From: a virus
DNA: 64,000 nt
Virus record (IMG/VR): IMGVR_UViG_3300049847_000416
Span: 31,141-95,140 of that record
Reading direction: 5' to 3' (one strand)
This document shows positions 1 through 64,000 of this stretch, piece after piece. The translations under genes and the position numbers were made by a program. Numbering within the stretch: the stretch's first letter is position 1; each line of letters starts with the position of its first letter. The notes beneath the pieces are model-generated. The model ran no database searches. It had not been told where the DNA came from and worked only from the letters and a program-made list of their open reading frames with translations.

Positions 1-127
1 CTGCAATGTGAACGGCAGGAAGGGCGCTGGAACAATCCGCTTGTGCTTGCGGTTTACCGGACTGGGCCGGTTGTGCAGGGGCGCATTGAAAAACTCGTTG
101 ATCTGAGGCGGGAACGTTACAGGCACA
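1..127 (-). CDS. 5' part of a late gene running off the window (possibly head-tail connector)
   Basis: GTG at 127, open to the window edge (MPVTFPPQINEFF...); follows late-promoter motif at 132-139; position after head genes. Confidence 0.45.
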
Positions 128-146
128 ATAGTAATATCGCCAGCCT

Positions 147-184
147 AAAAAGCAGATGGCCCCGCTGCTCAAAAGCGGGGCCAT
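147..184 (-). terminator. intrinsic terminator after head genes
   Basis: ATGGCCCCGCT/AGCGGGGCCAT inverted repeat followed by CTGCTTTTT on minus strand. Confidence 0.75.
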
Positions 185-231
185 ACTGCCGGGAGGAGAA
201 CTGAACTTCCTCTAGAGTACCACAGGTCTGC

Positions 232-729
232 TTACGACACAACCGTGGTGGTCGGCTGCGGCATGTTGCGGGGCTTCGCGAACGCGTAGACCGAGTGCGT
301 GTAGTTCGGCGCACCGGCAGCGGTCAGGTTCAAGCGGACGTACCGCTTAACTCCTGCCCTGTAGGTGAAGAAGTGCAGCGCATTCGCCACGACGCCGGCG
401 TCGGCGACGAACGGACCTGAACCGTACAGATCGGTGCCCAACGGCATCGGAGTGACGGGCTGCGGATTGAAGGTCGAGCGATTCTTCGGCGTGACGTACT
501 GCTGGCTGTCCGCTAGCGGGGTCCAGGTGGCGTTGTCATCCGACTCTTCGATGGTGTAGGTGACCTTGTTAACCGCTGAGAGAGCAGTCACAGTCGGGAA
601 GTGGACCAAAAATTCCACCTTGTCCATCGTGTTAAGCAAATCGATGGAAGGAAGCGCGGCAGAAGCATTCACGGTAGCGTTAAACGCGACCAAGAAGGGC
701 TTCATGTTGTTGGTGAGATTGTTAACCAT
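232..729 (-). CDS. putative capsid decoration/cement protein
   Basis: directly downstream of major capsid; beta-rich with 'IEESDDNATWT' and 'KRYVRL' motifs typical of such proteins; AAGGA RBS. Confidence 0.6.
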   Translation of the reverse strand: MVNNLTNNMKPFLVAFNATVNASAALPSIDLLNTMDKVEFLVHFPTVTALSAVNKVTYTIEESDDNATWTPLADSQQYVTPKNRSTFNPQPVTPMPLGTDLYGSGPFVADAGVVANALHFFTYRAGVKRYVRLNLTAAGAPNYTHSVYAFAKPRNMPQPTTTVVS

Positions 730-756
730 GTCTTGTTTTCCTTTCTGGTCAGCCGA

Positions 757-2040
757 TTACGCGGAGATGACCAACTTGACCAGAGCTTCCGGCACCATGA
801 CAGCGCCGCCGACGCGCTTCCACGCGTAGATGACGGTGACAGCCTGATTCGCCCTGCTATAGGGGTCAACCATGAAACGAACGCTCAACTGGTCAACCAG
901 GAGATAACCCACCTTCAGGTTACCGAAGAGAACAGCGGCGTTGCCGTTGGCGACATTCGGCATCTGCTGGCTGCGCTTATACGGGAAACCCAGAACCATA
1001 TTCGGTTCTTTTCCCGTATAATCCATATTCCACAGGTACCTCCCTTCCCCGTCCTTGAGGGTCCGCAACCGACGTGCGGTATCACGAGAGAACATGAAGC
1101 TGGCACCGTTCAGGTACATGGACTTCGGAGTCTCCGTGATGGAGATAAACGCGTCTGCCGAGATGTTGCTCGCATCACCCGAGAGAACAATCGGGATATC
1201 GACGTTGTTGAGAATGCCTTCCGGCTTGTTCCCAACGTTCGCGCCGGTCAGGATCTCGATGTCTTCGGTCAGCGAGAAGGCCACGCCGATCTCGTTGCGG
1301 ATGTCGCCGAGAATATCGAACATCGGATTCTGCTGGTCTTCACGCGTGATCTCCGCCTTGGCCGACAATTCAGCGGTGCGGATGATCTTTGCACCGTACT
1401 GCACGGTAGGAGTCTCGGGACGAACGTCGAGTTCGCCAACCCAGGTCGCACCACCGTGACGCTGCCGGGTGGGACGGTGAGTCTCCACAGCCATCGTCGA
1501 GTACGTGCCGACAAGCGAACGCATGTCCGACAACTCAACCTGATTCAGGTTGATCAGATCGTTCACGAAATCCACCGGGGTGAAATAGCCACCCGAGGTA
1601 TCGTTCGCGTTGGTCAAAGCCTTGACAGCTTCGACGCCGAACTCCGCTTCGAGGACGGCTTGTCTCTCGACGATGTGCTCAGCCTTGTAGCCCTTTCGCA
1701 CGACGTGATCAAACGCCTTGATCACGGGATTGATGTGCTTTTGGTCGGAGGTATTAGCACGCCGGCCAAGCTTGGCCTCAAGCGCCTCCAGCTTCTCGCC
1801 GAACTCACGTCCGTACTTGTCGATCAGTTGCTCGTTGTTCGCTTTCAGCTTCTCGTCCAGCTTGTCAGTGGTAAGAACTTTGTCGAACTTCGACTCGTGG
1901 GCGTCGATCACTGCGTTCATCTTGGTGATCTTTTCCAACGTATCGGACGACGCGGCGCGATTGTTTTTCGTCGCTTCCTCGACCGAGGAGCGAAGCGCTG
2001 CTACGCCACTCGCGAGGTCGTCAATGGTCTTGCTATCCAT
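757..2040 (-). CDS. major capsid protein, HK97 family
   Basis: N-terminal coiled delta domain, 'SGGYFTP', 'GNKPEGIL', 'LKDGEGRYLW', 'LFGNL', 'RVGG'; AAGGAG RBS before ATG 2040. Confidence 0.95.
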   Translation of the reverse strand: MDSKTIDDLASGVAALRSSVEEATKNNRAASSDTLEKITKMNAVIDAHESKFDKVLTTDKLDEKLKANNEQLIDKYGREFGEKLEALEAKLGRRANTSDQKHINPVIKAFDHVVRKGYKAEHIVERQAVLEAEFGVEAVKALTNANDTSGGYFTPVDFVNDLINLNQVELSDMRSLVGTYSTMAVETHRPTRQRHGGATWVGELDVRPETPTVQYGAKIIRTAELSAKAEITREDQQNPMFDILGDIRNEIGVAFSLTEDIEILTGANVGNKPEGILNNVDIPIVLSGDASNISADAFISITETPKSMYLNGASFMFSRDTARRLRTLKDGEGRYLWNMDYTGKEPNMVLGFPYKRSQQMPNVANGNAAVLFGNLKVGYLLVDQLSVRFMVDPYSRANQAVTVIYAWKRVGGAVMVPEALVKLVISA

Positions 2041-2162
2041 GATTACTCCTTGAAAATTTTCGTGAGCACTTGATCTCTCTGTGGAAGTGGAGTAACCCGG
2101 CTTCGACAAGCGGCTTCAGCCCGGCTGAAGTGCGATCTGGCTCTACCAAATACTATCGAAGC

Positions 2163-3059
2163 TTACAGAACCGCGATATGCGCCATCACCAAATTGGCTT
2201 TGATCGCACTCAGTTTATCCCGCATTTGGGCGTCCGCGTCCAACCCGGTCGCCGGATTCTCCAGAGTCAGGCCGATTCCTTTCGCATGCGCGGCTAACAG
2301 ATCCACCAGCGTGGACTTGGCCACAGGGGTAGAAGCGTCTGTGATCAAAGCTGAGTGAATGGCTTTGAGCGCCGCCGGCACAACTACCGGTCGGTCATCC
2401 ACAATGTCCACAAACTGGTAGGCGGGGCCGTCGGTGTCGTCAAATACCAGGGAACCGAAACCTCGCATTGAGTCGTGCTTGTTTTGAACCCATTTCTGGT
2501 ATCGTGCAGTCGCCGCCACTGCGTCCCAGGGAGTGTCCCCCGGAGCAACCGGGAAGTACGACGTGTGATTGTTGAGGGATTTCACGGCGTCCATGCGGCA
2601 TTCCATGTTCGCTGGATCCATAACGACAGAAATTTCTTTGAGGCCACACTCGGTGATGTCGCGGCAGTCTGCGTCCGCGTTATATTGGTGCTTCACCAAC
2701 CAAATGCCCACAGAAAAGTCTTTGAGCATGTCAGCCTGACACAGCTTCCGAATTTCTTGGGCTGCTTCCGTGGGGGCAAATGCGGCAGTAATGTGGAGTC
2801 CATGATTGTCTTCGTGGCCCATTTCCACCATGCCAAGGACGGACTGGTGCAAAGCACCATACGTCTGATGATTGTTCACAAGGCGGACCCGCTTTGTTGC
2901 CACCCGCTCTTGCAGGGTTTTTGTATATGCGCCCTTGGCGATCCGGTCGCCCGTGAGGTCAATACTCCAAGTAGAAGCGTAACCAGAGATGTACCCATGC
3001 GGGTACTGATCACTGGCCTTTACCTCAAACGCACCGCTTAGAACCTTTTCTTGTTTCAA
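2163..3059 (-). CDS. HK97-family prohead protease
   Basis: 'ISGYASTW..DL.GDRI..GA', 'NH', 'FSVG', 'LKEISVV.DPAN' motifs; upstream of capsid. Confidence 0.92.
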   Translation of the reverse strand: MKQEKVLSGAFEVKASDQYPHGYISGYASTWSIDLTGDRIAKGAYTKTLQERVATKRVRLVNNHQTYGALHQSVLGMVEMGHEDNHGLHITAAFAPTEAAQEIRKLCQADMLKDFSVGIWLVKHQYNADADCRDITECGLKEISVVMDPANMECRMDAVKSLNNHTSYFPVAPGDTPWDAVAATARYQKWVQNKHDSMRGFGSLVFDDTDGPAYQFVDIVDDRPVVVPAALKAIHSALITDASTPVAKSTLVDLLAAHAKGIGLTLENPATGLDADAQMRDKLSAIKANLVMAHIAVL

Positions 3060-3084
3060 ATCTTTCCTCTTCTATAGAATCGTC

Positions 3085-3927
3085 TCAAAGTACTGGGACG
3101 ATCAAGGTCATTGAACACCGGCAGTTGACCAGTTCCTCATACGGCAAGGCCGGATCTCCCGGATACTGGCACTCGTATCCACCCACCATGAATGGCTGAT
3201 CAAATGGAATCCGTTTTTGAGTCACCCCTGCGGTCTCGTGGGTGGGGCGCACCCGGTCGTCTTCTGTAGCTTTCCAGGTCTTGAGAAGCCCGTTTTGCCG
3301 ATAGGACAGGGCTGCAATCTCGTACTGTCCTGCCATGCCCGCCGAGTGAATCTGCGTGCGCACCATTTGCAGTGCGCGAGCACTGCTGAATCCGAAAAAC
3401 TGTTGGATCTTGAGAACAATCTGCTCTACAGTGAGCTTGGCGATGATGGCAGCCGTGATCATCCGTTTCAATTGCAACTGGAGAGACAGCGCTACGCTAG
3501 ACACAATCTCGGAGGCCTTCGCCCGGAAGCGATTGGCAAACCCGGTAATACTCCAGGGTTCTTGAGTCGCGGCCTTGCTGTTGTATTGGGTGAACAGCGC
3601 TACGAGGGGGCCGACCTCCGTGGACGCATCCCGGAATAGCCGAACCAAGAGAGGTTCCAAGTGTAGCCTCAGGTGGGTGACTATGACGTGATAAAGATTG
3701 TCAGGATTCTTTCTGGTCCGGTAGGCGGTGGCGGTAGCCCGAGCCAGGTCAGCATACACCCGAATGAAAGCCCGGCCATACTTCCGCTCTATCTGTGCAT
3801 TGGTCCGCTGGAGATACAACCAACTTTGCGCAAAGCTGAGTTGGCCTTTAGTGACAAGAGAGCGAGGGAAGTACTCTCGCACGAGGGCAGAGGCGTACGG
3901 TCCGCTTTTAGGAGTGGTCAGGCACAT
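3085..3927 (-). CDS. phage head morphogenesis protein (Mu gpF/SPP1 gp7-like)
   Basis: C-terminal 'KTWKATEDDRVRPTH...YPGDP...NCRC'; start uncertain (3927 or 3975). Confidence 0.88.
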   Translation of the reverse strand: MCLTTPKSGPYASALVREYFPRSLVTKGQLSFAQSWLYLQRTNAQIERKYGRAFIRVYADLARATATAYRTRKNPDNLYHVIVTHLRLHLEPLLVRLFRDASTEVGPLVALFTQYNSKAATQEPWSITGFANRFRAKASEIVSSVALSLQLQLKRMITAAIIAKLTVEQIVLKIQQFFGFSSARALQMVRTQIHSAGMAGQYEIAALSYRQNGLLKTWKATEDDRVRPTHETAGVTQKRIPFDQPFMVGGYECQYPGDPALPYEELVNCRCSMTLIVPVL

Positions 3928-4002
3928 TGTCTTCGCAGCCCATTGGGCACGTGGCACTCCACACGGGAGTGCCACAGAATGGGCAGTGCTTGTGCGGGGG
4001 TT

Positions 4003-4659
4003 TCACCCGCACAGCCAATCTTGGTCTACGAGAACACCAGTGTCCCACTTCCAAGACACAAAATTGTGGTGCGCCACAATTCCTTTGTGGCTGCACGCCA
4101 GGGCGGGACACACGTCTAATCGCTGAGCTTTGGGAAGCGGGACGAGCGGGATATTCCAGCGCTTCGCGAGCATCTGCACCAACTCTTTGAGGGCTTGTTG
4201 CTGCGGTGGGGTGATTGCAGCCCAGAAGTCAAATCCCCGCCATGCCTTCGCCACATACTTCGTGGGTTCGTCCAGCGAACAATAGACTTTCCCGTACGTG
4301 TCCAGGAGTTGCTTGCCCTTCAGCTTCAGCGGTCCTTCACACACGACTTCAATTCCTATGGACCGTGTGTTAACGGATGTGGGACATACGTCCGTTCCGC
4401 CAATGTGCCAAGCCCACCCCTTGGCTGGATCAAAACATTGGTAGACCACGGACACACCTTTGACAGGTTTGTCTACCAAATAGGGGGTGGCGACTCTCAC
4501 TTCGTGCCCGTCTTGCTTGTCTGCGACCCAGCCAGCGTATGCGCCGGCTGCTGTGTACCCAGCGGTGTAGTGCAACAAGATACGGTCATAGGTGGGAGTC
4601 CCTACGTGCGCCACCCATTGATTGGGTGCCAGAGAAAATTTCTGAGTGTCCAAAATCAC
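4003..4659 (-). CDS. N-acetylmuramoyl-L-alanine amidase (Amidase_2), endolysin candidate
   Basis: 'ILLHYTAG', 'WAWHIG', 'NTRSIGIE', 'IVAH..K.D' zinc-amidase motifs. Confidence 0.88.
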   Translation of the reverse strand: MILDTQKFSLAPNQWVAHVGTPTYDRILLHYTAGYTAAGAYAGWVADKQDGHEVRVATPYLVDKPVKGVSVVYQCFDPAKGWAWHIGGTDVCPTSVNTRSIGIEVVCEGPLKLKGKQLLDTYGKVYCSLDEPTKYVAKAWRGFDFWAAITPPQQQALKELVQMLAKRWNIPLVPLPKAQRLDVCPALACSHKGIVAHHNFVSWKWDTGVLVDQDWLCG

Positions 4660-6023
4660 GTTTTCGAGCCCTCTACCAGGTCTTCAGCTTGGGGGTTGTC
4701 CCGGCTGTCTGCGGTGCTGTCGGGCTGATTGTTCGGATCCTCGCCACCCAGCACATCCAGTTCAGGTCCATCAATCGGCTGGACATTACCCATCCACGCC
4801 ACGTCTCCCCAGGGAACGGGGTCGAAGCCCAGACCAAGCCGCTCATTCACGGCATTGATTGGCCAACCAGTGCTCACCAAGACCTTGGCCGTGTTGGCTT
4901 TGTCCATGAGCGCTTTGCGCATGGCCGTGTTCTTGGTGAGATCATACCGAATCTCGATGTCGTCACCCCAGTGTGGGGTGAGTGAGTTATTGAAACTCGC
5001 CGCGATCCAGTCCAGCATCGGCACCAGCCGGTCTTCCAGGAAGCTCAAACGCGCGGTCTGGGCATTGGAATAGTTGGGATCAGGAGTTGCGCCGACCAAG
5101 ATGGCAGGCACTTGACAGATGGCGCAAAGTTCGTGCTTGGCGATCTCTCGGCCCTGCGTGAATTGCAGATCCGTGTGAGTCATCATCGTCTGCTGCCACT
5201 TCAGACCGCCCGTCAAGAGCATGGGGCTGTACAGATTCGCACCCGAGTACTGCTCTCGGACCGATTCTTTCAGGTCCTCTCGCTGTTCGGGGGTGACAAA
5301 CGAATCGGTGTAGAGCACACCGCTAGGCTGGGCGAAATTTTCCAGGAGGGCGGTATTCCAGGTGTGGGCGGCGTCTTCGTTCTGGATAGCTCGCACTGCC
5401 GCCGAGATGGGAGACAGGGACGTATATGGATTCAGGGGATCAGCATACCGCATGTACGAGACTTCCTGCGGCGGGAAAGTGACATCAGGAGCCGAGCTAG
5501 ACTCCATCCCCGATACCAACCGAAATCCCTTGATGAATTGGAGGGGATCGGTCACGACCTCCACCCAGTCAGGCCGCATGGGCCACAATTCTTTGACTTT
5601 GGTCCCACTGCGGGTGGTCTTTTTCTGGTCAGTAACCAGCACCTTCTGTGTGTACGACGCACCAGCCAAAAATAACGAATACAACATCACAGAGAACAGG
5701 TCCCGCTTAGTCATGTGCGGGTTCGGTTTCTGGATCAAGAGTTCCAGTTCGTGATCTCGGATAACCGTGTTCGTGCCCTTGTGGTGCACTTTCCAGTCAG
5801 GAGACACTAGCGACGTAGCCCAGTACTCCAGGCACGCACGAATCCACACAATCTGCTTCACGCCGTGCTGGATGCTCTGTTGAAACGACAGAGGCGCACC
5901 CTGATTGGTGCGGATGCCAAATCCGCTACCAAACCCAGATGTACTACCGTACAACTGGTTCAGGCTGGCGAGCCACAGGTTCGCCTTACTCCGTCTGGGT
6001 TTCAGAAGACTGGTGAGATTCAT
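4656..6023 (-). CDS. portal protein, HK97 family
   Basis: 'PNPHMT', 'LWPMRPDWV', 'SPISAA', 'N.AQPSGVL', 'NYSNA'; next to TerL. Confidence 0.93.
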   Translation of the reverse strand: MNLTSLLKPRRSKANLWLASLNQLYGSTSGFGSGFGIRTNQGAPLSFQQSIQHGVKQIVWIRACLEYWATSLVSPDWKVHHKGTNTVIRDHELELLIQKPNPHMTKRDLFSVMLYSLFLAGASYTQKVLVTDQKKTTRSGTKVKELWPMRPDWVEVVTDPLQFIKGFRLVSGMESSSAPDVTFPPQEVSYMRYADPLNPYTSLSPISAAVRAIQNEDAAHTWNTALLENFAQPSGVLYTDSFVTPEQREDLKESVREQYSGANLYSPMLLTGGLKWQQTMMTHTDLQFTQGREIAKHELCAICQVPAILVGATPDPNYSNAQTARLSFLEDRLVPMLDWIAASFNNSLTPHWGDDIEIRYDLTKNTAMRKALMDKANTAKVLVSTGWPINAVNERLGLGFDPVPWGDVAWMGNVQPIDGPELDVLGGEDPNNQPDSTADSRDNPQAEDLVEGSKT

Positions 6024-6043
6024 TGGTTCACTGTTTAAGATCG

Positions 6044-6613
6044 CTACTTTTTCATCCGGCTGCGTAGGATCATAAGCGCACGGGTATGGGCTTCAGCCGC
6101 TTCCGCTTTCGTGATCCCCAATTTTTGGGCGATCTGGCCCATGGGACTATCCTGGAAGTACTTGTGATAGATGACCGCGCGTTGAAGGGCAGTCAAGTGG
6201 GGCAGGGCATCCCGCAGTTGCTTCTTCAGGACCTGCATGTCGTGTGCTTCTTCCACAGCCGGGATACCGCCAAGCGTGGGGTCTGCCCGCTGCTGGTGAG
6301 GCGCGCCCCAGGGTTCGGTCCGCTTCATGTAGTTCATCTCAACGCGCATCAAGTCGAGATACGCCCCTTTGATGTGGGGGATCAGGAAAGAGGATAACGC
6401 GGAAGACTGGTCGTACCGATTGTGCGCTCGCATCACGCGAACTACCGCCGCACTCAGAAAGTCTTCGAATGTTGACGTGCCCGGATCCGCCGCCTTGAAG
6501 CTCTTGCAAGATCGCATGACGTACTGAACGATCATGGGGTAGACCTCGCGGGGCTGGCCGTCTTTGCCTTTAAGTTCGAGACTGAGGCGTGGGAACTGTT
6601 TGTGAGTTCTCAT
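6044..6613 (-). CDS. phage-encoded sigma-70 family factor (regions 2+4, FliA/ECF-like)
   Basis: 'EDFLSAA...RYD.SSALSSFL..HIKGAYLDLMR' (region 2); 'LPHLTALQRAVI..KYF...MGQIAQKLGIT' (region 4 HTH); AAGGA RBS before 6613. Confidence 0.88.
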   Translation of the reverse strand: MRTHKQFPRLSLELKGKDGQPREVYPMIVQYVMRSCKSFKAADPGTSTFEDFLSAAVVRVMRAHNRYDQSSALSSFLIPHIKGAYLDLMRVEMNYMKRTEPWGAPHQQRADPTLGGIPAVEEAHDMQVLKKQLRDALPHLTALQRAVIYHKYFQDSPMGQIAQKLGITKAEAAEAHTRALMILRSRMKK

Positions 6614-6624
6614 GTATTCCTTTG

Positions 6625-9069
6625 TTACGGATTCACACGGGAAATTCCCGGTGTGGACATCAAAAATTCGGTGCACATGGTGTTGAACGCGCCAGCGGTA
6701 GCGTCCCCGATATCATCGTGCAGATCGTTGTCGCCGGTCAGCCCGCAGATTTCCTGGAGCCAGTCTGTGGCCCAGACGCTATTGACCAACCAAACGTTTT
6801 GGTTCTGGGCTTGAGCCGCGAAGGGACTCCACCGGGCGCGTTTCGGTCCGCCTGGTGCTACGCCCATGATGTTATATCCCGGCAAGGACCGGACGAAGTG
6901 GGACACCAAAGACTTACCGGACGCGCCAGGTTCCCGCTCAATGCGCTGAAACACGTTAACACCATCGGACTTCATCGTGCCAATCACCCGCTGTTCAACA
7001 ATGGCGGGGTTCGACCGGAACCGCTGCATGTCTTCCACGACGATCCTGCCGATGGAATCACGCGCCATGAGAATGCCCACGGTGTAATCAGGATCCGTGT
7101 TGGGCTTGGGATCGGTCGCCGCCAAATCCCAAAACCGCAAGCGCAGGCACTTTCCGGCAACGGGCACCGGCTGCATCAGGAACCACTCGCGCTGGAACAC
7201 CGCATCAGTACGGGTGGCCATCCAATCGCCATACCGGCGTTGCCGGTAAGTGAGAGGATCCAGGTTCTTCAGCGACTTCTCATATTGCACTAAGTCAATT
7301 GCGGGGTTGTCCTCGATATAGAACGGAATGTACGCAATGTCAGGGTCTTTTCCCTGGTTCAAAACGTATTTGTCCCGCAGGAAGATGTGCGAGATGCCAC
7401 CCGGATTACTGACGAGTCTATAGCGCAACGGGATCGGATCCGTGATGACTTTGCGCAATCGCAGGAAGATGAACTCTAGCTGAGTCTGAGAAAACTGCCC
7501 GGCTTCGTCAATGCCGATGAAGTGGAATTCGGGACCGTCGTACTGGAACTTGTCTTGTTCCGTATTCATGTGACCGAACTTTAACACGGCCCCAGCCGGA
7601 AAGCGCACCTCATGGGTATCGCTGTTGAAGTGGAATGGGACGCCTGCCGCCTGCATCCTCCGCAAGGTGCGGTCCATAATCGAATTGGGAGACGCCAACT
7701 GACCAAGAGTTCGGCGCAGGATGAGCGCCCGGTAATTGGGCCGCGTCACATACTGCAACGCCGCCCGGATCAGGACTTCTGAATTGTGAGTCAGGATGTA
7801 GTGCTTCGTGCAGAACAAGTGGTCTTCGGCTTCCACCGCAATGCACGTACACTCTTCGGGCGCAACTGGCTCCACCGTGCGCACACTGCGCTTGGGCGCT
7901 ACCATGCCCTTCTTTTTGGTGTAGTCAGGTTGATATAGTGCAACCTTGCGCGGAAGCCGGAACGGCTGGACCCACGATGGGAGCCTCAAGCTGATCGGGT
8001 ACTCTATGCCCTTACCCGCCGCTGTGCGGTCGGCTGTGCTGATGACGGCTCTACCGCCCAGTCCTTCCACAAGCTCCCGGAAATTTTCTGCCAACTTATG
8101 GGAGGTAGTGTCAAACCGGATTTGGTGCGTGTTCTTCTTTCGGAACGCCATCCCGTCCGAGTCCATTAACCCCTGGAGAACGGCGATTCGGTAGGCGGGG
8201 GACGCACGGAGTGCGACTTCTGGGATAAACCGCTCGCCGGAGTATAGGCCGAGCAGACCGAGCTTATCCAGCGCATCGCGCTTACTGGCTCCGTAAGTTA
8301 CGTGGAAAGAGTGCGTCCCTTGAGCCAAATACGTGCGGTCAGGAGATCCCAAGTGCACAAGGATGTCAGGTGCGTCCCGGTCGTCCATCGCGATGCTAAC
8401 TTGCCGCCCAGCTAAAGAAGTAAGCTCACCATTACCGATGGCGTATCCTAGGAAGTACCCGTCTAGCTCAGGATCTGGTCCACAATCAAACTCCACTGGA
8501 CCGCTTAGCATCGGGATCGTGTCAGCCTTGCGGGCGCTGAGGCCCCGCAGTTCATCCGTGCGTACCACTCGTGTCTGAAGAGGCTTCCGCCCCGTTACTT
8601 CCCGAGACACCGTCCACAAATGATCGTCGGCGGCAGTCACCGAACTGCCGTCAGAGAATGTAACACGGCTGCAAGGCCGAATACCCTGCGGATACACTCC
8701 GATGACCTTGGTGGGTTTGCCGTTGGAGCCGATGACGTAGTCACCTTCCCGGATGTTTCCGAAGCGTCGGTAACCCTGTGGAGTCGGTATAAGTTGTTGA
8801 TTACAAAGGGCTTTGCCGTTACCACTTGCACCTCCGGCCATTGCTTGGTAGTGTGGCAACATGCAGAATGCCTTCTGCTTCGGGAACATAGGAAACACTT
8901 TCGTGTAGATGTTCTCCGTCTGCAAGTACTCTGCTTGGAACTTGCGCACGTCCACCATCCCCGCTCTCACTTTTTCCAGATTGGCTTGAAAAACAGAGAG
9001 GGGGAGCCCAGCCTTCCGGGCCATGTCTGCGTAGTCTATCGTGGGCAACTTAGTACTATCGTACCACAC
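6625..9069 (-). CDS. terL: terminase large subunit, intein-containing (start may be ATG 9024)
   Basis: Walker A GGASGNGK|S split by intein, Walker B 'IGIDEA', 'SNPGG', nuclease 'WDLA...DYT', 'HDD'. Confidence 0.95.
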   Translation of the reverse strand: MWYDSTKLPTIDYADMARKAGLPLSVFQANLEKVRAGMVDVRKFQAEYLQTENIYTKVFPMFPKQKAFCMLPHYQAMAGGASGNGKALCNQQLIPTPQGYRRFGNIREGDYVIGSNGKPTKVIGVYPQGIRPCSRVTFSDGSSVTAADDHLWTVSREVTGRKPLQTRVVRTDELRGLSARKADTIPMLSGPVEFDCGPDPELDGYFLGYAIGNGELTSLAGRQVSIAMDDRDAPDILVHLGSPDRTYLAQGTHSFHVTYGASKRDALDKLGLLGLYSGERFIPEVALRASPAYRIAVLQGLMDSDGMAFRKKNTHQIRFDTTSHKLAENFRELVEGLGGRAVISTADRTAAGKGIEYPISLRLPSWVQPFRLPRKVALYQPDYTKKKGMVAPKRSVRTVEPVAPEECTCIAVEAEDHLFCTKHYILTHNSEVLIRAALQYVTRPNYRALILRRTLGQLASPNSIMDRTLRRMQAAGVPFHFNSDTHEVRFPAGAVLKFGHMNTEQDKFQYDGPEFHFIGIDEAGQFSQTQLEFIFLRLRKVITDPIPLRYRLVSNPGGISHIFLRDKYVLNQGKDPDIAYIPFYIEDNPAIDLVQYEKSLKNLDPLTYRQRRYGDWMATRTDAVFQREWFLMQPVPVAGKCLRLRFWDLAATDPKPNTDPDYTVGILMARDSIGRIVVEDMQRFRSNPAIVEQRVIGTMKSDGVNVFQRIEREPGASGKSLVSHFVRSLPGYNIMGVAPGGPKRARWSPFAAQAQNQNVWLVNSVWATDWLQEICGLTGDNDLHDDIGDATAGAFNTMCTEFLMSTPGISRVNP
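7783..8811 (-). mobile_element. intein (343 aa) with LAGLIDADG endonuclease in TerL Walker A
   Basis: starts ALCNQQLIPTPQG, block B 'ADDHLW', 'FLGYAIGNG' and 'LQGLMDSDG', ends 'ILTHN|S'. Confidence 0.92.
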
Positions 9070-9136
9070 TTAGAGGACAGTGTGGGAAAGCACGAAAGCA
9101 CCCTGGGTTACAGAGTGCTTTTAGGGATGGGGTGGA

Positions 9137-9259
9137 CTACTTGTTCTTCCAGGCGGATTTACAGTCCGCCCACCAATACCGGACTTCCCGGATAGCGCCG
9201 GGAAGACCAGGTAACAAACCGACGAGGAACGCGATCAGGCCGGCGATGACGATTTCCAT
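9137..9259 (-). CDS. small membrane protein (40 aa)
   Basis: MEIVIAGLIAFLVGLLPG..., abuts thyX stop; below ORF-track cutoff. Confidence 0.5.
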   Translation of the reverse strand: MEIVIAGLIAFLVGLLPGLPGAIREVRYWWADCKSAWKNK

Positions 9260-9260
9260 G

Positions 9261-11102
9261 TTACTTTCGGAAGCCGACCAGGGCTTGTCCCGCTCCTCGG
9301 GCTGGATGGTGTCTCCATTGTGTCCAGCCTACGAAATTTCCCTTGCCGGAACCAGGGGTGCAGGCATGTTCGAACGGCGACCCATGCTCCGGCTCCGCTG
9401 TGCTCAGATCGTTGTACAACCGGAGGTCTTCCTTATAGTCAATCTTCCCGGACTGGGTCAAGTAGGACGTGCGGGCGCTCCGAGCGCACGAGATCTGGAT
9501 CCGCATCAAGATGTCTGCCAACTCCGTTGGTGGTTTATCAGCCAACGTCGCCGGAATGAACGGAAGGTGCCACTCTCCCTTTTTGACCAGTTTGGGAATA
9601 CTGGCCGCGAGGGCTTTGCGCATCTCGCGGGATGGCGCAGCAATCTCCGGTTGCGCCAACTCGGAATCTCGCTGGGCAAAGTAGTTGTCCCACTCAGTAC
9701 TGGTGACAAGAACCGTATGCCACAAGAACGGTTCCAGCACCCGGTTGGCAATCTGCTTGTGCAGACCCAGCACGTCCAGAGTGAAAGCAATTCCACAGGC
9801 GAGTAGCGCGCCGACGCGCCAGGCCACGCGGGCTACAAACTGTTTCCACCCAGTGATGGGTTGCCCAGCCTGCATGCCCTTTTTGTTCCGACCCCAATCC
9901 AAGGGGAAGGCGCAGTCGAACAGAACACTCTTAATGCGTTTGCGGATAGGGATAGCGCGTGAAGATGCGGAGTTCCGGGAATTGTGAACCACTACTCCGT
10001 TTGCGAAGAAATTGGGATATTCGCTGTCTATCTCAAGATCATAAGTAGGTTCGTCGCCTCGATAGGTCACTGACTCAACCTGGGCGGGTGCCGCGTACAG
10101 GTGATTACCACTGTCCTGCCAGCCCTGTACTTTGTGTTCTGTTTGATGACAAGAGGAGCAAAGCAACGTCACATTCGTCGGATCATACACACGCTCAGGA
10201 GCTTGGTAGACTGGGATGACGTGGTGAACTTCGACCCCGAGGTTATCACACCTTCGACAAGAGGGATTCTCTTTCTGCAACCGAGTCCGCTGCTCACGCT
10301 GCCACTGGGCTCGCCACCGCCCATCAAGGTACTTTAACCGGTTCGCGTCTTTCCGCTCAGACGCAGGGCGACCAAACTTCTGCGTGAGGATAAAATCTGC
10401 CGTGGTCAAGTCGCCAATGGTCTTCCAACCTGCCGTAGTTAAAACGCGGTGGTCCAAGCTCCCAGCTACGCAAAAGGCACCGGCTTTGACTTCGTACACC
10501 GGTTTCGTTCCTGAAACCTGCACGTTCTTCACACGTGCCCACTGAACAACGCCAGTCTGTTCATTAACCTGGCGAATTCGCATGGACTGCAAACGTGCCC
10601 GCATGTCAAAACGCGTGTGTGGCGGAACAGCACTCCGCCATGCCTTCAAGTCCTTCCCCAAAACCTGCCAATCCTCACTGCGTTGTGTTTTGGTCCCTAG
10701 GCATGCTCCTGACCGGCATGCCACCCGAATAGGTCCCGGCGTAGCCATACCCATTTTTTCCGCAGCATCTTTCGCGGTGTACACAGCCGAATCTTCACAC
10801 CAACTTAGATCATACGCGAGTTTGGGATTGGCTCCATGTCGGTTCGCACCGTGTAGCCACCGATCCACAAAAGTGTCCAAGCGCACTCGGTGCGAACGTC
10901 GAGAGCCGCCCTTCTGGGGCGTGGGTAAATCAAACTCTAGCTCAGCATCTCCCGCTAAGCAGAAGGTTCTGTGAGTGTTAAATTCCGGCAATACAAATCG
11001 GTGCATGACTACCAGTAGAGTAGTCACGCGCACGCCGGCGGTAGAAATCGAGTCTGCAATCACCTCGGCAGACGGCTTTGTTCGGTTGTAGAGATTGATC
11101 AT
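9261..11102 (-). CDS. thyX: FAD-dependent thymidylate synthase ThyX, intein-containing
   Basis: spliced motif 'EFNTHRTF|SRNSASSRAIP', 'LHKQIANRVLEPF', 'AQPEI', 'SPFEH'; ATGA overlap at 11102. Confidence 0.92.
   Translation of the reverse strand: MINLYNRTKPSAEVIADSISTAGVRVTTLLVVMHRFVLPEFNTHRTFCLAGDAELEFDLPTPQKGGSRRSHRVRLDTFVDRWLHGANRHGANPKLAYDLSWCEDSAVYTAKDAAEKMGMATPGPIRVACRSGACLGTKTQRSEDWQVLGKDLKAWRSAVPPHTRFDMRARLQSMRIRQVNEQTGVVQWARVKNVQVSGTKPVYEVKAGAFCVAGSLDHRVLTTAGWKTIGDLTTADFILTQKFGRPASERKDANRLKYLDGRWRAQWQREQRTRLQKENPSCRRCDNLGVEVHHVIPVYQAPERVYDPTNVTLLCSSCHQTEHKVQGWQDSGNHLYAAPAQVESVTYRGDEPTYDLEIDSEYPNFFANGVVVHNSRNSASSRAIPIRKRIKSVLFDCAFPLDWGRNKKGMQAGQPITGWKQFVARVAWRVGALLACGIAFTLDVLGLHKQIANRVLEPFLWHTVLVTSTEWDNYFAQRDSELAQPEIAAPSREMRKALAASIPKLVKKGEWHLPFIPATLADKPPTELADILMRIQISCARSARTSYLTQSGKIDYKEDLRLYNDLSTAEPEHGSPFEHACTPGSGKGNFVGWTQWRHHPARGAGQALVGFRK
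9981..10961 (-). mobile_element. intein (327 aa) with HNH endonuclease in ThyX active-site motif
   Basis: starts CLAGDAE, block B 'SLDHRVLT..GW', HNH 'CRRC..VHHVIP..NVTLLCSSCH', ends 'VVVHN|S'. Confidence 0.92.
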
Positions 11103-11293
11103 CGCAGCATCAGTTGAACGACTTTGGCCGTGAGGCCGATGTACAAGGGGAGGGCAACAACCACAGCCACGCCCAGGGCGACCAGTCGCCACTGACCCAC
11201 GTTCTCAGCGTGCTCCTCGGCATCAGCTTGAAGTTTCAGAACATACTCCGCCAACTGCTGCGGCGTGAGTTTGGATAAATCAGGTTGGTTCAT
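11099..11293 (-). CDS. small protein with C-terminal transmembrane helix
   Basis: AGGAG RBS, hydrophobic 'LVALGVAVVVALPLYIGL'. Confidence 0.6.
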   Translation of the reverse strand: MNQPDLSKLTPQQLAEYVLKLQADAEEHAENVGQWRLVALGVAVVVALPLYIGLTAKVVQLMLR

Positions 11294-11305
11294 GCAACTC
11301 CTATG

Positions 11306-11752
11306 TTAGGGGTGGACCACTCGGTAAGGAACGTCCGCCCAGAGCAAGTATTTCTTGCCCGCTTCTTGGGCTGTATGCAGCCCGCCCGTACCGGCCATGG
11401 TAGCGGCTACCACGCGGCGGATTCCCGCTGCCACAATCATTTTCGCGCACACGTCACAGGGACCGTGCGTCAAGTACAGCGTACTCCCGGCTGTGGCGTG
11501 CCCGGCTGCGGCAGCCGCGCCCAACGCGTTTTGCTCAGCATGCAGGACCAAAAAGTACTTCAGGTCTCGGTTGTTCCACAGTTCGGGAGTCTCGGGAATA
11601 CCTGCGGGAAACCCGTTGTACCCGGTGCCAATGATATGCCGACTGTCATTCACCAGCACGGCTCCCACCTGCGTGGAAGGGTCTTTGGACCGGGTGGCCA
11701 CCACCTCAGCAATGTTCAGAAAGTATCGATCCCAACATGGGATACTTCGCAT
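11306..11752 (-). CDS. dCMP deaminase
   Basis: 'RSKDPSTQVGAV', 'GYNG', 'HAEQNA', 'PCDVC'. Confidence 0.93.
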   Translation of the reverse strand: MRSIPCWDRYFLNIAEVVATRSKDPSTQVGAVLVNDSRHIIGTGYNGFPAGIPETPELWNNRDLKYFLVLHAEQNALGAAAAAGHATAGSTLYLTHGPCDVCAKMIVAAGIRRVVAATMAGTGGLHTAQEAGKKYLLWADVPYRVVHP

Positions 11753-11937
11753 GTCATCTCCTACTACGTTCTATTTCATCTTCTGGCTCCTCTACGGTTT
11801 TGGCCGTGAAAGAGCCCGCATACTCAGGCAGAGGGCGGGAAACGTATTCCCGAATCGGAATAGCCAATGGGGGAATGGGGATTGTCCAGTAAACTTCCAT
11901 GCCCCATCCTATCACGTTTTCCGCCCAGTTACAAGGT

Positions 11938-12306
11938 CTAGGTCTGCCAGGGGCCAGCGGAACCCTCGACCACGATATGCGACCACACCGGAGTGACAAT
12001 GCCGCTCATCCCGTTCCGGCAAACCACATGATGGTTACCCGACTTGCGGATATGGACGGTGGTGACATTCGAAAAACAGACACGACTTCCGTTGTGCAGC
12101 CAGTAGGTCCGCAAGCGTTCATTCACGTGCAGCGTGCGCTCTTGATGCTGAACCGGACATTGAACCGGACAGGGCCGGCATTCCTGCTGGTACTTCGCTG
12201 CGAGTTCGATAGCTTCATCGCGCTGGCGCAGGATGGCGTCCCGGTCTTTGCGGGCAGCCTCCAACTGGAGTTCACAGACCGTGGGGTAGTGACAACTCGT
12301 AGGCAT
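11938..12306 (-). CDS. hypothetical protein
   Basis: ORF in operon-like array. Confidence 0.5.
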   Translation of the reverse strand: MPTSCHYPTVCELQLEAARKDRDAILRQRDEAIELAAKYQQECRPCPVQCPVQHQERTLHVNERLRTYWLHNGSRVCFSNVTTVHIRKSGNHHVVCRNGMSGIVTPVWSHIVVEGSAGPWQT

Positions 12307-12309
12307 AGG

Positions 12310-12741
12310 TTATTCGTCATCTTTCTGGGTCACCCACGCGGGGACCTCGGTAGTAGCAACATAGCCAACAAAACTCGCGTGGTTGGCGAAGTACGCCAGC
12401 GGCGAGCCTGCAAAATCGGGATTCACCCGAGCATCAGCAAGCAGCGTGTCGAACCACATTGCCTTAGCCAAGTGATCGGCTGTATGGATGTCGTCCTCAC
12501 CCGGCGTTTTCAAAAGCTCGCGCAAGTACGGCATTTGCCACATCAACCGGTGGCGAGCCGCGTGCATCACCCGGTCTCGCACCCAGGCAATATTCCATGC
12601 CCCGTAATGCCAGTTCGGTCGATCCCCTGAGGGGGGATATTTGATGTGACCCTCAGCAAACACCGCGCCGACGGCGAACAGCGCGCCTCCAGGGATCAGT
12701 TCCACGCCGCTTTGGGTTACAACAGACGTGCCCCCTTTCAT
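12310..12741 (-). CDS. dATP/dGTP diphosphohydrolase-like protein (DUF5664-like)
   Basis: 'LIP..AL..V..VF..G..KY....NW..G', 'HAARH', 'DHLAKAMW'. Confidence 0.7.
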   Translation of the reverse strand: MKGGTSVVTQSGVELIPGGALFAVGAVFAEGHIKYPPSGDRPNWHYGAWNIAWVRDRVMHAARHRLMWQMPYLRELLKTPGEDDIHTADHLAKAMWFDTLLADARVNPDFAGSPLAYFANHASFVGYVATTEVPAWVTQKDDE

Positions 12742-13649
12742 TCAGACACCCTGAAGATCTGGTTGGCCAGACTAACCGCGATCAACTCGTGGTCTTCTGT
12801 GGTCATGTTGTCGATGTCGATAGTGTGACTGGAGTGCTCCCCAACCACGAAGTGGTACATGCGGTGTCTAACGCCCTGAAAGGTCTCGGTGACAACCGCC
12901 TGAGGATCCCACCCCGTAGGAATAAAATCATGCATGATGAAGTGGGTGCCTGCTGGTGTCCGCTTGAACTGTTCCGCCATGGCTGCCACGATATCAGGCA
13001 TGAGGTACATGAATACGGCGCTATTCGGCGGCAGGGTGGAAAAGTCGAATTCGAGGGCGTTCTGCTGCTTGACAGTGGCAGTGGTTACTGCCACTCCCAG
13101 TTTTGCTTGCACCTGAGCCAAGAGATGCGTGGCTGTAGCCACCTGATCAGAGTTGGTATCCACGCCGGCGACATTGGGAATACCCCGCTTCAACGCCAAC
13201 GCCAGCGCCCGCCCGTCGCCGCACCCAATATCAAAGAAGTGCTGGACGCCAGCCGGCAGCATGTCCAAGCCCTTCGTCAGGAAATCGATGGGTGTAGGGA
13301 CGTAGGGAGCCGTCAGCTTGGTGATTTCCCTGGGTCTGTTTTCGATGAGTTCACCCATGACACTCGTCATGTCCTGTAGGTGACAGGCGTAGATGCAGTC
13401 CAGGAACTTTTCGAAGCTGACGGTTCCGTGGATGTGCTGATCACTCATACTGGCGGCATACAAGATCGTAGCCACGTCTCGGATACAAGCGGGGGTCCAT
13501 CCCGACTTCAGGTCACAGTTAGCGATCCGCAGATACTTGAGCGCGGGTCCATTGAGTTGCAGATCGCGCGGCTTGTCCAATAGCACCCGGATTTTGATGC
13601 GTCCAGTGGTACGTCTGGCGGTGGACTTTAGGTAGATTGTTTTTGCCAT
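12738..13649 (-). CDS. class I SAM-dependent methyltransferase (protein Lys-MTase-like) with N-terminal extension
   Basis: 'FFDIGCGDGR', 'AGVD', 'NALEFDFS', 'VFMYL'. Confidence 0.8.
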   Translation of the reverse strand: MAKTIYLKSTARRTTGRIKIRVLLDKPRDLQLNGPALKYLRIANCDLKSGWTPACIRDVATILYAASMSDQHIHGTVSFEKFLDCIYACHLQDMTSVMGELIENRPREITKLTAPYVPTPIDFLTKGLDMLPAGVQHFFDIGCGDGRALALALKRGIPNVAGVDTNSDQVATATHLLAQVQAKLGVAVTTATVKQQNALEFDFSTLPPNSAVFMYLMPDIVAAMAEQFKRTPAGTHFIMHDFIPTGWDPQAVVTETFQGVRHRMYHFVVGEHSSHTIDIDNMTTEDHELIAVSLANQIFRVSE

Positions 13650-13838
13650 TGAGCTTTCTGGAGTAACAGATTGAGATTGGTTTGGTTGAAGGTAATGATA
13701 GCGACAAGGGAAGCATGTGCGTCTGCGTATTCTAGCAGACGGTCTGGAGAAATTTTCGCCAACTCCCCCGATGCCCGAGACATGCACTCTTGCATGTCTC
13801 GGATCACACTGGCGAGTGTAGGAGCTATGGGGGCCATG

Positions 13839-14744
13839 TTAGCGGCTGAACAGCGTCACTGGTCGGGGAAGCGGGGCAGCCGGGGCAGCCGGGGCAGCCG
13901 GGGCGTTCATGTTCAGCAGCGTTAGACGCCGCACGGTACCTTCCAACGCGGCTACCCGGTCTTCTAGGGATGCGGCAGACGGGGCGTCAGGTGAGGGAAG
14001 CGCACCCTTTACACCCACCAACCACGACCCTGTGAGTTCGAATCGCGCCCACTCCTCATCCGCGCGGAGCATTCGCTCCCGGACCGGAATTGAAACCGTG
14101 TTTGAGCCAAACACGTCCTCCGGGCGAGGACTGACGAATACCACAGTGTCCACTGGACCGGGCTCCGCGAAACGACCGGGATATCCGACACCGTTTTGTG
14201 TCTGGAGCGCCCGCAAGTCCCCACAATTAACCCAAAACGGGGCAGTCTTCGGACCGGTGACCTGGAACATGAACTGCCGACGGGGATCTCCGGCATCATA
14301 CATCACCTCGAACGGACCCGCAACACCATAATCCTGGACGGGACCAACTTGCCAGCCGGCCTGTGTCAGCGCAGCCGACAAGCTCGCCGCTTCCTCGGGG
14401 GTCGTCAGTTCCGCTGGGTTGATGGTGACCGGCAGCATTCCCGGTCCCTGGAATGTTTTGTGCTTGGTTGGTGGCAGTTCGAGCGGAAGGTACTTGCCAC
14501 CCGGAAGATTGGGGCGCGAGAAATCTTCAAACGGGGACACCTTCTGGTCTTTGTAGACCGGAGTTAGCGCCCCGCCCTCCGAATAGTATCCATACGCCTC
14601 GATTCCTTTCGGCAAACTGAGGTCCACCCAGTCTCTGTGCGGACGGGTGGGATCAAACGGCGGGAGATCGCTGCCGAACTTGGCTCGCCAAGTGTCGCGC
14701 GTGTACCGCGTAGCGGTGGTAAGAATTGTGCGAGGAGAGATCAT
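13839..14744 (-). CDS. hypothetical Pro-rich protein
   Basis: AGAAGGA RBS before ATG 14744; C-terminal coiled coil and PAA repeats. Confidence 0.7.
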   Translation of the reverse strand: MISPRTILTTATRYTRDTWRAKFGSDLPPFDPTRPHRDWVDLSLPKGIEAYGYYSEGGALTPVYKDQKVSPFEDFSRPNLPGGKYLPLELPPTKHKTFQGPGMLPVTINPAELTTPEEAASLSAALTQAGWQVGPVQDYGVAGPFEVMYDAGDPRRQFMFQVTGPKTAPFWVNCGDLRALQTQNGVGYPGRFAEPGPVDTVVFVSPRPEDVFGSNTVSIPVRERMLRADEEWARFELTGSWLVGVKGALPSPDAPSAASLEDRVAALEGTVRRLTLLNMNAPAAPAAPAAPLPRPVTLFSR

Positions 14745-14783
14745 GCTTATGTTTCCTTCTACGGTTTTAGTATACCACAAATA

Positions 14784-14814
14784 AAAGTGAGGCTGCCGGG
14801 TAAGGGCAGCCTCA
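14784..14814 (-). terminator. intrinsic terminator
   Basis: GAGGCTGCC/GGCAGCCTC stem followed by ACTTTT. Confidence 0.75.
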
Positions 14815-14835
14815 AAAACAGACGCGAGATGAAAC

Positions 14836-15330
14836 CTATCGTTCTTCGTACTTGATCGAGATGGTGACGACACCCGTCATCACACCTGTGTGAATGGCGA
14901 AGGCCTGGTTCATTCCGATTGAAGCATCCACGGGGATCGTCGTGGAACCACCGGCTCCCAGTGAAAACGCCTTGAAGATGATTTGCCCGGACGCAGCCGC
15001 CTGTGGCATGTTCGTCCGCACTTCCGAAAACCCCTGGAGGGTGTCTTGTAGGCCGACCGCCGCAATCACCGTTCCAGTAGTGGCAACAGTGTGGCGGATC
15101 TTTTGGGTAACCACACACGCCGCTGAGCACTCGATGTAAAACGACTGAATGCGGACTTGGCGTCCACCGTCTTTCAGAACGGTGGATACGGGGTTTACGA
15201 TGGACAACGCCGCTACCGAAGCAGCGGGAGACAGCGTAGCCGTCGCGACGAACGTTCGCGAGGTCAAAGAGGACTGGGCAAAGACACAGCCCCCCAGAGC
15301 GAACGCTACTAACAGCATTCGCGCGATCAC
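14836..15330 (-). CDS. secreted beta-rich protein (signal peptide)
   Basis: MIARMLLVAFALGGCVFA|Q; CxxxC pair in mature part. Confidence 0.7.
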   Translation of the reverse strand: MIARMLLVAFALGGCVFAQSSLTSRTFVATATLSPAASVAALSIVNPVSTVLKDGGRQVRIQSFYIECSAACVVTQKIRHTVATTGTVIAAVGLQDTLQGFSEVRTNMPQAAASGQIIFKAFSLGAGGSTTIPVDASIGMNQAFAIHTGVMTGVVTISIKYEER

Positions 15331-15332
15331 GA

Positions 15333-15809
15333 TTACACTCGCTCCACGGAGAATTCAACCACGATGCCAACAGGCACAGTGGTAACGATGGATCCACCGG
15401 TGACAGTCACCGTCAGGGCTCCACCATTGGCTCCCGCCGCTTTGTCCGGGGTGATAGACAGCGGAATCGCGACTCCAGCAGCCACCGCCGCCGTCAGGTT
15501 AACGGCTGCCTTGGCAACACCACCCACGTTGAGGGTGACGGTGAGCCCGCCGGCGAGCGGGGCAATGGCAGCGTCCGCAACCGCCGACACGCTATGAATG
15601 CGAATGCGCTTGGTGCTGGGCGGAACGTTCAGGTTGAGCGCCGGCTGACCGGCACGGGCGTTCAACAAGGCTTGACTGAAGTTATACACATACTTCAGGA
15701 CCTGATCCTGGTTTCCCAGCTTCTTGTGGTTCTGGTCGTCATGACCGCCAGGAATCAGCATACCGCTGTTCATCTGACGGTTGTAGTCGGCAATGTAGTT
15801 GGTGCTCAT
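15333..15809 (-). CDS. putative virion structural protein (Ala/Val/Gly beta-rich)
   Basis: composition; preceded by late motif at 15819-15826. Confidence 0.55.
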   Translation of the reverse strand: MSTNYIADYNRQMNSGMLIPGGHDDQNHKKLGNQDQVLKYVYNFSQALLNARAGQPALNLNVPPSTKRIRIHSVSAVADAAIAPLAGGLTVTLNVGGVAKAAVNLTAAVAAGVAIPLSITPDKAAGANGGALTVTVTGGSIVTTVPVGIVVEFSVERV

Positions 15810-15827
15810 GTCACTTTATAAGATCGC

Positions 15828-16217
15828 TCAAAACATGCTCAACGAAAAACTCTCGTACCACTGAATCTCCAACACGAGAGATTCCATCGCCGACTCGAAC
15901 ACCTTATCGATACTCAAACTGGTTTCCATCACGTCTCCCAGGCTGTCCTTGAGGAGAAATTTTCCGTTCTGATGCTGGATCTGCACACTCCAGAGCATTT
16001 CAGACAGCTTGCCAGCCGTCTCCTCCCAGAACGCCAGGTAACACTTTTCCTTGTGCATCATCAATCCCACGACAAACTGAAACCCATTGAACCGGTATCG
16101 ACAGGCGTACATGTTGGGTTGATCTGTGGCCGTGAACTGAATCTGAAACTTGACTTGCGCCCGTTGCGCAAACATCGGGAGACCTTCAGGGATCAAAAAT
16201 CGCTGCCAAATCTTCAC
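15828..16217 (-). CDS. hypothetical protein
   Basis: ORF overlapping upstream stop. Confidence 0.6.
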   Translation of the reverse strand: MKIWQRFLIPEGLPMFAQRAQVKFQIQFTATDQPNMYACRYRFNGFQFVVGLMMHKEKCYLAFWEETAGKLSEMLWSVQIQHQNGKFLLKDSLGDVMETSLSIDKVFESAMESLVLEIQWYESFSLSMF

Positions 16218-16423
16218 GCGCCGTACCCCACACGGACCGTCTGACCGGGGTACCAGCGTTGCACCATCGCGATCTTGCTGGCGATGTCTTGGTCCATCTC
16301 CCGGAGAGGTAGGACCCGGCGAGGAGGGCCGTCCCCATACACATACACGCCGTACTTGGTTGTGTGGCTGGAAAGTTGCTGTTTAGCGAGTTTGCGAAAC
16401 TCGTCCGTGGTGATGACTGACAT
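16214..16423 (-). CDS. hypothetical protein, leaderless
   Basis: TACTAT box 6 nt before ATG 16423. Confidence 0.55.
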   Translation of the reverse strand: MSVITTDEFRKLAKQQLSSHTTKYGVYVYGDGPPRRVLPLREMDQDIASKIAMVQRWYPGQTVRVGYGA

Positions 16424-16448
16424 GAACTTATAGTATAGCAGAAAAAGC

Positions 16449-16475
16449 AAACGGACCCCGCTGCGGAGTCCGTTT
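16449..16475 (-). terminator. intrinsic terminator
   Basis: AAACGGAC/GTCCGTTT stem followed by GCTTTTT on minus strand. Confidence 0.7.
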
Positions 16476-16503
16476 CAAATTGCTGACGGGAAATGTACGG
16501 GAC

Positions 16504-16738
16504 CTACGAGGGGCGGATAGCCGCGCCCAATGCAGCGATCTTGTCAGCGATGCTGTCAAAACGGGCTGCGACGGCATCTTCGGCTTCCGCCGAAATCCCA
16601 CCAGCCGCCAGCGCCTTGACCAACTCTTCCTTCGTGCTGTTCAACTCTGCCAAAATGGCGTTGACGCCAGCTTCGACCTGTTGTTCGCCCTGTTCCAGCC
16701 TAGCTGCGATTTCATCGAACTTTGTTTTGGTTGCCATG
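16504..16738 (-). CDS. small coiled-coil protein
   Basis: AAAGGA RBS before MATKTKF. Confidence 0.6.
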
Positions 16739-16850
16739 TGTCCTTTCTGCACCTCGCGTTGGAGATGCTTAATTTCATTTAGAACCACGTCCAATGTGTT
16801 CCGAACACCTTCGACATCTTTGGACGCCACAATCTTCCACATACCTGAGT

Positions 16851-17174
16851 TCATGATACCACAGGTTTGCGCCGACGCCGGGCCGGGTAGGCTCGTAGAA
16901 AGGCATTCGTCAAATGCTCGACGGTGGACTCCACCGCAGCTTTGGGTTTGTCCCAGCGATGCATCAGGATATGACACAACTCATGGACAAGTACCCGCTC
17001 CATAATGCGGGGGTTGCCAGGCAGCAAACTGATCTTTGCAGAGTAGTTCGGATCCCACTCACAATGGCCAGCGGTGGGCAAGGTCGCATCAACGACGACG
17101 GTGATGCTCCAGTCGTCGAGCAGCATTCGCTCTTGCCAGACTATCGCCAGTGCTCCGACCTGTTTCTTGGTCAT
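16851..17174 (-). CDS. zincin-like metallopeptidase
   Basis: 'LVHELCHIL' HExxH plus downstream E. Confidence 0.65.
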   Translation of the reverse strand: MTKKQVGALAIVWQERMLLDDWSITVVVDATLPTAGHCEWDPNYSAKISLLPGNPRIMERVLVHELCHILMHRWDKPKAAVESTVEHLTNAFLRAYPARRRRKPVVS

Positions 17175-17449
17175 TGCCCCAACCACCGTACTGACCCAAG
17201 AATCCCCACGACGGTGCCCAGCACACCGCCCGCCGCGTAGAAGAACCACAGGAGCAAAGAGTCTTCGTCCTTGTTTTTGATGAGTCGCCGAAACACGAAG
17301 AATTGAAGAGACGCGAGGGTGAAGTCTACGACGATGGAAGTGGGTATGTTGGCCTGACTCACCGAGCGCCAAGATACTGTGCAGAGGCCCCAGCTTAGAA
17401 ACTGGGACAGGCCCATGTAGCAGGCCTCTTTCCAGGGATAGTTTTTCAC
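17171..17449 (-). CDS. small multi-pass membrane protein
   Basis: three hydrophobic segments. Confidence 0.65.
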   Translation of the reverse strand: MKNYPWKEACYMGLSQFLSWGLCTVSWRSVSQANIPTSIVVDFTLASLQFFVFRRLIKNKDEDSLLLWFFYAAGGVLGTVVGILGSVRWLGQ

Positions 17450-18723
17450 ATCCCCTCCGACACGTTGAAGATGGCAGTGGCGATCAACCCGTGTTCCGCA
17501 TTGTAGACAAAGGCCTCAGCCCTACGCAGGTTGCCAATGTAGAACTTTGCCGCATGCCAGATGTCTGACGGGGTTAAAGAACTGATGCGGCGAACAATGC
17601 AGCCGGGGAACTCGTCCACCTGGGTCTTGTGGAGATGTCCCAAAAACACCTCGTGGAATTTGGTAGCCCCCCAGATTTTTGGCTGGTCTGCCGCGAAGAT
17701 CTGGGCATAGTTGGTAGAGCGTGGCGCATCGCCGTGGGTGAACATAAATGCACATTGTCCCCAGGTGAAGTACTTGCGGTTGACCGGGGCGTTCCACACT
17801 TCGACAGAGGGAGTCGCACGATAAGCCAGTTCCAGACTGTGGCCCAAGTGCCACACGGAATTGGCATCATGATTGCCGGCTACCGGGATTACCACGACGC
17901 GGGGAGCATACTCCCGGCACCGGGCGATGGCCTGTTCGACCATGCGGAACCCTCGCAGGAAATTTTCGTGGTATGTGGAGCTATAATCAATGCGGGTGCC
18001 ACCCGTGGTCATGCCTTGCGGATTGTCAATGTGGAGGAAGTCGTTTCCCACGACCAGGACAATCGTCTGCGGGTTGTAGTCTTTCGTACGTTCCAGAAGA
18101 GAGTGCGCCGACGTGTGAAACAGGGTCTCGGCAATCTCGGGCGTGTAGGCCGCGCAACCTGTTTCAGCGGATACGCCGGGTTTCCCAATGTGCAGATCTG
18201 AGATGCTGAGAACTACGCAGTTCTGCTTGACATTCTTGGCGCAGAAATTTTCTGTGAACTTCCGGGGTCTGACAATCACTTCGGCGGAAAGCCGAGCGAT
18301 CTCATCGAGCGCGATACTCGCTTCGACATTCAGGACAAACTTGGCTTGACAGCGGCGCAGCAAGGTCTTGACGAGTTTTTGCGACCGCTTGTCTTTGATG
18401 AAGCCTTCCCAATCGGTTCCGTTCCATTGCACGCACTTCCATCTACGCAGGTCAATCCCACGTTGAACCGCCATCTCTTCCGGCGTCAGGGCTGGCCCGA
18501 CATAATGGACGGATACGGTGTCCGCTGTGCGCGTTTCAGTAACCTGCGTTTCTACAGCTACACTGGGGGCAGAGTCCTGGGGTTCGTCCTTGGGGGTATG
18601 CGGCTTCTGCTTCGATAGCGCCAGCGCACAACGCCGGCTGCACACCTTTGTGCGGGAGTCTCCCGCAACAAAGTCACGGGAGCATACCTCGCAAGGCTTT
18701 AGTATATCTTTCTTTCTCGCCAA
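17446..18723 (-). CDS. calcineurin-like metallophosphoesterase with N-terminal zinc ribbon
   Basis: 'SDLHIG', 'GNDFLH.D', 'GNHD', 'HGD', 'GHLH'; CxxC...CxxxC at N-terminus. Confidence 0.85.
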   Translation of the reverse strand: MARKKDILKPCEVCSRDFVAGDSRTKVCSRRCALALSKQKPHTPKDEPQDSAPSVAVETQVTETRTADTVSVHYVGPALTPEEMAVQRGIDLRRWKCVQWNGTDWEGFIKDKRSQKLVKTLLRRCQAKFVLNVEASIALDEIARLSAEVIVRPRKFTENFCAKNVKQNCVVLSISDLHIGKPGVSAETGCAAYTPEIAETLFHTSAHSLLERTKDYNPQTIVLVVGNDFLHIDNPQGMTTGGTRIDYSSTYHENFLRGFRMVEQAIARCREYAPRVVVIPVAGNHDANSVWHLGHSLELAYRATPSVEVWNAPVNRKYFTWGQCAFMFTHGDAPRSTNYAQIFAADQPKIWGATKFHEVFLGHLHKTQVDEFPGCIVRRISSLTPSDIWHAAKFYIGNLRRAEAFVYNAEHGLIATAIFNVSEGM

Positions 18724-18755
18724 TATAACCTCACAGATAAAGATCGTTAGGGGAT

Positions 18756-19289
18756 CTAGGGGATCAGTTTGGCGAACGGAGCCACCGTACCACGGTACTC
18801 ACCAAAAAACAGGCGAGTGTCACAGCCCCCGACAGGGAGACTGATTGTGCGGTTTGGAACCGCGAGAGCTTGCACAATAGACGCCGGCGTCTGCACCGGT
18901 CTGAATTCCTGGGCCAGGCGGCGGAACGTCGCGCCACCCAAAGCACTGAAGTACCGCATCTGCGGCCCCTTGGACGGACCCGGCAAGGTACTCAATGCAT
19001 CAGACAGGAATCCAAGAGCCAGAAACAGCTTGTGCTTCTTGTTGGGCTTGTGGGCTGTCTCTAAAATCGTAAGATTCAGTGCTGGCGAAATCACGGAGAT
19101 CTGATCCACCTGGATCAGCCGACCTTCATCTACCGCGAGGGCTGCCGTAGTTGGGTTGCATACTGTGACCGAGTACAAACCAACACGGTGCTGCTTTTCT
19201 CCCACGGCTGACCGGAACGTGCTCAGCGGTACGTGAGAGTATTGGGCCACCGCCTGCGCCAGCGTAGCAACGACAAGGGGAAGGATCAT
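18756..19289 (-). CDS. putative secreted protein
   Basis: MILPLVVATLAQAVA|Q; two Cys. Confidence 0.6.
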   Translation of the reverse strand: MILPLVVATLAQAVAQYSHVPLSTFRSAVGEKQHRVGLYSVTVCNPTTAALAVDEGRLIQVDQISVISPALNLTILETAHKPNKKHKLFLALGFLSDALSTLPGPSKGPQMRYFSALGGATFRRLAQEFRPVQTPASIVQALAVPNRTISLPVGGCDTRLFFGEYRGTVAPFAKLIP

Positions 19290-19451
19290 CTACGCCTCTT
19301 GGCGGCTGCGTTCACGCAGAAGCAAAAGGCGGCAGCGACCGCCCAACCGAGACAGAACTGTAGTATGGTGATGATCATACGCTTAGTGTATCACACTGTG
19401 GAAAAGGACGGGAGAAAGCTCCCGTCCCAGCCCAGAACAAACCAAACAAAA

Positions 19452-19652
19452 TCAAGACAGCTTTTCCCACGCGGCTTGCACACGCTTCCACTGCTGGATG
19501 TCGCGGATCCCCGATTCCAGACGTGCAATATACCGGTTGAACTCGACCCCGAATGCGTTGAGACGCACGTCGTCCGTGGGAGCAGCCGCCGGCACTTCCT
19601 CTGCCTTCCGGCGAGCCCACTGGATCCATGCCCTACGCGTAATACTGATCAC
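19452..19652 (-). CDS. hypothetical protein
   Basis: overlaps upstream stop. Confidence 0.55.
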   Translation of the reverse strand: MISITRRAWIQWARRKAEEVPAAAPTDDVRLNAFGVEFNRYIARLESGIRDIQQWKRVQAAWEKLS

Positions 19653-19945
19653 GGAGCCAGGAGAGTGATCTCAGGCAGACTGTCCACAGTAGGACTGTCC
19701 ATCACCCACCCCTGGTTTTGAAAGGCGTCCCGGAGGATGCTATACAAATCCCCTTGCTGGCTGGACGCCCACAGAGGAGCAGTCTCAACCAGAGTCGCGT
19801 AGGAGAAAGGCACAACAACCCCGGACGGAGCCCCGAGCGCTTGCATTGTCGCGAGCAGCTTGGCTGCTAGCACGTTCCCTTGCTTGACCAGAGCAGCCCC
19901 CTGGACATCGCTGGGTTTCGGAATCGTTAGTGTGATAGATGGCAT
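19649..19945 (-). CDS. hypothetical protein
   Basis: ORF in operon. Confidence 0.6.
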   Translation of the reverse strand: MPSITLTIPKPSDVQGAALVKQGNVLAAKLLATMQALGAPSGVVVPFSYATLVETAPLWASSQQGDLYSILRDAFQNQGWVMDSPTVDSLPEITLLAP

Positions 19946-19947
19946 GA

Positions 19948-21168
19948 TTACATTGACACCACGAACACCCGACCTGCGCCACCTGCGCCACCTGCGCCAG
20001 AGGTAGTAGGAGGCCCTCCAATACCAGCGCTACCGCCGCCGCCGCCGCCACCAGGAACACCACCGGCACCACCGGCACAACCAGAAGTAGTAGTGGTCGA
20101 ACCTCCACCTCCGCCCCCTTCGCCTCCACGCAGATCTGTATAGCTAGTCCCGGCTGTTCCAGCCGTGCATGTGATACCGTTGTTGCCTGTAGCTGTTCCA
20201 ATGATGACGGCTTCAATGGCTCTAGCAGACGCACGAGCGGAAGCCGAAGTGGTACCAGCCGCACTCGTCCCACCGCCGCCACCTCCTGCACCTGCTCCAC
20301 GCAAACTAGATTGGGCGGTAACAACAGGTGCTGCTACAGCAGCAGCCCCATTACCCCCATTCACTCCTGGGATCTGGTTAGGGGACACCCCAAGCACGGC
20401 ACCGGCACCACCAGCAGCGGCAGCAGTGCCACCACTTCCACCACTAGGCGCATTAGCCGGAGCGAAAAGAGTACCAAAGCTGCTCAAGCCTCCTGTACCT
20501 CCTGAAGCCCCATTAGCTGGTGAAATGGCGGGTGCCCCCGCACCCCCACCGGCACCTACAGTAATGGTCACCTGTGAAGGGAGTGCCGAGCACGCGAAGT
20601 CCATGAAGAACATCGGAGAACTTGCGCCACCTCCCCCGCCACCATGAATCTGCACGGCCACGTTGTCAACACGGCCTGATCCCCCGCCACCACCTCCATG
20701 CCAGAGGTACACAGACACCTTACCGCATTTATCCGGTTTCTTCCACGTGCCGTTTGCCGCGAACATCTGATAGTTAGCGCCGTTATCCGCTACAGATTGC
20801 TGAGTAATCAACTGCCACAAGTTCTGCTCCCCATTCCACTGACAAGTGAAACTTGGGTAAACCGAGGTGGGTACCCCGTCGGGGGCGGCGGGGAGCGCCG
20901 TAGGGCAGTCCCAGTTGGAAGAGATTGTAATCGTCGAGATCGGGAAACCGCTAACGTTAGAAATCGTGATGCGCTGACCATCTACAATCCCAACGTCCAC
21001 TACCACCGGAAGGGCGGCGGCAGACGGATTCAACCGAACGTTGATCTGCTTGTCACCAGTTATCGGGACCGTAAACCCGGCTGTGAGATTGGTGATGTTG
21101 TAGGTAACTGTGTCGGTCTGACCAACCAAAACTGATGAAGCCACACAGGCGAGGAAAAGTAGTCTCAT
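19948..21168 (-). CDS. glycine-rich tail-fibre-like protein with signal peptide
   Basis: MRLLFLACVASSVLVG|Q; 'FAANGTWKKP...GGGGGGGSG...TITVGAGG...GAGGAGRVFV' glycine-rich phage domain. Confidence 0.8.
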   Translation of the reverse strand: MRLLFLACVASSVLVGQTDTVTYNITNLTAGFTVPITGDKQINVRLNPSAAALPVVVDVGIVDGQRITISNVSGFPISTITISSNWDCPTALPAAPDGVPTSVYPSFTCQWNGEQNLWQLITQQSVADNGANYQMFAANGTWKKPDKCGKVSVYLWHGGGGGGSGRVDNVAVQIHGGGGGGASSPMFFMDFACSALPSQVTITVGAGGGAGAPAISPANGASGGTGGLSSFGTLFAPANAPSGGSGGTAAAAGGAGAVLGVSPNQIPGVNGGNGAAAVAAPVVTAQSSLRGAGAGGGGGGTSAAGTTSASARASARAIEAVIIGTATGNNGITCTAGTAGTSYTDLRGGEGGGGGGSTTTTSGCAGGAGGVPGGGGGGGSAGIGGPPTTSGAGGAGGAGRVFVVSM

Positions 21169-21182
21169 AGTAATTTCCATAT

Positions 21183-21641
21183 CTAGAGCTTGTTCACAAT
21201 GAAACGAATGTTGTAGCTTGCCGTGCCAGTGGTGCAAGTATTCCCAACCGTAGTTTCGTAGGAGATATCTTGGCCTGAGGCCAAATGAACGAGGATGCTA
21301 CCAGACACATACCTCCGAGTAATACCAACTACTCCGCTACTCGCCTGCACAGAGGGACTACTGAAGATTCTGGCACCACCATCATTCCAGCGCAAGCGAA
21401 TAAAGTTGGTGGTGAATCCAGTTGTGCAAGCCGCATTCATCCACATGTGGTAGTCAATTCTACGCAAACCAACCGCGCCGCTCGTGACGAGATTGGTCTG
21501 TGCAACAGACGCTGAAGACGCACTAATTGTAATGTCTGCCTCAGGAGGAGCGGCTGCCCCACCTCCACCGCCACCCGTGCTGCCCGTCGATTGTGCGAGG
21601 AGTGCTGTTGCCAGCACTCCAATCATGAAAAGGTATCGCAT
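21183..21641 (-). CDS. secreted beta-rich protein (signal peptide)
   Basis: MRYLFMIGVLATALLA|Q; TAATG coupling to giant gene; two Cys. Confidence 0.75.
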   Translation of the reverse strand: MRYLFMIGVLATALLAQSTGSTGGGGGGAAAPPEADITISASSASVAQTNLVTSGAVGLRRIDYHMWMNAACTTGFTTNFIRLRWNDGGARIFSSPSVQASSGVVGITRRYVSGSILVHLASGQDISYETTVGNTCTTGTASYNIRFIVNKL

Positions 21642-24600
21642 TACTTTACCTGACCTCCGAAGAACACGGACGCGGACGCTGTCTGAGTGAAACACCCGGT
21701 CGTCGAGAACACGGCCACAATTCCTGTGGAGAAGTGGGCTGGGTACGTTTGATGGCTGAGACTCGTGGTCTGGTTGGCTGGAGCCACCACGCAGTGCACC
21801 GGAGTAACCGGCCCATCGGCGGGTGCTGTAGTTGAGTTGAACAGCATCAGATACCCGGCTGTGGCTCCCACCGTCACGTGCAGGCTGTACAGATTACCTG
21901 CACTCGTCTTCAGTGCGATGCTGGACGTAATCGCAGGCGAGGCCACCGGCAACAGAGCGTTTGCAGCCAACGAAGTTGGTGCGTTGATAATCTCCGTGCG
22001 TCCGCTGGCGTCACGAACTTCGGGGTTCGCCACTGCGATGGGGCCTTGCCCCTGGGAGGGACTCGTGAACCATGACAAATTCACAGAACCCGACGTATAA
22101 GAAGTGGCTCTCAAACGCACGTCCACCAAACCCACGGTGTTGATCGTGCCAATAACCGGCCCAGTAAAAGGCCCGTATGTGAGAACTTCGCCACCCGTGG
22201 CCCCACTGACTTGCACCGGAATGCGAATCCATGCAGTGCCACCCTGTCTACCCTCAACTACCAGCGAGGCCACAAATGGACCCGCGTTGGACAATCTAAA
22301 GGACATGCTGGGAGACCCTGGGGGCACAATCAAAGACGCTGACGAATTGGCTGTTGGTGTACCTGTGATGAGCGTTTGACCAAACCCGGTTGACGTGGTC
22401 ACTGACGCCACGTCAGCAGCAGATATCACGGCACCCGCCGATCCGTTGGCGTAGCTACCCTGCACTGCAAACAGCGGTTGACTAGCCGTACCACCCTGCC
22501 CATTCGGAGACAGGCTAACAGGTACTGAGGTTTCTGTGCCATCCGTGGAAGTGGATGGGGGCACAAGCGTCAGGCTATTGATCCCGTCTGACTGCTGCAC
22601 AGTGAAAGGTGTTGCGGCATCGTTTTGATCGACCTTCAAACCATCCTGAACCTTTACAGCGTTCAAGACAGCTTTCAACACGCCATCGGGCATCGTTGCG
22701 AACTGAACATCCGCTTGACCAGTCATCGGTGCAATCGAACGAACGCGGATACGAATCATACCCGAAGTGCTAACCAATCCAGAGAAAGGGCTTGTGAAAG
22801 TTGAAGCAGCAGTCGTTACTCCCATCTGGTGTAGAGGCAACCGGGTCCAGTAGGCATTGTCAAACGTACCTTCGACTGCTAGAGTGCCCGTGAACGTATT
22901 TGTCACCTGAATGTAAGCCGCGTTCACCTGAGACAGTCCGCCAAGATCATGGAAAGACAGGGCCGTCGGTGTTCCAGTGACGACGATCTGCCCATTTGCA
23001 ACCGCCACAGCGGTTGACCCTGCGTCTTGAGTGGTGATGGCCGTGATGCTGGTAAGAGCCTGTCCACGGTTAGCGAGAACTGTACGCAGCGTACCGGCGT
23101 CAGAAACTCCGTAGTTGACGGAAGGCGCGATGTTGTTGATCCCCAGCAAATTCGTAGAAGATACCAGAGCGTCAGGAATGTGGTCCCCGGAGTACAGCGT
23201 AGTAACCGTAAGCAGACCTCCGGTAATCGCACTGTTTACCCGCATTTTCACAAAGCGATATGGCGTGTTAACAACGAAGAACTTAGCTGTGTTATTTGCC
23301 ACAACCGGCTGGAGCGCGACAAAACCAAACTCCTCATCTCTCACAGAAAGAGTATAGTAGTCCGTCCCGTTGTTGGACCCTTGGAAGACGTAGGAGCCGC
23401 CAGTGACACCAGAGCCGGTAACGCCAATGCGCAAAGAGCGCACCGCATAACCCACGCCGGTCTGCTGAAGGTCCACAGCATCAGCCGATCCATCCTTAGC
23501 CAGGAGATTACCACCCACTACGGTTACGCCCGTGGTGGTCACGGTAATTTCCTTGGATGGCGGAACGTTGCGATACCCGCCGATTTCGATGTACCCGGTC
23601 CAGGTTGCCAAAGACGGATCCGCTGCTACGCTCGCACGCAAATAAGGTGCGTCGGTCACGAAGCTGAAAAATCGATTCCACGCATTAAACTTGTATGTGG
23701 TAGTTGGACGCCACGTAACTGCGTCGTTGCTTTCTTCCACTGTGATCGTCGATGTCAGCGCATCCGATGTTGCGGAAGCTTGAGCCGGAATAGACACCTG
23801 CCAATAACGGCAACCCCGCATTGAAGCAGGCTGCCCACTCGGGGTAGCAATACCCGTGTTCTTGTCAATCGTCTGATCGTAGCTCCACGGTGTACCTCCG
23901 CCCACGCCGGGATTCCAGGTATCCCGGCAAAGTGCTTCATTGGCGGTATACAGCGTGTTCTGCTGATTGCTAATCGGACGGGTGCCAGACCCATCTGCTT
24001 TGGAGCTTGCGTACTGATCATGGGCAGCATACTTGAACTGTCCGCTTGCTAGATTCCACTCAACAGGAACATGCGCCTGTCGCCAACCATCCAAACGGAC
24101 GGTGTAAACCGCACCAATCGGACCAGTGCTGTTAACACGAAGTTGGTTTGCACCAAAGCCGAGGACAGACGGCTGAATAGCGAAGTCTCTGTAGCCCGGT
24201 GAAACGAGAGTTCCGCTCAGGTTGACTCCCCCAAATCCGGCGGCGGTGTGCAATTCGTACACCCCAGAGGAGCTAACCGTACCAGCCGCGTTCGCAGCTT
24301 CAATAAATGTGGCATGTGAACCCGCCGTGTTCACACCAGGTAGAATCATTCTCCAGAACATGCACCCGCGAACATCGGAGACAGACTGGCTCTTGTTGTC
24401 GTAGAAGGCTGACGCAACCGGCGCGCCGGTACCTGTGAAGGTGTACGTGATGGAGCAATCTGGCACCGGCTGAGAAGAAGAGCTACTCACTTGAACCAGA
24501 CCGCCCAGGATCGGCAGCTTTTCAGATACCGTAACGTAGGATTTCGTGATCACAACATTCGCAGTTCCAGTCATAACAGCGGTTGACCGAACGCGGACGT

Positions 24601-27600
24601 TCGTCATGCCCACCGTGCTCACGGTTCCTTGGAAATTCTGAGTGAACGACGTACCAGGGGCAACCATCTCCGTTTGAGAAACAACCGCAGGCGTCCAGGT
24701 AGTTCCATTGTCCGCTGAGACTTCCAGACGAACCGTACCCGTCCAGGTTCCTTTGACCAGGACATGCACGGATGGGACGCTCACGAGGCTGATTGCCGCA
24801 GCAGAGAGCGCTGTAGGCGCTCCCGTGATGAACAACTGACCGTTGGCACCAACAGACTGCACAGAAACGATGTCCTGTGTGCTGATCGAGATGCTATTCA
24901 CCTGATCCTGTGGGCCGACAGTGTCCACCAACAGGCGATTGGTGAGAGGGGACTTCGGGAGATTGTTCACCGACACATCATTGACGCCGACTGTCTTGAT
25001 GATGGAAACGCCCACCGTACCTGAAGTCCAACTCAACAGGCGAATGCGGTAGTGGGTCGCACCCAAGGTGGATACCACGCCCACGAACGAATTTTCGTTG
25101 GCAACAGGGGACACAAAAGACGTAGCATTGTAAGCCACTCCATTCTGCTGAACAGAGGCGGGTGTGTAGGTCAAGCCACCGTCGAAGCTGATCTCTGAAC
25201 TGATAGCCGACACACCAACCTGAACCGCAGTCACCCGGATAGCGGAAACAGACGACAGAGGGAACACCGCTGCGGAACCGGCGTCAGGGACACCAGCAAA
25301 CGTCTGTTGACCATTCGCCAGAGTGGTGGTAACCACTGTAGCGTCATTCACCGTCAAGGTGATCGGACCAGCCGTTGTGTCAGCAGCAGCCGCTGTATTG
25401 ACCTGGAGCACACCTCCCGAAATGGGGAGCTTTTCCTGCAAAGGGCTGTAGGTCGCCAGGAGTACAACGTTAGCCGTACCAGTCATGACAGCGGTGGAGC
25501 GCACGCGAATGTGTGTAGCACCATTCACAGAGACAGCGCCCACGAAGTTGGCAATAAAGGAAGTCGCCGGAGCCGTAGTATTGGTTTGGGAAACGGCTGT
25601 AGGCACCCACGTGGTTCCACCATCAATGGAGGTTTCCACCTGCAAAGTACCGGTCCAGATTCCGGTCACTTGGATACGCGCCGTCTGGTTGCTGGTAAGC
25701 GTGGCCTGCACGAAGGACGCAACGGTAGGAACACCCGTAATCAAAGACTGCCCGTTCGCTCCAGCAGTTGATACAGACACAATGTCCTGGGCTGTGATCG
25801 CCGCAGAAGTGGAGGTGTCGGGCGGGTTCTGAGCATCCACTTGAACGCGGCTGGTGACCGTGTTCTGGGGCAGATTCGAGATAGACACAGAGGACGGCCC
25901 TGCCGTCTTGACCACGGTAACACTGAGTGTACCAGAGGTGAACGTGGTGACACGAACTCGCAGATGAGTTGCACCCTGCGTGTTGACCGTACCCACCAAG
26001 TTCATCTGGGTGCCGACTGCACCGGTCCAGGCCGAGAAAGGCTTGACAACCTCAGGCTGCAATATGTCTGCCCGGTAGAATCTAACACCACCGTCGAAGC
26101 TGACTTCAGCCACCGCAGTACCGATCATGTTTCCAGTCGTTTGCAACTTCACAAGGGGAACGGACGCCAGAGTGAACAAAGCTTCAGAGCCGGCAGTAGC
26201 CAAGCTTCCGTTGGTGAAAGTTTTTCCGTTGGCGAGAGTGCCTGAGGTGGTTCCGCTGTCATCGACGGTAAGAACAACCGGACCTGCGGTGGTGTCCGCA
26301 GCCGATGCCGTGTTCACCTGAACCTTGCCGCCCACGATGGGCATTTTGTCTTTGGCTGTGGTATAGCGGGCGTACAGCGCAACCTGCGCAGTTCCGGTAT
26401 GAACAGCCGTCTCGCGGATTCGGACGCCCACGGCACCCTGGGTGTCCACGGTTCCAGCAAAATTCTGCGTAAACAGTGTGGAAGGCGCAACGGTGTCAGT
26501 CTGAGACACGGCTACAGGGATCCAGATGGTTCCGTCATAGGTGATTTCCGCTTGCAGGCTGCCCGTCCAGGCGTTTGATGCCTGAACCACCACTGAAGGA
26601 ATGTTGTTCAGTGTGGCGGTTGCGAAAGATGCAGCGGTAGGAACACCAGTCACAAAAGACTGGCCGTTCGCCCCGGCTGCGGTAACCGAAACAACGTCCC
26701 GTGCGGTGATGTTGCTGGTGCTGAGCAGCGCATCGGGAACAGGAGCCGTCTCCACCTGAACGCGGTTGAGAGCGCTCTTGGGTAAGTTGTTGATGGAAAC
26801 GACGCCGGCAGTCGGGCTCTCCACAATGGAGACAGCCGCATTTGCGGCGGTGAACGAGGTGCAACGAATCCGGTAGTGAGTGGCTCCCGCCGTGTTCACC
26901 TTACCCGTGATCTGGTCTTCAGTACCTGTGGTGGTAAAAGCCGAGCTACCGATGGAGGTGCCTTCTTGGAGCACGGGGGCCGGGAACCAAGTCCCGCCTC
27001 CGTCAAAGCTGATTTCAGACAGCAACGTACCAGCGAAACCACCGGTGACCATGTTCACCTGTACAGAGGCGGCAGACGCCAGTACGAAGGCCGCAGCGGA
27101 TCCCGCTGTGGGAACACCAATCGTGTAAGTCTGGCCATTCACGCCGGTGGTAGTAACCGCCACGGCGTCTTGCGCACTGATGTTGATCGTGGCAGACGGG
27201 ATGTTTGCGGGAGCGCTGGCCCCGCTCACCTGGAGCTTGCCGCCCAAGATGGGCAACACCTGTGGTCCCGGCTGGTAAGACGGGACGAGGGACACAATCG
27301 CTGTGCCAGTCATAGCGGCGACCGCACGGATACGCAGGTTCGTCGCACCAACCGTATTCACTTGGCCGATGAAGTTCTGGGTGAAGGAAGAGGACGTGGC
27401 CGTAGAATCGGCCTGCACAACGACTGCCCGCGTCCAGGTGACGCCGCTGTCAATCGAAGTTTCTACCTGGAGGGTACCGCTCCACGTACCCTTCGCCTGA
27501 ACCATGGTCGTTTGGTTGCCGATCAAGGCAACCTGTGCAAAAGAGTTCACGGTCGGCGGTCCATTGGTGAAGAACGGTTGCCCATTGGCTCCCGCTGAAG

Positions 27601-29155
27601 TGACAACCACGGCGTCTTGAGTCGTGATGTTGATGGCGCTCGCAACACCGTCAACCGGAACGCTCACCTGAACTTTATTGTTCGAGATGGGCAGCTTGTC
27701 GGGGACCGCACCTGAGGACTTCACGAACGCCACTGACGCGGAACCCGTCATGACAGCAGTCGAGCGCACGCGCACGTCGGTTGCGCCAATAGTCGTCAAG
27801 GAAGCGATGAAATTCTGGGTGAAAGAACTGGCTGGAGCAGTGGTGCCAGTCTGTGAGACAACAGTCGGGGTCCAATTCGCCCCGTTGTCCATCGAAGTTT
27901 CGACCTGGAGGTTTCCCGTCCAGGTTCCGGTGACTTGGATCCGTGTGGTTTGGGTACCACTGAGGGTAGTCGCCGCGAAGGATGCGGCAGTCGGAACACC
28001 AGTCACCAAGCTTTGGCCATTGGCAGCGGCAGCAGTAGCGGACACGATGTCCTGCGTAGTAACCGCAACGGCGGCAACTGCTGTGTCTGCTGTACTGGTG
28101 GCAGCGGCGTAGCGCCACTCGTTAGCGGTTGAGTTGTAAGTTACCGGAACCGGAGCCGTGCGCCAGCCATCGACCCTAATTTGATACACGATACCCGTGC
28201 CGCCACGAGTGCGGACGCGCAACATACCTACACCATTGGAGGTAGCAGTGACGTTCGGAACAACCGCAACGTCTTGGTACCGGCTGGTGGCGTGGGTACC
28301 AATCAAAGACGGCACACCTCCGCCGTCCAGGCGATAGAACCCGTTGACGCTGGTCGTACCAGCCAATGTTCGCCCCTCAAGCGTTAAAGCAGCCATCAAA
28401 GCCGCAGAGGTATTCGGCAGCATGACGATACGCCAGAAAGTGCAACCCCGTCGATCCGCAGCCGACTGCGGAGCATTCGAGTAATCAGCGCTAAACAAAT
28501 CCGTTGCCGCACCGGCTCCCGTGAATGTGGTGGTAAAAGAACAGTCGGGCGTGCTCAAACTCGCTTGTGGAACGGTGGAGAGCAGTTCGGCGGGGGGTGT
28601 TCTGAAACCAAACAACTTGGCTTCGAGTGTCGTAGCTCCCGCAGCCGTATACGTCAGGCGCAGCCAGGGCGTGTAGCCAGACAGTACGGCTGCGCCGTAG
28701 CCAACGGCTTCAGTGGAAGTCTGAGACCCGTTGACGGGGGTGAGACCAGACGTGGCGTACACACCAGGAGTACCGCCCACATCCGCCGCCGTTTGGAGGT
28801 TGACGGTAGTGGACGTGGTGTTAGGGTGGTTCCACACCAGCACCCAATACCGGCAGGACGTAGTCGCGGCGCTGTTCGTGCGATTGTCCAAATCGGTGGA
28901 CGTACCGCTGGTGGCGGCGGCTGTGACAGAGTAGGTCAGAGCGCAGTCGGCAGAAGCGGTGGACCCAGCCACCAGCAAATTTCCAGACGCGTCCACCTTG
29001 AGCGTTTGTAGGACTAGGCCGGGGTCAATGCCCTGGACCGCGACGGGATTCGTCACCGTAACCGCACCCGAAGCACCCGAACCACCCCCGGACGGGGGAA
29101 ACTGAGCGAACGCCGAAGCGGTCAATAGCGAAACAGCAATCCAAATCTTGCGCAT
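21641..29155 (-). CDS. giant (~2,500 aa) repeat protein with signal peptide; fibre/adhesin-like
   Basis: MRKIWIAVSLLTASAFA|Q; about 15 beta modules, ten of them 'QD....ANGQ...G.PT..S...WTGTLQVE.S.D.G.TW'. Confidence 0.85.
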   Translation of the reverse strand: MRKIWIAVSLLTASAFAQFPPSGGGSGASGAVTVTNPVAVQGIDPGLVLQTLKVDASGNLLVAGSTASADCALTYSVTAAATSGTSTDLDNRTNSAATTSCRYWVLVWNHPNTTSTTVNLQTAADVGGTPGVYATSGLTPVNGSQTSTEAVGYGAAVLSGYTPWLRLTYTAAGATTLEAKLFGFRTPPAELLSTVPQASLSTPDCSFTTTFTGAGAATDLFSADYSNAPQSAADRRGCTFWRIVMLPNTSAALMAALTLEGRTLAGTTSVNGFYRLDGGGVPSLIGTHATSRYQDVAVVPNVTATSNGVGMLRVRTRGGTGIVYQIRVDGWRTAPVPVTYNSTANEWRYAAATSTADTAVAAVAVTTQDIVSATAAAANGQSLVTGVPTAASFAATTLSGTQTTRIQVTGTWTGNLQVETSMDNGANWTPTVVSQTGTTAPASSFTQNFIASLTTIGATDVRVRSTAVMTGSASVAFVKSSGAVPDKLPISNNKVQVSVPVDGVASAINITTQDAVVVTSAGANGQPFFTNGPPTVNSFAQVALIGNQTTMVQAKGTWSGTLQVETSIDSGVTWTRAVVVQADSTATSSSFTQNFIGQVNTVGATNLRIRAVAAMTGTAIVSLVPSYQPGPQVLPILGGKLQVSGASAPANIPSATINISAQDAVAVTTTGVNGQTYTIGVPTAGSAAAFVLASAASVQVNMVTGGFAGTLLSEISFDGGGTWFPAPVLQEGTSIGSSAFTTTGTEDQITGKVNTAGATHYRIRCTSFTAANAAVSIVESPTAGVVSINNLPKSALNRVQVETAPVPDALLSTSNITARDVVSVTAAGANGQSFVTGVPTAASFATATLNNIPSVVVQASNAWTGSLQAEITYDGTIWIPVAVSQTDTVAPSTLFTQNFAGTVDTQGAVGVRIRETAVHTGTAQVALYARYTTAKDKMPIVGGKVQVNTASAADTTAGPVVLTVDDSGTTSGTLANGKTFTNGSLATAGSEALFTLASVPLVKLQTTGNMIGTAVAEVSFDGGVRFYRADILQPEVVKPFSAWTGAVGTQMNLVGTVNTQGATHLRVRVTTFTSGTLSVTVVKTAGPSSVSISNLPQNTVTSRVQVDAQNPPDTSTSAAITAQDIVSVSTAGANGQSLITGVPTVASFVQATLTSNQTARIQVTGIWTGTLQVETSIDGGTTWVPTAVSQTNTTAPATSFIANFVGAVSVNGATHIRVRSTAVMTGTANVVLLATYSPLQEKLPISGGVLQVNTAAAADTTAGPITLTVNDATVVTTTLANGQQTFAGVPDAGSAAVFPLSSVSAIRVTAVQVGVSAISSEISFDGGLTYTPASVQQNGVAYNATSFVSPVANENSFVGVVSTLGATHYRIRLLSWTSGTVGVSIIKTVGVNDVSVNNLPKSPLTNRLLVDTVGPQDQVNSISISTQDIVSVQSVGANGQLFITGAPTALSAAAISLVSVPSVHVLVKGTWTGTVRLEVSADNGTTWTPAVVSQTEMVAPGTSFTQNFQGTVSTVGMTNVRVRSTAVMTGTANVVITKSYVTVSEKLPILGGLVQVSSSSSQPVPDCSITYTFTGTGAPVASAFYDNKSQSVSDVRGCMFWRMILPGVNTAGSHATFIEAANAAGTVSSSGVYELHTAAGFGGVNLSGTLVSPGYRDFAIQPSVLGFGANQLRVNSTGPIGAVYTVRLDGWRQAHVPVEWNLASGQFKYAAHDQYASSKADGSGTRPISNQQNTLYTANEALCRDTWNPGVGGGTPWSYDQTIDKNTGIATPSGQPASMRGCRYWQVSIPAQASATSDALTSTITVEESNDAVTWRPTTTYKFNAWNRFFSFVTDAPYLRASVAADPSLATWTGYIEIGGYRNVPPSKEITVTTTGVTVVGGNLLAKDGSADAVDLQQTGVGYAVRSLRIGVTGSGVTGGSYVFQGSNNGTDYYTLSVRDEEFGFVALQPVVANNTAKFFVVNTPYRFVKMRVNSAITGGLLTVTTLYSGDHIPDALVSSTNLLGINNIAPSVNYGVSDAGTLRTVLANRGQALTSITAITTQDAGSTAVAVANGQIVVTGTPTALSFHDLGGLSQVNAAYIQVTNTFTGTLAVEGTFDNAYWTRLPLHQMGVTTAASTFTSPFSGLVSTSGMIRIRVRSIAPMTGQADVQFATMPDGVLKAVLNAVKVQDGLKVDQNDAATPFTVQQSDGINSLTLVPPSTSTDGTETSVPVSLSPNGQGGTASQPLFAVQGSYANGSAGAVISAADVASVTTSTGFGQTLITGTPTANSSASLIVPPGSPSMSFRLSNAGPFVASLVVEGRQGGTAWIRIPVQVSGATGGEVLTYGPFTGPVIGTINTVGLVDVRLRATSYTSGSVNLSWFTSPSQGQGPIAVANPEVRDASGRTEIINAPTSLAANALLPVASPAITSSIALKTSAGNLYSLHVTVGATAGYLMLFNSTTAPADGPVTPVHCVVAPANQTTSLSHQTYPAHFSTGIVAVFSTTGCFTQTASASVFFGGQVK

Positions 29156-29235
29156 ATGATGTCTACCTGATAGTATCGGCAGCCTCACATCTGTGTGGGC
29201 TGAACAAGCGGTTCAGAAATTTTCTGAGCCCACCA

Positions 29236-29265
29236 AAAGAATTGGACCAAGGATGTCCTTGGTCC
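29236..29265 (-). terminator. intrinsic terminator
   Basis: GGACCAAGGA/TCCTTGGTCC stem followed by AATTCTTTT. Confidence 0.65.
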
Positions 29266-29476
29266 GTGGAGATAAACTACTTAGGTCAGTTGAAACCGCC
29301 GACGGGGTCATCCCGCATTACCCCAGGCTTGTGGGGGGTTTCTTTGAACTTACAGCGGTTCGAATGGGGCAGGAAGATGTGGTCGGTTTTCTGGGATAGA
29401 GGTTGATACCTCGCATGTTCCAGTAGAATCCGGTTAGTAAGACCCTGCCCACTCGACACTTTCAGTATAGCACGTT

Positions 29477-30118
29477 CTAGAGCAGCGAAATGCGGTAGTG
29501 CTTCACTTCCGTGGCGATCTTATCCCGCTTGAGCGCGTCCACGTCGGCTTTGAGCTTGGAGATCGTCTCATAGTCAGCTAGCGCTTGTTTCGCGTAGGCT
29601 GTGCAATGCGTACGCAAAGAGTGGATCTGTTGACGGAGCGTCTGGGCGTCCAGCACGTCGGTTTGCCACGACTTCCACCGTTGGACCTCCTCGTGGAGAG
29701 CCGCGTTTTCGGTCATGTACGACTGCAAAGACTTGGTCTTGCGGTCTCCTTCCGCGCTTAGCGTTTCCCGTGCGTCTTGTTCCCGGCGTAACTGCTGCTT
29801 GAGGGAGGCGATTTGAGCGTCCTTCATAACAATGGCCTCGCAGAGTTCCTTTTCTGTCTCAGCGTTACCCTCGTTCAGGTGCTTCTGTGCAAGTAATTGC
29901 CGCGTCAGGTCCTCCACCTCGGCACTGCTTTTGGCAAGCTTCTGCTGGAGTTCCTGCTCGGCTGCCTCCTCGCGGTTTGCGGCGGTCTTCCAGGACTCTA
30001 CCAGGGCTTCCCAGCGCCAAGTCTCTTGGTGCAGGCCCTGAATGGTGTCAGTTTGGCGCTGGGCTACACCTTTCCAGTAATCACGCTCTTGTTGGATGGA
30101 ATCGTTAAGTGATGGCAT
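29477..30118 (-). CDS. coiled-coil protein, leaderless
   Basis: heptad-rich; TATACT 6 nt before ATG 30118. Confidence 0.7.
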   Translation of the reverse strand: MPSLNDSIQQERDYWKGVAQRQTDTIQGLHQETWRWEALVESWKTAANREEAAEQELQQKLAKSSAEVEDLTRQLLAQKHLNEGNAETEKELCEAIVMKDAQIASLKQQLRREQDARETLSAEGDRKTKSLQSYMTENAALHEEVQRWKSWQTDVLDAQTLRQQIHSLRTHCTAYAKQALADYETISKLKADVDALKRDKIATEVKHYRISLL

Positions 30119-30161
30119 GCTCTTAGTATACGAGGAAGCGTGACAAGTTTGCAAGCCTTTT

Positions 30162-30974
30162 CTACAGCGGAGAAATTTTCCGCAACTGTTCCAACACCGC
30201 CCACAGCCCGTGCCGCTCACGAAAGGCCACTGGCATTGGCACGCGGGATCCGAAAGCGGTAGTCCGCGCGTAAGTCAAGTACCGCATGCACCAGCTTCGC
30301 GTCCTTACAGGCATTGAAATTTTATGCTGGCTGATCAAGGAATCCAATTCCAGCCAGTCTAGCGGCATGTCGTTGTTCCATTTCTCCCGAGCTTCAGCGT
30401 ACGCTTGATTGCGTTGTTTCCGGTGCAGCACCCGCATCTTCCGCTCAAACCCAATTGACTTCACCCGTTTATTGGTCGGGAGAGCAGCATTCCGGTCCCG
30501 GATCCATTCTTCCGGGTTCTCCCACAGATGCAGCAACCAGGTCTTGTAGAGAGTCAGTTCGTCCTTGGTGACTTTTTCCGGCATTGGAAACCAACCAATC
30601 ACACCGTCGGCGATCTCGATGAACCGGCTGTCCTTGAGCATCTCCCCTGTTCTCCTGTGATTTGGTGGCTTCCAGTAATCTGGCATAGGCCAGGAATCCG
30701 TGGTTTTCTCCAGCTTCCAGAGCTTCATCCCATGCAGCTTACTTCTGACCAATGAGAGATCAGTCTTGCTGACTGTGCGAACATCCACGTACAGAGCTTC
30801 AGCCTGCTTCGATATAACTGGAAGAACGACTTTCAGAAGATCAGATTGCTTGATTTCCAGGAGTTTGTCAACGATCTGAGAAACCAGGCTTTCATCGAAT
30901 GAAAGAACGGGTGAAATTTCAGATGGCTGTGACTTTGGTGTTTCATGATGAGTCTGACGAGTAGATGGTTTCAT
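30162..30974 (-). CDS. hypothetical protein (possibly replication-related)
   Basis: 270-aa ORF next to repeat-rich divergence region; no motif recognised. Confidence 0.6.
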   Translation of the reverse strand: MKPSTRQTHHETPKSQPSEISPVLSFDESLVSQIVDKLLEIKQSDLLKVVLPVISKQAEALYVDVRTVSKTDLSLVRSKLHGMKLWKLEKTTDSWPMPDYWKPPNHRRTGEMLKDSRFIEIADGVIGWFPMPEKVTKDELTLYKTWLLHLWENPEEWIRDRNAALPTNKRVKSIGFERKMRVLHRKQRNQAYAEAREKWNNDMPLDWLELDSLISQHKISMPVRTRSWCMRYLTYARTTAFGSRVPMPVAFRERHGLWAVLEQLRKISPL

Positions 30975-31221
30975 GGTTAGATCAATGAATGGGTGAAATT
31001 TCAGATGTCAGTGATAGCTGTGATTTAAGTTGGGACTGTGTCCTTTGATCATGGAATGCTGATCTCTTCGAGATCAGATTCTGCTGATCGGAGATCTCTT
31101 CGAGATCTCTTTGAAGAGATGGAGCTATCCTTAAACCCATCTATCAGTCTCACGTCTAGCCATCCAGGTGTTCAGCCATCCAGCAGCCAGACGGGAAGGA
31201 GTTTGACCGCTCATGAACGGG

Positions 31222-31691
31222 AAAAGGGCATGGGAATAGCCTAGGAGTAGCATCAGAATGGTTAGATTCTTAACACTAAACCCAGACTATTCCCATGCCC
31301 CTCTCACTTCTACAAAGTACCTTGGACTTGACCAGCCCAAGTTACGATGAATGAGGGTGAAACGTTCTCGACCCGGCGTCACGTGGAGTCATTGGAAGAG
31401 CCGCTGAACACCATCGCTGGCCCAGGCTGGTTGGTCTCCTGCTTGCGCAAGAATCGAACCAGTTGGTCCTGTTTGAGTCTTTAGACCTATCACCCCCATC
31501 GGTTGCCCGAATCGTGTGTAGGAAGATGCCCCGTCGTTCCAATTATCTTGAGTGGGTGCTGCTCAGCATCATTGCCCATGGTATGGACCATCCCGTCTCC
31601 AGGACAACCCACCGGGGAATCTCACCCCGACAGCGCTTGCGTACATCTCAGCCCACCGCCATCGTTTTATATGCCGACCCAGTGAACCTAC
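31222..31691 (-). ncRNA. candidate large structured ncRNA (~470 nt)
   Basis: own sigma70 promoter, three GNRA-capped stems, long-range helix, terminal hairpin plus U-tract, no convincing ORF. Confidence 0.6.
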
Positions 31692-31697
31692 ATACAC

Positions 31698-31726
31698 AGT
31701 ATCTCACATTTCAGGATTTCTGTCAA
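31698..31726 (-). promoter_or_regulatory. leftward sigma70 promoter
   Basis: TTGACA-17-GATACT. Confidence 0.8.
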
Positions 31727-31764
31727 GCCCTCGTGCAAAGAAACCTTAGGGAGCTATTTTCTGC

Positions 31765-31793
31765 TTGCGTCTGTGGCCTACATCTGGCATGAT
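31765..31793 (+). promoter_or_regulatory. rightward sigma70 promoter (leaderless mRNA)
   Basis: TTGCGT-17-CATGAT, ATG 6 nt downstream. Confidence 0.65.
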
Positions 31794-31799
31794 TGACTT

Positions 31800-32096
31800 A
31801 TGAACTTGGACAACTTCCAGAAAGTGCTAGACCAGATCGAAGCACATCCTGAGACTTGGGAGCAAGCAGTTTGGCATACGTCCTGCGGGACGGCTCACTG
31901 TTTTGCCGGCTGGGCTCAGCTTCTCGCTGGGGACGAAATGTCAGAAGATGCCGTTGCAGATGACGCGATCCGGTTTCTGGACTGCACCGAGGATGAAGCA
32001 GACTACCTGTTCGAGCCCGAGCGCACCCTGGCGGACTTCCGGCACGTTCTCCAAACGGGAACGGTCCCAGGCTACGGATGGGGCGATGAGTCTTAA
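31800..32096 (+). CDS. Cys-motif phage protein (CGTxxCxAG family, distant member)
   Basis: 'SCGTAHCFAGWA'. Confidence 0.75.
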   Translation: MNLDNFQKVLDQIEAHPETWEQAVWHTSCGTAHCFAGWAQLLAGDEMSEDAVADDAIRFLDCTEDEADYLFEPERTLADFRHVLQTGTVPGYGWGDES

Positions 32097-33117
32097 GCGC
32101 AAGGCGGCAAACACCACCACCACCGCCGCCGCCGCGTGGCCCGAGCCGGCAGCCATTGCTACGTGGATGCGGGCTCGCGTGGCTGGGCAAGACGAAGCTA
32201 TCGACATTCTCGCCAATTACGTACACATGTACATGGCGGGATTGAACCCAGACCACCGCCCAGTGGGAGTCATACTCCTGCTTGGAGTATCAGGTTCCGG
32301 CAAAACTCACCTCGTGAAAACCCTGGCGCACGCCATTCACCGGGATCCTCGAAAAATGCTGTACATTAACTGCGGGGAATACACAGCAGGACACGAAGTG
32401 GCGCGCTTGATAGGAGCGCCTCCGGGTTACTTGGGCCACAGAGAGACCCAGCCACTGCTCACCCAATCCGTCCTGAACGGACTCACTACGGAGCACAGTT
32501 CGCTCCAAATCGTGCTGTTAGACGAAGTGGAGAAAGCGCACCCGAAGTTTCATCAAGCTTGGCTGAGTCCGTTTGATGAAGCACGGTTACAACTTGGTGA
32601 CGGTGCTATCACGAACTTTCAACACACCTTGTTTGTGCTCACGTCAAATCTCGGGTCTAGAGCCTTGCAACAGCGGTTCACGGCATACTCCCCCTTTGAC
32701 TCAGTAGAACGGGTGGTAACCCCGGCCAAGTTTGGGGCCACCGTGGTGGGAAAGGAATTTCCACCGGAGTGGATAAACAGGCTGGACGAAACCATCACGT
32801 GCAACGTGTTGGGCCGACCGCAGTATGAGCAGATCCTGACTCTAGAACTCCGGGCTGTTGAAGCGCAACTCAAACGCCGGAGTGCAAATTTTGTGCTTAC
32901 CGTGACCCCGGCTGCCCGCGAACAGCTACTGGAAGAGGGCATCCACCCGGCTTTTGGGGCACGTCCTCTGAAGCGAGTGCTCAAGCGCCGCATTCTTCAG
33001 GCCCTGGCGCAGAAATACGTCCAGGGAACCTTGACTCCTGGCTGGCCAATAACTTTGGACTACGACCAAGAATTCAGTGTACGATACAGCAGTGCGGTAA
33101 AAAGGACAACAGCATGA
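32086..33117 (+). CDS. ClpB/ClpA-like AAA+ ATPase, single (D2) domain
   Basis: 'VAGQDEA', 'GVSGSGKT', 'LIGAPPGYLGH', 'LLDEVEKAH', 'PPEWINRLD', 'GARPLKR'. Confidence 0.92.
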   Translation: MSLKRKAANTTTTAAAAWPEPAAIATWMRARVAGQDEAIDILANYVHMYMAGLNPDHRPVGVILLLGVSGSGKTHLVKTLAHAIHRDPRKMLYINCGEYTAGHEVARLIGAPPGYLGHRETQPLLTQSVLNGLTTEHSSLQIVLLDEVEKAHPKFHQAWLSPFDEARLQLGDGAITNFQHTLFVLTSNLGSRALQQRFTAYSPFDSVERVVTPAKFGATVVGKEFPPEWINRLDETITCNVLGRPQYEQILTLELRAVEAQLKRRSANFVLTVTPAAREQLLEEGIHPAFGARPLKRVLKRRILQALAQKYVQGTLTPGWPITLDYDQEFSVRYSSAVKRTTA

Positions 33118-33332
33118 CAGACACACAACGGAAGATTGTTCGTACTCGCGTTAGTGAGTTAGTCGCCGGCGACACAATCGTGGTAGGCAACCACACAGAC
33201 ATGACAGCGGAAATCACCCAGATCATTTCAACCGCGAAAAATCCACAGGTGACGATCATCTTGGGCAGTACGCGCGTGTCAATGATGCGGGGAGCAGTCG
33301 TTTCGAGGTTGGCGTGGCCGAACGAAAACTAA
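33114..33332 (+). CDS. hypothetical protein
   Basis: ATGA coupling. Confidence 0.6.
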   Translation: MTDTQRKIVRTRVSELVAGDTIVVGNHTDMTAEITQIISTAKNPQVTIILGSTRVSMMRGAVVSRLAWPNEN

Positions 33333-33468
33333 CCGTCGCACAAGCAAAGAAGTCCACCGGGAAGAAAAAGCTCGCGTACGTCGAAGACGTGGACGACTAC
33401 ACAACCGGCTACCTCATCTCGGATGAAGCTCCCGAAATGGACGGGCTTCTGGACTGGGATGACCTGAC

Positions 33469-33930
33469 ATGAAAAAACTGCGTGGAGTGATTACTAACGT
33501 TTTGCGACCAAACCTGCGCATAGTGACCTCCATCGTGAAGCTGCCGCCGGCTGTGCCCTTGGCCTTGTTGAAAAAAGTAAGTGGTCTCAGGGTAGACCAG
33601 CCAGTGGACGAAGCCTACAGCTTGTCCAACCGCGTAAACTGGGTGTGCTGTAATGGGCACGTTCCCGCACACAAGGACACAAACTTGATGCCCTGGGTGC
33701 TGCTTTTGTGCGTCTACAACGAGGGTGTGGCTATCGAATCCAAGGGCGTCAAGCTCACTCCCACACCGGGAGACCTCGTTGCACTCAAGAGTGCAACGGT
33801 GACCCACTGGACTTCGGGGGGTGACCACAAAGCTGTTTTTCTGGCCTATGAAGACTGCGATGTTGACGACGACACAGCAGAAGCGGAGTTCCTGAAAGCC
33901 ACCGAGGGGGTATACGCGTGCAAGTTCTAA
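33469..33930 (+). CDS. cupin/2OG-Fe(II) oxygenase-like protein
   Basis: HxD 'PAHKD', 'PGDLVAL', distal H in 'VTHWT'. Confidence 0.55.
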   Translation: MKKLRGVITNVLRPNLRIVTSIVKLPPAVPLALLKKVSGLRVDQPVDEAYSLSNRVNWVCCNGHVPAHKDTNLMPWVLLLCVYNEGVAIESKGVKLTPTPGDLVALKSATVTHWTSGGDHKAVFLAYEDCDVDDDTAEAEFLKATEGVYACKF

Positions 33931-34685
33931 CCCCCGAGGGGTGGAGAGAACCAGCCCCTGGCCAATTCATCCTTGGTCTGGATCACGCCCGACGGTATAC
34001 CACCAAAGCCATAACGAGGGTGGTTACATTACCAGATCAACCGGTGGCCCTGGTTCGGTCCACCTACATCCACGCCAACATTCCGCCAGAGTGGCGGGTA
34101 TACGCCACCAACCATATTGGTGGTGGAGAAATCGTTGAGGCTGCCGGTTGGCTGACAAACATTCATGGCGTCAGCAACTACGCTCAGGTACATCATGCAG
34201 TAACGGGTTGGGAGCCGAGTTCTCTGCAACGATTCAGCAACTTGCGCAGCGCCAAGTTTCTGCATGACTTCCATCCGGCGAGCGCAACATGCTCCTACCG
34301 GGATCTCCGCACTGAGGCGGCAGACACCGCCGCTACGGCAGCTACGCTATTTGGATACAAGGTCGCCTTGGCAGAGCGACCTGGCGGAAAATTTCGGGTA
34401 AGCATCATGCTCCCCTCCCACTCGGCATGGGTCAAGCCTCAAGTGCGGCTACTCCCAGCCATGATGGAAGTGCAGATACCCATCGTCCCAGAAGGTGGGT
34501 ACTTCATCGCACGGTGGGACGATCAGGCACCGATATTTGTAGCTCCGACGCGGGTTACGTCCAATTTGACCTTCCGGCCTGTCCCCTACGATCTGCCAAG
34601 GGACGTGGAAGACGCACATGCAGCCCGGCTGCGGAAAGCCATGAAACAACGCCGGAAGGCACGAGAAGAGGAAGACGATGTATAA
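33918..34685 (+). CDS. degenerate intein-like (Hint) protein
   Basis: 'VLTPEGW', 'IPPEWRVY', 'IPIVPEGGYFIAR' resemble Hint blocks without catalytic residues. Confidence 0.5.
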   Translation: MQVLTPEGWREPAPGQFILGLDHARRYTTKAITRVVTLPDQPVALVRSTYIHANIPPEWRVYATNHIGGGEIVEAAGWLTNIHGVSNYAQVHHAVTGWEPSSLQRFSNLRSAKFLHDFHPASATCSYRDLRTEAADTAATAATLFGYKVALAERPGGKFRVSIMLPSHSAWVKPQVRLLPAMMEVQIPIVPEGGYFIARWDDQAPIFVAPTRVTSNLTFRPVPYDLPRDVEDAHAARLRKAMKQRRKAREEEDDV

Positions 34686-34808
34686 GTGTCAGCGCTGCGG
34701 AAACATCCGTGATTGGAGAGAGGCAACCTAGTGTGTGATTACTGCACCGCTACACTAGTCACGCAAACCCTATTGACACATCCAGTCATACCGGTTACTA
34801 TGGACTTC

Positions 34809-35363
34809 ATGAAGCGTTTTACGCCCACAGTGGGCACCAAATCCGTGTTGTTCGGCGTCCACGCCTTTTGGATTCATCCCGTCCTGACCGCCATCGCATG
34901 GTGGAAGCTCTACGGCTTCCCGTGGGATCCCCGCCTGTGGGCCTGCTTCTTCCTGCACGACATTGGCTATTGGGGAAAGCCGAATATGAATGGCCCCGAG
35001 GGGGAAACGCATCCCGTCCTGGGTGCAAAGATAGTGGGCTGGTTGTTCGGCCCAGACTGGGAAGAGTTTTGCGTAACCCACAGTCGGCACTACGCGAAAA
35101 AGATGGGGAAGCGGATTTCTCCCCTCGCGATTGCTGACAAGTATGTCCAAGTCATCGAGCCCAGTTGGCTCTATATCCCACGTGCAGTTCTCTCCGGGGA
35201 GATGGATGAGTATCTGACGGCTGCGGCGAATCAAGACACATCCCCCAATATCATCCTCCGAAATATGCGGTGGGCTGGCCGAATGCGCAGCGCAAAACTG
35301 TGGCATCAATGCCTGAGAGCCTACATGACTGAGTGGGTCGCCCAGCACAAGGATGGTGTTTGA
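34809..35363 (+). CDS. HD-domain-like protein
   Basis: 'H...LHDIG...H...H...ADK'; leaderless after TTGACA-17-TACTAT. Confidence 0.65.
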   Translation: MKRFTPTVGTKSVLFGVHAFWIHPVLTAIAWWKLYGFPWDPRLWACFFLHDIGYWGKPNMNGPEGETHPVLGAKIVGWLFGPDWEEFCVTHSRHYAKKMGKRISPLAIADKYVQVIEPSWLYIPRAVLSGEMDEYLTAAANQDTSPNIILRNMRWAGRMRSAKLWHQCLRAYMTEWVAQHKDGV

Positions 35364-35739
35364 GTGGGCGCATATCAAGGGCTGTCAGGAACCTACCTGC
35401 GCAATAAAACGATCCAGCAGGGCGCAGTAACTGTTACGGAACCTATCGTGGTCGGGCAGCAGTACCGGCATCGTGTAACGGGCCGGCTGCGGCGAGTTAC
35501 GCGGATTACGCCGACGAAAATTTCTCTGCGGGGCGGTTTGTCCGCAACCGTCATTCGTACTGCTCTATTCATTCGTACGTACGAGTTAGCATGACGCCTT
35601 GGCTCAAACTGGCCGAGAAGTACCAGAAACAGGGCATGTGGAAAGAAATGACGTTTTACCTACGCCTCATAGAGGCTGAAAACGCGTGGGAACAGATGCA
35701 ACAACAGCCGCAGACACCGTCGAGAAAGGACGAAGAATA

Positions 35740-36399
35740 GTGAAAGACTTCAACTTGGCCAATGAGATACCACGGGTGCAGGCCGTCAATGCCCGTTGGT
35801 GGCGGGATCCCGCCACGGGAGCCCCCAAACGGCGGTCACCTGGTAGCGTGTGCGCGTTGGTCGTCTCCGAGTACTCGGAAGCCCTGGAAGGCTACCGCAA
35901 GTCTCTCATGGACGACAAGCTGCCCCAATACCCTGGCTTGGCGGTCGAACTGATTGATGCAGTTATTCGCACAATAGACGTGATCGGAGGATACGCCGCC
36001 GCAGGCACGCGGATGCAGTATGCCCCGAGGGACTTTAGCAGTCCAGGGCCGGATATCATCAACGACCTCTATACGCTGGAGTACCAGCTACATCGCGGTT
36101 TTTTGAACCTGCGGGAACAGACAGACCGCTCCCTGGGCGAATCCGGCCTTGACGTGGCTCGTGAACTGTATCGCCTTGGCCTGGATACGCAAAACTTCGT
36201 CGTCATGCACGACGGCGAAGAGTTGATAATTGACGTGCGCGCCTGTATTTCAACCATTGCCTGCACGTTTGCCCTGGCGGCTCATGTACACCCAGAGTTG
36301 GACTTGTTTGCTGTGTACGATGCGAAGATGGCGTACAACGCCCAACGGGTAGACCACACGGATGCGGCCCGACTGGCTGCCGGCGGAAAGAGATTCTAG
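35740..36399 (+). CDS. MazG-like NTP pyrophosphohydrolase
   Basis: 'SEYSEALE..RK...ELIDAVIR', 'KMAYNAQR.DH'. Confidence 0.75.
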   Translation: MKDFNLANEIPRVQAVNARWWRDPATGAPKRRSPGSVCALVVSEYSEALEGYRKSLMDDKLPQYPGLAVELIDAVIRTIDVIGGYAAAGTRMQYAPRDFSSPGPDIINDLYTLEYQLHRGFLNLREQTDRSLGESGLDVARELYRLGLDTQNFVVMHDGEELIIDVRACISTIACTFALAAHVHPELDLFAVYDAKMAYNAQRVDHTDAARLAAGGKRF

Positions 36400-36400
36400 C

Positions 36401-36688
36401 ATGTCTGAGATTGACGAACTAGACGGGATGCTCAACGCCGCACAGGAAGCTGCTGGGGTAGAGGACCATGAGGCGCTCATGGCGTGGATCCGCGAGCGTG
36501 CGGCTGAGGACCACAAGCCCTTGATTAGCCGTATCTCAGAGGCTGTGCACGGGCACCCGGACGCAGATTTCCTAGGCTTCGATGCACCCCCGCTGGAAGC
36601 CGCAGTCCGCGTTGTGGTCGGAGAGATGCAGGCTTACCGCCGACTCTGTCAGGCTTACGCAGCCGTTGCCACAGCAGGACGGACATGA
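36401..36688 (+). CDS. hypothetical protein
   Basis: ORF in operon. Confidence 0.55.
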   Translation: MSEIDELDGMLNAAQEAAGVEDHEALMAWIRERAAEDHKPLISRISEAVHGHPDADFLGFDAPPLEAAVRVVVGEMQAYRRLCQAYAAVATAGRT

Positions 36689-36921
36689 CCACAATCACCG
36701 TTGCCACACCAACCACGATGATGACCTTTGAGGCTCATGATCTGGTATCACAATACGTCGTCGAGCCCATTGAGGGGGTTCCAGCGAACAACTGCCGTCG
36801 ATTCTCGCCTGGAGATTACATGGACGTTACGTTAACGTTCAAGGTGCGGTTAAACAGAGAGACCGGGCAGTTCGTGGAACAAGTCGAAACTCCGCTGGAT
36901 CCCGAAAACCTGGTATCCTAG
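36685..36921 (+). CDS. hypothetical protein
   Basis: ATGA coupling. Confidence 0.55.
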   Translation: MTTITVATPTTMMTFEAHDLVSQYVVEPIEGVPANNCRRFSPGDYMDVTLTFKVRLNRETGQFVEQVETPLDPENLVS

Positions 36922-36970
36922 TGCGTTCGGCCTATTTACGAAACACGCAAGAAACGAGTACCATCACATC

Positions 36971-37624
36971 ATGGACAATGAAGTAACGCACCCCAGCTTT
37001 GGACTTCTGCGGCTGAGTCGGCTGCATAGCAGTGAGGACACTGCACTATATGGGTCGAACGTCACGCATACGAACTACGTGGTTCTGGAAGTGTGCCACA
37101 GTTCCAAATCAGACTCGCTGTTAAGTCGGCTAACGTCTTACTTTCGGCGGAACTCGTCGATTGTGGAAGTGGCCCTCACTGAATCCCAACTGGCCCAGTT
37201 GCTGACGGCTCCCAACATTGGGGAAGGTGTGCCGTGCACCTTGACGCGGATTAACGGAAAACGCGTTCCTAGTGCGCCGCCCCCAGATGCTTTGGACCGC
37301 TTTACGCGCCAAGAGTTCGTGGGTCTCCTGGCCGAGTGTGAAGAAGCCCTAAAAGCGGCTGCCGAGCGCTTGAGTAGTGCGTTGACGCCCGGTGGAAGTT
37401 GCACCAAGAAAGAGTTGACCGAGATCCTGAAATCGGTAAAAGCAACGCAGTCCAATTTGACGCGTAACATACCATACGTGGCGAAGCAGTTCAGCGACTT
37501 CATCGATGCAACCGTGCTGGACGCCACGTGTTCCATCAATGCCGCCGCACAGCACAACCTGAAGGAAAAAAGTAGTACTTTTTCTGACTTGGATAACGCC
37601 ATCGTCGTCGAGGACCGGACATGA
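36971..37624 (+). CDS. phage hypothetical protein
   Basis: 'HPSFG...LYGS...GEGVPCTL'; leaderless promoter. Confidence 0.7.
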   Translation: MDNEVTHPSFGLLRLSRLHSSEDTALYGSNVTHTNYVVLEVCHSSKSDSLLSRLTSYFRRNSSIVEVALTESQLAQLLTAPNIGEGVPCTLTRINGKRVPSAPPPDALDRFTRQEFVGLLAECEEALKAAAERLSSALTPGGSCTKKELTEILKSVKATQSNLTRNIPYVAKQFSDFIDATVLDATCSINAAAQHNLKEKSSTFSDLDNAIVVEDRT

Positions 37625-37998
37625 AGCTGAAACAGTTTACACAAAAGCACAATAAGCAGGTGGAGCAGGTGGCGCAGGCGGTTTACTGGCGACCTGCCGT
37701 GAAGCTTGACTTGCCACCGCCCACGAAAGGGATGCCCCGGACTTACGGTTGGACGGTTCAAGGCAGTGAAGGACGCTGGTACGTAGAAGCCATGTGGTCC
37801 GAGTCCAACAGGCATGGGTCTGCGGAAGCCTGGGGCGCGCCCAACGTTGAGAGTGGAGGGATCACACTTTACTCCACCAAGTCAAAAGCAATACGCGAAG
37901 TGGCACACCGCGTAGTTAAGACGGCGGGTGTAACGTTGTTTCACTTAGACAAAGCCCTAGCGACCGATAAGGCAGAAAGAAAGGCAAGAAAGAAATGA
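37621..37998 (+). CDS. hypothetical protein
   Basis: ATGA coupling. Confidence 0.6.
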   Translation: MKLKQFTQKHNKQVEQVAQAVYWRPAVKLDLPPPTKGMPRTYGWTVQGSEGRWYVEAMWSESNRHGSAEAWGAPNVESGGITLYSTKSKAIREVAHRVVKTAGVTLFHLDKALATDKAERKARKK

Positions 37999-38579
37999 AT
38001 TTCACCGACATGCTGGTAAATCTGTTTGGTGCGCCCATTGTAGTCGGGCTCCTCCTGTGGGCGGGGAAAGCCCTCTACGACTGGCGGACAGAGCGGAAAC
38101 TTCGCAAGGAACGGGCCAAAATGGTCCAAGCGTGGATCTGGCACAAAAACACGGAGAAACCAGATTCGCCGTATCAAATGCATCCAGGGTGGCTTCCATC
38201 GGGGCAGGTTCCTAGGGTGGTCCGACCGACCAAGAAGCTGGTGGACAGCGACGTAAACCAGGCAGCCACAATCATGGGATTTCCATACAATCGATTGAGC
38301 GAGAATGACCTGTCAGCTTCAGACAGCCTACTCGTTATGGCGGCACAACGTGAAATGACGCCGCCCAGTGAGCCGATGACTCCCAGTGAGCCGCCGGCTC
38401 CGGTGCCAAACTATGGTGGCGGAGATTCCGGTGGTGCTGGTGCCACATACTCCTACGCGGATTCCAGTCCGTCGTACTCCTCGGACTCCAGTTCGTCGTA
38501 CTCTCCCTGTGACTCCGGTTCCTCCTACGATTCTGGTTCGTCGTCGTTCGATTCCGGTTCTTCCTGTTCTTTCGATTAG
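37995..38579 (+). CDS. membrane-anchored protein with Ser/Gly/Asp-rich tail
   Basis: N-terminal TM, 'GGGDSGGAG...SSYDSGSSSFDSGSS'. Confidence 0.7.
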   Translation: MNFTDMLVNLFGAPIVVGLLLWAGKALYDWRTERKLRKERAKMVQAWIWHKNTEKPDSPYQMHPGWLPSGQVPRVVRPTKKLVDSDVNQAATIMGFPYNRLSENDLSASDSLLVMAAQREMTPPSEPMTPSEPPAPVPNYGGGDSGGAGATYSYADSSPSYSSDSSSSYSPCDSGSSYDSGSSSFDSGSSCSFD

Positions 38580-38627
38580 TACGTTCGGTCTATTGCGTGA
38601 GTGCCTAGATTCTGGGATCATAAACAC

Positions 38628-40112
38628 ATGGACCTGCAATTCTACCCGACACCACCCGCTCTCGCTAGACGGGTGGTGGATAAGTTCACCCGGAAGCCCG
38701 CATACGTCCTTGACCCGGAAGCAGGCACAGGAGCGCTTCTAGAAGCTGTGTTTGAGCGATGGAAGTACACCGACAGCCGCTACATAGACGACAATACGCA
38801 GTGGAAGTCAGACATTCACTTCCGTGCTATCGAGATTGATCCAGAGCGCTGCGCCGTCTTGGGAACGAAAAACTTCCAGGTGATTGGCCTTGACTGGGAA
38901 ACCTACTCGGATCCCACTCCATTCGACGCCATCGTCATGAATCCTCCGTTTTCAAAGGGAGCCCAGCACCTGCTGAAGGCTATCGCGAAGGGGGACAATA
39001 CCGAAATCGCTTGTATGCTAAACCACGAAACCCTGGACAACTTGTGCAATGTCACGCGGGTTTCTCTCCATACCAAGATCACCGCCCTAGGTGGGACAGT
39101 CGAGAATCTTGGCGTGCAAGAGTTTACAGACGACAGGGGTAACAAGGTAGCGGTGAACGTCGATCTGGTGTACGTGTACGTACCGGCGCGCACCGTTGGT
39201 ACCCAGGATCTCCAGGACATCGACACCACGGAACGACCGATTGCAGACTTGCAGGTGGAGAACCTACCGGCGTGTTTGGACGCCCTCGCAAACCTGGAGC
39301 ACTACTTCAATTTGACGGTCCAACACCGGTTTCTTGCGTTCGACCACAACGCGGAGTCGAACCGGTTTCGCGCTTGTCTGAAGCTCAAGAGTCAGGACGC
39401 CAGCAACAGATCGCTGATACCGGAGGACACCAGCTATAAAATGCAGTGGCTGGAACAGTTCCGCAAAGACGCGTGGACCGCTGTAATCAACCGGACCGAG
39501 TTCCGCACCTGGCTGGACAAGAAACAGCGGGCGGAGTTCGAGGAAGAAATCACTCGGGGAGCATTTCACGCGTTCACTGCTACGAACATCCGAGCCACCC
39601 TGGAAACCATTCTGCTCAAGAGGCAGGAGTACTTTGAGAAGTCCTGCGCGAATTGTTTCGATTCGCTCACAAAGTTCTATGCAGGAAATTCGGAGTACCA
39701 TGAAGGTTGGAAGACCAACAAGGCCCACAAGGTGGGCTGGAAGATAATTTTTCCCTATGGGGTGTCGTACGACGCCAAGTTCGATTCGTTCAACCTGTAC
39801 TCCAAGTACGATAGAGAAATTGACATCTACAACGATCTCGACCGGGTGGTGTGCATCCTCACTCGGGAGCCATTCGCAGACTGCAACACTATCGAAAAGG
39901 CTGTGCGGTCGGCGTTGTTGGAGTATGACGCGCGGCGGTGGAAGAGGTCCCCCGGAAAGCCCATCGACGCGGTAAAGGGGATCATCTCGGATCACTTCGA
40001 GATTGATCTGTTCAAGAAAGGAACTGCTCACGTGAAATTTCGTGATCCCAAAGTCTGCGAGGACTTCAATGTTATGGTGGCCAAGGGCAAGAAGTGGCTA
40101 GGTGCCGCATGA
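38628..40112 (+). CDS. N6-adenine methyltransferase-like domain fused to DUF4942
   Basis: 'QFYPTP', 'VLDPEAGTG', 'IVMNPPF', C-terminal 'FKKGTAHVKF'. Confidence 0.82.
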   Translation: MDLQFYPTPPALARRVVDKFTRKPAYVLDPEAGTGALLEAVFERWKYTDSRYIDDNTQWKSDIHFRAIEIDPERCAVLGTKNFQVIGLDWETYSDPTPFDAIVMNPPFSKGAQHLLKAIAKGDNTEIACMLNHETLDNLCNVTRVSLHTKITALGGTVENLGVQEFTDDRGNKVAVNVDLVYVYVPARTVGTQDLQDIDTTERPIADLQVENLPACLDALANLEHYFNLTVQHRFLAFDHNAESNRFRACLKLKSQDASNRSLIPEDTSYKMQWLEQFRKDAWTAVINRTEFRTWLDKKQRAEFEEEITRGAFHAFTATNIRATLETILLKRQEYFEKSCANCFDSLTKFYAGNSEYHEGWKTNKAHKVGWKIIFPYGVSYDAKFDSFNLYSKYDREIDIYNDLDRVVCILTREPFADCNTIEKAVRSALLEYDARRWKRSPGKPIDAVKGIISDHFEIDLFKKGTAHVKFRDPKVCEDFNVMVAKGKKWLGAA

Positions 40113-40534
40113 GTCATCCTTGGCATCCGATTCATTCCGTCCCCATTCCCGAGGGTGTAGCTGTTGACCTATGGGTACCTCAACCTCCCCTACACGGCAA
40201 GACCCGAGGATTCCGCATCCCAGATGCTACGAAGTACGGTGGGAAGATATACGCCACGTACGAAGACGCAGCCGTAGACCAAGCCACGTGTTGGCGATTG
40301 GCAGCCGAAGAAGGGCCGCTGGATCCGGCGCAAGCGGAAGCCCTCGCGAAACAGGAGTGTCTTAGGGAAAACATGCTGCGGATCCGGGAACGGCAAGACG
40401 CGCTGCGATTTGCTGCTTCCCGGCTGTTGGATCATGTCGCGGAACTCGAAAGTGCGTGGAACAAGCACAAAAAGGCCTTAGACACAGAATTCGCTGGCAC
40501 TGCCGCCGCAAATTGTGAGATACTCAAACCATGA
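40109..40534 (+). CDS. hypothetical protein
   Basis: ATGA coupling. Confidence 0.55.
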   Translation: MSHPWHPIHSVPIPEGVAVDLWVPQPPLHGKTRGFRIPDATKYGGKIYATYEDAAVDQATCWRLAAEEGPLDPAQAEALAKQECLRENMLRIRERQDALRFAASRLLDHVAELESAWNKHKKALDTEFAGTAAANCEILKP

Positions 40535-40761
40535 AACCTCTCACCCTACTAGACTTGGTTGTCGGCGTCGAAGTAGACGGGCGTCACTACGATTTGATGG
40601 GAAAGTCCTTTTCCGCTCAAGACGTGCTCATCGTCTATTTTACTGAGAATCCTGAGAAGACGAAAGTGTTGCAGGAGAACCAGGCGCATGCCAACGCAGC
40701 CGACTGGATGGCGTACGTTGCGGTGTCCTGCATGCTCGAACAGAAAGAAGTCCCGAAATGA
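40531..40761 (+). CDS. hypothetical protein
   Basis: ATGA coupling. Confidence 0.55.
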   Translation: MKPLTLLDLVVGVEVDGRHYDLMGKSFSAQDVLIVYFTENPEKTKVLQENQAHANAADWMAYVAVSCMLEQKEVPK

Positions 40762-40872
40762 AACCCTCCATGTCTGCCCGGTTGAGTAACCGGACACTTG
40801 AGGCAGAAGCCAGCATAACCTCCCTGAAAGCTCGCGTGCACGAACTGGAGTGGTCCGCGAAGCAGAGCACAG

Positions 40873-41187
40873 ATGAAGATTAGTAGCCTCAAACCAGGCC
40901 AGATCCTCTACCGCGTGAGTAAAGTGAAGATGGGAAACACGACCAGGAACACGGTTCAGGTGTTTCGAGTGGTCATCCGTGATATTTGCCCCGTAAGCAA
41001 AAGTTTCTGGGCATCCGTGAACGGGAATCCTGCCCAGCAGTATAGCAAGGTACCTCCCAACTGGAGAGCCAAGAAGCCCGTGCTGGTGAGGTCTTTGATG
41101 GGCTACCAACGCCGAGCTACTGCCGCAGAAATAAAGGCGGCGACGGCGTTGGAAGAACACTCCGAGTACATTCTGGTAAAGAGTTGA
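40873..41187 (+). CDS. basic hypothetical protein
   Basis: ORF in operon. Confidence 0.6.
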   Translation: MKISSLKPGQILYRVSKVKMGNTTRNTVQVFRVVIRDICPVSKSFWASVNGNPAQQYSKVPPNWRAKKPVLVRSLMGYQRRATAAEIKAATALEEHSEYILVKS

Positions 41188-41439
41188 CGTATGTCTTGTT
41201 TCGTAACGCGCTTGGTCCCTGGAGTTTCGCTGGACTACGAGTACGCGGGTATTGACGAAAAGACGGCCACGGAAATCTATGAGATGCTGCGTGGTAGCAC
41301 GGATCACGTGCAGCTATTCATCCACGGCGTGATGCGCCGGGAGTGGATCCCCGGAAATCTGGTGGCTCCCTACTTCGGTGGCGATTGCTAGTACTTTTTG
41401 GCTATTGACTGACAAGAAGATATCGGAGAGAATGAGTTC

Positions 41440-41847
41440 ATGACCAACCAAGAAGCGTTCGATATCGTATGGCACAAGTTTGTGGTTGAGGGGGCTCCCG
41501 CTTCCATCAACGATTTCGGCGAATGCCAGTACGGACCCCCAGACACCACGGGATGCGCTGTGGCATGTTTGATCGACAACTGGGATGCTCGCCAGTACCT
41601 GCACGACAACGAAACCCAGCCGCTCAGCGTGATCTTGGACTCGTGCCCGTATCCTCTGCCTGCCGGCTTGAAAGACAACCCCTCGATTCTGGCTGTGCTG
41701 CGTAGCTGCCACGACCGGGCTGCCCGCGATACTGTGCGTGGGTATCGTGATGACCAGAAGAAGTTTACCGATGATATCCGCCGGCGGCTGACCAAAGTGG
41801 CGTTTGATCTCGGATTGATGCTGGGACCAGAACCGGAGGCCGCGTGA
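41440..41847 (+). CDS. Cys-motif phage protein, paralog of 58488-58928
   Basis: 'AFD.VW..F.V...CQY...GCAVACLID...HD'. Confidence 0.75.
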   Translation: MTNQEAFDIVWHKFVVEGAPASINDFGECQYGPPDTTGCAVACLIDNWDARQYLHDNETQPLSVILDSCPYPLPAGLKDNPSILAVLRSCHDRAARDTVRGYRDDQKKFTDDIRRRLTKVAFDLGLMLGPEPEAA

Positions 41848-42456
41848 TCAACCGGAACACGAAATTCTGTGTAACCTGTGCATACAGTGCTCTGTGGGAG
41901 GGCACGTACATGTGTTACAGTCCCAAGCTGACAACCATCAGTCTAGTGACGGGGGAAAGCTCTCCAGTCAACTGTGAGATAGTGAGGCCGTCGAAGTGTC
42001 TCGGAAAGCAGTGGACACCGCGTGAACCTGGTGCCGGTGGAACCCCGGAGCACTAATAGGAACTCATGCAGATTCACGTCACCGATGTTCGCACCAGTCC
42101 CGCTTCTGACCTGGGTATCTGGCGGCAAACCAATTTTTGGGTATCTGACCCGGATGGGTACCTCTTCTTTCCCGTAGCTGGGGCTCCATCCGAGTCTCAC
42201 CAGGGTGCTATTCTCTGCGAGGGCCGTGTAGTCGGCTTTTGTACAACCTGAAAGGAAACATGAAACCTCTCACCCAACCATTCGTTACCCCTGAACAGAA
42301 AGCCATGCTGGCGCAGAGCCAAGCCTTGCATCTCCAGATCGAGGCCATCCGAGGACGCCGAGCTAAGGCCCGCGAAGCCGTTGCCCTGTGCGATGCTCAG
42401 TTGGAGGAACTGTACAAGCAACTGTCATCAGTTCGCCACCCACCGAAAGAAGACTA

Positions 42457-42792
42457 ATGTACGGAATTTTTTATCCCGAGGACGCGGAAGACAGGGCGCA
42501 AATTATCGGGTTGTTCTACCTGAAAAGCACCGCTGACGAGACGCTGGAGAGACACCTGAAGCGGATGGAACGGCTGAAAGCTCGCGGTGCTGAGTTACGG
42601 CGGGAGACAGAGGCGATCCGTGCGAAAAGTTTGCCGTTCGACGAGGCTGTAGAAGCCCTGAGCGCTGCGAAGGCCAAATATGCGCTGGACACACAGGGAG
42701 AACAGTGGTATAGCTCGGATCCTGATGATTACGCAGTAAGAGAGCTAGAAGTCGGTGTACTGTGCCCGGATGGCCTGGCAAACTGCACCTGA
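42457..42792 (+). CDS. hypothetical protein
   Basis: TAATG coupling. Confidence 0.55.
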   Translation: MYGIFYPEDAEDRAQIIGLFYLKSTADETLERHLKRMERLKARGAELRRETEAIRAKSLPFDEAVEALSAAKAKYALDTQGEQWYSSDPDDYAVRELEVGVLCPDGLANCT

Positions 42793-42844
42793 ACAGTACC
42801 TTTGGGCTATAGGTGTGAGTCGGGTTCTGTGTTAGGATCAAAGC

Positions 42845-43279
42845 ATGAAACCAAACGAGCTTCTGGCCCTCGTTCTGAGACACATCTGGATTAACAGCTA
42901 CTATCCCAACCATGCAGATCTCGTCTTGCTCGCGGGGAGTGAGCGGGTGGGGGACTTCATCGGGCAGTTGGAAAACAACCCCGATGCTTTGACACCCTTG
43001 CACCCTGAGTCGGTGGGCATCGAACAAGATTCTGCCCGGCAAGCGGCTCTGTTCCGGTTAACTCAGTTGCATTTCTGGTCGTGCTGGACGACCGGTGGAG
43101 AAATTTACTTGTCCGAGTTGTTCGACTTGTGCGAGCGCTTGCATGGGAAAGGGTCCACTGTCCTACTGCAAGCGTACAACGCCCAAGGCCAGTCTGTGGC
43201 CAAGTTGGACGTGAGTTTACCGCATCATTGGACACTGCGAGTCGATGGCCGTGTCGCTGGTATGACGTTCCTAGGATAA
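42845..43279 (+). CDS. hypothetical protein, leaderless
   Basis: promoter 42810-42838. Confidence 0.6.
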   Translation: MKPNELLALVLRHIWINSYYPNHADLVLLAGSERVGDFIGQLENNPDALTPLHPESVGIEQDSARQAALFRLTQLHFWSCWTTGGEIYLSELFDLCERLHGKGSTVLLQAYNAQGQSVAKLDVSLPHHWTLRVDGRVAGMTFLG

Positions 43280-43281
43280 CA

Positions 43282-43722
43282 ATGAAGACCACGAAACCTG
43301 AAAACGTACAGAGGTTGATCGAGCACCTGAAAAGCCTGCCGGATGGTGATTCTCTAGGACTACTGGGTATCACTCTGATGAACAACGCCAGTCAGGACCA
43401 CCCGACCTGTGGTACCGTTGGCTGCATCGCCGGCGAGGCCTACATGCTTATGCACGGAGTTTGTTTGCCACCTGAGAAAGGAGCATGGCCCATCATTTTG
43501 CTGAGCGCAACAGACTACTTGGGTCTGGACCCGGAAGAGGCCAGATCGGTGTTCTTTGTGCACGCGTGGCCGGAACGCTTGCGATGGAAAGCTCGGATGT
43601 GGCAGACTCCCGCAGGGAGGTTCTCGTCTTTATCGGCTGAGCGCGAATTCATGATCGCGCGGCTGGAAATGCTGCTGACTGATACCCCAACGACTGGAGA
43701 ACAATACCTTGACTGCGACTAA
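43282..43722 (+). CDS. TTKPENV/CGTVGCIAGE family paralog 1
   Basis: internal similarity to 44901, 47785, 48170. Confidence 0.8.
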   Translation: MKTTKPENVQRLIEHLKSLPDGDSLGLLGITLMNNASQDHPTCGTVGCIAGEAYMLMHGVCLPPEKGAWPIILLSATDYLGLDPEEARSVFFVHAWPERLRWKARMWQTPAGRFSSLSAEREFMIARLEMLLTDTPTTGEQYLDCD

Positions 43723-44185
43723 CACCGATACATCGGATGACAATTTCCCGGCACTGCGCCGCCACCTGGACGAGACACCGGAAGAACGGGCGACACGCCT
43801 GTATAACATCCTCCAGATGAATCCGCACAAGGCATCAGTGCATGCCCCCAGTCACCTGCTCACACTGTTGTATGAGCAGAAAATTTCGCTCGCGAAAGCC
43901 TGTGAGTGGCTGGCAAATTACGCCGCTGGCCGTGTGGATCCTCTACTGGATCTCGATAAAATCAAGGACCTGGACCCGGCGCTAGGGCAATTGGTGCCGA
44001 AGTTCATTGTCTATCTGGGCGTTTCTCCCTACACGACGGAAGACAAGCGCCTGGAAGTTTGCAACATCGGGTGGTGGGCTGCCCGGCTCCAGTCACAGGA
44101 GCGATTCGAATTCACGCGAGATGGAAACACGTACTCCGCGTTTGTGCGTAGCATCGAGCGCGTGCCGTGGGGCGGGAAAGCATGA
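43709..44185 (+). CDS. hypothetical protein
   Basis: ORF in operon. Confidence 0.55.
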   Translation: MTATNTDTSDDNFPALRRHLDETPEERATRLYNILQMNPHKASVHAPSHLLTLLYEQKISLAKACEWLANYAAGRVDPLLDLDKIKDLDPALGQLVPKFIVYLGVSPYTTEDKRLEVCNIGWWAARLQSQERFEFTRDGNTYSAFVRSIERVPWGGKA

Positions 44186-44452
44186 GGTACCAGCGAAAAA
44201 TGCGGCGCATTGAACAGAGCGCCAAGAAGACCCTGGACATTCTGATGCCCCTCGGGGTGGTCGCCGTCAAGTTGGACCGGAAGCGGTCCCGCCTGAACTT
44301 GTGGTTTCGGCGTACAGAGCCAGAGGTGTACATAAGCGTTACCATCGCACTTTTTCAGCATGACAATCCGTCCCTGTACAGCCTTGTTCTCCGTGAGTTG
44401 GACTCGTACGGGGACGAAGTGCTGGCTGGCACTGCACCGGAGGTATGAAGAC

Positions 44453-44899
44453 ATGTTTGATCCAACAATACCATACCCGCTTTCCACGGATGCCGTTGAG
44501 CACACCCGAAGTGAAATCGAGCACTATGAGCGTCGATTAGTAGTCCTGCGGCAAAGATTGGGCCACTCCTACCGCACAGACACGTGTCTACTCAAGCTGG
44601 GCGGTACGTACCTGCGCCCACAACCTGCACTGGTGCTGCCAGAGCCCAAGTACGGTATCACTGTGTGGGAAAACAATGGTCCTTCTTACCCGGTAGGGGC
44701 GATCAAGTTCGTGTGGAAAGGGCTCCGCCACCCGGATACCCGCGAGGCGGTCCTAGAGCCTGAGGGATTCGTCGGGATCTGGGATTACCGGGTGCTTCAT
44801 GACATATTGGAGGAAACCCGGAAGAAGGTTTCCCACCTGAAGTTCCTGGCTCGATTCAGCCGGCCCCTGAAGCGGGCGCTCAAGAAAGTAGGTTTGTAG
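44453..44899 (+). CDS. hypothetical protein
   Basis: GGAGG RBS before MFDPT. Confidence 0.55.
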   Translation: MFDPTIPYPLSTDAVEHTRSEIEHYERRLVVLRQRLGHSYRTDTCLLKLGGTYLRPQPALVLPEPKYGITVWENNGPSYPVGAIKFVWKGLRHPDTREAVLEPEGFVGIWDYRVLHDILEETRKKVSHLKFLARFSRPLKRALKKVGL

Positions 44900-44900
44900 T

Positions 44901-45311
44901 ATGAAAACAACAAAACCAGAGAACGTGCGGCTGCTAATCGCCCACCTCAAGTCTTTGCCAAACGGCAAATCATCTCACTCTTCTCTCATGGATCTCGCCG
45001 TTAATAACCATCCGACCTGTGGCACCGTCGGCTGTATTGCCGGCGAAGCGTACCGCCTCCAGTACCTGCATCGGCCGGCGGGTCTCGCCGCTTCGGAACG
45101 GATCTGGAACCTATCGTGGCCATCTATCGCTCACTCTGCTGAGAAGTGGCTAGGTCTTTGGGATGGAGAGGGCCACTCCATATTTCACGTGAATCAGTGG
45201 CCCGAAGACCTGTATCAAAAATACCGGGTGTGGGCCAGGACACCGAGAAAGACGCTCAAAGGGGAGCGGGCGCTAATGATCAAGCGGCTGGAACGGCTAC
45301 TGAAAGCCTAG
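44901..45311 (+). CDS. TTKPENV/CGTVGCIAGE family paralog 2
   Basis: internal similarity. Confidence 0.8.
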   Translation: MKTTKPENVRLLIAHLKSLPNGKSSHSSLMDLAVNNHPTCGTVGCIAGEAYRLQYLHRPAGLAASERIWNLSWPSIAHSAEKWLGLWDGEGHSIFHVNQWPEDLYQKYRVWARTPRKTLKGERALMIKRLERLLKA

Positions 45312-45359
45312 TACCAGCGGCCTATTGACGGTGCAGCCTGAGTTTGGTAAGCTCAGTTC

Positions 45360-45626
45360 ATGCCCTACATCGCAATGGACAACAATCGGTACCTGGGAGA
45401 GCACAGTTGTGGTCTGTACCACTACGGAGACCACACTATGGTGCGGAAGTGCTGCGTGGAAGACTGCGCAAAGTACGCCCAGCTTGCCATGAAGAACGCC
45501 CTGACTCCGTATCATCCCGCGTATCAGATTTACAAAGCAGCGTGGGGGCAACTCACAGACGCGGAACAGAAGCTCGCGCCACGGCTGACATACGCCATCA
45601 ACACCGGATTCACGGAGGTAAAATGA
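45360..45626 (+). CDS. hypothetical protein, leaderless
   Basis: TTGACG-17-TAAGCT, ATG 6 nt downstream. Confidence 0.65.
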   Translation: MPYIAMDNNRYLGEHSCGLYHYGDHTMVRKCCVEDCAKYAQLAMKNALTPYHPAYQIYKAAWGQLTDAEQKLAPRLTYAINTGFTEVK

Positions 45627-45865
45627 CACTGCTCGAATCTCAGACCCTTAAGAATGGTGACATCCTGAGGCATAACGGAAATTGGGCGAACAGAATCGGT
45701 TTGGCCAAGGAATATGAGGTACTTTCTGTAGACGAGAGTCACCTCCGGGTTAAGGATTCCAGAGGCTTTGTCAGCCTGTACACGTTCGGGTGCGCTCTAT
45801 TCGTAACCCGTGACTTTCTAGCTAGCTGTACCCAAAACGAAACCGGATTCACGGAGGTAAAATGA
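45603..45865 (+). repeat. 24-bp direct repeat (45603-45626, 45842-45865) flanking one gene
   Basis: ACCGGATTCACGGAGGTAAAATGA twice. Confidence 0.95.
45623..45865 (+). CDS. hypothetical protein between direct repeats
   Basis: GGAGG RBS in repeat. Confidence 0.65.
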   Translation: MTLLESQTLKNGDILRHNGNWANRIGLAKEYEVLSVDESHLRVKDSRGFVSLYTFGCALFVTRDFLASCTQNETGFTEVK

Positions 45866-46230
45866 TTGATCACGCGCCCAAGATGGGCCAATTGATTTAC
45901 GACACGCCAGAAAGGGACGCGGTTCACTTCGCGTTATTCCCAGCGGAAGCCGCCCAAGAATTGCATCCCGGTCGCCCGGTGGGACTATCGGGGTTGCAGT
46001 ACGGCGACGTGCACCGTGTTGTCTGCGTTGCCCGAGAGCAGGCGGTGGGGATTGTTGATCCCTTCCTGGGTCGCATCGTGCAACCGGGGGAACGGTGTTG
46101 GATCATGCTGTACCCTAACACCATTACGGATCTGAAGCACGTCTGGACACACCCAAAAGTGCCGATTCTTGTACCCGTAGAGGCCGAGGCCGAGGATGTG
46201 GACGACGACTTCTACCGGTGTAATTGCTGA
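45862..46230 (+). CDS. phage hypothetical protein
   Basis: 'RDAVH...GIVDPFL...LYPNTITDLKHVWTHP'. Confidence 0.7.
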   Translation: MIDHAPKMGQLIYDTPERDAVHFALFPAEAAQELHPGRPVGLSGLQYGDVHRVVCVAREQAVGIVDPFLGRIVQPGERCWIMLYPNTITDLKHVWTHPKVPILVPVEAEAEDVDDDFYRCNC

Positions 46231-46711
46231 TGGCCCCCGAAACGCTAGGTCTCACCAAGGTAGATGCGTACATCGCCGCTATGCAACCGGGGGAAGTCGG
46301 GTTGGTGCTGTGCGACAACTTCCGGCAGGCGTCCGCAGTGTTGAGTACAGTGATTTGGGACTACTGTACTGGTGTTGACGCAACGGGCTATTTTAACGGT
46401 TCCGCACGTGTTTTGCGTATCAACGATGCGGAAATTTTCTTCCGGTGGGAGTTGGAGTCACTCGACGCCCTGGAGGTAAACCACTATCTGAATCTCTCCA
46501 CTGATCCACGCAGCGAAATACGGTGTAAACAGTGCCGCCGTTAGACCGGAGCCACAACAGCATGACTGACCCCCTCCACGTTCTATCTCTGTTCTTGCAG
46601 TTATTGGACCGTTTCACGCGACAAAAGCGAGAAGCGGTATCCTTGGAAGTGTACCTCAAACGCCACCCCAAGGGGCGGGCGCTAACCCCGAGTGAAAGGA
46701 ATTACTCAAAC

Positions 46712-47026
46712 ATGTTTTTGATTGCAGCCGACGGCGCTATCGCTGCCGCGATTCAGCCCGTGGACAAGTTCGGCAATGTGGCTCCTGTGGAAAACGTGGC
46801 ATGGCTGGTGTCTCCCTCCGAGATGGCCAGTATTGCCGTTGGTCCCGACGGCATGTCCGCCGTCGTGGTCCCGAACGGGATTCTCGGTACGTTTCAGATC
46901 AGCGTCTCGGCAGACGCCAAGATCGGCGATGGAGTCAAGCCGCTGGTCGGGATGTCGGAAGACATCCAAGTCGTTGCCGGCGAAGCTGCCACCCTCAAAA
47001 TCAACCTGACGACGAGTCCCAACTAA
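46712..47026 (+). CDS. Ig-like beta-sandwich protein
   Basis: 'VDKFGN...VAW..S' pattern; AAAGGA RBS; upstream in-frame start possible. Confidence 0.6.
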   Translation: MFLIAADGAIAAAIQPVDKFGNVAPVENVAWLVSPSEMASIAVGPDGMSAVVVPNGILGTFQISVSADAKIGDGVKPLVGMSEDIQVVAGEAATLKINLTTSPN

Positions 47027-47085
47027 AGGGATTTGGCTGTGTGTCCTGGGACGCCTGGGACACGCAGCCAGCGAATAGACACCAT

Positions 47086-47496
47086 ATGAACCTGCTCCTG
47101 CCTCTGCTGCTTCTGGCGCAGCCCATCGTTCAACGTGGGGATGTTATCACCCTGACAGTGTCCGTCATCTTGACGCCCAAGACGGCACGAACCTCCACGG
47201 TCGCTTGGGAGCTTGTCCCACCGGCAGGCTGGACAATTAGCGGATCCACCCCCGGTTCTGCGACCACGGCGGCGGGGAAGACGCTGCGGTGCAATCCCAG
47301 CTTTTCATCGTGCATTGTGTACTCAGCCGCACCAGGGATTCTGCAATCTGGTCCCCTGGCCACGTTCACGCTGACCGTACCCCCTACGGCAGCCCGGAAA
47401 AAGACGACGTTCTCATTCAGGAAAATTTCTGGGGCGACTGCCGGCGGAAAACCCGTGGCTATCGTGTTGGATCCTCTGACCGTGGTGGTGCAATGA
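47086..47496 (+). CDS. secreted cohesin-like domain protein
   Basis: MNLLLPLLLLA|Q; 'AAGKTLRC......CIVY...GPLATFTLTV'. Confidence 0.65.
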   Translation: MNLLLPLLLLAQPIVQRGDVITLTVSVILTPKTARTSTVAWELVPPAGWTISGSTPGSATTAAGKTLRCNPSFSSCIVYSAAPGILQSGPLATFTLTVPPTAARKKTTFSFRKISGATAGGKPVAIVLDPLTVVVQ

Positions 47497-47784
47497 TCAA
47501 CCCGGACGACCTGGCGCAGTACTACGAAGAAGTGGTCACGGATCTACAGAAGAAAAACCCGTTCCTAGCCCCTGGCGTTCGTGACTCCCGGCTACTCTCC
47601 TGGGACTTGGCAAAAGAAGATAGCAAAACAGTACGAACGGTCTATTCCCAGACCGTTCCGCAACCGGCACAATCACTTCAGAGAAAGCCAGTGCCTGATG
47701 GTTATACGGTTTGCCACCCGCAAGTGCCGTACGCCGGGCTGGAAGTCAGCATAGTGTATTTTGAAGAGATCACAGAGATTGACA

Positions 47785-48165
47785 ATGCAGACCACGAAAC
47801 CGAAAAACGTACAGCGGTTGATCGATAGGCTTCGCCGCTTACCAAACGGTGCCACCGCTGGTATTGAGAACGATCTCATGGCCAAATGGGAGCAGAAGCA
47901 CTCGGACTGCGGCACAGTAGGGTGTATCGCGGGCGAAGTCCTGCTGGAGTTCTCTCCCGGATACCCGTCTGCGTTGGGACGCTACCGGTTGCCGTTCGTC
48001 GAACACAATTTAGGGCTGACGATGCCCCAAACTTTGGACCTGTGCTTTCTCGACCGCTGGCCTGACAAGCTGAGGGCAGAGTTTCGGCGGGCAGCCCGAG
48101 CAAAGACACTGAAGAGTCAGCGGAACGTGATGATAAAGCGGCTCGAACTGCTGCTGGAGGACTGA
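47785..48165 (+). CDS. TTKPENV/CGTVGCIAGE family paralog 3
   Basis: internal similarity. Confidence 0.8.
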   Translation: MQTTKPKNVQRLIDRLRRLPNGATAGIENDLMAKWEQKHSDCGTVGCIAGEVLLEFSPGYPSALGRYRLPFVEHNLGLTMPQTLDLCFLDRWPDKLRAEFRRAARAKTLKSQRNVMIKRLELLLED

Positions 48166-48169
48166 TCTA

Positions 48170-48562
48170 ATGGAAACCACCAAACCTGAGAATGTGAAGA
48201 AGCTCATCGAGCACCTGAGACAGTTACCGGATGGTAACGTCGCGGGACTCGTAAACCCGATATTGATGGAGGTTCCAATCCAGGACCATCCGACCTGTGG
48301 CACCGTCGGCTGTATCGCCGGTGAGGCCTACATGCTTATGCTTGGGGAAGACGCCGTGAGCAACTTGCACTTGTCATGGCAGACCGTTGAGACCGCCGCT
48401 GAGGAGTGGTTGGGGCTGACCACGAGCGCGGCGTGGCGTCTATTTTACCGGAGTCACTGGCCCGAAGATATGGGACAGAGGTTGAAACCGGGGATGTCCC
48501 TAAACGAGCAGCGGGAAATCATGATCGAGCGGCTGGAAATGCTGCTGGAGGGCGAGGACTAA
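48170..48562 (+). CDS. TTKPENV/CGTVGCIAGE family paralog 4
   Basis: internal similarity. Confidence 0.8.
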   Translation: METTKPENVKKLIEHLRQLPDGNVAGLVNPILMEVPIQDHPTCGTVGCIAGEAYMLMLGEDAVSNLHLSWQTVETAAEEWLGLTTSAAWRLFYRSHWPEDMGQRLKPGMSLNEQREIMIERLEMLLEGED

Positions 48563-48563
48563 C

Positions 48564-48941
48564 ATGAAAGCAGACATCAAGAAAAAGTGGGTTGCTGCGC
48601 TGCGCAGCGGAGAGTACTTACAGGCGTACTCTAAACTGCGGTCCGGTGCCCGCTACTGCTGCCTGGGGGTGCTGTGTGACCTGTACGCCAAAGACACAGG
48701 ACGGGGCAGTTGGATCGGAGACCACTTTGCTGTTAACACGGTCCACTATAACTTAGCGCTGCCCCGCGAGGTTCAGTCGTGGGCAGAGGTGCATAACGGG
48801 GTAATTGACTGCGGCACGGACACTGGCTTCGGCGAAAAGGTGTGGGCCTGTACCCTGAATGACATGCACAAAAAGTCATTTGCGGAGATCGCCGACATCG
48901 TGGAAAAAGCGACGACGGGCGATCTGAAGGAGACTCAATGA
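48564..48941 (+). CDS. Cys-motif phage protein
   Basis: 'WVAALRSGEY.Q...YCCLGVLCD...ND...SF.EIAD'. Confidence 0.75.
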   Translation: MKADIKKKWVAALRSGEYLQAYSKLRSGARYCCLGVLCDLYAKDTGRGSWIGDHFAVNTVHYNLALPREVQSWAEVHNGVIDCGTDTGFGEKVWACTLNDMHKKSFAEIADIVEKATTGDLKETQ

Positions 48942-49297
48942 ATCGACTGAACGAAGTTTTGCGTGGGGTAGACGCGGCTCAAGAACTGCTGGCTAAGGCC
49001 GAAAGCGAAAGAGACGCGTTTCTGACCCCTATCCTGGAAGCCCTGGAATTAAAGGGCAGGGTGGAGTCTTTCTATGTGGAAACCGCCGACAGGGTTAGTG
49101 TGACACTGACTGGATCACACCGTGGATACGGCTGGCACGATGACTTCACCATCCCTCTCGGCATATTCACGTGCTCTGATCCTGTGGAAGCAGCTAAGGC
49201 CTACAGGGCCAAACAGCGGGCGGATGATGAAGAACAAGCCCGGAAGGCCAAAATAGCGGAAGCTTTGCGCGTGCTGGCGGAACTCGGAGACCACTAA
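48938..49297 (+). CDS. hypothetical protein
   Basis: AGGAG RBS, ATGA coupling. Confidence 0.6.
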   Translation: MNRLNEVLRGVDAAQELLAKAESERDAFLTPILEALELKGRVESFYVETADRVSVTLTGSHRGYGWHDDFTIPLGIFTCSDPVEAAKAYRAKQRADDEEQARKAKIAEALRVLAELGDH

Positions 49298-49821
49298 TGG
49301 AAAACGCCATTGTTCCCGAGTCGCAAGACGGAAAAGAGCCCTGCGACTACGATTCTGCACTGAAAGCATTCGATGCCGGCCTGGCTGTGGTGCCGATTCC
49401 CTACGCCCTGATGTCCCTTGACATCGACTACGGCGTCAACAACGATGCACTAAACCGGCAGGGTATCAGCGATTACGACGTGCTAACCATCCCGTCCAAG
49501 AGTGGAAAGCCCGGACACAAGCACGTTTTGATAGATATTCGCCGGTTCGAGCACATTTTCAGCATGCCGATGAGTCAGCGGTCGTTTCTGGCGACATCGT
49601 TTGGGTCAGACCCCATTCGGGAGTTTCTGAGCGTCGAGCGGGCAGCGGTGGGCTACCCATACCCGTACAAACTGTTCATCCAGCCGGAAAAGTATGGAGT
49701 TGCCGCCGCGTGGGCAGTGAGACGGGGGCTGTCTCTGCCCTTCGTCACCAAAGCTGAGTATTTGGATGCGGTGGAAGCCCACAAGGCGCAGACCGAAGAC
49801 TTGGACGACCTCCCCTTCTAG
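49297..49821 (+). CDS. hypothetical protein
   Basis: TAATG coupling. Confidence 0.6.
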   Translation: MENAIVPESQDGKEPCDYDSALKAFDAGLAVVPIPYALMSLDIDYGVNNDALNRQGISDYDVLTIPSKSGKPGHKHVLIDIRRFEHIFSMPMSQRSFLATSFGSDPIREFLSVERAAVGYPYPYKLFIQPEKYGVAAAWAVRRGLSLPFVTKAEYLDAVEAHKAQTEDLDDLPF

Positions 49822-49908
49822 AGGAAACACCTTAGTGAAATTGGGACTTATGGGCTATTGGAACACTCAAGCTGACAGCCTAAACTGACTTCAGAAGCGA
49901 GAATAACC

Positions 49909-49941
49909 ATGCACACCACCAAACCTGAGAATGCAGAATGA
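49909..49941 (+). pseudogene. 10-codon remnant of TTKPENV family (MHTTKPENAE*)
   Basis: matches family N-terminus; ATGA-coupled to 49938. Confidence 0.7.
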
Positions 49942-50351
49942 CACTCCGAGAAAAAGTACGAGCCGAACAAGTTCGCCGGAACGTTGCTAACCAAATCACG
50001 GAGGCCGAAAGAAAGCAGCGGCTGGCCGACGCGGACAAGCTGCAAGAAGCCCGCAAGTGGGTGAGACAGCGCTTGCAGTCACTGGACGGATGCGCAGGCG
50101 TACACGTGTACGTTTATGCCGGTTCCCGTGTGGCAATTCTGCGTAACGAGAAGGGTCGCGAGCTAGAGGTTATGGTGGACTGGTTCACCTACGGAGGATC
50201 TGACGAGGCGGAGCCGGTAGCCAAAAAGAATATCCGCGTTGTGCTCGCGGATACCCGGACGGGCCAGATAGGGGCAGACCTCTTGTTTGAGTTGGAGGAC
50301 TCCCAGATGGAAAACCTCGATAGGAAACTCACAGACTGGGTGTTGGGATGA
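49938..50351 (+). CDS. tandem paralog A
   Basis: shares 'GSDE..PV..KNI.VVL.D...GQI...LTDWVL' with 50348. Confidence 0.75.
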   Translation: MTLREKVRAEQVRRNVANQITEAERKQRLADADKLQEARKWVRQRLQSLDGCAGVHVYVYAGSRVAILRNEKGRELEVMVDWFTYGGSDEAEPVAKKNIRVVLADTRTGQIGADLLFELEDSQMENLDRKLTDWVLG

Positions 50352-50773
50352 CACTCCTCGAAAGCATCCAAGCCGAACAAGCTCGCCGTGGGCAAGAAGC
50401 GGAACAAGCTGCTGACTTAGCGAAGCGGCAGAGACTGGCCGACGACACGAAGCTGCGAAACGCCCGAAATTGGGTCCGAGACCGCCTGCAACCACTGGAT
50501 GGAAAACTCGGCCTAGACATCGTGTGGGACCAAGGTGACGTAACAACTGTAGCTATCCTGCACTCTAAGGGCCGTAAGCTGTTGGTGACAGTGGACTGGT
50601 TGTACTACGAATTCCGAGGGTCTGACGAAGTGGCTCCCGTAGACCTGAAGAACATCCAGGTGGTGCTCACAGACGTGCGGTATGGTCAGATCAGTTCGGC
50701 CCTCCTGTTGAGAGTGGACGACGAACACATGAAATACCTCGACAAGACACTCACAGACTGGGTGTTGAGGTAA
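50348..50773 (+). CDS. tandem paralog B
   Basis: see 49938. Confidence 0.75.
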   Translation: MTLLESIQAEQARRGQEAEQAADLAKRQRLADDTKLRNARNWVRDRLQPLDGKLGLDIVWDQGDVTTVAILHSKGRKLLVTVDWLYYEFRGSDEVAPVDLKNIQVVLTDVRYGQISSALLLRVDDEHMKYLDKTLTDWVLR

Positions 50774-51391
50774 ATGCCTAAGCCGGCGTTAACGCATGAG
50801 GCCTACCTCGAACAGGTAGAAGACCGGGAGTACTCCCGGTTGGTGGCGGCGCTAGGACCATGTGACGCCGCTTTTCATGCTCGGGAACTGCGGGCTGCCG
50901 CTGAACACAACATCCGTGTTCTTCGTACGGCGGCCTTACTACACAAAAAGACATCAAGAAACGCTGGGGAGCGTGAGAAAGAAGACCAAGACATGACACT
51001 CGGAACTCTACTGGACACGTTCCAGAAGCTGAAAGAAAAACAGGCCAAAGAACAAGAGACGAAAAAAGAGCTTAGAGCGGCAGCAAAAGCCTGGCTGTGG
51101 GCTCACGTAGAGCCCCTGGAGGCAGAAGGCATCTCAGTGACAGGGCAGTATGGGGACGGGCCTATTGTGATCCGACGCCGCGATGGGTGCACGTGCTCGC
51201 TGTTCCTTGAAAAGGTATTATCTGGGGAGCTTGGCGTCCGGTTGTCCACCGCTCAACAGGGAACTCTCGCCCGCGACCCGGTCATCGTACCTGATGACAT
51301 GCGGATACCCACTGTGGACTCTGAACTGGTTAAGTGGCTGCTGAAGGGTGAAGTGCCCGAGGAATGGGACGGAGTGCTGCAATTTAGTTGA
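50774..51391 (+). CDS. hypothetical protein; C-terminal part (from ATG 50993) distantly resembles paralogs A/B
   Basis: 'MTL...AKAWL...PLE...D.ELVKWLL'. Confidence 0.6.
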   Translation: MPKPALTHEAYLEQVEDREYSRLVAALGPCDAAFHARELRAAAEHNIRVLRTAALLHKKTSRNAGEREKEDQDMTLGTLLDTFQKLKEKQAKEQETKKELRAAAKAWLWAHVEPLEAEGISVTGQYGDGPIVIRRRDGCTCSLFLEKVLSGELGVRLSTAQQGTLARDPVIVPDDMRIPTVDSELVKWLLKGEVPEEWDGVLQFS

Positions 51392-51445
51392 GGTCAAGGT
51401 TTTTGTCAGAACGCAGGGGCCAAGTGGTCCCAGAAAGGAAACAAC

Positions 51446-51628
51446 ATGAAGAAATTCGCCGTGATTTTCATCCTCGCCGTGGGCGCGCTCGTCATGAACG
51501 CCTCCAATGGCACCCCGCATCCGAAACGGCTACCAAAGCCCGGTGATCGCCTGTGCGTCATCGTGCCGGCTGAAGGAAGTTGTGCGGGTTGCCATAACTG
51601 GTATCCCGCCGACTGTATCGACTTCTAG
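51446..51628 (+). CDS. small secreted 4-Cys peptide
   Basis: MKKFAVIFILAVGALVMNA signal; AAAGGA RBS. Confidence 0.65.
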   Translation: MKKFAVIFILAVGALVMNASNGTPHPKRLPKPGDRLCVIVPAEGSCAGCHNWYPADCIDF

Positions 51629-51710
51629 AACTCGCAGGATTCAGCGGCCTGGGTGGCCGCAGAAATGCGGTCACCCGCCACCCCACCACCCAAGAGAGGA
51701 GAAAATTTCT

Positions 51711-52172
51711 ATGGTAACCTACGAAGTGCAGTTGACGCGTACAAAAGACGCCCGAGAGGCATTGTCAGGCACGTTTGACCACGTAATCCTACGTGGTCCA
51801 CTATCCGGCTCCGAGCTTCAACGATGGCTAGACCGGGCTAGAAGCCGTTACAGCTTCACCTGGAACGGAGAGTCGTACTTTGTCACTAGCATGGTGGCGA
51901 CCCAGCACAATCCCCACCCAGCGGCCTACGACATTCTGGAAAAAGGCACATTGCTCGCCAGCGGCGGAAATTTCTGCATAATGCAGCACGAAAACAGCGT
52001 TTATACGCTGGTTTACGACAATAAATTCGCCACAGACGACAATGCCCACGCCGGTTGGAAAATTCAGCACGTAGAGCAGATAAAGAAAGAGTCCAAACCG
52101 GTCACCTTCGCCGACTTGAAAGGGCTATTTGCTGCTGATTCGTTCTTCGGACGGACAGACGAACAAACCTAG
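51711..52172 (+). CDS. hypothetical protein
   Basis: GAGGAG RBS. Confidence 0.6.
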   Translation: MVTYEVQLTRTKDAREALSGTFDHVILRGPLSGSELQRWLDRARSRYSFTWNGESYFVTSMVATQHNPHPAAYDILEKGTLLASGGNFCIMQHENSVYTLVYDNKFATDDNAHAGWKIQHVEQIKKESKPVTFADLKGLFAADSFFGRTDEQT

Positions 52173-52181
52173 GAGTATCCC

Positions 52182-52670
52182 ATGATCAACCCTGTTATTA
52201 AGATACAACTACCCGCCGCGTACCTACACAAGCTGTTTCCAGAAGGGTCAGAGGCTGAAGCCACCCTCGCCGCCGGCACACTAGCCAACTTCTCAAACGA
52301 GATGGCCCACCGTATCTCGCAGCAGATCATTAACCAAGCTGGCGGCATCAGCTATGTCCACCATATCGAGCAAAAATTGCTCGCGGCGTCCCCCTCCGCT
52401 TACACGAAACTCAGTGACACGTGGAAACAGTCCATCACCGCAAACGTGGAAGCCCTGGTGCAAGATTGGATCACCACCGAAGTGAACCGCGTTGTAGAAA
52501 CCGCCAAAGCCGGGATCCAGGACCGTGTGGAGCGCACCATTGCCAGTATGGTGGGGCAGGAACTGGTTGCCTGCCGGCTGAAGATTCGTGAAGCGCTCGC
52601 GGAAATCGTGCAGCAGGAAGTCAGCACCGCACAGGTCACGGTCGCCATCAACCCCAAGAAGCGGAAGTAG
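52182..52670 (+). CDS. hypothetical protein
   Basis: AGGAG RBS. Confidence 0.6.
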   Translation: MINPVIKIQLPAAYLHKLFPEGSEAEATLAAGTLANFSNEMAHRISQQIINQAGGISYVHHIEQKLLAASPSAYTKLSDTWKQSITANVEALVQDWITTEVNRVVETAKAGIQDRVERTIASMVGQELVACRLKIREALAEIVQQEVSTAQVTVAINPKKRK

Positions 52671-52896
52671 ACCCGTAGAAAGAAAATTTCCATGACTGAA
52701 CAGGCGCAGGATAGTTTATGGCAACAAGCAAAGCAACGGAGGTATCTTCGTTACGCCCGCGAGAGCGTTATCAGTGCCGCGAAAGCCTGGGTAAACTTTG
52801 AAGACGACGGCTTGGCCAAGACGGCACATTTGCAGGAACGATACAACAGCCGGCTAGTAAAGGCGGTTACCCGCCTGGAAAAGCTGGAGGCCCGTG

Positions 52897-53295
52897 ATGC
52901 CGGCTGAGAATAACCGGCTGCTGTGTGATTGGTTGGGAATTCCAGCAACCGATTCCAACTACTGCGCCACGTGCGATCACTCCTCCAGGATGCACGAAGA
53001 GGACTGGTGCGGGGTGGGGGCTTGCGACTGCTCCCTGTGGGTTGCCGCTAAGATCTACCCGGATCTAGCCTCAGAAACCGGCTTCTGGGTGCTTCGAAAG
53101 GCATTGCTGGTCAAGGGTTACCGCGTAGAGTTGGACAGCGATGACCGCGCGTACGTATTCAATGATAACAACCTGGCGGTAGGCCCTGGGCCAGTCCCCC
53201 ACACCGCTTTATTCCGGGCAGCCTGGGCGCTCCGCACTAAGATGCAGGAACAAATGGCTAATGAACAAGCAACTAGTCGGACGGAGGCCAAATGA
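52897..53295 (+). CDS. hypothetical protein with zinc-binding insert
   Basis: 'CATCDH...H...C....CDC'. Confidence 0.6.
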   Translation: MPAENNRLLCDWLGIPATDSNYCATCDHSSRMHEEDWCGVGACDCSLWVAAKIYPDLASETGFWVLRKALLVKGYRVELDSDDRAYVFNDNNLAVGPGPVPHTALFRAAWALRTKMQEQMANEQATSRTEAK

Positions 53296-53591
53296 CACCG
53301 ATTGAAGACTTCGGGATGCGGATGGAACTACCATTCAAGAACCTGACCAACGACGAGTTTCAGGAGTGCTGCGATTTCGTTGAGGTCATGAAGTTCATGC
53401 GGGAACAGTCCGCCCCGGTTCCAGAGAGTAACGACGAACTGCGCCCTCTGCTGAAGGCCTGGATCAAGTACAAGCGTGCCGAACTGAGGGTCCAAGTGAC
53501 TAAGATGCTGGATCAGCGCCGGCAGGAGCGTGAGTTTCGTCCGCCCACAGCCACCATCTGGTGCAAGTGACCACAGACAGAAAGGAACAAG

Positions 53592-54329
53592 ATGACGACA
53601 CCAAACACGAATGAAGGGCGGGCTTACGAAATTTTCCGCCAGCACGCCGAAGCGATGGAAACCGCCCAGCGCATTGACCGGGCGAAGAAAATTGCGGAAG
53701 AACTGTCCACATCGAAGCAGTGGATTGAGGACGTTCGCAAACAGATCGATTACGTGCTGCAATCCACGGATAACCAAGACGCGTTCACGGAAGCTGTGCA
53801 CGGGGCGCTGGTGCAAGCGTATGTCGCCGGCAAGTTCTCGGACTCAACAGCCAAGCTGGTAGCCAAGCAGCCCGAGCCGAAGCCCCAACCGCCGCTTTAC
53901 GGCAACTTGATCGAGGTGCTCAGCGATCAGTGCGCCCACCGGATCTTTAAACTGTGGTGGTTGACCGATGCAACTCAAGAGAACGAAGCTTGGAAGCGTC
54001 ATGTTGTGTCAGATCTCATCTCCGAGGTGAGCCGGGACGTGTTAAACCCGAAAGAGCCTGACTCCGACTACTTCGCTTACACCTACGCTTCCACCAAGGA
54101 AGCGCTTGCGGTCGCGAAAGCCATCCATGAGTACCTTCAGGAGAACGCGTACAAAGCAAAGCGGGGATCGATTTCCGTGATTGCCCGGCTCGACGGTACG
54201 TGTGAGGTTCAAGTCCTGGCGTCAATCATACGTGGGCTGCCTGGAATTGCAGAGATCGCCCGGAAAGATGGCCGCTTGATCCAGTCACCTCTCTGCTTCG
54301 GGCCAGTCACGAACAAGAACAAACTGTAG
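53592..54329 (+). CDS. hypothetical protein
   Basis: AAAGGA RBS. Confidence 0.6.
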   Translation: MTTPNTNEGRAYEIFRQHAEAMETAQRIDRAKKIAEELSTSKQWIEDVRKQIDYVLQSTDNQDAFTEAVHGALVQAYVAGKFSDSTAKLVAKQPEPKPQPPLYGNLIEVLSDQCAHRIFKLWWLTDATQENEAWKRHVVSDLISEVSRDVLNPKEPDSDYFAYTYASTKEALAVAKAIHEYLQENAYKAKRGSISVIARLDGTCEVQVLASIIRGLPGIAEIARKDGRLIQSPLCFGPVTNKNKL

Positions 54330-54338
54330 GGGCATCCG

Positions 54339-54950
54339 ATGAGCAAGTTCAGCGGGTTAGAGTATCCATATTGGACTATCAGCGGGGTTCAAGTGGTACG
54401 AGAGACAGCACCCAGAAGAGGTGGGCAGCGGCGGGTTTGGGTGAAATGTACCTGCGGTTATGAGTGTGAGCGGTCGTTGTATCAATTTACCCCGAAAAGT
54501 GAGGGGCTATGCGTAAAGTGTTCCCCCAAAATGGGGACAAGCCGGGAGCGAGATCGCCATTGGCCTACGTACCGCACGTGGCAGGCAATGAAACAGCGGT
54601 GTCTTAACCCAAATCGCGAAGCTTACAAAGACTACGCTGGACGAGGCGTCCAGGTGTGGCCCGCATGGCACAGTTACACGCAGTTTGTGCGGGATTTGGG
54701 CCAAAGACCACCTGGTACGTCATTGGACAGGATCGACAACGGCGGCAACTATGAGCCTGGAAACTGCCGGTGGGCAACTGTGGAGCAGCAAGCTGACAAC
54801 AAGCGAAACGCCGTTTTTGTGGAAGGCCTGCGCCTAAAAGACATTGCTGCCACCTCAGGGTTACCCCGGTACTTGATTAAAAGTCGGTATTTTCGCTTAA
54901 AGGGCCAGCACAAACCAATCACGGTAGCTGCCCTGGTCGCCCGCACCTAA
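54339..54950 (+). CDS. HNH endonuclease (free-standing homing type)
   Basis: 'W.AMKQRC.NPN...Y.GRG', 'SLDRIDNGGNYEPGNCRWAT..QQ..N'. Confidence 0.9.
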   Translation: MSKFSGLEYPYWTISGVQVVRETAPRRGGQRRVWVKCTCGYECERSLYQFTPKSEGLCVKCSPKMGTSRERDRHWPTYRTWQAMKQRCLNPNREAYKDYAGRGVQVWPAWHSYTQFVRDLGQRPPGTSLDRIDNGGNYEPGNCRWATVEQQADNKRNAVFVEGLRLKDIAATSGLPRYLIKSRYFRLKGQHKPITVAALVART

Positions 54951-55368
54951 AACCGCTTTCTGCTTCAGGCCCATTCAAAAAAAAAACTGTAGGGTTACCC
55001 GGCCTGGCTGCTTCAGACTTTCTCAAAACCGCTGTTACACCTGGCTAACCGCGCGCCCGGCGCGCAAAGGCAGGTCGGGGGGTACCCCCGTACCAGGACT
55101 TTCGTACTACCACCCTTCTAGGGTGAAGGCCTTACGAACGGCTTAGCGCCGGAGGGGAGGCACAAACGCCACGCGCGCATAAGGTCGCCAGAAACCGGTG
55201 CATCGCACGCAACGAACACTGTGGATCCGCCGGCGATGTAGCAGACACAACCAACGCCAGCTTTGCTCGCAGTGAGCTTTGCCTCCGTGAAAGAGCAATG
55301 ATTGACAAGTGGATTGGACATACTCAATACTCGCATGTGGGACAACATTTGACCATCAGTAAATCGCC

Positions 55369-55797
55369 TTAGCGGGCCTTAGACCGCGATGCTCGCTTAG
55401 CGGCTTTAACCTCGCGTACGTTGGATACAAGTGCGAACGCATAGCTCATTGCATTGATAGCGATGAGCACGCTGATAGCGGCGTATGCAGTCCACCCAGT
55501 GGTGAACAACAGGGTAACCTCAAGGATCACGGTGAATGCCGCACCAAGCACGCGAGACCGGTTGACCAATGCGGCCCATTGGTAGACCTTGATACCGCTG
55601 AACACCAAGCACGCGAGTACAATAAGCGCTTGCATGGTCAGTAAGAAGGTGAACGAGGTAAAATCCATCCTGTTGTGGGCCACGTCGAACGAGATCGCTG
55701 GAATGATGGCTCCCAGCAACGAACCAGCTACCGCAGCCGTGGTATTGCTGCGAAACGTTTGAATCTGATTGAGTACTGGAGTAGTGTTGAGTGTCAT
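55369..55797 (-). CDS. four-TM membrane protein
   Basis: hydrophobic helices; preceded by promoter cassette I. Confidence 0.75.
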   Translation of the reverse strand: MTLNTTPVLNQIQTFRSNTTAAVAGSLLGAIIPAISFDVAHNRMDFTSFTFLLTMQALIVLACLVFSGIKVYQWAALVNRSRVLGAAFTVILEVTLLFTTGWTAYAAISVLIAINAMSYAFALVSNVREVKAAKRASRSKAR

Positions 55798-56210
55798 GGT
55801 GAAAGCTCCTGAAACCAGCTTATCAGACTGAGAAAAAGGTACAATCGGTAAAACGCCTTAGAGAACCTTAGTTAAACGCTGGAATCTTGAGGCAGGGAAG
55901 CCGTCTGTGGCGCTGCTAGACCCCAAGTGACCTAATACATCCTCCGGCCTGTTTGCGATTCGTCCTAGGGCCGGAAAACGCTTTATTAGCTCAGCTACTA
56001 CTAGACGTTTCGTACCGCTGCCCGTCAATCCGACAAGCCACCAACCGCATGCTCTCAGTTTGACAAGGGCTACATGGGATGCAATCAAGGCGGCCAGTGT
56101 AGCGACTGTGAAGCCATCGGCACCAGCTATGCTCCACAGCCGAGTGAAGCCTTTAGTAGGCGAGCACGTATTTCAGGGATAGCACGGGGTTTCCTATCAG
56201 TCTAAGATGG

Positions 56211-56395
56211 CAGAAAATTTCTGCCCTTGTGTTTTGTTGTATTTAGGGCCAGCAGAAAATTTCCGCACCCTGTCTTTGGAGTGTGGAGCACCTGTTTCTG
56301 GCGACCCAGCAGAAAATTTCTCGGACCCCTGTTTCTGCGACCCAGAAAATTTCTGTCCTTGTGTTTTGTTGTATTTAGGGCCAGCAGAAAATTTC
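56211..56395. repeat. 53-bp direct repeat (56211-56263, 56343-56395) with five GAAAATTTC sites
   Basis: direct reading. Confidence 0.9.
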
Positions 56396-56462
56396 TTGGA
56401 CCCTGGAATGAGTCTCACTGGCCTAGGCCACACAGGAGAAAAGTACTTGGCCAGCTTGAGTA

Positions 56463-56747
56463 CTAGCATCCGATACTCCGCCTAGACCGGACAACCAAAC
56501 GCTCACTGGCCGAGTACTCGGCCATGCCGCATGAGATAACATACTCCAGTACCAGATAAGCTCTCTTGTACAACATGGCATAACTCACGCCAAGCGCTTT
56601 GTGATGCTGGCCAGCATACTTTTGAGCACTCCATACCATCCGCTCTATGTTGTTCGGCGTGGCCGGAACTAACGCCGTTTTGGCCAGATGGTAGTTACTC
56701 ACTAGCTCACTCGAACTGATTCGATGGAACCATTCAGGCTGTTTCAT
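56463..56747 (-). CDS. hypothetical protein
   Basis: AGGAG RBS. Confidence 0.6.
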   Translation of the reverse strand: MKQPEWFHRISSSELVSNYHLAKTALVPATPNNIERMVWSAQKYAGQHHKALGVSYAMLYKRAYLVLEYVISCGMAEYSASERLVVRSRRSIGC

Positions 56748-56956
56748 GGTGCTCCTACTAATGAATTAGTACTCGGACATTGGGGCGTACGGGTTTAGCT
56801 GGCGAATGAGCCATGGGGCATCCCCGCATCAGTGAGAGCTTTGATACCCTTCGCCGTTGACCAATTACCCCAAACTACGATACCACCACCAGCGAGAATA
56901 CGGGTACCGTGGCCCCATTGCGGATGATATACACACTGGACTCTGTAGATCATGGC

Positions 56957-57286
56957 TCAGAACCTGATATCCAACCGGTACCGGGTGAAGCCAAGGGCCT
57001 TGCGGACCTTAGCGGCCAGATTGTTGGACTCCACAACGGCGGAGGCGTGACCGCCATCACCGTACCCATGACCGTACCGCATATCAAGATATCCCCGCAA
57101 GCGAGTCAAGCGCTCTATGGCTCCATCCAACTCGTTGATAGCTTCATCCATCGTTGGACGCGTATCTAGCGCAGGGAAGTTATCGATACCGGTATCGGCG
57201 GCACGTTGCCACATATCGGCGGCACGTTGCCAGTCCACCATGGCGGAATCCATTGCGAATGGAAGAATTGACCTTTGGCGCGCCAT
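56957..57286 (-). CDS. hypothetical protein
   Basis: ORF; internal 21-bp tandem duplication (WQRAAD x2). Confidence 0.6.
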   Translation of the reverse strand: MARQRSILPFAMDSAMVDWQRAADMWQRAADTGIDNFPALDTRPTMDEAINELDGAIERLTRLRGYLDMRYGHGYGDGGHASAVVESNNLAAKVRKALGFTRYRLDIRF

Positions 57287-57288
57287 GG

Positions 57289-57480
57289 TTACCTATCCCT
57301 CCGTGCGATGAGGGATTCCGCATCGTATTCCGGGACTAGATCACCCGGTACGTCGATATCGTCCAAGTCGCACCCTAGATGGGTTTCCAACGCGCTTAAC
57401 GTTTGGTCCAGGTTATCGCGTGCTTCCGACACCGCTTCGATGCGGTCCTGTAATTGGGTCATATAGCTCTTAGGCATCAT
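57289..57480 (-). CDS. hypothetical protein (cassette gene)
   Basis: follows cassette RBS. Confidence 0.65.
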   Translation of the reverse strand: MMPKSYMTQLQDRIEAVSEARDNLDQTLSALETHLGCDLDDIDVPGDLVPEYDAESLIARRDR

Positions 57481-57554
57481 TTGGTGTTGGCTCCTGATCT
57501 GAGTTATGTGGGATTGGGGTTTCGCGATCAATCCAGCGAAACCCTTAGGTGACC

Positions 57555-57752
57555 TTAGAAGCCGTTTTCAGCGGCGACCTTGAGGGCATCCGTCGCTCTA
57601 TCATCATCTACCCGTACCTCAATCTTGGGTGGAGGCAGTTTCTTGTTGATCCAGGGCAGGGTGACGATGCGAGCATGGATGTTTTGTGCTGCTAGGACAT
57701 CGCGGAGGCTGTTGGCTCTCATGGATGTCGCGAAACGCTTGATTGTTGTCAT
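57555..57752 (-). CDS. hypothetical protein (cassette gene)
   Basis: bounded exactly by two cassettes. Confidence 0.7.
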   Translation of the reverse strand: MTTIKRFATSMRANSLRDVLAAQNIHARIVTLPWINKKLPPPKIEVRVDDDRATDALKVAAENGF

Positions 57753-57826
57753 TTGAGTGTTAGCTCCTGATTCAAGAATACGGGAAGGGGTTCCTCCATT
57801 CAATCCAGCGAAACCCCTAGGTGACC

Positions 57827-57991
57827 TTAGTCGCCGGCGGCGTACCAGCGTGACCGACTCGCAAACACAAACGGGAAGGATTTGGCGAAGTACTTACTGG
57901 CGGTCACCAGTGAAGAGGCGGAGTACTCCGCTAACAGACGGTCCGCACCGTATCCCCCTGTTTTCCGTTCGAAGAAATAATAGCGCGTCAT
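57827..57991 (-). CDS. 54-aa hypothetical protein
   Basis: AGGAG RBS; stop is the first TAA of cassette B. Confidence 0.6.
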   Translation of the reverse strand: MTRYYFFERKTGGYGADRLLAEYSASSLVTASKYFAKSFPFVFASRSRWYAAGD

Positions 57992-57996
57992 TTGGG

Positions 57997-58482
57997 TTAG
58001 CTCCTCAGTTTGGTGACCAGCACACCGGATTTGTGATCGATGGCGGGATGTCCGAGTATCTCTTGGATCATCTCACGGATAAGAGCCTCAGCCGGATCAT
58101 CGGACTCCACACCACACATGGACTCAGACAACGCGGTCAAGTTACCCGATGCATCCTCAAGAGTAACCTGGACTATTTGATAATGCCAGTCTGAGTCGAG
58201 CCAAGCTTTGATGCGGTCGTAGTCTTGACGTACAACGATAGGAGCATCTAGCATGGGGATGCCCCATACCTCGGCAGCTTTGACGTAGGACCGCTCCCAA
58301 TCGTAGTACCAGTTAAAGGGCAGATTGGCGCGATTGTCGCGAGTAGCAGCCGTGATTACTCCGTGGCAATCCGAGTTTTCCCAAGGAAAACCGGCATCCT
58401 CATCGTGCGTTCGGACAATGCGGAAACGGTATCCCGCATGCGTGAGTAGCGTGATGCCTTGCTTCAATGCGTTGATGGTCAT
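57997..58482 (-). CDS. phage hypothetical protein
   Basis: 'PWENSDCHG...ESMCGVES'. Confidence 0.7.
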   Translation of the reverse strand: MTINALKQGITLLTHAGYRFRIVRTHDEDAGFPWENSDCHGVITAATRDNRANLPFNWYYDWERSYVKAAEVWGIPMLDAPIVVRQDYDRIKAWLDSDWHYQIVQVTLEDASGNLTALSESMCGVESDDPAEALIREMIQEILGHPAIDHKSGVLVTKLRS

Positions 58483-58487
58483 TGGGG

Positions 58488-58928
58488 TTACTCCTGTGGG
58501 ATTGAGAGCTTATGCTCGCGTGCAAAAGCGGTTAGTTGGGCCCGTAGCTCCCGTAGAGGATACTTGGCCATGGCGCAAGAGTCATGGATGGCTTGCAAAG
58601 CGTTGAGGCACTCTGTGGGGATAGCCTCAAGCGCGCGTTGGACATCCCCAAAGTTGGCGCATAGATGCCACACGGAGGTATCCACATGCGGTTGATGCAA
58701 CTCATTTTGCTCCCAGTCCCGGATGTACTTGCGCAATTGCGGATCGTCGATGAGGCATCCGATTGCACATCCCCGCGATTGGTGCACCTCGTGGTCCGAT
58801 GGTACATATAGGCACGTGCAATATTGTCCCGGTCTCACGTTGACAGCTACCGAGATAGCGCGCTTATCAACGATAAAGTTAGTCCAGATCGCATCAAAAG
58901 CGCTTTGTAGGGTGTAGACAGTCTGCAT
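58488..58928 (-). CDS. Cys-motif phage protein, paralog of 41440-41847
   Basis: 'AFDAIW...CLY...GCAIGCLID...LQAIHD'. Confidence 0.75.
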   Translation of the reverse strand: MQTVYTLQSAFDAIWTNFIVDKRAISVAVNVRPGQYCTCLYVPSDHEVHQSRGCAIGCLIDDPQLRKYIRDWEQNELHQPHVDTSVWHLCANFGDVQRALEAIPTECLNALQAIHDSCAMAKYPLRELRAQLTAFAREHKLSIPQE

Positions 58929-59000
58929 TGGTGTTAGCTCCTGATTCAAGATTAGCGGATCGGGGTTTACCGTTCAATCCGGTGAAACCCCTAGGTGACC

Positions 59001-59381
59001 TTAGTGGTAGATCCGTCCATCGTCCCCTACGTACAGATCAAATGATCCGCTTGCTTTTGCCGCGTTGTCTAGCGCGGTAGCGGATGGCTCCTGATAGTCG
59101 CCGTCCCAGTATCCGCACCCGTGACCGCAACGAGTCAGCCAGTAGTCATGGCCATAAGTCCCTAACCAATCCCGATCTGGTAATCGTAGCAGGTTATCCT
59201 GTGTGATGTGGTCATCCATCGCCCGCTGAAACTTATCGCAGTCCGCGACCATTGCGGCAAGCGTATCAGGCGCAATATCCTCAATGCCGTAGTTTGCGTC
59301 TAAGTGTTCATCATTGTTGTCTGTACTACTCCACAGAGCACACGTGATGTAACCCTGTGTGAAACTATCTAGGCTAATCAT
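59001..59381 (-). CDS. phage hypothetical protein
   Basis: 'YITCALWSS...GHDYWLTR.GHG.GYWD...YVGDDG.IY'. Confidence 0.75.
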   Translation of the reverse strand: MISLDSFTQGYITCALWSSTDNNDEHLDANYGIEDIAPDTLAAMVADCDKFQRAMDDHITQDNLLRLPDRDWLGTYGHDYWLTRCGHGCGYWDGDYQEPSATALDNAAKASGSFDLYVGDDGRIYH

Positions 59382-59446
59382 GTTGTGGTGCTCCAAATTG
59401 CGCGATGAGGAGTAGCAAGCCGATGAGGAGTAGAGCGAGCATGGCC

Positions 59447-59773
59447 TTATTGTTCCCGTACCCGGTCCGCGCAGTGGTAGCAGGCGTGCACTGGCGCGTG
59501 CATGGTATCGTCGTGCACAATGGTTTCCCACGGCGCATGCGTGCAAATTTCGCAGTTGGGCGATGCGAACTCGGCCACCCAGTAAGTAACGCCGTAGGAC
59601 TCCGCCGACTCGAATTCGAGCGCTTTACCAGCGACTACTGAGATAGCCTTTTGGGCATCCTCTAAGCTGGTGTAGTTTCCCGTTGCGGGTGCGGCTGGTC
59701 CATCCGCCTCAGTAACGCGGAAAATACCCTCATCGTTGACCTTGGCGATTTGATAGCAGTAAGTGTTGCTCAT
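59447..59773 (-). CDS. hypothetical protein with C-terminal CxxC pair
   Basis: cassette gene. Confidence 0.65.
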   Translation of the reverse strand: MSNTYCYQIAKVNDEGIFRVTEADGPAAPATGNYTSLEDAQKAISVVAGKALEFESAESYGVTYWVAEFASPNCEICTHAPWETIVHDDTMHAPVHACYHCADRVREQ

Positions 59774-59859
59774 GTCTGTTAGCTCCTGATTTAAGATTAG
59801 CGGATTGGGGTTTACCGATCAATCCGGCGAATACCTTAGGTGACCTTAGATAGTCTGAG

Positions 59860-60429
59860 TTAGCTCCATGCCTCAATGTCTAACGTGATGCCCCAATCTT
59901 TGAGCATCTCAGGAGTCAATTGGTCTAGGGATTCCCCATTCGAATCTTTCGCGTAGATGCCGTGATTGAGGGTGTCGCGGTCGTTCGGCCCGTTCGGGCG
60001 AAAGCCAAAACCTTCGCAAAAGCATTCATTTTCTGGCCATGCATCCGCATCCGGCGTATCAATCGACACCCAACGTAAAAACTGTGGAGCAAGCTTGCCA
60101 TCGGGATAATCGGTAGCATTGTTTACCATCCGCTCGCCGATGGCCGTATGCTCTGTGGCCACCAGCACGGAGGCATCCTTAACCACTTTGATATGCTCCG
60201 TGCGATAGCCGTATTCTTGGCGCAGTTGCTCTACCGTTTCATCCGCTTCCGGAAAAAATTCATCCTCGCAGATTGAGTATGCATCAGTCCAAGTTGCGGC
60301 ACGCGTGATACCACATATGCCTAGGGAGTCTCGTAAGATCCACAGTGGCCCTTGGCCATCATCATAGACTGGGATATCGTGTCCGCCGGCGGTTTTAGCG
60401 CCAATGAGTAGCTCATCCGATTTAATCAT
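59860..60429 (-). CDS. hypothetical protein (cassette gene)
   Basis: follows cassette RBS. Confidence 0.7.
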   Translation of the reverse strand: MIKSDELLIGAKTAGGHDIPVYDDGQGPLWILRDSLGICGITRAATWTDAYSICEDEFFPEADETVEQLRQEYGYRTEHIKVVKDASVLVATEHTAIGERMVNNATDYPDGKLAPQFLRWVSIDTPDADAWPENECFCEGFGFRPNGPNDRDTLNHGIYAKDSNGESLDQLTPEMLKDWGITLDIEAWS

Positions 60430-60500
60430 TTGTTTGGCTCCTGATCTGAGTATGAGGGATTGGGGTCCGCCGTTCAATCCGGCGAATACCTTAGGTGACC

Positions 60501-60779
60501 TTAGAAGCCGTTCTCCTCTTCCTCCTCTTCCAGGTCGAGTACGCGGTTATCGGCGGCGTCCTCATCCTCATAGACTTCCCAGTCCGTACAGTCCAGGTAT
60601 CCGGGGGCAGATAGTCGCACCCCGAAACCGGTTACGATGCCCAACCGCGCATCTTTGTTTCTGGCGTGCTCTAGTATGGCATCCGCACTAAAGTCCTCAT
60701 ACGGGTAGTACGTATCGCCATCATCCTCAAGGATGTACCATTGGGTTTCACACGTTTTTTGGACCTGCATAAAGCTCAT
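60501..60779 (-). CDS. highly acidic small protein
   Basis: 'RLSAPGYLDCTDW', D/E-rich; bounded by two cassettes. Confidence 0.75.
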   Translation of the reverse strand: MSFMQVQKTCETQWYILEDDGDTYYPYEDFSADAILEHARNKDARLGIVTGFGVRLSAPGYLDCTDWEVYEDEDAADNRVLDLEEEEEENGF

Positions 60780-61099
60780 GCTGTGTTGCTCCTGTATCTG
60801 AGGTTAGCGGGTTAGGGTTCCCCGATCAATCCGGCGAAACCCTTAGAAGGGCCTAGAATCCCCAAACAAGGGATGTAATCGGCTGGTGTTGTGTGGTGTT
60901 TGTCATGCCCTTATGATGGCACGTTATTTGATACGAAAGAACGGTACGCCAGTATCACTTTGAAAGTCGATGGTACTGGACTCCCAGCTACAGACTGGCA
61001 ACGGCGGAGGTACTACCTCCATGGGAGTTATCACCGCTACCAAGTGCTCTACTTGAGATGGGGTTAGCTCCGTGATGCTCACGCTATCACGAGTTGATG

Positions 61100-61348
61100 T
61101 CACCCGCATGCCGCTAACCTATCGTTGTATGCTGCGATAGCGGCATCCAAGTCGAGATACTCAGTAGTTATGGGTGCACTCCACTTGTTATCGTAGGTCA
61201 CCAGTACATAGCGCCGATTGGCTGATCTAGCGCCAATGTCGCAGTGTACAATCAACCGGATCGCACGGTATGGCGCGCGTTTTTTGCACGTGGCATAACT
61301 CGCTAGCGTACTGCTAACCGTGGTTTCCAACTCCTCTAGCGTGAGCAT
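61100..61348 (-). CDS. hypothetical protein
   Basis: GGAG RBS. Confidence 0.55.
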   Translation of the reverse strand: MLTLEELETTVSSTLASYATCKKRAPYRAIRLIVHCDIGARSANRRYVLVTYDNKWSAPITTEYLDLDAAIAAYNDRLAACG

Positions 61349-61362
61349 GTAGCTCCCCTTTC

Positions 61363-61515
61363 TCAATCTTTGATCCACCGATGCGTGGTTATCTTGCGCT
61401 CTGTGTCGAGAGCGCTAGTGATCCGCGCTTTGCTGGCGTCCATACTCTTGGCTAATTGGCGTCCGCCAACAATCGCCATAATGGTCATGATTCCAATCAA
61501 AAGTGCTCTCGACAT
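61363..61515 (-). CDS. 50-aa protein with N-terminal hydrophobic helix
   Basis: follows cassette G. Confidence 0.55.
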   Translation of the reverse strand: MSRALLIGIMTIMAIVGGRQLAKSMDASKARITSALDTERKITTHRWIKD

Positions 61516-61610
61516 TTGTTTGCTCCTGATCTAAAGATACCGGATTGATCGATTTCGATCAATCCGGTGAATACCCTAGGGATACCTAGTCCCTAGGGTG
61601 CAAGAGAGAT

Positions 61611-62633
61611 TTAGGACTCCGCCAGCAGCCAGTCCAGATTGGGCGTTGCGATGGTAGGAGTAGCAGGCACGTGGTAGATAGTCTCGGCCTTAACTGGCAT
61701 GCCGTTAGCTGCCAGCGTGATTTGTTCCAGCGCTTGTACCTTGAGTGCATCCGACGATCCAAACATGGCGGATTCCGGGCCGCCAGTACGAAAGTGATCG
61801 GCGTACTCGGTGATGCCGTTGAGGAGATTGTACGCCGTCCCCCGAATCTGGGGAAACGCGTTGTTATCGTTGGAATCCATCCGCGCTAGCACGGATGCAA
61901 TGATGTTGTTACGCCGCGTGCTATCTTTGGCTTTACCATCGGCATCTTTCGTCCTGGGAAACAAGCGATCTATGATCGTTTCCAGGGATTCCCGAGTGAC
62001 TTTGCGAGTCGCCAAAAAACGGAGCTTAGCTTCCATCGTTTGCGATTCGTTGCGGATGCCTACTAGTGCGGCTGTCACGTCGGCCAGTTTGGCGCTTGCA
62101 CTGGCTGTGTGCCGGATCCGCAGAGCGGACGCGGTACGCGCGTTAAGGGCCACTGTGAGTGTATTTTCGCAAACTACCCTCGTGAAAGTCACGCGAAATT
62201 GGAACGACCGCGTACCATCGTGTGAAGTCGCAAACAACAGGTAGGAGTTGCTAACATCACCCGGTACCACTTCAATTTGTGTTGCCATGTTGCACAAGCC
62301 CCAAACGGTTTGGCCCGCGCCAAGTACCCCCGCAGTCTCGAAGTAGGCTCCATCCGCGCCCCCCATCAGTGCATCCAACACAGCTACTCCATCGGCGTGT
62401 TGCATCACTTCGTAGGATTCGCCCACCGTCCCGAGAAACGCGTCAGTGTCAGTGCGAAACGTGCCCCATGCTGCTACTGGTTCGCCGTTCCATTGTAGCT
62501 GGCGTTTCTCGACCACGAACGACATTCCCGGCTGAGCCATTATCTCGGCTGCCGTCATGTAGCGACCGGTTACCGTCCCTAGTTGATGCCATGCCGATTC
62601 GCGGCCAATGTAGGTATTGATGTTGTGAGCCAT
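61611..62633 (-). CDS. DUF932 family phage/plasmid protein
   Basis: 'MAHN...AWHQLG', 'FETAG.L..G..VW', 'SHDGT', 'RVVCENTL', 'IRHT', 'GTAYNLLN.ITEYADH'. Confidence 0.9.
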   Translation of the reverse strand: MAHNINTYIGRESAWHQLGTVTGRYMTAAEIMAQPGMSFVVEKRQLQWNGEPVAAWGTFRTDTDAFLGTVGESYEVMQHADGVAVLDALMGGADGAYFETAGVLGAGQTVWGLCNMATQIEVVPGDVSNSYLLFATSHDGTRSFQFRVTFTRVVCENTLTVALNARTASALRIRHTASASAKLADVTAALVGIRNESQTMEAKLRFLATRKVTRESLETIIDRLFPRTKDADGKAKDSTRRNNIIASVLARMDSNDNNAFPQIRGTAYNLLNGITEYADHFRTGGPESAMFGSSDALKVQALEQITLAANGMPVKAETIYHVPATPTIATPNLDWLLAES

Positions 62634-62758
62634 GTTCTTATCTCTCTCTCTCTTGTCTGAAGGTATTCGGTAGCTCTCTGCCACCTGAAACAATCTTATC
62701 AGATCTGAGAAATCGTGCAAGCGGTAAATCACCTTAGCTGACCTTAGAAACCACTGTG

Positions 62759-62955
62759 GTACCAGCGGTCTATGCTGGCCAGTACTCCGCTCCTACTCCC
62801 TGTTTCCCAGTACCAATGACCTATGCCGGCTAGAACCGGCGTACCATGCCGACGCGTACCAGTACGAACGGTCTACGCCGTCCTAGAACCGGCGTACCAT
62901 GCCTAAGGTAAACCACCTAGAGTACTAAGGCGGTTCCACTATGCGGCCCAGTACC
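62759..62955. repeat. degenerate ~52-bp tandem repeats including exact 21-mer at 62830 and 62883
   Basis: CTAGAACCGGCGTACCATGCC twice; GTAC-N4-GRYCTA three times. Confidence 0.8.
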
Positions 62956-63552
62956 TCCGGCCTACGACTAAGGGGATTCCCCGATGCGCCTCGGGTGTTT
63001 CCCCTAGGCGCATGGTACGCGAGTACCAGCCGCACCCTCCCCTTCCCTGCCTTAGCCGGCCATGGGTTATTCTGTGATGGTTCGATGAACTTTTCTGAAA
63101 ACTTCCAGGGTTGAAAGAAGTAGGAGAAAGCACGCCCAGGGGCGGCGGAAAATTTCTGGTAGTGTGTTTTCTTACACTTAGGCCCTTGCGGAAAATTTCT
63201 GGATGGGGTGGAAGCGGGGATTGATGCTTGGGCTCGGGACGGATGAACTGATCTGAGGCCCTACAACGCGCTGGGGACCGGCAGGGTAGGGAAGGTTCAC
63301 CTGGAGTCTAGCAGTCGCACAGGGGCTTTCTGTGGCTCAAAGAACTGGCACACAGGGCAAGCTGACAGAGCAGTGGGCAGGAAGCGGAAAGAGCACACGC
63401 GCGACCTTCCGGCCATTCTGGTAAACCACGAGACAACAGTTGAGAGCAGCCGCAAAGCAGCCAGAAAATTTCTGCCCTACTGTTTTGTTGCACTTAGCCT
63501 AGTTAGCCCGTGTCAGAAACTTAGTGAGGCCACCGCAGAAAGCAGGCGCTTC

Positions 63553-63774
63553 CTACGCACTATCCCGGAGAATGGTATCCCGTAAGCGCTTGCGAAACGC
63601 TGCGTCATAGGGCTTCGGAGCCAGAATGGCGTCTATGTCCTGCCGTGTGAGCCGGTAATTGCGCTTGCTGTTGCCTTGTCCTCTCGCTCGGCCTGTGGTT
63701 TTCAGGCCCGGAGTGATCGCGTTGTAGATGGTAGCGGCACGAAGGTTATCCAGAGGTCGGTAGATGCTTGCCAT
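63553..63774 (-). CDS. small basic protein, leaderless
   Basis: GGCCTA-TTGACA-17-TATGCT-6nt-ATG. Confidence 0.7.
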   Translation of the reverse strand: MASIYRPLDNLRAATIYNAITPGLKTTGRARGQGNSKRNYRLTRQDIDAILAPKPYDAAFRKRLRDTILRDSA

Positions 63775-64000
63775 GAACCCAGCATACGGCAGGTCGGCAT
63801 GTTTGTCAATAGGCCAAACGCAGAAGAAAACAAACGCCCAGAAAATTTCTCCAGGACTAGGCCAGGGCTTCGAAGCCCGGCCCTCCGCTGTGGGTTTCCA
63901 TGGTTGTTTCAGTCTCAAAGAAGCTGGCACGTTTGTTTCCACGTGGGAAATAAACGCGTCGTCTCGGTCTCCGGCGCTGTGGGGCCGGTGGGCCACGAGG

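Follow-up and report, generated by a model that had tools for sequence, protein, structure and literature searches.

A palindromic word, GAAAWTTTC, maintained by DNA-level selection across the genome of an uncultured tailed phage: a putative docking site for a two-fold symmetric protein

Introduction

To our knowledge, dispersed two-fold symmetric words have been reported in a few phage groups, and in none of them with a proven reader or job. By analogy, the nearest known case is a 17-bp dyad repeat found in the Cluster O mycobacteriophages (TGTTCGG-NNN-CCGAACA, >30 dispersed copies), in which invariant inverted arms enclose an A/T-rich centre that is only slightly biased with respect to transcription (Cresawn et al. 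2015, PMC4351075). Its copies lie between genes, near gene 5′ ends and deep inside genes, and single synonymous changes abolish sites; the word is kept across relatives and absent from the host, and the authors proposed a dimeric binder (PMC4351075).

We analyzed a 64,000-bp stretch of DNA (hereafter the window), which spans positions 31,141–95,140 of a 95,140-bp IMG/VR record of an uncultured tailed phage; the record is a fragment, ~73% complete by estimate. Its recurrent word GAAAWTTTC (GAAA-A/T-TTTC) resembles the Cluster O repeat in kind, not by homology of either sequence or phage: there are 36 exact copies, one-mismatch variants stay at background, the copies are both coding and intergenic, and the word is common to three relatives (contigs L005, L011 and L006). 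It differs in being a 9–13-bp odd palindrome with a single W centre and an A/T-only core in a 56% GC genome, with about two-thirds of the copies intragenic, permissive codon contexts nearly saturated, positions that turn over between relatives, one relative with a shifted word, and two phased clusters.

The initial annotation of the window had suggested a stoperator- or parS-like site. Stoperators of the Cluster A mycobacteriophages, which are temperate, are asymmetric 13-mers oriented with transcription and are read by a monomeric repressor of the L5 gp71 type that combines an HTH domain with a stoperator domain (PMC9283540). The word described here shares with them a 13-bp extent, a recurrence about every 2 kb across a phage genome and some intragenic copies, and the stoperator reader is a phage protein. 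The site, however, has an odd palindromic core with symmetric flanks, and only its centre base has an orientation (15 A versus 9 T on the sense strand of genes, not significant), which speaks against a stoperator-like assignment. Neither Phage_integrase nor HTH_3 (Xre-type HTH) domains were found in the 95-kb fragment record.

ParB/parS and KorB/OB systems use palindromic sites that are scattered over a replicon and also form clusters, the usual parS being 16 bp long. The arrangement here is comparable, and a loader that binds and then spreads or slides would make many sites useful, but the word is shorter than the usual parS, with its core of A/T only. ParB_N (PF02195) gave no match at E ≤ 1 in the fragment record, with positive controls passing, so that the palindromic sites and clusters have no parB gene to relate to there and the parS-like assignment finds no support. 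HIP1 of cyanobacteria is a GC-rich feature of host genomes linked to methyltransferases; it, too, is a sharp palindrome that is densely placed in genes irrespective of frame, and its function is likewise unsettled, whereas the present word is phage-specific and also forms phased clusters. Lastly, the core AGAAAATTTC recurs, in pairs 41–46 bp apart, in HTH_36-associated iterons of Enterococcus phage SEsuP-1 and of no fewer than five further phage groups, which by analogy shows that such a core can serve as a protein recognition core; the flanks of those iterons are different, they sit within the initiator gene, and the loci examined show no dispersed copies. A full-text literature search for the word itself returned only primers.

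Results

Excess of GAAAWTTTC over composition and codon usage

GAAAWTTTC occurs 26 times in the window, each time exactly at the coordinate first annotated, and 36 times in the whole record, where it ranks among the most over-represented 9-mers. The rough initial estimate of less than one expected copy proved sound: dinucleotide-preserving shuffles (n = 100) gave a mean of 0.50 copies (maximum 3), and Markov models up to order 3 predict at most 0.5 copies of each form (A or T centre). The reversed-word control and GAAA[C/G]TTTC both have a count of zero in the record, and one-mismatch variants stay at background (21 observed versus 18.2 expected), which identifies the core as sharp. Within coding sequence, 25 sites were observed against 3.5 ± 1.7 after synonymous-codon shuffling (maximum 9 in 1000). 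Codon-based and higher-order explanations, which the initial annotation had held out as possible sources of the count, are therefore excluded. The idea that the excess arose by chance, or followed from base composition, from codon usage or from a peptide motif that recurs, is already refuted and has virtually no probability left: all null models yield 0.5–3.5 sites where 25–36 are observed, and the word is found in three frames with differing peptides.

The sites of the window outside its two clusters are listed below (window coordinates; frame and peptide refer to the gene concerned).

4634..4642, dispersed site 14–22 bp beyond the portal stop, at the 5′ end of the amidase ORF 4003–4659 (−), frame 2, QKFS
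5334..5342, dispersed site in the portal gene, frame 0, ENF as GAA AAT TTC
8080..8088, dispersed site in the TerL intein (LAGLIDADG region), frame 0, ENF
13749..13757, dispersed site at the 5′ end of the methyltransferase-like gene 12738–13787 (−), frame 0, ENF
15956..15964, dispersed site in gene 15828–16217 (−), frame 1, GKFL
17959..17967, dispersed site in gene 17446–18723 (−), frame 0, ENF
18244..18252, dispersed site with the full 13-mer, in gene 17446–18723 (−), frame 0, ENF
29216..29224, intergenic site 28 bp upstream of the 2515-aa gene, palindrome extended by 3 bp
30172..30180, dispersed site in the overlap of genes 29477–30220 (−) and 30162–30974 (−), frame 1, GKFL
34387..34395, dispersed site in gene 33918–34685 (+), frame 1, GKFR
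35516..35524, intergenic site between genes 34713–35363 and 35686–36399
43879..43887, dispersed site in gene 43709–44185 (+), frame 2, QKIS
46431..46439, dispersed site in gene 46224–46544 (+), frame 0, EIF
47421..47429, dispersed site in gene 47289–47828 (+), frame 0, ENF
51701..51709, dispersed site adjoining an ATG, in ORF 51507–52172 (+), frame 2, EKIS
52682..52690, intergenic site adjoining a start codon, ending 1 nt before the ATG of the 71-aa gene 52692–52907
53628..53636, dispersed site in gene 53592–54329 (+), 36 nt past the start, frame 0, EIF
63841..63849, site ~30 bp upstream of the −35 box of a promoter-like TTGACA-17-TATGCT

Site 51701 ends 1 nt before an internal ATG at 51711 that follows a GAGGAG run, and the promoter-like element near site 63841 would drive a probably leaderless 73-aa gene, 63553–63774 (−). 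No systematic adjacency of the word to late-promoter-like TAGTAT boxes was seen.

Selection on DNA within genes

Sites occupy all three reading frames of genes and, as initially annotated, extend into the TerL intein, where site 8080 falls in the LAGLIDADG part. The word is present at ~25 of the 34 positions that the protein sequence permits, and these permissive peptide contexts are themselves about threefold enriched (34 versus 10.7 ± 3.2). It is used for ENF in six of seven cases and for EIF in five of six, versus an expectation of 0.11. Since all three frames are used, coding sites far exceed the shuffled expectation and most permissive positions are filled, we conclude that GAAAWTTTC is maintained genome-wide by selection at the DNA level, at a cost in non-preferred codons and even in changed protein sequence. 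Spacing of the dispersed sites is as for random placement (CV 0.85 versus 0.95, p = 0.28) and thus gives no sign of a designed even coverage.

Half-sites, centre base and folding

The fuller consensus is s-CA-GAAAWTTTC-TG-s in a 13-bp frame, with a perfect odd palindrome as core and symmetric flanks. To call the core often extended to CAGAAAWTTTCTG, as had been done, was generous: the full 13-mer is present at 7 of the 36 sites, and every flank base is held at only 56–67%. Half-sites independently favour A at −1 and C at −2, and complementary flank pairs occur as base frequencies predict (15 versus 17.0, 19 versus 15.8 and 11 versus 9.9), which points to a read-out of bases and not to a hairpin.

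We therefore see very little room for a function of the word in RNA or as a DNA hairpin (terminator, processing site or hairpin promoter), a reading already disfavoured. A terminator scan flagged two sites, 56209 (+) and 63855 (−), and sites 56213 and 29216, the latter one of only two with a notable hairpin, fold better than shuffles; most hairpins, however, are weak (z-scores +0.2 to −1.2), 21 of the 36 sites lack any palindromic extension, the flanks show no covariation, and the T-rich tails in the clusters and the local genes are on opposite strands. Rfam and tRNA scans gave no matches.

A polarity of the centre base had also been reported, with one form at 8 of 9 sites on the left and the other at 15 of 17 on the right. 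These window counts are correct, but the polarity fades over the whole record: in the 31 kb left of the window, where genes have the same orientation, the centre is A in six sites and T in four, and 8 of the 15 rightward A-centred sites are copies of one repeated unit. As a functional clue, centre-base polarity fails genome-wide.

Two phased clusters

The remaining sites of the window form two groups.

56213..56395, cluster 1, five sites (56213, 56255, 56312, 56345 and 56387) in 660 bp of non-coding DNA
63148..63472, cluster 2, three sites (63148, 63191 and 63464) in 820 bp of non-coding DNA upstream of the DUF932 gene

Cluster 1 packs its five sites into 183 bp, with start-to-start spacings of 42, 57, 33 and 42 bp, and adjoins T-rich tracts. 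It holds two copies of a 53-nt unit, D3 (56211–56263 and 56343–56395), that are 98% alike, and cluster 2 holds two diverged D3 units (63146–63198 and 63462–63514; 68–70% alike). Both clusters lie within the early-gene region, one of them close to the upstream end and the other at the downstream end, and the ORFs next to them have no family match.

Relatives and a shifted word

Portal-profile scans of viral, genome and metagenome collections yielded five comparable contigs (L005, L006, L007, L011 and L009) and no close prophage, so that no host was assigned. A capsid profile search returned nothing closer, a megablast of 49 kb against cultured phages gave no match, and neither did locus searches that used the capsid or the DUF932 protein singly as query. 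When a broad pattern of two sites was scanned for, most matches were AT-rich chance occurrences and tandem repeats such as L072.

L005 and L011 (~80% aa) as well as L006 (42%) carry two sites each in ~4.5 kb, versus ~0.02 expected. They share the word, but at non-orthologous places, which indicates site turnover: L005 encodes the ENF of site 5334 as GAA AAC TTT, and the L011 orthologue at site 4634 has nearly identical residues, both without the site. In the syntenic L007 (39%), GAAAWTTTC is absent and (c)AAGAAWTTCTT(g) occurs seven times in 10.9 kb; this word fits the 13-bp frame of GAAAWTTTC, from which it differs by an exchange of two half-site positions. The restriction hexamers that L007 avoids are those avoided by the window phage, although the words of the two differ, and L005 and L011 differ in three avoided hexamers, yet have the same word. 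These sequence comparisons fit a word tied to the phage lineage and not to the restriction-avoidance signature.

Discussion

On balance, GAAAWTTTC is probably, though far from certainly, the docking site of a two-fold symmetric DNA-binding protein, itself probably phage-encoded, that co-evolves with its site. The general claim of a genome-wide protein-binding site, made when the word was first annotated, fits every test run, because selection acts in all frames, the core is sharp, half-sites have their own preferences, clusters are phased and the word co-varies in a relative; the stoperator and parS memberships attached to it are not supported. A dimer would read two half-sites, W|TTTC(t)(g), and single dispersed sites would spread the protein over the genome. 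The phased clusters, with pairs 42–43 bp (four helical turns) apart, could assemble higher-order complexes at both early-region sites, and such complexes might act on early transcription, by shut-off or blockage, or serve as the mark of an origin or of a packaging or injection signal.

Pfam and PHROGs searches of ~70 ORFs for a DNA-binding family returned only one ECF-type sigma factor. Two small proteins encoded beside sites were considered as the binder and set aside: the 73-aa protein has only weak excisionase/HTH_17 leads in the ESM Atlas, no homologues and a low-confidence AlphaFold model (pLDDT 61), and the 71-aa protein is modelled by AlphaFold as a plain helical hairpin, which offered nothing usable.

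Several other readings deserve consideration. The word could be the recognition site of a DNA-modifying or restriction-type enzyme, as a self-mark and phage counterpart of the cyanobacterial highly iterated palindromes, which we regard as unlikely but worth keeping in mind. Its all-or-none palindromic core with a W centre is of the kind found in type II sites, restriction pressure is extreme (ten GC-rich hexamer palindromes are absent, with 15–47 expected each), and the phage encodes two methyltransferase-like proteins, a dCMP deaminase and a MazZ-like pyrophosphohydrolase. Candidate readers would be a DUF4942 adenine-methyltransferase-like protein (38601–40112), for which a literature search gave nothing useful, or a putative base-modification gene cluster. 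Modification targets, however, are normally not enriched, and neither a graded flank preference nor clusters phased at 42–43 bp would be expected of them. A somewhat broader version seems to us improbable: the phage, under extreme restriction pressure, would place the word as a mark of ‘self’ in every codon context that permits it, and a protective phage binder or a modification enzyme would use it to tell phage from host DNA; specificity would then drift between lineages, as in L007, and viruses would have their own equivalent of the highly iterated palindromes, one with a readable function. Equally doubtful is a word set by the host, that is, a Chi-like, uptake-like or nucleoid-protein site copied to use or evade a host machine. 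Dense, frame-independent, sharp words with turnover of positions do recall Chi and uptake sequences, but the known words of both kinds lack symmetry and those of Chi are G-rich, unlike this palindrome. The combinations of avoidance signature and word in L007, L005 and L011 also tell against a host-set word, and the phased repeat-unit clusters would be left without explanation.

We likewise give a rather small chance to the clusters being iterons of a replication origin, with dispersed copies that titrate the initiator in the manner of DnaA boxes or plasmid iterons; the part of the genome that is missing from the record would then have to encode the reader, an HTH_36 initiator of the lambda-O type. 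In its favour, pairs of AGAAAATTTC 41–46 bp apart recur in at least six unrelated phage groups and, in the groups examined, lie inside a 234–285-aa ORF directly upstream of a 418–492-aa ORF; HTH_36 was found in four of six such ORFs tested and both downstream ORFs tested are DnaB-like helicases, an origin-inside-initiator-gene layout. Cluster 1, moreover, is dense, non-coding and next to T-rich tracts. Against this, the search that yielded these pairs had selected for that very pattern, their flanks are different, (T)GAAG...(A), and the loci carry only two or three sites, at the pair, with no dispersal in those examined. The clusters here are non-coding, beside ORFs without a family match, neither HTH_36 (PF13730) nor DnaB (PF03796) occurs in the 95-kb fragment record, and near-saturation of permissive codons far exceeds what titration needs.

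For the putative docking site of a symmetric protein, the case is unusually clean, with an exact core, about three-quarters of the possible codon contexts in use and a one-step variant in a syntenic relative. The pair of words, CAGAAAWTTTCTG in one phage and CAAGAAWTTCTTG in the other, is a direct handle on the putative reader, which should be traceable as an orthologous protein pair with differing recognition residues, and such matched words permit a test of whether words of this kind organise, silence, replicate or mark phage DNA. The docking-site reading also draws on the protease–capsid intergenic region, which carries the site, or the lineage’s own version of it, in three phages.

2052..2061, window phage, 10-bp variant GAAAATTTTC just upstream of the capsid-gene ribosome-binding site
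2985, L011, true site
9072, L007, the lineage’s own word

Enrichment and anatomy of the word

A pattern search of the window for the palindromic 9-mer GAAAWTTTC returned exactly the 26 coordinates listed in the initial annotation, and its reported over-representation held up against dinucleotide-preserving shuffles, which yielded 0.50 ± 0.72 copies (maximum 3). The window covers bases 31141-95140 of an IMG/VR record (linear, 95,140 bp; CheckV completeness 73%), which as a whole carries 36 sites, the two forms of the 9-mer occurring 22 and 14 times (0.5 and 0.4 expected, respectively); GAAAWTTTC ranks among the most over-represented 9-mers of the record, in which the reversed-word control has no copy. 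Each of the 24 AAAATTT occurrences in the record has a G before it and 22 have a C after it; GAAA[C/G]TTTC is absent from the record. The 50 one-mismatch variants together reach 21 copies versus 18.2 expected, and the core is therefore all-or-none; the 8-bp (A3T3) and 10-bp (A4T4) relatives show a mild excess (7 vs 2.0 and 2 vs 0.1). Outside the core, preference is graded and symmetric, with C at −2 (24/36) and A at −1 (22/36) mirrored by T at +9 (24/36) and G at +10 (20/36), so that core and preferred flanks make up the 13-bp palindrome CAGAAAWTTTCTG.

The central base had also been described as polarised between the left and right parts of the window. Those window counts are correct. The 31 kb of the record that precede the window, in which genes have the same orientation, contain 6 A and 4 T centres. 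Counted on the sense strand of genes, A occupies the centre at 15 sites and T at 9, and 8 of the A sites in the right part are copies of a single repeated unit. We regard the centre as an unconstrained W that shows a weak regional trend at most, and the authors describing the Cluster O mycobacteriophage repeat reached a matching conclusion on the centre of their own repeat (PMC4351075).

Selection acts on the DNA

About two-thirds of the sites lie within ORFs, in all three frames, where they encode ENF or EIF, (G/R)(K/N)F(L/R), or x-K-(I/F)-S. Synonymous codon-preserving shuffling within each gene (1000 trials) gave 3.5 ± 1.7 copies (maximum 9) versus 25 observed. The protein sequence permits the word at 34 positions, approximately 25 of which have it, and these permissive peptide contexts are themselves threefold enriched (34 vs 10.7 ± 3.2 after residue shuffling). 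GAA AAT TTC spells 6 of the 7 ENF occurrences and GAA ATT TTC spells 5 of the 6 EIF occurrences, where codon usage predicts 0.11 for each. The null models therefore rule out codon and Markov explanations of the count, and selection on the word acts at the DNA level.

Apart from those at 56213 and 29216, the RNA hairpins predicted at the sites are weak, 21 of the 36 sites lack a palindromic extension, and complementary flank pairs are no more frequent than separate base preferences would give (15 vs 17.0, 19 vs 15.8 and 11 vs 9.9). Hairpin, terminator and cruciform models are therefore disfavoured, and two independent half-site contacts fit better.

Genomic setting and placement

The record derives from an HK97-type tailed phage and is a fragment, since its left end cuts an ORF. 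Pfam matches comprise a capsid protein, prohead protease, portal, MuF-like protein, amidase and TerL with a LAGLIDADG intein, as well as a dCMP deaminase, a MazZ-like pyrophosphohydrolase, two methyltransferase-like proteins, a ClpX-like AAA+ protein and a DUF932 protein; most non-structural ORFs have no family match. The genes are oriented leftward as far as window position 30974 and then rightward between 31903 and ~54950; from 55369 to the record end, small early-type genes are again oriented leftward.

Features of the window (window coordinates)
6044-6676: ECF-type sigma factor gene between TerL and portal, conserved in relatives (L005 2274-2840; L007 4438-5127)
9261-14873: nucleotide-metabolism block adjoining the packaging genes
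30913-30920 and 30995-31002: 19-bp direct repeat with the 10-bp palindrome TGAAATTTCA at its centre, two copies 82 bp apart
56213-56395: cluster 1, five sites in a 660-bp non-coding gap
63148-63472: cluster 2, three sites in an 820-bp gap upstream of the DUF932 gene
63553-63809: promoter-like TTGACA-17-TATGCT, 6 nt before the ATG of a 73-aa gene

The two clusters are made of a 53-nt unit (four copies): a T/G-rich spacer with a TTAGG box, bordered by two sites at a distance of 42-43 bp. Cluster 1 occupies the downstream end of the early-gene array, and cluster 2 is close to the upstream end of this array. A further site is found ~30 bp ahead of the −35 box of the promoter-like element, which would drive a gene for a 73-aa basic protein, probably leaderless given the 6 nt between element and ATG; searches with this protein found no homologues, and ESM Atlas gave weak excisionase and HTH_17 leads. 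The dispersed sites are slightly enriched within 50 nt of gene starts (7/28 vs 3.0 for random positions; p = 0.03) and are otherwise spaced like random sites.

The nucleotide-metabolism block encodes a 643-aa protein with an HNH intein, the dCMP deaminase, a methyltransferase-like protein and a protein with a MazZ-like dATP/dGTP pyrophosphohydrolase N-domain, in view of which the phage DNA may contain a modified base. The TGAAATTTCA repeats, located where gene 30162-30974 begins within the divergent control region, could represent an operator pair of their own.

A co-varying word in related phages

No close cultured phage was found (best portal match ≤30%), and related contigs were retrieved by portal profile. 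L005 and L011 (~80% amino acid identity, 4.4 kb each) and L006 (42%, 5 kb) carry two copies of the word each, versus ~0.02 expected. In these relatives the site positions are not orthologous: at portal site 5334 both the window phage and L005 encode ENF, which L005 spells GAA AAC TTT without a site, and site 4634 is missing in L011 despite nearly identical encoded residues. One of the two L005 sites lies in an extra 148-aa ORF (2837-3283) between the sigma factor and portal genes, which the window phage lacks.

L007 (39% identity, 10.9 kb), syntenic with window 12700 to 440, has no copy of GAAAWTTTC. Its own word, (c)AAGAAWTTCTT(g), occurs seven times versus 0.09 expected, with four copies in ORFs and in two frames. 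The half-sites, W|TTTCTG in the window phage and W|TTCTTG in L007, differ by a swap of two adjacent positions, while the 13-bp frame, its centre and its ends are identical. Within the protease-capsid intergenic region, L011 has a site, L007 has its own word and the window phage has a 10-bp variant. The more distant relatives L009 and L175 have no such word. L176 (Ga0307983_1000149), a distant relative with 29% portal identity, has dispersed words of its own, the asymmetric TGAGACATAA (~11 copies in 21 kb, both strands counted) and CTCCWGGAG (9 copies). An unrelated viral contig, L072, terminates in an extended tandem array (7459-7762) whose 11-bp units contain GAAAATTTC; this is a simple repeat and not a dispersed system.

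Ten GC-rich 6-bp palindromes (CAGCTG, CCCGGG, CCGCGG, CGATCG, CTCGAG, CTGCAG, GACGTC, GAGCTC, GGCGCC and GTCGAC) are absent from the whole record, where 15-47 copies of each are expected, and CGGCCG, GGGCCC and TCCGGA occur once each, an extreme restriction-escape signature. This avoidance is common to L007, L009 and, mostly, L006. L007 avoids the hexamers (0 vs ~32 expected) yet has a different word, and three of the ten are not avoided in L005 and L011, although their word is that of the window. On this comparison of contigs, the word tracks phage lineage rather than the host-linked avoidance signature, which is modest evidence in favour of a phage-encoded reader.

Candidate readers of the word

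In the best-supported reading, a DNA-binding protein of two-fold symmetry, probably encoded by the phage and co-evolving with its site, docks on the word. At the clusters, which lie at the downstream end of the early-gene region and close to its upstream end, higher-order complexes would assemble. We infer the binder and its job, which could be shut-off or a roadblock, an origin, a packaging or injection signal, or a self-mark. The stoperator-like role initially suggested was not upheld: stoperators of Cluster A mycobacteriophages are asymmetric and oriented with transcription (PMC9283540), and the site here is a palindrome whose central base shows no significant orientation on the sense strand. 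As regards a parS-like role, palindromic sites and clusters are present, and the 95 kb of this fragment gave no ParB_N match to which they could be related. The closest likeness is the Cluster O dyad repeat, likewise without an assigned function (PMC4351075).

That cluster 1 is an iteron origin is a fair reading. Searching for pairs of AGAAAATTTC at a distance of 30-36 bp, a design that itself selects for the pattern, gave 47 loci. Such a pair is present in six or more unrelated phage groups, whose GC contents range from 32% to 60%. Paired iterons occur, for example, in Enterococcus phage SEsuP-1 (L235, MZ333458.1 8951-9808) and in L062, L074, L148, L224 and L226. In the groups examined, the pair sits inside a 234-285-aa ORF directly upstream of a 418-492-aa ORF; HTH_36 was detected in 4/6 pair-bearing ORFs tested and a DnaB-like helicase in 2/2 downstream ORFs tested. 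This is the lambda-O-type layout, with the origin within the initiator gene, and it shows that the word's core can serve as a protein recognition element. However, sites at these loci are confined to the pair (2-3 each), without dispersal in the locus DNA examined, and the flanks of their iterons, (T)GAAGAAAATTTC(A), differ from those of the window phage. The present record, 73% complete, moreover has no match to HTH_36 or DnaB, nor to integrase, Xre-type HTH or ParB_N. In SEsuP-1, the pair-bearing gene annotated as 'type II restriction enzyme, methylase subunit' looks like a mis-annotated replication initiator.

Follow-up and report, generated by a model that had tools for sequence, protein, structure and literature searches.

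The window, a stretch of 64,000 nucleotides, is part of the genome of an uncultured siphovirus (contig of 95,140 bp, approximately 133 ORFs), a long-tailed soil phage whose host probably belongs to the phylum Acidobacteriota. Five genes of its minus strand, all located upstream of terL in one 14-kb stretch, encode proteins that begin with a signal-peptide-like sequence followed by Gln. This was the claim of a previous sequence-only reading, and it held for five of the five proteins, as did the translation starts that had been assigned to them on the minus strand (29155 ATG, 21641 ATG, 21168 ATG, 19289 ATG, and 15330 GTG). The annotated frame had the best codon-usage score for each gene. The features are as follows, a slash marking the predicted cleavage site.

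29171..29178, minus strand: CGATACTA, late-promoter-like motif, 15 nt upstream of the ATG of the giant gene
21641..29155, minus strand: giant gene (P0001, 2504 aa), identified by homologues and by the best codon score in frame
29105..29155, minus strand: putative signal peptide of the giant protein, MRKIWIAVSLLTASAFA/Q, detected by the n/h/c scan
28088..28972, minus strand: Cys-pair modules A1 and A2 of the giant protein (residues 62-356)
24470..28075, minus strand: eight tandem B repeats of about 150 aa each (residues 361-1562)
23477..24490, minus strand: Cys-pair modules A3 and A4 (residues 1556-1893)
21965..23050, minus strand: B repeats 9 and 10 (residues 2036-2397)
21644..21958, minus strand: C-terminal domain of the giant protein with Cys pair 2455/2488, conserved in homologue P0006 and replaced in homologue P0008
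21183..21641, minus strand: p152 (P0002), putative signal peptide MRYLFMIGVLATALLA/Q, Gly-rich linker, predicted TNF/C1q-like jelly roll, one Cys pair
19948..21168, minus strand: P0003 (406 aa), putative signal peptide MRLLFLACVASSVLVG/Q, small N-terminal domain, Gly_rich_2 domain, 6 mature Cys
18756..19289, minus strand: p177 (P0004), MILPLVVATLAQAVA/Q, weakest candidate, without charged n-region
15819..15826, minus strand: CGATCTTA, motif 10 nt upstream of p158, at the head of the p158-p164-p344 run
14836..15330, minus strand: p164 (P0005), fMet-IARMLLVAFALGGCVFA/Q, leader also fitting a lipobox (L-G-G-C)

The five genes had been assigned to the structural arm of the genome. Late genes are clustered there, but the span also holds genes without signal peptide, including those for an Mre11-like exonuclease and an HExxH protein, and is therefore better described as a late arm than as a cluster of structural genes only. 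The ATG of p152 overlaps the stop codon of the giant gene by one base. An 8-mer of the CGATNNTA class was present on the minus strand upstream of the starts of the giant, capsid, protease, portal, sigma, and p158 genes. The giant gene had been proposed to share a motif with the capsid, portal, and terL genes; the terL copy (9054-9061) falls just inside the longest ORF. No Shine-Dalgarno sequence was found after the CGATACTA motif of the giant gene.

Leader design and the +1 glutamine

The whole 95-kb genome was scanned for leaders with a crude, home-made n/h/c-region heuristic, not a trained predictor. Leaders of the n/h/c type were detected in 5 of the approximately 133 ORFs, which were exactly the five candidates; the same scan retained only three further segments elsewhere, all charge-less and membrane-like. 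The five ORFs lie within 13 consecutive ORFs of 133 (p ~5e-4, hypergeometric, all placements of the 13-ORF interval being allowed for). All five leaders contain an uncharged hydrophobic core of 13-14 residues, which is within the 7-15 range and too short for a membrane span, followed by a polar, Gly-rich linker. Arg or Lys precedes the core in four leaders, the exception being p177, already the weakest candidate of the previous reading. The predicted sites (AFA/Q, LLA/Q, LVG/Q, AVA/Q, and VFA/Q) combine small residues at -3 and -1 with Gln at +1 in all five proteins.

Retention of the signal peptide by homologues had been proposed as a check. The homologues of the giant protein, P0006 (2507 aa, 56% identity) and P0008 (1471 aa, 46% identity over the N-terminal part), and that of p164 (66% identity) retained both the leader and Gln. 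The leader sequence drifts between these homologues while its design is preserved: in P0006 and P0008, leaders that differ from that of the giant protein precede an identical mature start, QFP(P)SGGGG. A leader followed by Gln likewise opens about 18 full-length proteins of the p152-domain family. No relatives of p177 were found.

All six genome matches of the p152 family, among approximately 186,000 species, belonged to the Bryobacterales or Terriglobia. Of 54 leader-like N-termini in 400 kb of a Bryobacterales genome, 21 had Gln after a permitted site, versus 0-4 with D, E, K, R, or N. These observations indicate that Gln at +1, for which the earlier reading gave no explanation, is a habit of the host lineage. 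A signal peptidase I site followed by Gln, as found here, also characterizes the Q-rule substrates of Bacteroidetes, whose Gln is cyclised to pyroglutamate, and leader proteins of P. gingivalis phages (PMC5837995, PMC10367356), although the host is here most likely a member of the Acidobacteriota, a phylum outside those analyses. The P. gingivalis phage proteins are small and of unknown function (PMC10367356), whereas those of the window are large and fibre-like. A Bacteroidota host, as demanded by the published Q rule, was rejected because relatives of the domains were found only in Acidobacteriota genomes, the early genes of the phage have AGGAG ribosome sites, and a Bryobacterales genome displays the same Gln habit. 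Together, these results suggest that the Gln-at-+1 habit, published as Bacteroidetes-specific, extends to the Acidobacteriota.

Cysteine pairs and fibre-like domains

The mature regions of the giant protein, p152, P0003, p177, and p164 contain 11, 2, 6, 2, and 2 Cys residues, respectively. As previously noticed, these residues are mostly paired, and every conserved Cys falls in a within-module pair. The sole unpaired residue, C765 of the giant protein, is not conserved in P0006. Modules of the DC...RGCxFW type were indeed present in the giant protein, in four copies. C71, C101, C205, and C238 of modules A1 and A2 are invariant across all three homologous proteins, and the pairs 1567/1598 and 1743/1782 of A3 and A4 are retained in P0006.

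Each B repeat bears an Asp-box-like SxDxGxTW motif. The AlphaFold model of the repeats (pLDDT 82) matched YomS (Z 13.2) and the C-domain of XepA (Z 12.9) with an rmsd of 1.8-2.0 Å over 99-100 residues, the next-best structural match having a Z value of 8.0; the Foldseek TM to the YomS/XepA-type fold was 0.65. The giant protein contains ten YomS/XepA-like jelly-roll repeats and four Cys-paired modules. XepA (PBSX) and YomS (SPbeta) are Bacillus subtilis prophage proteins (PDB 6i56 and 6i5o; PMC6834076) sharing the fold of the 150-aa repeat. XepA is a pentamer-forming protein with one or two domains of this type; the giant protein has ten copies in a single 2504-aa chain together with Cys-paired modules. 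The host is here a diderm, and similarity is undetectable at the sequence level, as a profile of the ten repeats gave no match to PDB sequences at E below 0.1.

For p152 (model pLDDT 87), the fold matches included 4-1BBL (Z 9.4), C1qA (8.7), PRD1 P5 and a Bdellovibrio fibre tip (8.4), and BclA (7.4); Foldseek returned C1QL3 (E 5e-4). Since these Z values are middling, they support only the fold class, a TNF/C1q-like jelly roll. The fold resembles that of C1q, TNF ligands, and BclA, which forms collagen-tailed surface fibres in Bacillus. Bryobacterales proteins of loci L009-L011 combine a leader, Gln, (GPT)n repeats, and a C-terminal knob homologous in sequence to the p152 domain. Unlike BclA and the Bryobacterales fibres, p152 is phage-encoded and has a short Gly-rich linker without collagen stalk.

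The glycine-rich domain attributed to P0003 was identified as Pfam PF21722, Gly_rich_2 (55.9 bits versus a cut-off of 24.3; residues 164-426 of the long ORF), and the protein also matched PHROGs named tail fibre or minor tail protein. P0003 departs from its family by its leader, which is present in only about 5 of 119 relatives and absent from approximately 95%; the relatives are mostly leaderless proteins of tail-fibre-type PHROGs. The mature fold of p164 is common to virus-only clusters in Atlas (TM 0.72). Searches of the five proteins gave no match to a T9SS or PEP-CTERM C-terminal sorting domain (Pfam and NCBIfam, E up to 0.01) and no enzyme domain (Pfam and NCBIfam). An attachment domain for baseplate or capsid was not found after the leaders by Pfam, PHROGs, NCBIfam, or PDB sequence searches, which often miss such domains.

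Probable export, proposed docking at lysis, and alternative roles

The sequence-only reading had proposed that the five proteins are exported, folded oxidatively in the periplasm, and added to particles at or after lysis. Its first part, Sec export and oxidative folding, is supported by the conserved leaders, the conserved Cys pairs, and the host-typical Gln at +1. Export of the five late proteins by the host Sec system is very likely, and with secretion signals on five late proteins, the giant included, folding of these fibre-like components beyond the cytoplasm is highly probable. In the proposed pathway, the Sec translocon of the host would export the proteins, and signal peptidase I would cut before Gln. 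The modules would then fold in the oxidising periplasm, each locked by a disulfide, so that the exported proteins would mature in a different compartment from heads and tails, which are built in the cytoplasm. Once holin and endolysin have breached the envelope, the proteins could dock onto finished particles as peripheral appendages, such as glycan-binding side fibres or decorations. Docking is the role that we favour, at somewhat less than an even chance, over a function in the envelope outside the virion.

Several features argue for docking. The giant gene has the same promoter-like motif as the head genes, and the five genes together occupy approximately 10 kb of the 95-kb genome. TNF/C1q-like knobs cap phage and predator fibres, and the relatives of P0003 are mostly leaderless members of tail-fibre-type PHROGs. 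Finally, the N-terminal third of the giant protein is constant between phages while its C-terminal part is swapped. Other features argue against docking. Leaderless tail-tip genes (334, 881, and 408 aa) follow the tape measure gene, so that additional fibres may be superfluous for the phage. In Bryobacterales, the p152 domain is also found on the chromosome, in surface-protein loci that are not prophages. Tailed phages assemble wholly in the cytoplasm according to textbooks and, to our knowledge, are not known to build anything outside it; we know of no mechanism by which periplasmic proteins would join cytoplasmic particles.

The two experimental precedents are split. In Cellulophaga phage phi18:3 (NC_021794), gp085-087 are three large neighbouring proteins, each starting with a Sec leader and having Gln at +1. 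MS/MS on particles is the basis of their annotation as structural or tail proteins, and their genes are located upstream of lysis genes, terL, and portal, like the leader genes of the window. This precedent points to the virion, although detection could stem from co-purifying envelope material. Phage phi18:3 is a podovirus of a Bacteroidota host, its proteins lack homology to those of the window, and particles were analyzed there versus genes alone here. XepA, the nearest relative of the giant protein's repeat with a solved structure, points away from the virion: this late protein, whose gene adjoins the lysis cassette, crosses the membrane and was reported to be absent from PBSX particles (PMC6834076).

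Closer to the presumed host, the cultured Acidobacteriota phage Tunturi 1 of Tunturiibacter (PP887698; PMC11924767) has a similar GC content and the same leaders on gp12, gp13, and gp17. As here, its large tail-region proteins (gp12, gp13, gp14, and gp17) have Gln after a leader and contain numerous cysteines; Tunturi 1 is, however, a podovirus without domains homologous to those of the window proteins. Signal peptides are not mentioned in the corresponding paper (PMC11924767), and we found no paper describing an export-signal theme on fibre-like phage proteins.

The main alternative, which the earlier reading had raised as remodelling of the cell surface and which remains a live rival, is that the virion never incorporates the exported proteins, which instead act late on the envelope or slime layer of the infected cell. 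They might aid lysis, as proposed for XepA, loosen the matrix, or bind or mask glycans to spare the progeny from debris, in the manner of T5 Llp. We give this alternative a chance of roughly one in three. The match of the repeat to XepA and YomS at Z 13, the behavior of XepA, and the leaderless tail-tip genes are in its favor, as is the proximity of p152-type domains to glycosyltransferases in host surface-protein loci. In addition, a related viral contig encodes a leader-bearing protein with a weak N-terminal match to a pectate-lyase-type beta-helix, another (G004) carries a leader-bearing pair in a moron-like spot between head and tail genes, and the leader-and-Gln proteins of P. gingivalis phages were interpreted as modifiers of the host surface (PMC10367356). 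The cost would nevertheless be very high, with a 7.5-kb gene in the window and more than a third of the examined DNA in contig G005. Receptor-binding fibres have the same domain types and the same pattern of conserved N-terminal and variable C-terminal parts, the five window proteins have no detected enzyme domain, and the phi18:3 proteins were annotated from particles.

It is unlikely that the leaders are uncleaved signal anchors holding the proteins, or fibre assembly, at the inner membrane, or that p164 is instead a lipoprotein processed by signal peptidase II. In favor of this reading, the n-region of p177 is uncharged, and the leader of p164 contains a lipobox-like L-G-G-C motif (I-G-G-C in its 66% homologue, which retains IIGGCVMA/Q), with the type I site VFA/Q four residues after the lipobox-like Cys. 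Against it, the cores are short and followed by polar Gly-rich linkers, and the small residues at -3 and -1 and Gln at +1 are conserved across diverged homologues, as expected for a cleavage site rather than an anchor. Finally, chance or mis-annotated starts of proteins that remain cytoplasmic, as ordinary tail fibres do, are very improbable: detection relied on a heuristic and the public gene calls of p152 and p164 begin a few residues later, but these shorter calls still include the hydrophobic core, no other in-frame Met is reached until 60-240 residues downstream, within conserved sequence, homologues conserve the leaders, the five genes are clustered, and Gln at +1 in all five fits the host habit.

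If docking at lysis does occur, the tailed phages that infect Acidobacteriota, and in parallel those of Bacteroidota, may possess a second, extracytoplasmic branch of morphogenesis, a proposal that we advance tentatively, in which Sec-sent, disulfide-bonded, and perhaps pyroGlu-capped outer fibres and decorations are clipped on at lysis. In this scheme, the window would represent the siphovirus form, whose appendage would consist of 2504 aa with ten XepA-like domains. In this phage, the late proteins that are largest and most reminiscent of fibres are designed for export, as are those of unrelated phages of the same host phylum. Cultured systems for testing exist in Tunturi 1 on Tunturiibacter and phi18:3 on Cellulophaga. 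If the proteins are absent from the particle, about one-tenth of the genome would be spent on secreted proteins acting on the envelope or matrix, a large unexplored class. If they join it, assembly would include a compartment-crossing step, through which receptor-binding structures could be stabilised by disulfides and processed by the host; this would matter for predicting host range and for engineering phages in soil bacteria.

Leader-bearing genes on the late arm

The window makes up the final 64 kb of one virus contig, 95,140 bp in length. The phage is a long-tailed siphovirus because its gene content includes, past the left edge of the window, a 2150-aa tape-measure protein followed by tail-tip genes of 334, 881, and 408 aa, beyond which lie replication genes. 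The minus strand of the window carries the following genes, in order of transcription.

Minus strand, first block: two unknown genes; giant gene (ATG 29155; P0001, 2504 aa); p152 (ATG 21641); Gly-rich 406-aa protein P0003 (ATG 21168); p98; p177 (ATG 19289)
Minus strand, next: Mre11-like exonuclease (17446-18723; phrog_704, E 2.5e-60); small membrane protein; HExxH protein (16851-17372); several small genes
Minus strand, next: p158; p164 (GTG 15330); p344; methyltransferase; intein/HNH protein (9261-11192)
Minus strand, last: terL with a LAGLIDADG intein (6625-9069); sigma factor (6044-6676); portal; Amidase_2 protein (4003-4659); MuF; prohead protease; capsid

The cluster bearing leaders (predicted Sec signal peptides) lies upstream of the packaging and head genes, outside the tail module. 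The sequence-only reading had named the correct start codon for all five leader-bearing genes, and its description of the N-termini as signal-peptide-like held in each case: an uncharged core of 13-14 residues is followed by small residues at -3 and -1 and by Gln at +1. Arg or Lys precedes the core in four of the five, the exception being p177. The annotated frame had the highest codon-usage score for all five genes, and true starts beyond the hydrophobic cores are disfavoured since they would cost 60-240 residues of conserved sequence. A home-made n/h/c-region heuristic, applied to about 133 non-overlapping ORFs of the whole genome, flagged these five and elsewhere only three membrane-like segments without charge. 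By our own hypergeometric arithmetic, the probability of finding five leaders among 13 consecutive ORFs of 133 is about 5e-4. Export of the five proteins is highly probable. None of them matched a T9SS or PEP-CTERM sorting domain in Pfam or NCBIfam, the NCBIfam search returned nothing for any cluster protein, and BLAST detected no paralogy among the small ones.

The giant gene had been noted to lie behind the same motif as the capsid, portal, and terL genes. On the minus strand, CGATNNTA precedes the giant, p158, sigma factor, portal, protease, and capsid genes, 10-45 nt ahead of the start codon in each case, and another copy (9054-9061) lies just inside the longest terL ORF. The total count, 24 versus 15 by chance, is a modest excess; the positions are striking. 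Based on these shared positions, the leader cluster and the head genes seem to form part of one late class, perhaps read by the phage's own sigma factor, which is encoded between terL and the portal gene. No Shine-Dalgarno sequence follows CGATNNTA at the late genes (132-29178, minus strand). Since the motif is located only 10-45 nt before the late starts, the late mRNAs may be nearly leaderless, in the 5' untranslated sense.

Several other features of the genome were recorded. The small HELCH (HExxH) protein and the Mre11/SbcD-like exonuclease are encoded in the middle of the leader-bearing cluster; an exonuclease gene likewise adjoins leader-bearing genes in Cellulophaga phage phi18:3 and in Tunturi 1, a cultured phage of Acidobacteriota. 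The Amidase_2 (peptidoglycan amidase) gene of the head module, between portal and MuF, is leaderless, and no spanin pair was recognised anywhere in the 95-kb genome. At least two inteins are present, of the LAGLIDADG type in terL and of the HNH type in the 643-aa protein encoded upstream; a third may be hidden in an 895-aa helicase (11526-14213 of stretch L001) with mixed 'terminase' and helicase PHROG matches. The 360-nt gap between p98 and p177 (19290-19648) holds no convincing ORF in the gene-strand frame, and one other minus-strand frame is mildly positive for codon usage. INPHARED contains no close phage, whether searched by DNA or with the giant as protein query, and its only capsid matches have at most 30% identity. 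Scanning IMG/VR with the portal yielded one relative, of 4.4 kb.

Conserved design and predicted folds

A search of 5.8 billion proteins yielded two relatives of the giant, P0006 (2507 aa, 56%) and P0007/P0008 (1461/1471 aa; 46% identity over the first 84% of a 400-residue query), and scans of genome, viral, and metagenome contigs yielded none. These homologues keep a leader that differs in sequence and conserves the design, and the mature proteins all start with QFP(P)SGGGG. The leader of p164 is likewise kept in its single relative (66%), where it ends in IIGGCVMA before Gln. The mature part of p152 is a domain of about 115 residues, which an exhaustive HMMER search located in 50-odd proteins (100-1600 aa), at their very C-terminal end; about 18 full-length members of this family begin with a leader and then Gln. 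The same domain search returned P0129, a 1367-aa metagenome protein in which a leader-like segment (MKKSVNDLRTFFVLQLIAVLVAG...) recurs about 13 times in tandem; it may be an artefact of assembly or of repeats, or else an unusual repeat protein. P0003 was identified as a Gly_rich_2 member, in agreement with the tail-fibre-type glycine-rich domain noticed earlier. Only about 5 of its 119 Gly_rich_2 relatives, which are mostly phage tail-fibre-like, have a leader, and the leader of P0003 is therefore a derived, unusual feature.

The noted occurrence of cysteines mostly in pairs was also borne out, the mature proteins containing 11 (giant), 2 (p152), 6 (P0003), 2 (p177), and 2 (p164). In the giant, each pair (71/101, 205/238, 1567/1598, 1743/1782, and 2455/2488) falls within one module. 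The first four cysteines are invariant across all three homologues and the remaining paired ones are kept in P0006, in which the sole unpaired residue (765) is replaced by Ile. The p152 family has two invariant cysteines. This pattern, in the giant and in the p152 family, has the appearance of structural disulfides.

From N- to C-terminus, the giant comprises the leader, a Gly-rich linker, two Cys-paired (A) modules, eight B repeats of about 150 aa, two further Cys-paired modules, an unassigned stretch, two B repeats, and a C-terminal domain. An AlphaFold model of the B repeat, built on ten copies (pLDDT 82), superposes on YomS (Z 13.2, rmsd 1.8 Å, 99 residues) and on the C-domain of XepA (Z 12.9), the next match scoring 8.0; by Foldseek the TM is 0.65. 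The fold is common to many uncharacterised phage proteins. A search of 301 Acidobacteriota genomes did not find the B repeat, giving one weak match only; the repeat therefore looks like a phage-type domain. The model of p152 (pLDDT 87) adopts a TNF/C1q-type jelly roll and matches 4-1BBL (Z 9.4), C1qA (8.7), PRD1 P5 (8.4), a Bdellovibrio fibre tip (8.4), and BclA (7.4). The mature fold of p164 resembles virus-only Atlas clusters (TM 0.72). For p177, there were no relatives, the model was poor, and the Atlas search gave no usable match. No PDB sequence matched the A or B profile, P0003, or either of two proteins queried from the podovirus fragment G005.

Leader-bearing proteins in other phages and their destination

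Three viral contigs sharing the p152-type domain, and no relationship to this phage beyond shared domains, each encode runs of large proteins in which Gln follows a leader. The complete 99.9-kb contig G003 has three (1798, 768, and 1682 aa) at the end of the structural arm, one of which matches a pectate-lyase-type beta-helix family over a short stretch at its N-terminus. A pair is located between the head and tail genes of G004 (39 kb). In G005, one such gene directly follows the capsid gene, and five more come after those of the ejection proteins, the latter position being where fibres are normally encoded.

As in the window, leaders are present in Tunturi 1 (PP887698, GC 55%), on gp12, gp13, and gp17. 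We also observed that these three leaders (L050, 10371-23028) end in A before Gln on proteins with 20, 10, and 32 cysteines, and that the gp14 'tail spike' has a leader and 21 cysteines; the leaderless structural proteins of this phage have 0-7. The first 50 kb of Tunturi 4, a cultured Acidobacteriota siphovirus with no homology to this phage, encode tail proteins without leaders. In phage phi18:3, gp085, gp086, and gp087 all have a leader followed by Gln, and their genes precede the lysis genes, terL, and portal in an arrangement much like that of the window.

Signal peptides are reported to be rare in phage genomes, and phage DGR target proteins, including those of tail-fibre type, have been noted as lacking them. 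Small Q-rule proteins of a P. gingivalis phage are described with function unknown (PMC10367356), and the Tunturi paper never mentions signal peptides (PMC11924767). In full-text literature searches, no paper describing fibres with leaders in tailed phages was found.

Two experimental precedents point in opposite directions on whether such exported proteins would dock at lysis onto particles built in the cytoplasm. The three phi18:3 proteins are annotated in GenBank as structural or tail proteins 'based on experimental MS/MS proteomics analysis'. XepA, the protein closest in fold to the giant's repeat, is late, crosses the membrane, and is not in PBSX particles (PMC6834076), which counts against docking. 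XepA is accordingly the precedent for a non-virion role at the envelope or matrix, an explanation that the phi18:3 proteomics oppose and that we consider possible and less probable than docking. Docking is tentatively preferred because of the phi18:3 proteomics, the resemblance of the domain types to those of fibres, the exchanged C-terminus, and the cost in genome length.

Gln at +1 and the likely host

As published, the Q-rule applies to Bacteroidetes specifically (PMC5837995, PMC10653852), and a Bacteroidota host was our initial idea. It was rejected because of the AGGAG ribosome sites of the early genes (55-63 kb) and the genomic relatives of the p152 domain, all from Acidobacteriota. A scan with the p152-family profile of one genome per species, for about 186,000 species, detected six loci, all in Bryobacterales or Terriglobia. 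In those genomes the proteins that end in this domain are chromosomal, adjoin GT2 and GT87 glycosyltransferases, are not in prophages, and consist of a leader, Gln, collagen-like (GPT)n repeats, and a terminal knob. Three Bryobacterales loci (L009, L010, and L011) share a conserved order: a leader-bearing Ig-rich protein of 1150-1740 aa, a leader/(GPT)n/C1q-like-knob protein, and a 1300-aa protein with leader and Gln. Flanked by GT2 and GT87 glycosyltransferases, they have the appearance of a surface-fibril or slime locus.

The residue at +1 was sampled in 20 stretches of 20 kb (L022-L041; 400 kb) from one Bryobacterales genome, the MAG G002. Of 54 leader-like N-termini, 21 had Gln after a permitted -3/-1 site, compared with D in 4, R in 3, K in 2, N in 1, and E in 0; Gln makes up only 4% of the proteome. 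On these counts, Gln at +1 appears to be a habit of the likely host lineage, which argues that the phage leaders are real sites for the host peptidase. Retention as uncleaved anchors, or a lipoprotein among the products, is improbable, and false leaders very improbable. Assignment of the host to Acidobacteriota, for which the evidence is one domain family, the base composition, and the style of the leaders, is likely. The Q-rule papers do not extend to Acidobacteriota, and the later one denies the rule for other phyla (PMC5837995, PMC10653852); the 'Bacteroidetes Q-rule' nevertheless seems to hold in this Acidobacteriota lineage too.

Follow-up and report, generated by a model that had tools for sequence, protein, structure and literature searches.

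A candidate untranslated, structured RNA at the head of the leftward gene arm of an uncultured freshwater phage

The gap between two gene arms

The window, meaning the whole stretch of DNA analysed here (64,000 nt), covers bases 31141-95140 of a 95,140-bp IMG/VR virus record (IMGVR_UViG_3300049847_000416), whose estimated completeness is 73% and whose source is a freshwater-sediment metagenome. The record encodes a major head protein, a portal and a large terminase subunit (TerL), indicating a tailed phage. The best matches among cultured phages show at most 30% identity for the capsid and 25-38% identity, over part of the length, for TerL. In a gene map based on codon scores, minus-strand genes extend for ~60 kb leftward from position 30974 of the window, and plus-strand genes run rightward from 31800. 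The two arms are separated by an 825-nt gap that is large for this phage, and the candidate RNA lies inside it. The neighbouring genes translate normally under table 11. Downstream of the candidate comes a message of two genes (270 aa and 247 aa), which ends in a canonical minus-strand terminator at 29265-29244; the leftward arm as a whole has several canonical terminators, and internal promoters of its own are probable. Note that the terminator at 29265-29244 is located in a 288-nt gap (29189-29476) just before a 2515-aa gene.

On the minus strand of the gap, direct reading of the sequence and a promoter scan gave a -35 hexamer, TTGACA (31721-31726), and an extended -10 element, TG-a-GATACT (31698-31706), in which GATACT occupies 31703-31698 and TG 31706-31705. 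A preliminary description of this DNA had called the site a strong promoter (TTGACA-17-GATACT); the elements are present exactly so, with 10/12 matches, and the upstream TG is an additional feature. The site is one of three with 10/12 matches in the 12-52 kb region. Given that promoter-like sites overall are no commoner than in shuffled sequence, the position and orientation of this promoter weigh more than its score. Transcription likely starts at 31690-31693 on the minus strand, 5-8 nt past the -10 element, as judged from the sequence. The scan showed no antisense promoter at the locus, and no other consensus promoter between the long hairpin that ends the candidate (see below) and the 270-aa gene, so that the RNA may never exist apart from the mRNA of that gene. 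A weak leaderless-type promoter, CTGACA-19-ATTGAT, is nevertheless found 6 nt upstream of the ATG of the 270-aa gene; together with two operator-like palindromes past the hairpin, it suggests that this gene may have its own control.

The stretch following the promoter is non-coding, as the preliminary description had proposed. All ORFs of at least 25 aa in 30975-31800 have negative codon-usage scores, like random ORFs, whereas the long genes average +0.19 per codon, and no Pfam or PHROG match was obtained for any of the ORFs in this interval. A conserved coding signature in the body of the unit, named earlier as evidence that would speak against an RNA, was not found: five changes observed in a natural variant (described below) are transitions spread over all three codon phases and thus do not form such a signature. 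Minus-strand ORFs of 66, 42 and 40 aa do exist, and one might suppose that they conceal a small protein gene or are read in an alternative genetic code. However, with their uniformly negative scores, their lack of Pfam and PHROG matches, the phase-independent variation and the normal reading of the adjacent genes under table 11, we regard this explanation as very improbable.

For membership in an Rfam 15 family, we then required the covariance-model score to reach the gathering threshold of that family. No match at the gathering score was obtained over the whole window, in agreement with the novelty proposed earlier; the unmatched families include GOLLD, ROOL, OLE, HEARO, group I/II introns, RNase P, tmRNA and 6S. 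At E ≤ 10, the only Rfam models found in 30900-32000 were those of plant and animal miRNA precursors, which scored far below threshold and were located on the long hairpin. In addition, ARAGORN predicted no tRNA or tmRNA genes in the window.

Folding on the minus strand and a natural variant

The predicted folding energy of the whole unit (31222-31700) differs strongly between the strands: -200.3 kcal/mol (z -5.27) on the minus strand and -144.5 kcal/mol (z -0.83) on the plus strand. The z-score of the whole unit comes mostly from the terminal hairpin. When the hairpin was excluded, the body (31306-31700, 395 nt) gave z -1.73 on the minus strand, where 4 of 100 shuffles folded equally well, and +1.26 on the plus strand. 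For a genome-wide comparison, the MFE of every 240-nt window on both strands of the 64,000-nt stretch was regressed on its base composition; outliers at the locus were obtained only where the long hairpin was included, and windows within the body were average. The candidate can thus be called highly structured, as in the preliminary description, when the terminal hairpin is counted, but not on the strength of its body.

The first helix predicted for the unit uses 31698-31690, which is at or before the likely transcription start. When the fold was begun at 31692, the 5′ half rearranged and the 3′ core (31499-31351) was unchanged. The fold of the 5′ half (31528-31692, minus strand) depends on the start point, and z was -1.5 for 31636-31528. 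The 3′ core domain (31351-31499, minus strand) is closed by a 10-bp helix that pairs 31499-31490 with 31360-31351, and the same fold was obtained in every run. Note that the domain-level z-scores (-3.1 to -3.6) carry a bias, since the fold itself served to set the domain boundaries. A further hairpin, CUUGGGCU / AGUCCAAG, is predicted at 31317-31345 on the minus strand. Two pairings over longer distances that had been suggested before turned out to be at the chance level. One is a 7-bp pseudoknot between ATTGGAA (31543-31537) and TTCCAAT (31397-31391); a perfect 7-bp helix was available in 60/60 dinucleotide shuffles. The other is an 11-bp helix between 31431-31421 and 31341-31331; an 11-bp helix with G-U pairs was available in 87% of 60 dinucleotide shuffles.

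The three GNRA-capped stems reported in the preliminary description were all found at their positions on the minus strand. The GAGA-capped stem (31583-31612) can reach 13 uninterrupted pairs (31612-31600 with 31595-31583), of which six are G-U; the small GCAA-capped stem (31499-31510) has 3-4 pairs; and the GCAA-capped hairpin (31423-31471) has a z-score of -3.6, with 0 of 200 shuffles folding equally well. Over 31222-31700, the minus strand carries four GNRA-capped stems of 4 or more pairs, of which two have 6 or more, and the plus strand carries none. The expectation per 479 nt per strand in the 95-kb contig is 0.36 for stems of at least 4 pairs and 0.08 for those of at least 6 pairs, indicating ~10-fold enrichment in the unit. 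The count here is the maximum of the 95-kb contig, and no other place in it has two long ones. The strand asymmetry of G-U pairs pointed out earlier was also confirmed, as 27 of the 166 MFE pairs are G-U on the minus strand and become A-C mismatches on the opposite strand. The GCAA-capped hairpin further contains, at 31460-31451 (minus strand), a near-perfect tRNA T-arm/T-loop sequence, GGUUCGAUUC. A tRNA identity for this site was rejected, since the likeness is to the T-loop only and ARAGORN finds no tRNA.

Natural variation at the locus was available from run X2, another freshwater metagenome, in which a strain nearly identical to the reference is represented by contigs of low depth. Coverage of the stretch by runs X2 and X3 is limited to short parts, at depth 2-3. 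None of the sequencing runs listed for the stretch was an RNA run, which is uninformative about expression. An X2 contig of 151 nt (depth 2) aligned to 31323-31473 shows five differences, all transitions, at 31386, 31391, 31397, 31405 and 31411. Four of them make up two compensatory double changes in the hairpin at 31375-31422 (minus strand): the pair 31411:31386 is changed from G:C to A:U, the pair 31405:31391 is changed from A:U to G:C, and the remaining difference, at 31397, is in the loop. This hairpin had been predicted beforehand from the reference alone. The variant hairpin keeps its fold (-12.7 kcal/mol, compared with -13.2 kcal/mol in the reference), and the single changes cost 1.5-3 kcal/mol each. 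The chance of obtaining two compensatory pairs, calculated for this one variant at depth 2, was P = 2e-4 with uniformly placed changes, 1e-3 with clustered changes, and 7e-3 with changes kept within the same 26 nt. A sixth difference was found at 31186, downstream of the long hairpin, and is predicted to convert a G:C pair into G:U on the minus strand. The variant alters both ends (31397 and 31391) of the pseudoknot arm TTCCAAT, and the change at 31391 is compensated within the local hairpin; the variant thus supports the local hairpin, not the pseudoknot. Altogether, the GNRA enrichment, the G-U asymmetry and the two compensatory double changes support selection of an RNA fold on the minus strand. 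The comparative part of this evidence is real but thin, as it consists of one strain, one helix and a depth-2 contig.

We also considered that the locus has no selected function and is a spacer at the divergence of the arms, with a promoter-like site, hairpins and one large inverted repeat that arose by chance. The body z-score of merely -1.7, the chance-level pseudoknot and long-range helix, and the genome-wide frequency of promoter-like sites would all fit such a spacer, as would the lack of homologues of the RNA in the collections searched. However, a spacer accounts poorly for a pair of compensatory double changes that fall in an already predicted hairpin, for GNRA-capped stems that peak here genome-wide and on one strand only, for the strong strand difference in folding energy, and for a gap of this size in this phage. 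We therefore consider a functionless spacer improbable.

The long hairpin and the message beyond it

The 3′ boundary of the unit is marked by a long hairpin (31222-31304, minus strand) of 83 nt with 35 pairs, seven of which are G-U, followed by UUUUCCCG. Pairing in the stem consists of 24 continuous pairs and then blocks of 8 and 4, and the z-score is -9.6 on the minus strand, compared with -6.0 on the plus strand. In the preliminary description, this element was given as a 75-nt hairpin plus UUUU. The hairpin is real and slightly longer (31304-31222), but the supposed U tract is four U and then CCCG. Here, an intrinsic terminator was defined as a G+C-rich stem with a short loop and a U-rich tract directly 3′ of it (at least 5 U in 8). 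Because only four U precede CCCG in the tail UUUUCCCG, the hairpin was not reported by the terminator scan, and the reading of it as a transcription terminator is not supported. The canonical terminators of the leftward arm (16475, 14814 and 29265) look different from the long hairpin, with G+C-rich stems of 9-12 bp and tails rich in T. A hairpin for RNase III was defined by two features, a nearly uninterrupted double-stranded stretch of ~20 bp or more in the transcript and cleavage by the host enzyme; the 24 continuous pairs reach this stem length, and cleavage is putative. Judged by its stem, the hairpin looks more like a processing or 3′-protecting element than a terminator.

Between the long hairpin and the 270-aa gene is a non-coding stretch of 247 nt (30975-31221, minus strand; z -3.3). 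It contains two copies of an exact 15-nt palindrome, GATCTCGAAGAGATC, at 31061-31075 and 31093-31107, 32 nt apart. These could be an operator pair or twin RNA hairpins with GAA loops. A third, partial copy of GATCTCGAAGAGATC is found at 31104-31114, and each palindrome copy has two GATC sites. In addition, the start of the 270-aa gene lies within a diverged direct duplication of 58 nt (30899-30956 and 30981-31038; 82-nt spacing), whose copies are 72% identical and share an exact 17-nt core, CATCTGAAATTTCACCC. As a result of this duplication, an upstream ORF of 52 aa ends in a copy of the N-terminal codons of the 270-aa gene, and the ORF is probably not a gene.

Given that no further consensus promoter was found before the 270-aa gene and that a terminator follows the 247-aa gene, the first leftward unit probably consists of the promoter, a long leader, two genes and the terminator. 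This layout raises the alternative that the whole of 31692-30975 (~717 nt) is simply the 5′ UTR of the 270-aa/247-aa early-left operon and has no separate RNA role. In such a leader, the structures, including the big hairpin, would tune expression by attenuation, antitermination, mRNA stability or feedback from an encoded protein. The compact unit closed at 29265-29244, the missing consensus promoter after the hairpin, the hairpin's lack of a proper U tract, the equally non-coding and structured stretch past it (z -3.3), and the position of the locus at the head of a ~60-kb leftward gene run all speak for a purely cis-acting leader. On the other hand, the GNRA enrichment and the multi-helix core exceed what a simple leader needs, the 270-aa gene may be separately controlled by CTGACA-19-ATTGAT and the two operator-like palindromes, and a leader of 700 nt is unusual for a compact phage genome. 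Both the cis-acting role and this mode of action are, in our judgement, serious possibilities that fall well short of being probable.

The base composition beyond the hairpin suggests yet another role, namely a replication origin with a primer transcript, in which the RNA would enter an AT-rich, GATC-dense repeat stretch (30810-31110) and prime or activate replication. The GC minimum of the neighbourhood, 0.42, is at 30850-31149, and the GATC density at 30810-31110 (9 in 300 nt) is the highest of the 95-kb contig, tied with a site ~46 kb leftward. The two exact 15-nt palindromes, the exact 17-nt direct repeat inside the 58-nt duplication, and the divergence of the two arms at this point would also suit an origin. 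However, the cumulative GC skew has its minimum elsewhere, at 24758; the repeats have just two copies; neither an antisense promoter at the locus nor a recognisable replication initiator adjoining the region was found; and the big hairpin stands between the RNA and the AT-rich stretch. The case for a primer role, drawn from these sequence features, is circumstantial, and we think such a role quite unlikely.

Interpretation and known systems

Our best reading overall, which we hold at slightly below even confidence, is that a selected untranslated RNA heads the leftward early unit and is set off from it by the long hairpin. According to this model, the sigma-70-type promoter at 31726-31698 would drive leftward transcription, and the first ~470 nt would be an untranslated RNA. 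The RNA would have a stable 3′ core (31499-31351) surrounded by several hairpins, of which four are GNRA-capped, and the 83-nt hairpin (31304-31222) would separate it from the downstream message. Such a separation could occur by leaky termination at the short U run or, more likely, by cleavage of the double-stranded stem; either route would leave a discrete RNA with a protected 3′ end. As a speculation, the RNA may serve early in infection as a protein-binding scaffold or decoy. We rate a free-standing RNA gene as no more likely than a released leader fragment or a purely cis-acting leader. Of the novel phage ncRNA put forward in the preliminary description, the evidence supports an RNA that is non-coding, selected on the minus strand and without an Rfam family; it does not support the pseudoknot, the long-range helix, the terminator reading or as much structure as was claimed. 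A bolder version would make the RNA the first known example of a new class of phage RNAs that are large, rich in GNRA loops and folded in tertiary structure, and that function as RNA (scaffold, decoy for host or defence proteins, or ribozyme). We find this version doubtful, and equally so its accompanying proposal of early synthesis from a host-type promoter with stabilisation by the unusually long 3′ hairpin.

Phage leaders cut by RNase III are well known. The T7 A1 leader, ~390 nt in length, is cut at R0.3 by RNase III, and the lambda pL N-leader carries an RNase III hairpin. GNRA-rich cores are not a known feature of the T7 A1-R0.3 or lambda pL leaders. The candidate resembles them in that a strong early promoter of the host type is followed by a few hundred nt without translation and, just ahead of the first early gene, by a long double-stranded hairpin. 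It differs in having no sequence similarity to them, and cleavage here by a host RNase III is putative. Lambda also makes the PR′-tR′ 6S transcript, and put of HK022 is a cis-acting antitermination RNA. As in those cases, a short non-coding transcript would head a very long unidirectional gene array. However, the hairpin of the candidate is no canonical terminator, no Q- or N-like gene was recognised, and the leftward arm has several canonical terminators and probably its own internal promoters. With regard to replication, ColE1 RNA II is a primer, and the T4 and T7 origins consist of a promoter and an unwinding element. The resemblance to RNA II, a structured RNA of ~500 nt made from a sigma-70 promoter and directed at an AT-rich region, is circumstantial; no antisense RNA I promoter was found at the candidate, and an origin here is putative.

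GOLLD and ROOL are large, ornate phage-associated RNAs (PMC12286853). Like them, the candidate is carried by a phage, does not code for protein, extends over several hundred nucleotides and has many hairpins, some of which are GNRA-capped. However, it matches neither Rfam model even at E ≤ 10 and is a member of neither family. In addition, the candidate, known from sequence alone, has no tRNA genes nearby, no known relatives and no sign of oligomers, and its thermodynamic signal is far weaker than the word ornate implies. By comparison with these systems, GOLLD and ROOL are closest in kind, and the RNase III-cut early leaders of T7 and lambda are closest in layout.

Structured RNAs of several hundred nucleotides encoded by phages are rare, and the few known examples (GOLLD and ROOL) form striking RNA-only assemblies whose function is still open. 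Another such RNA, bounded by a defined promoter and a defined 3′ end, would lend itself well to structure probing and cryo-EM and to studying the role of large RNAs in infection. Even as a leader and nothing more, the candidate would show how the first leftward genes are gated in an uncultured freshwater phage lineage almost without public relatives. Its value is limited for now by the fact that it is a single metagenome sequence from a phage whose host is not identified, with one natural variant as evidence of selection.

Relatives of the phage were sought at several loci. A blastn search with 31150-31800 against 50,697 phage records gave no match, a transition-tolerant pattern built on the GCAA hairpin gave 0 matches in viral_contigs, and the 95-kb contig contains the RNA in a single copy. 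The 270-aa protein retrieved only itself among 5.8 billion proteins and no relative in viral_contigs; a full HMMER search of 1.84 billion representatives gave one relative (P0122; 35% identity), on a 21,259-bp JGI contig. For this protein, which the preliminary description had listed as a possible partner of the RNA, neither Pfam nor PHROG gave a match, no usable lead came from the Atlas, and the AlphaFold2 model is poor (pLDDT 44). For TerL, the relatives amount to one 4.4-kb IMG/VR fragment (62% identity), with none in metagenome_contigs or genome_contigs. The ATPase and the 98-aa neighbour on the rightward side had no match in viral_contigs. The phage lineage is thus nearly absent from the collections searched, and the RNA is so far a singleton.

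On the rightward side, the gene adjoining the divergent promoter (32086-33117, plus strand) encodes a ClpA/ClpB-D2-like AAA+ ATPase. Its best relatives (~45% identity) belong to Bryobacteraceae and other Acidobacteriota, which hints weakly at the phage host. The start of the 98-aa gene (31809-31913 of the window; phrog_889 family) has an ~85%-identical copy on a separate 14.9-kb contig of the source sample run (X1). The depth of this contig is similar to that of the phage, and its flanks differ from the locus. The same sediment seems to contain a related phage or a mobile gene.

Elsewhere in the phage, TerL (814 aa; 6625-9069, minus strand) has an insert of ~340 residues directly after the P-loop (GNGKA|LC ... 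THN|S), with an LQGLMDSDG block inside, which looks like an intein with a homing endonuclease; the insert is also present in the 62%-identical relative (L002). A 643-aa protein (9261-11192, minus strand) matches thymidylate synthase over residues 403-627 and an HNH endonuclease over residues 285-360, and a DNA methyltransferase-like protein is encoded at 38601-40112. Finally, the other strong folding outlier of the window is located between minus-strand genes at 61361-61600. It has a z-score of ~-5 on both strands, a symmetry unlike that of the candidate RNA, and contains the perfect DNA palindromes CCGGATTGATCGA-TTT-CGATCAATCCGG and CCCTAGGGA...TCCCTAGGG.
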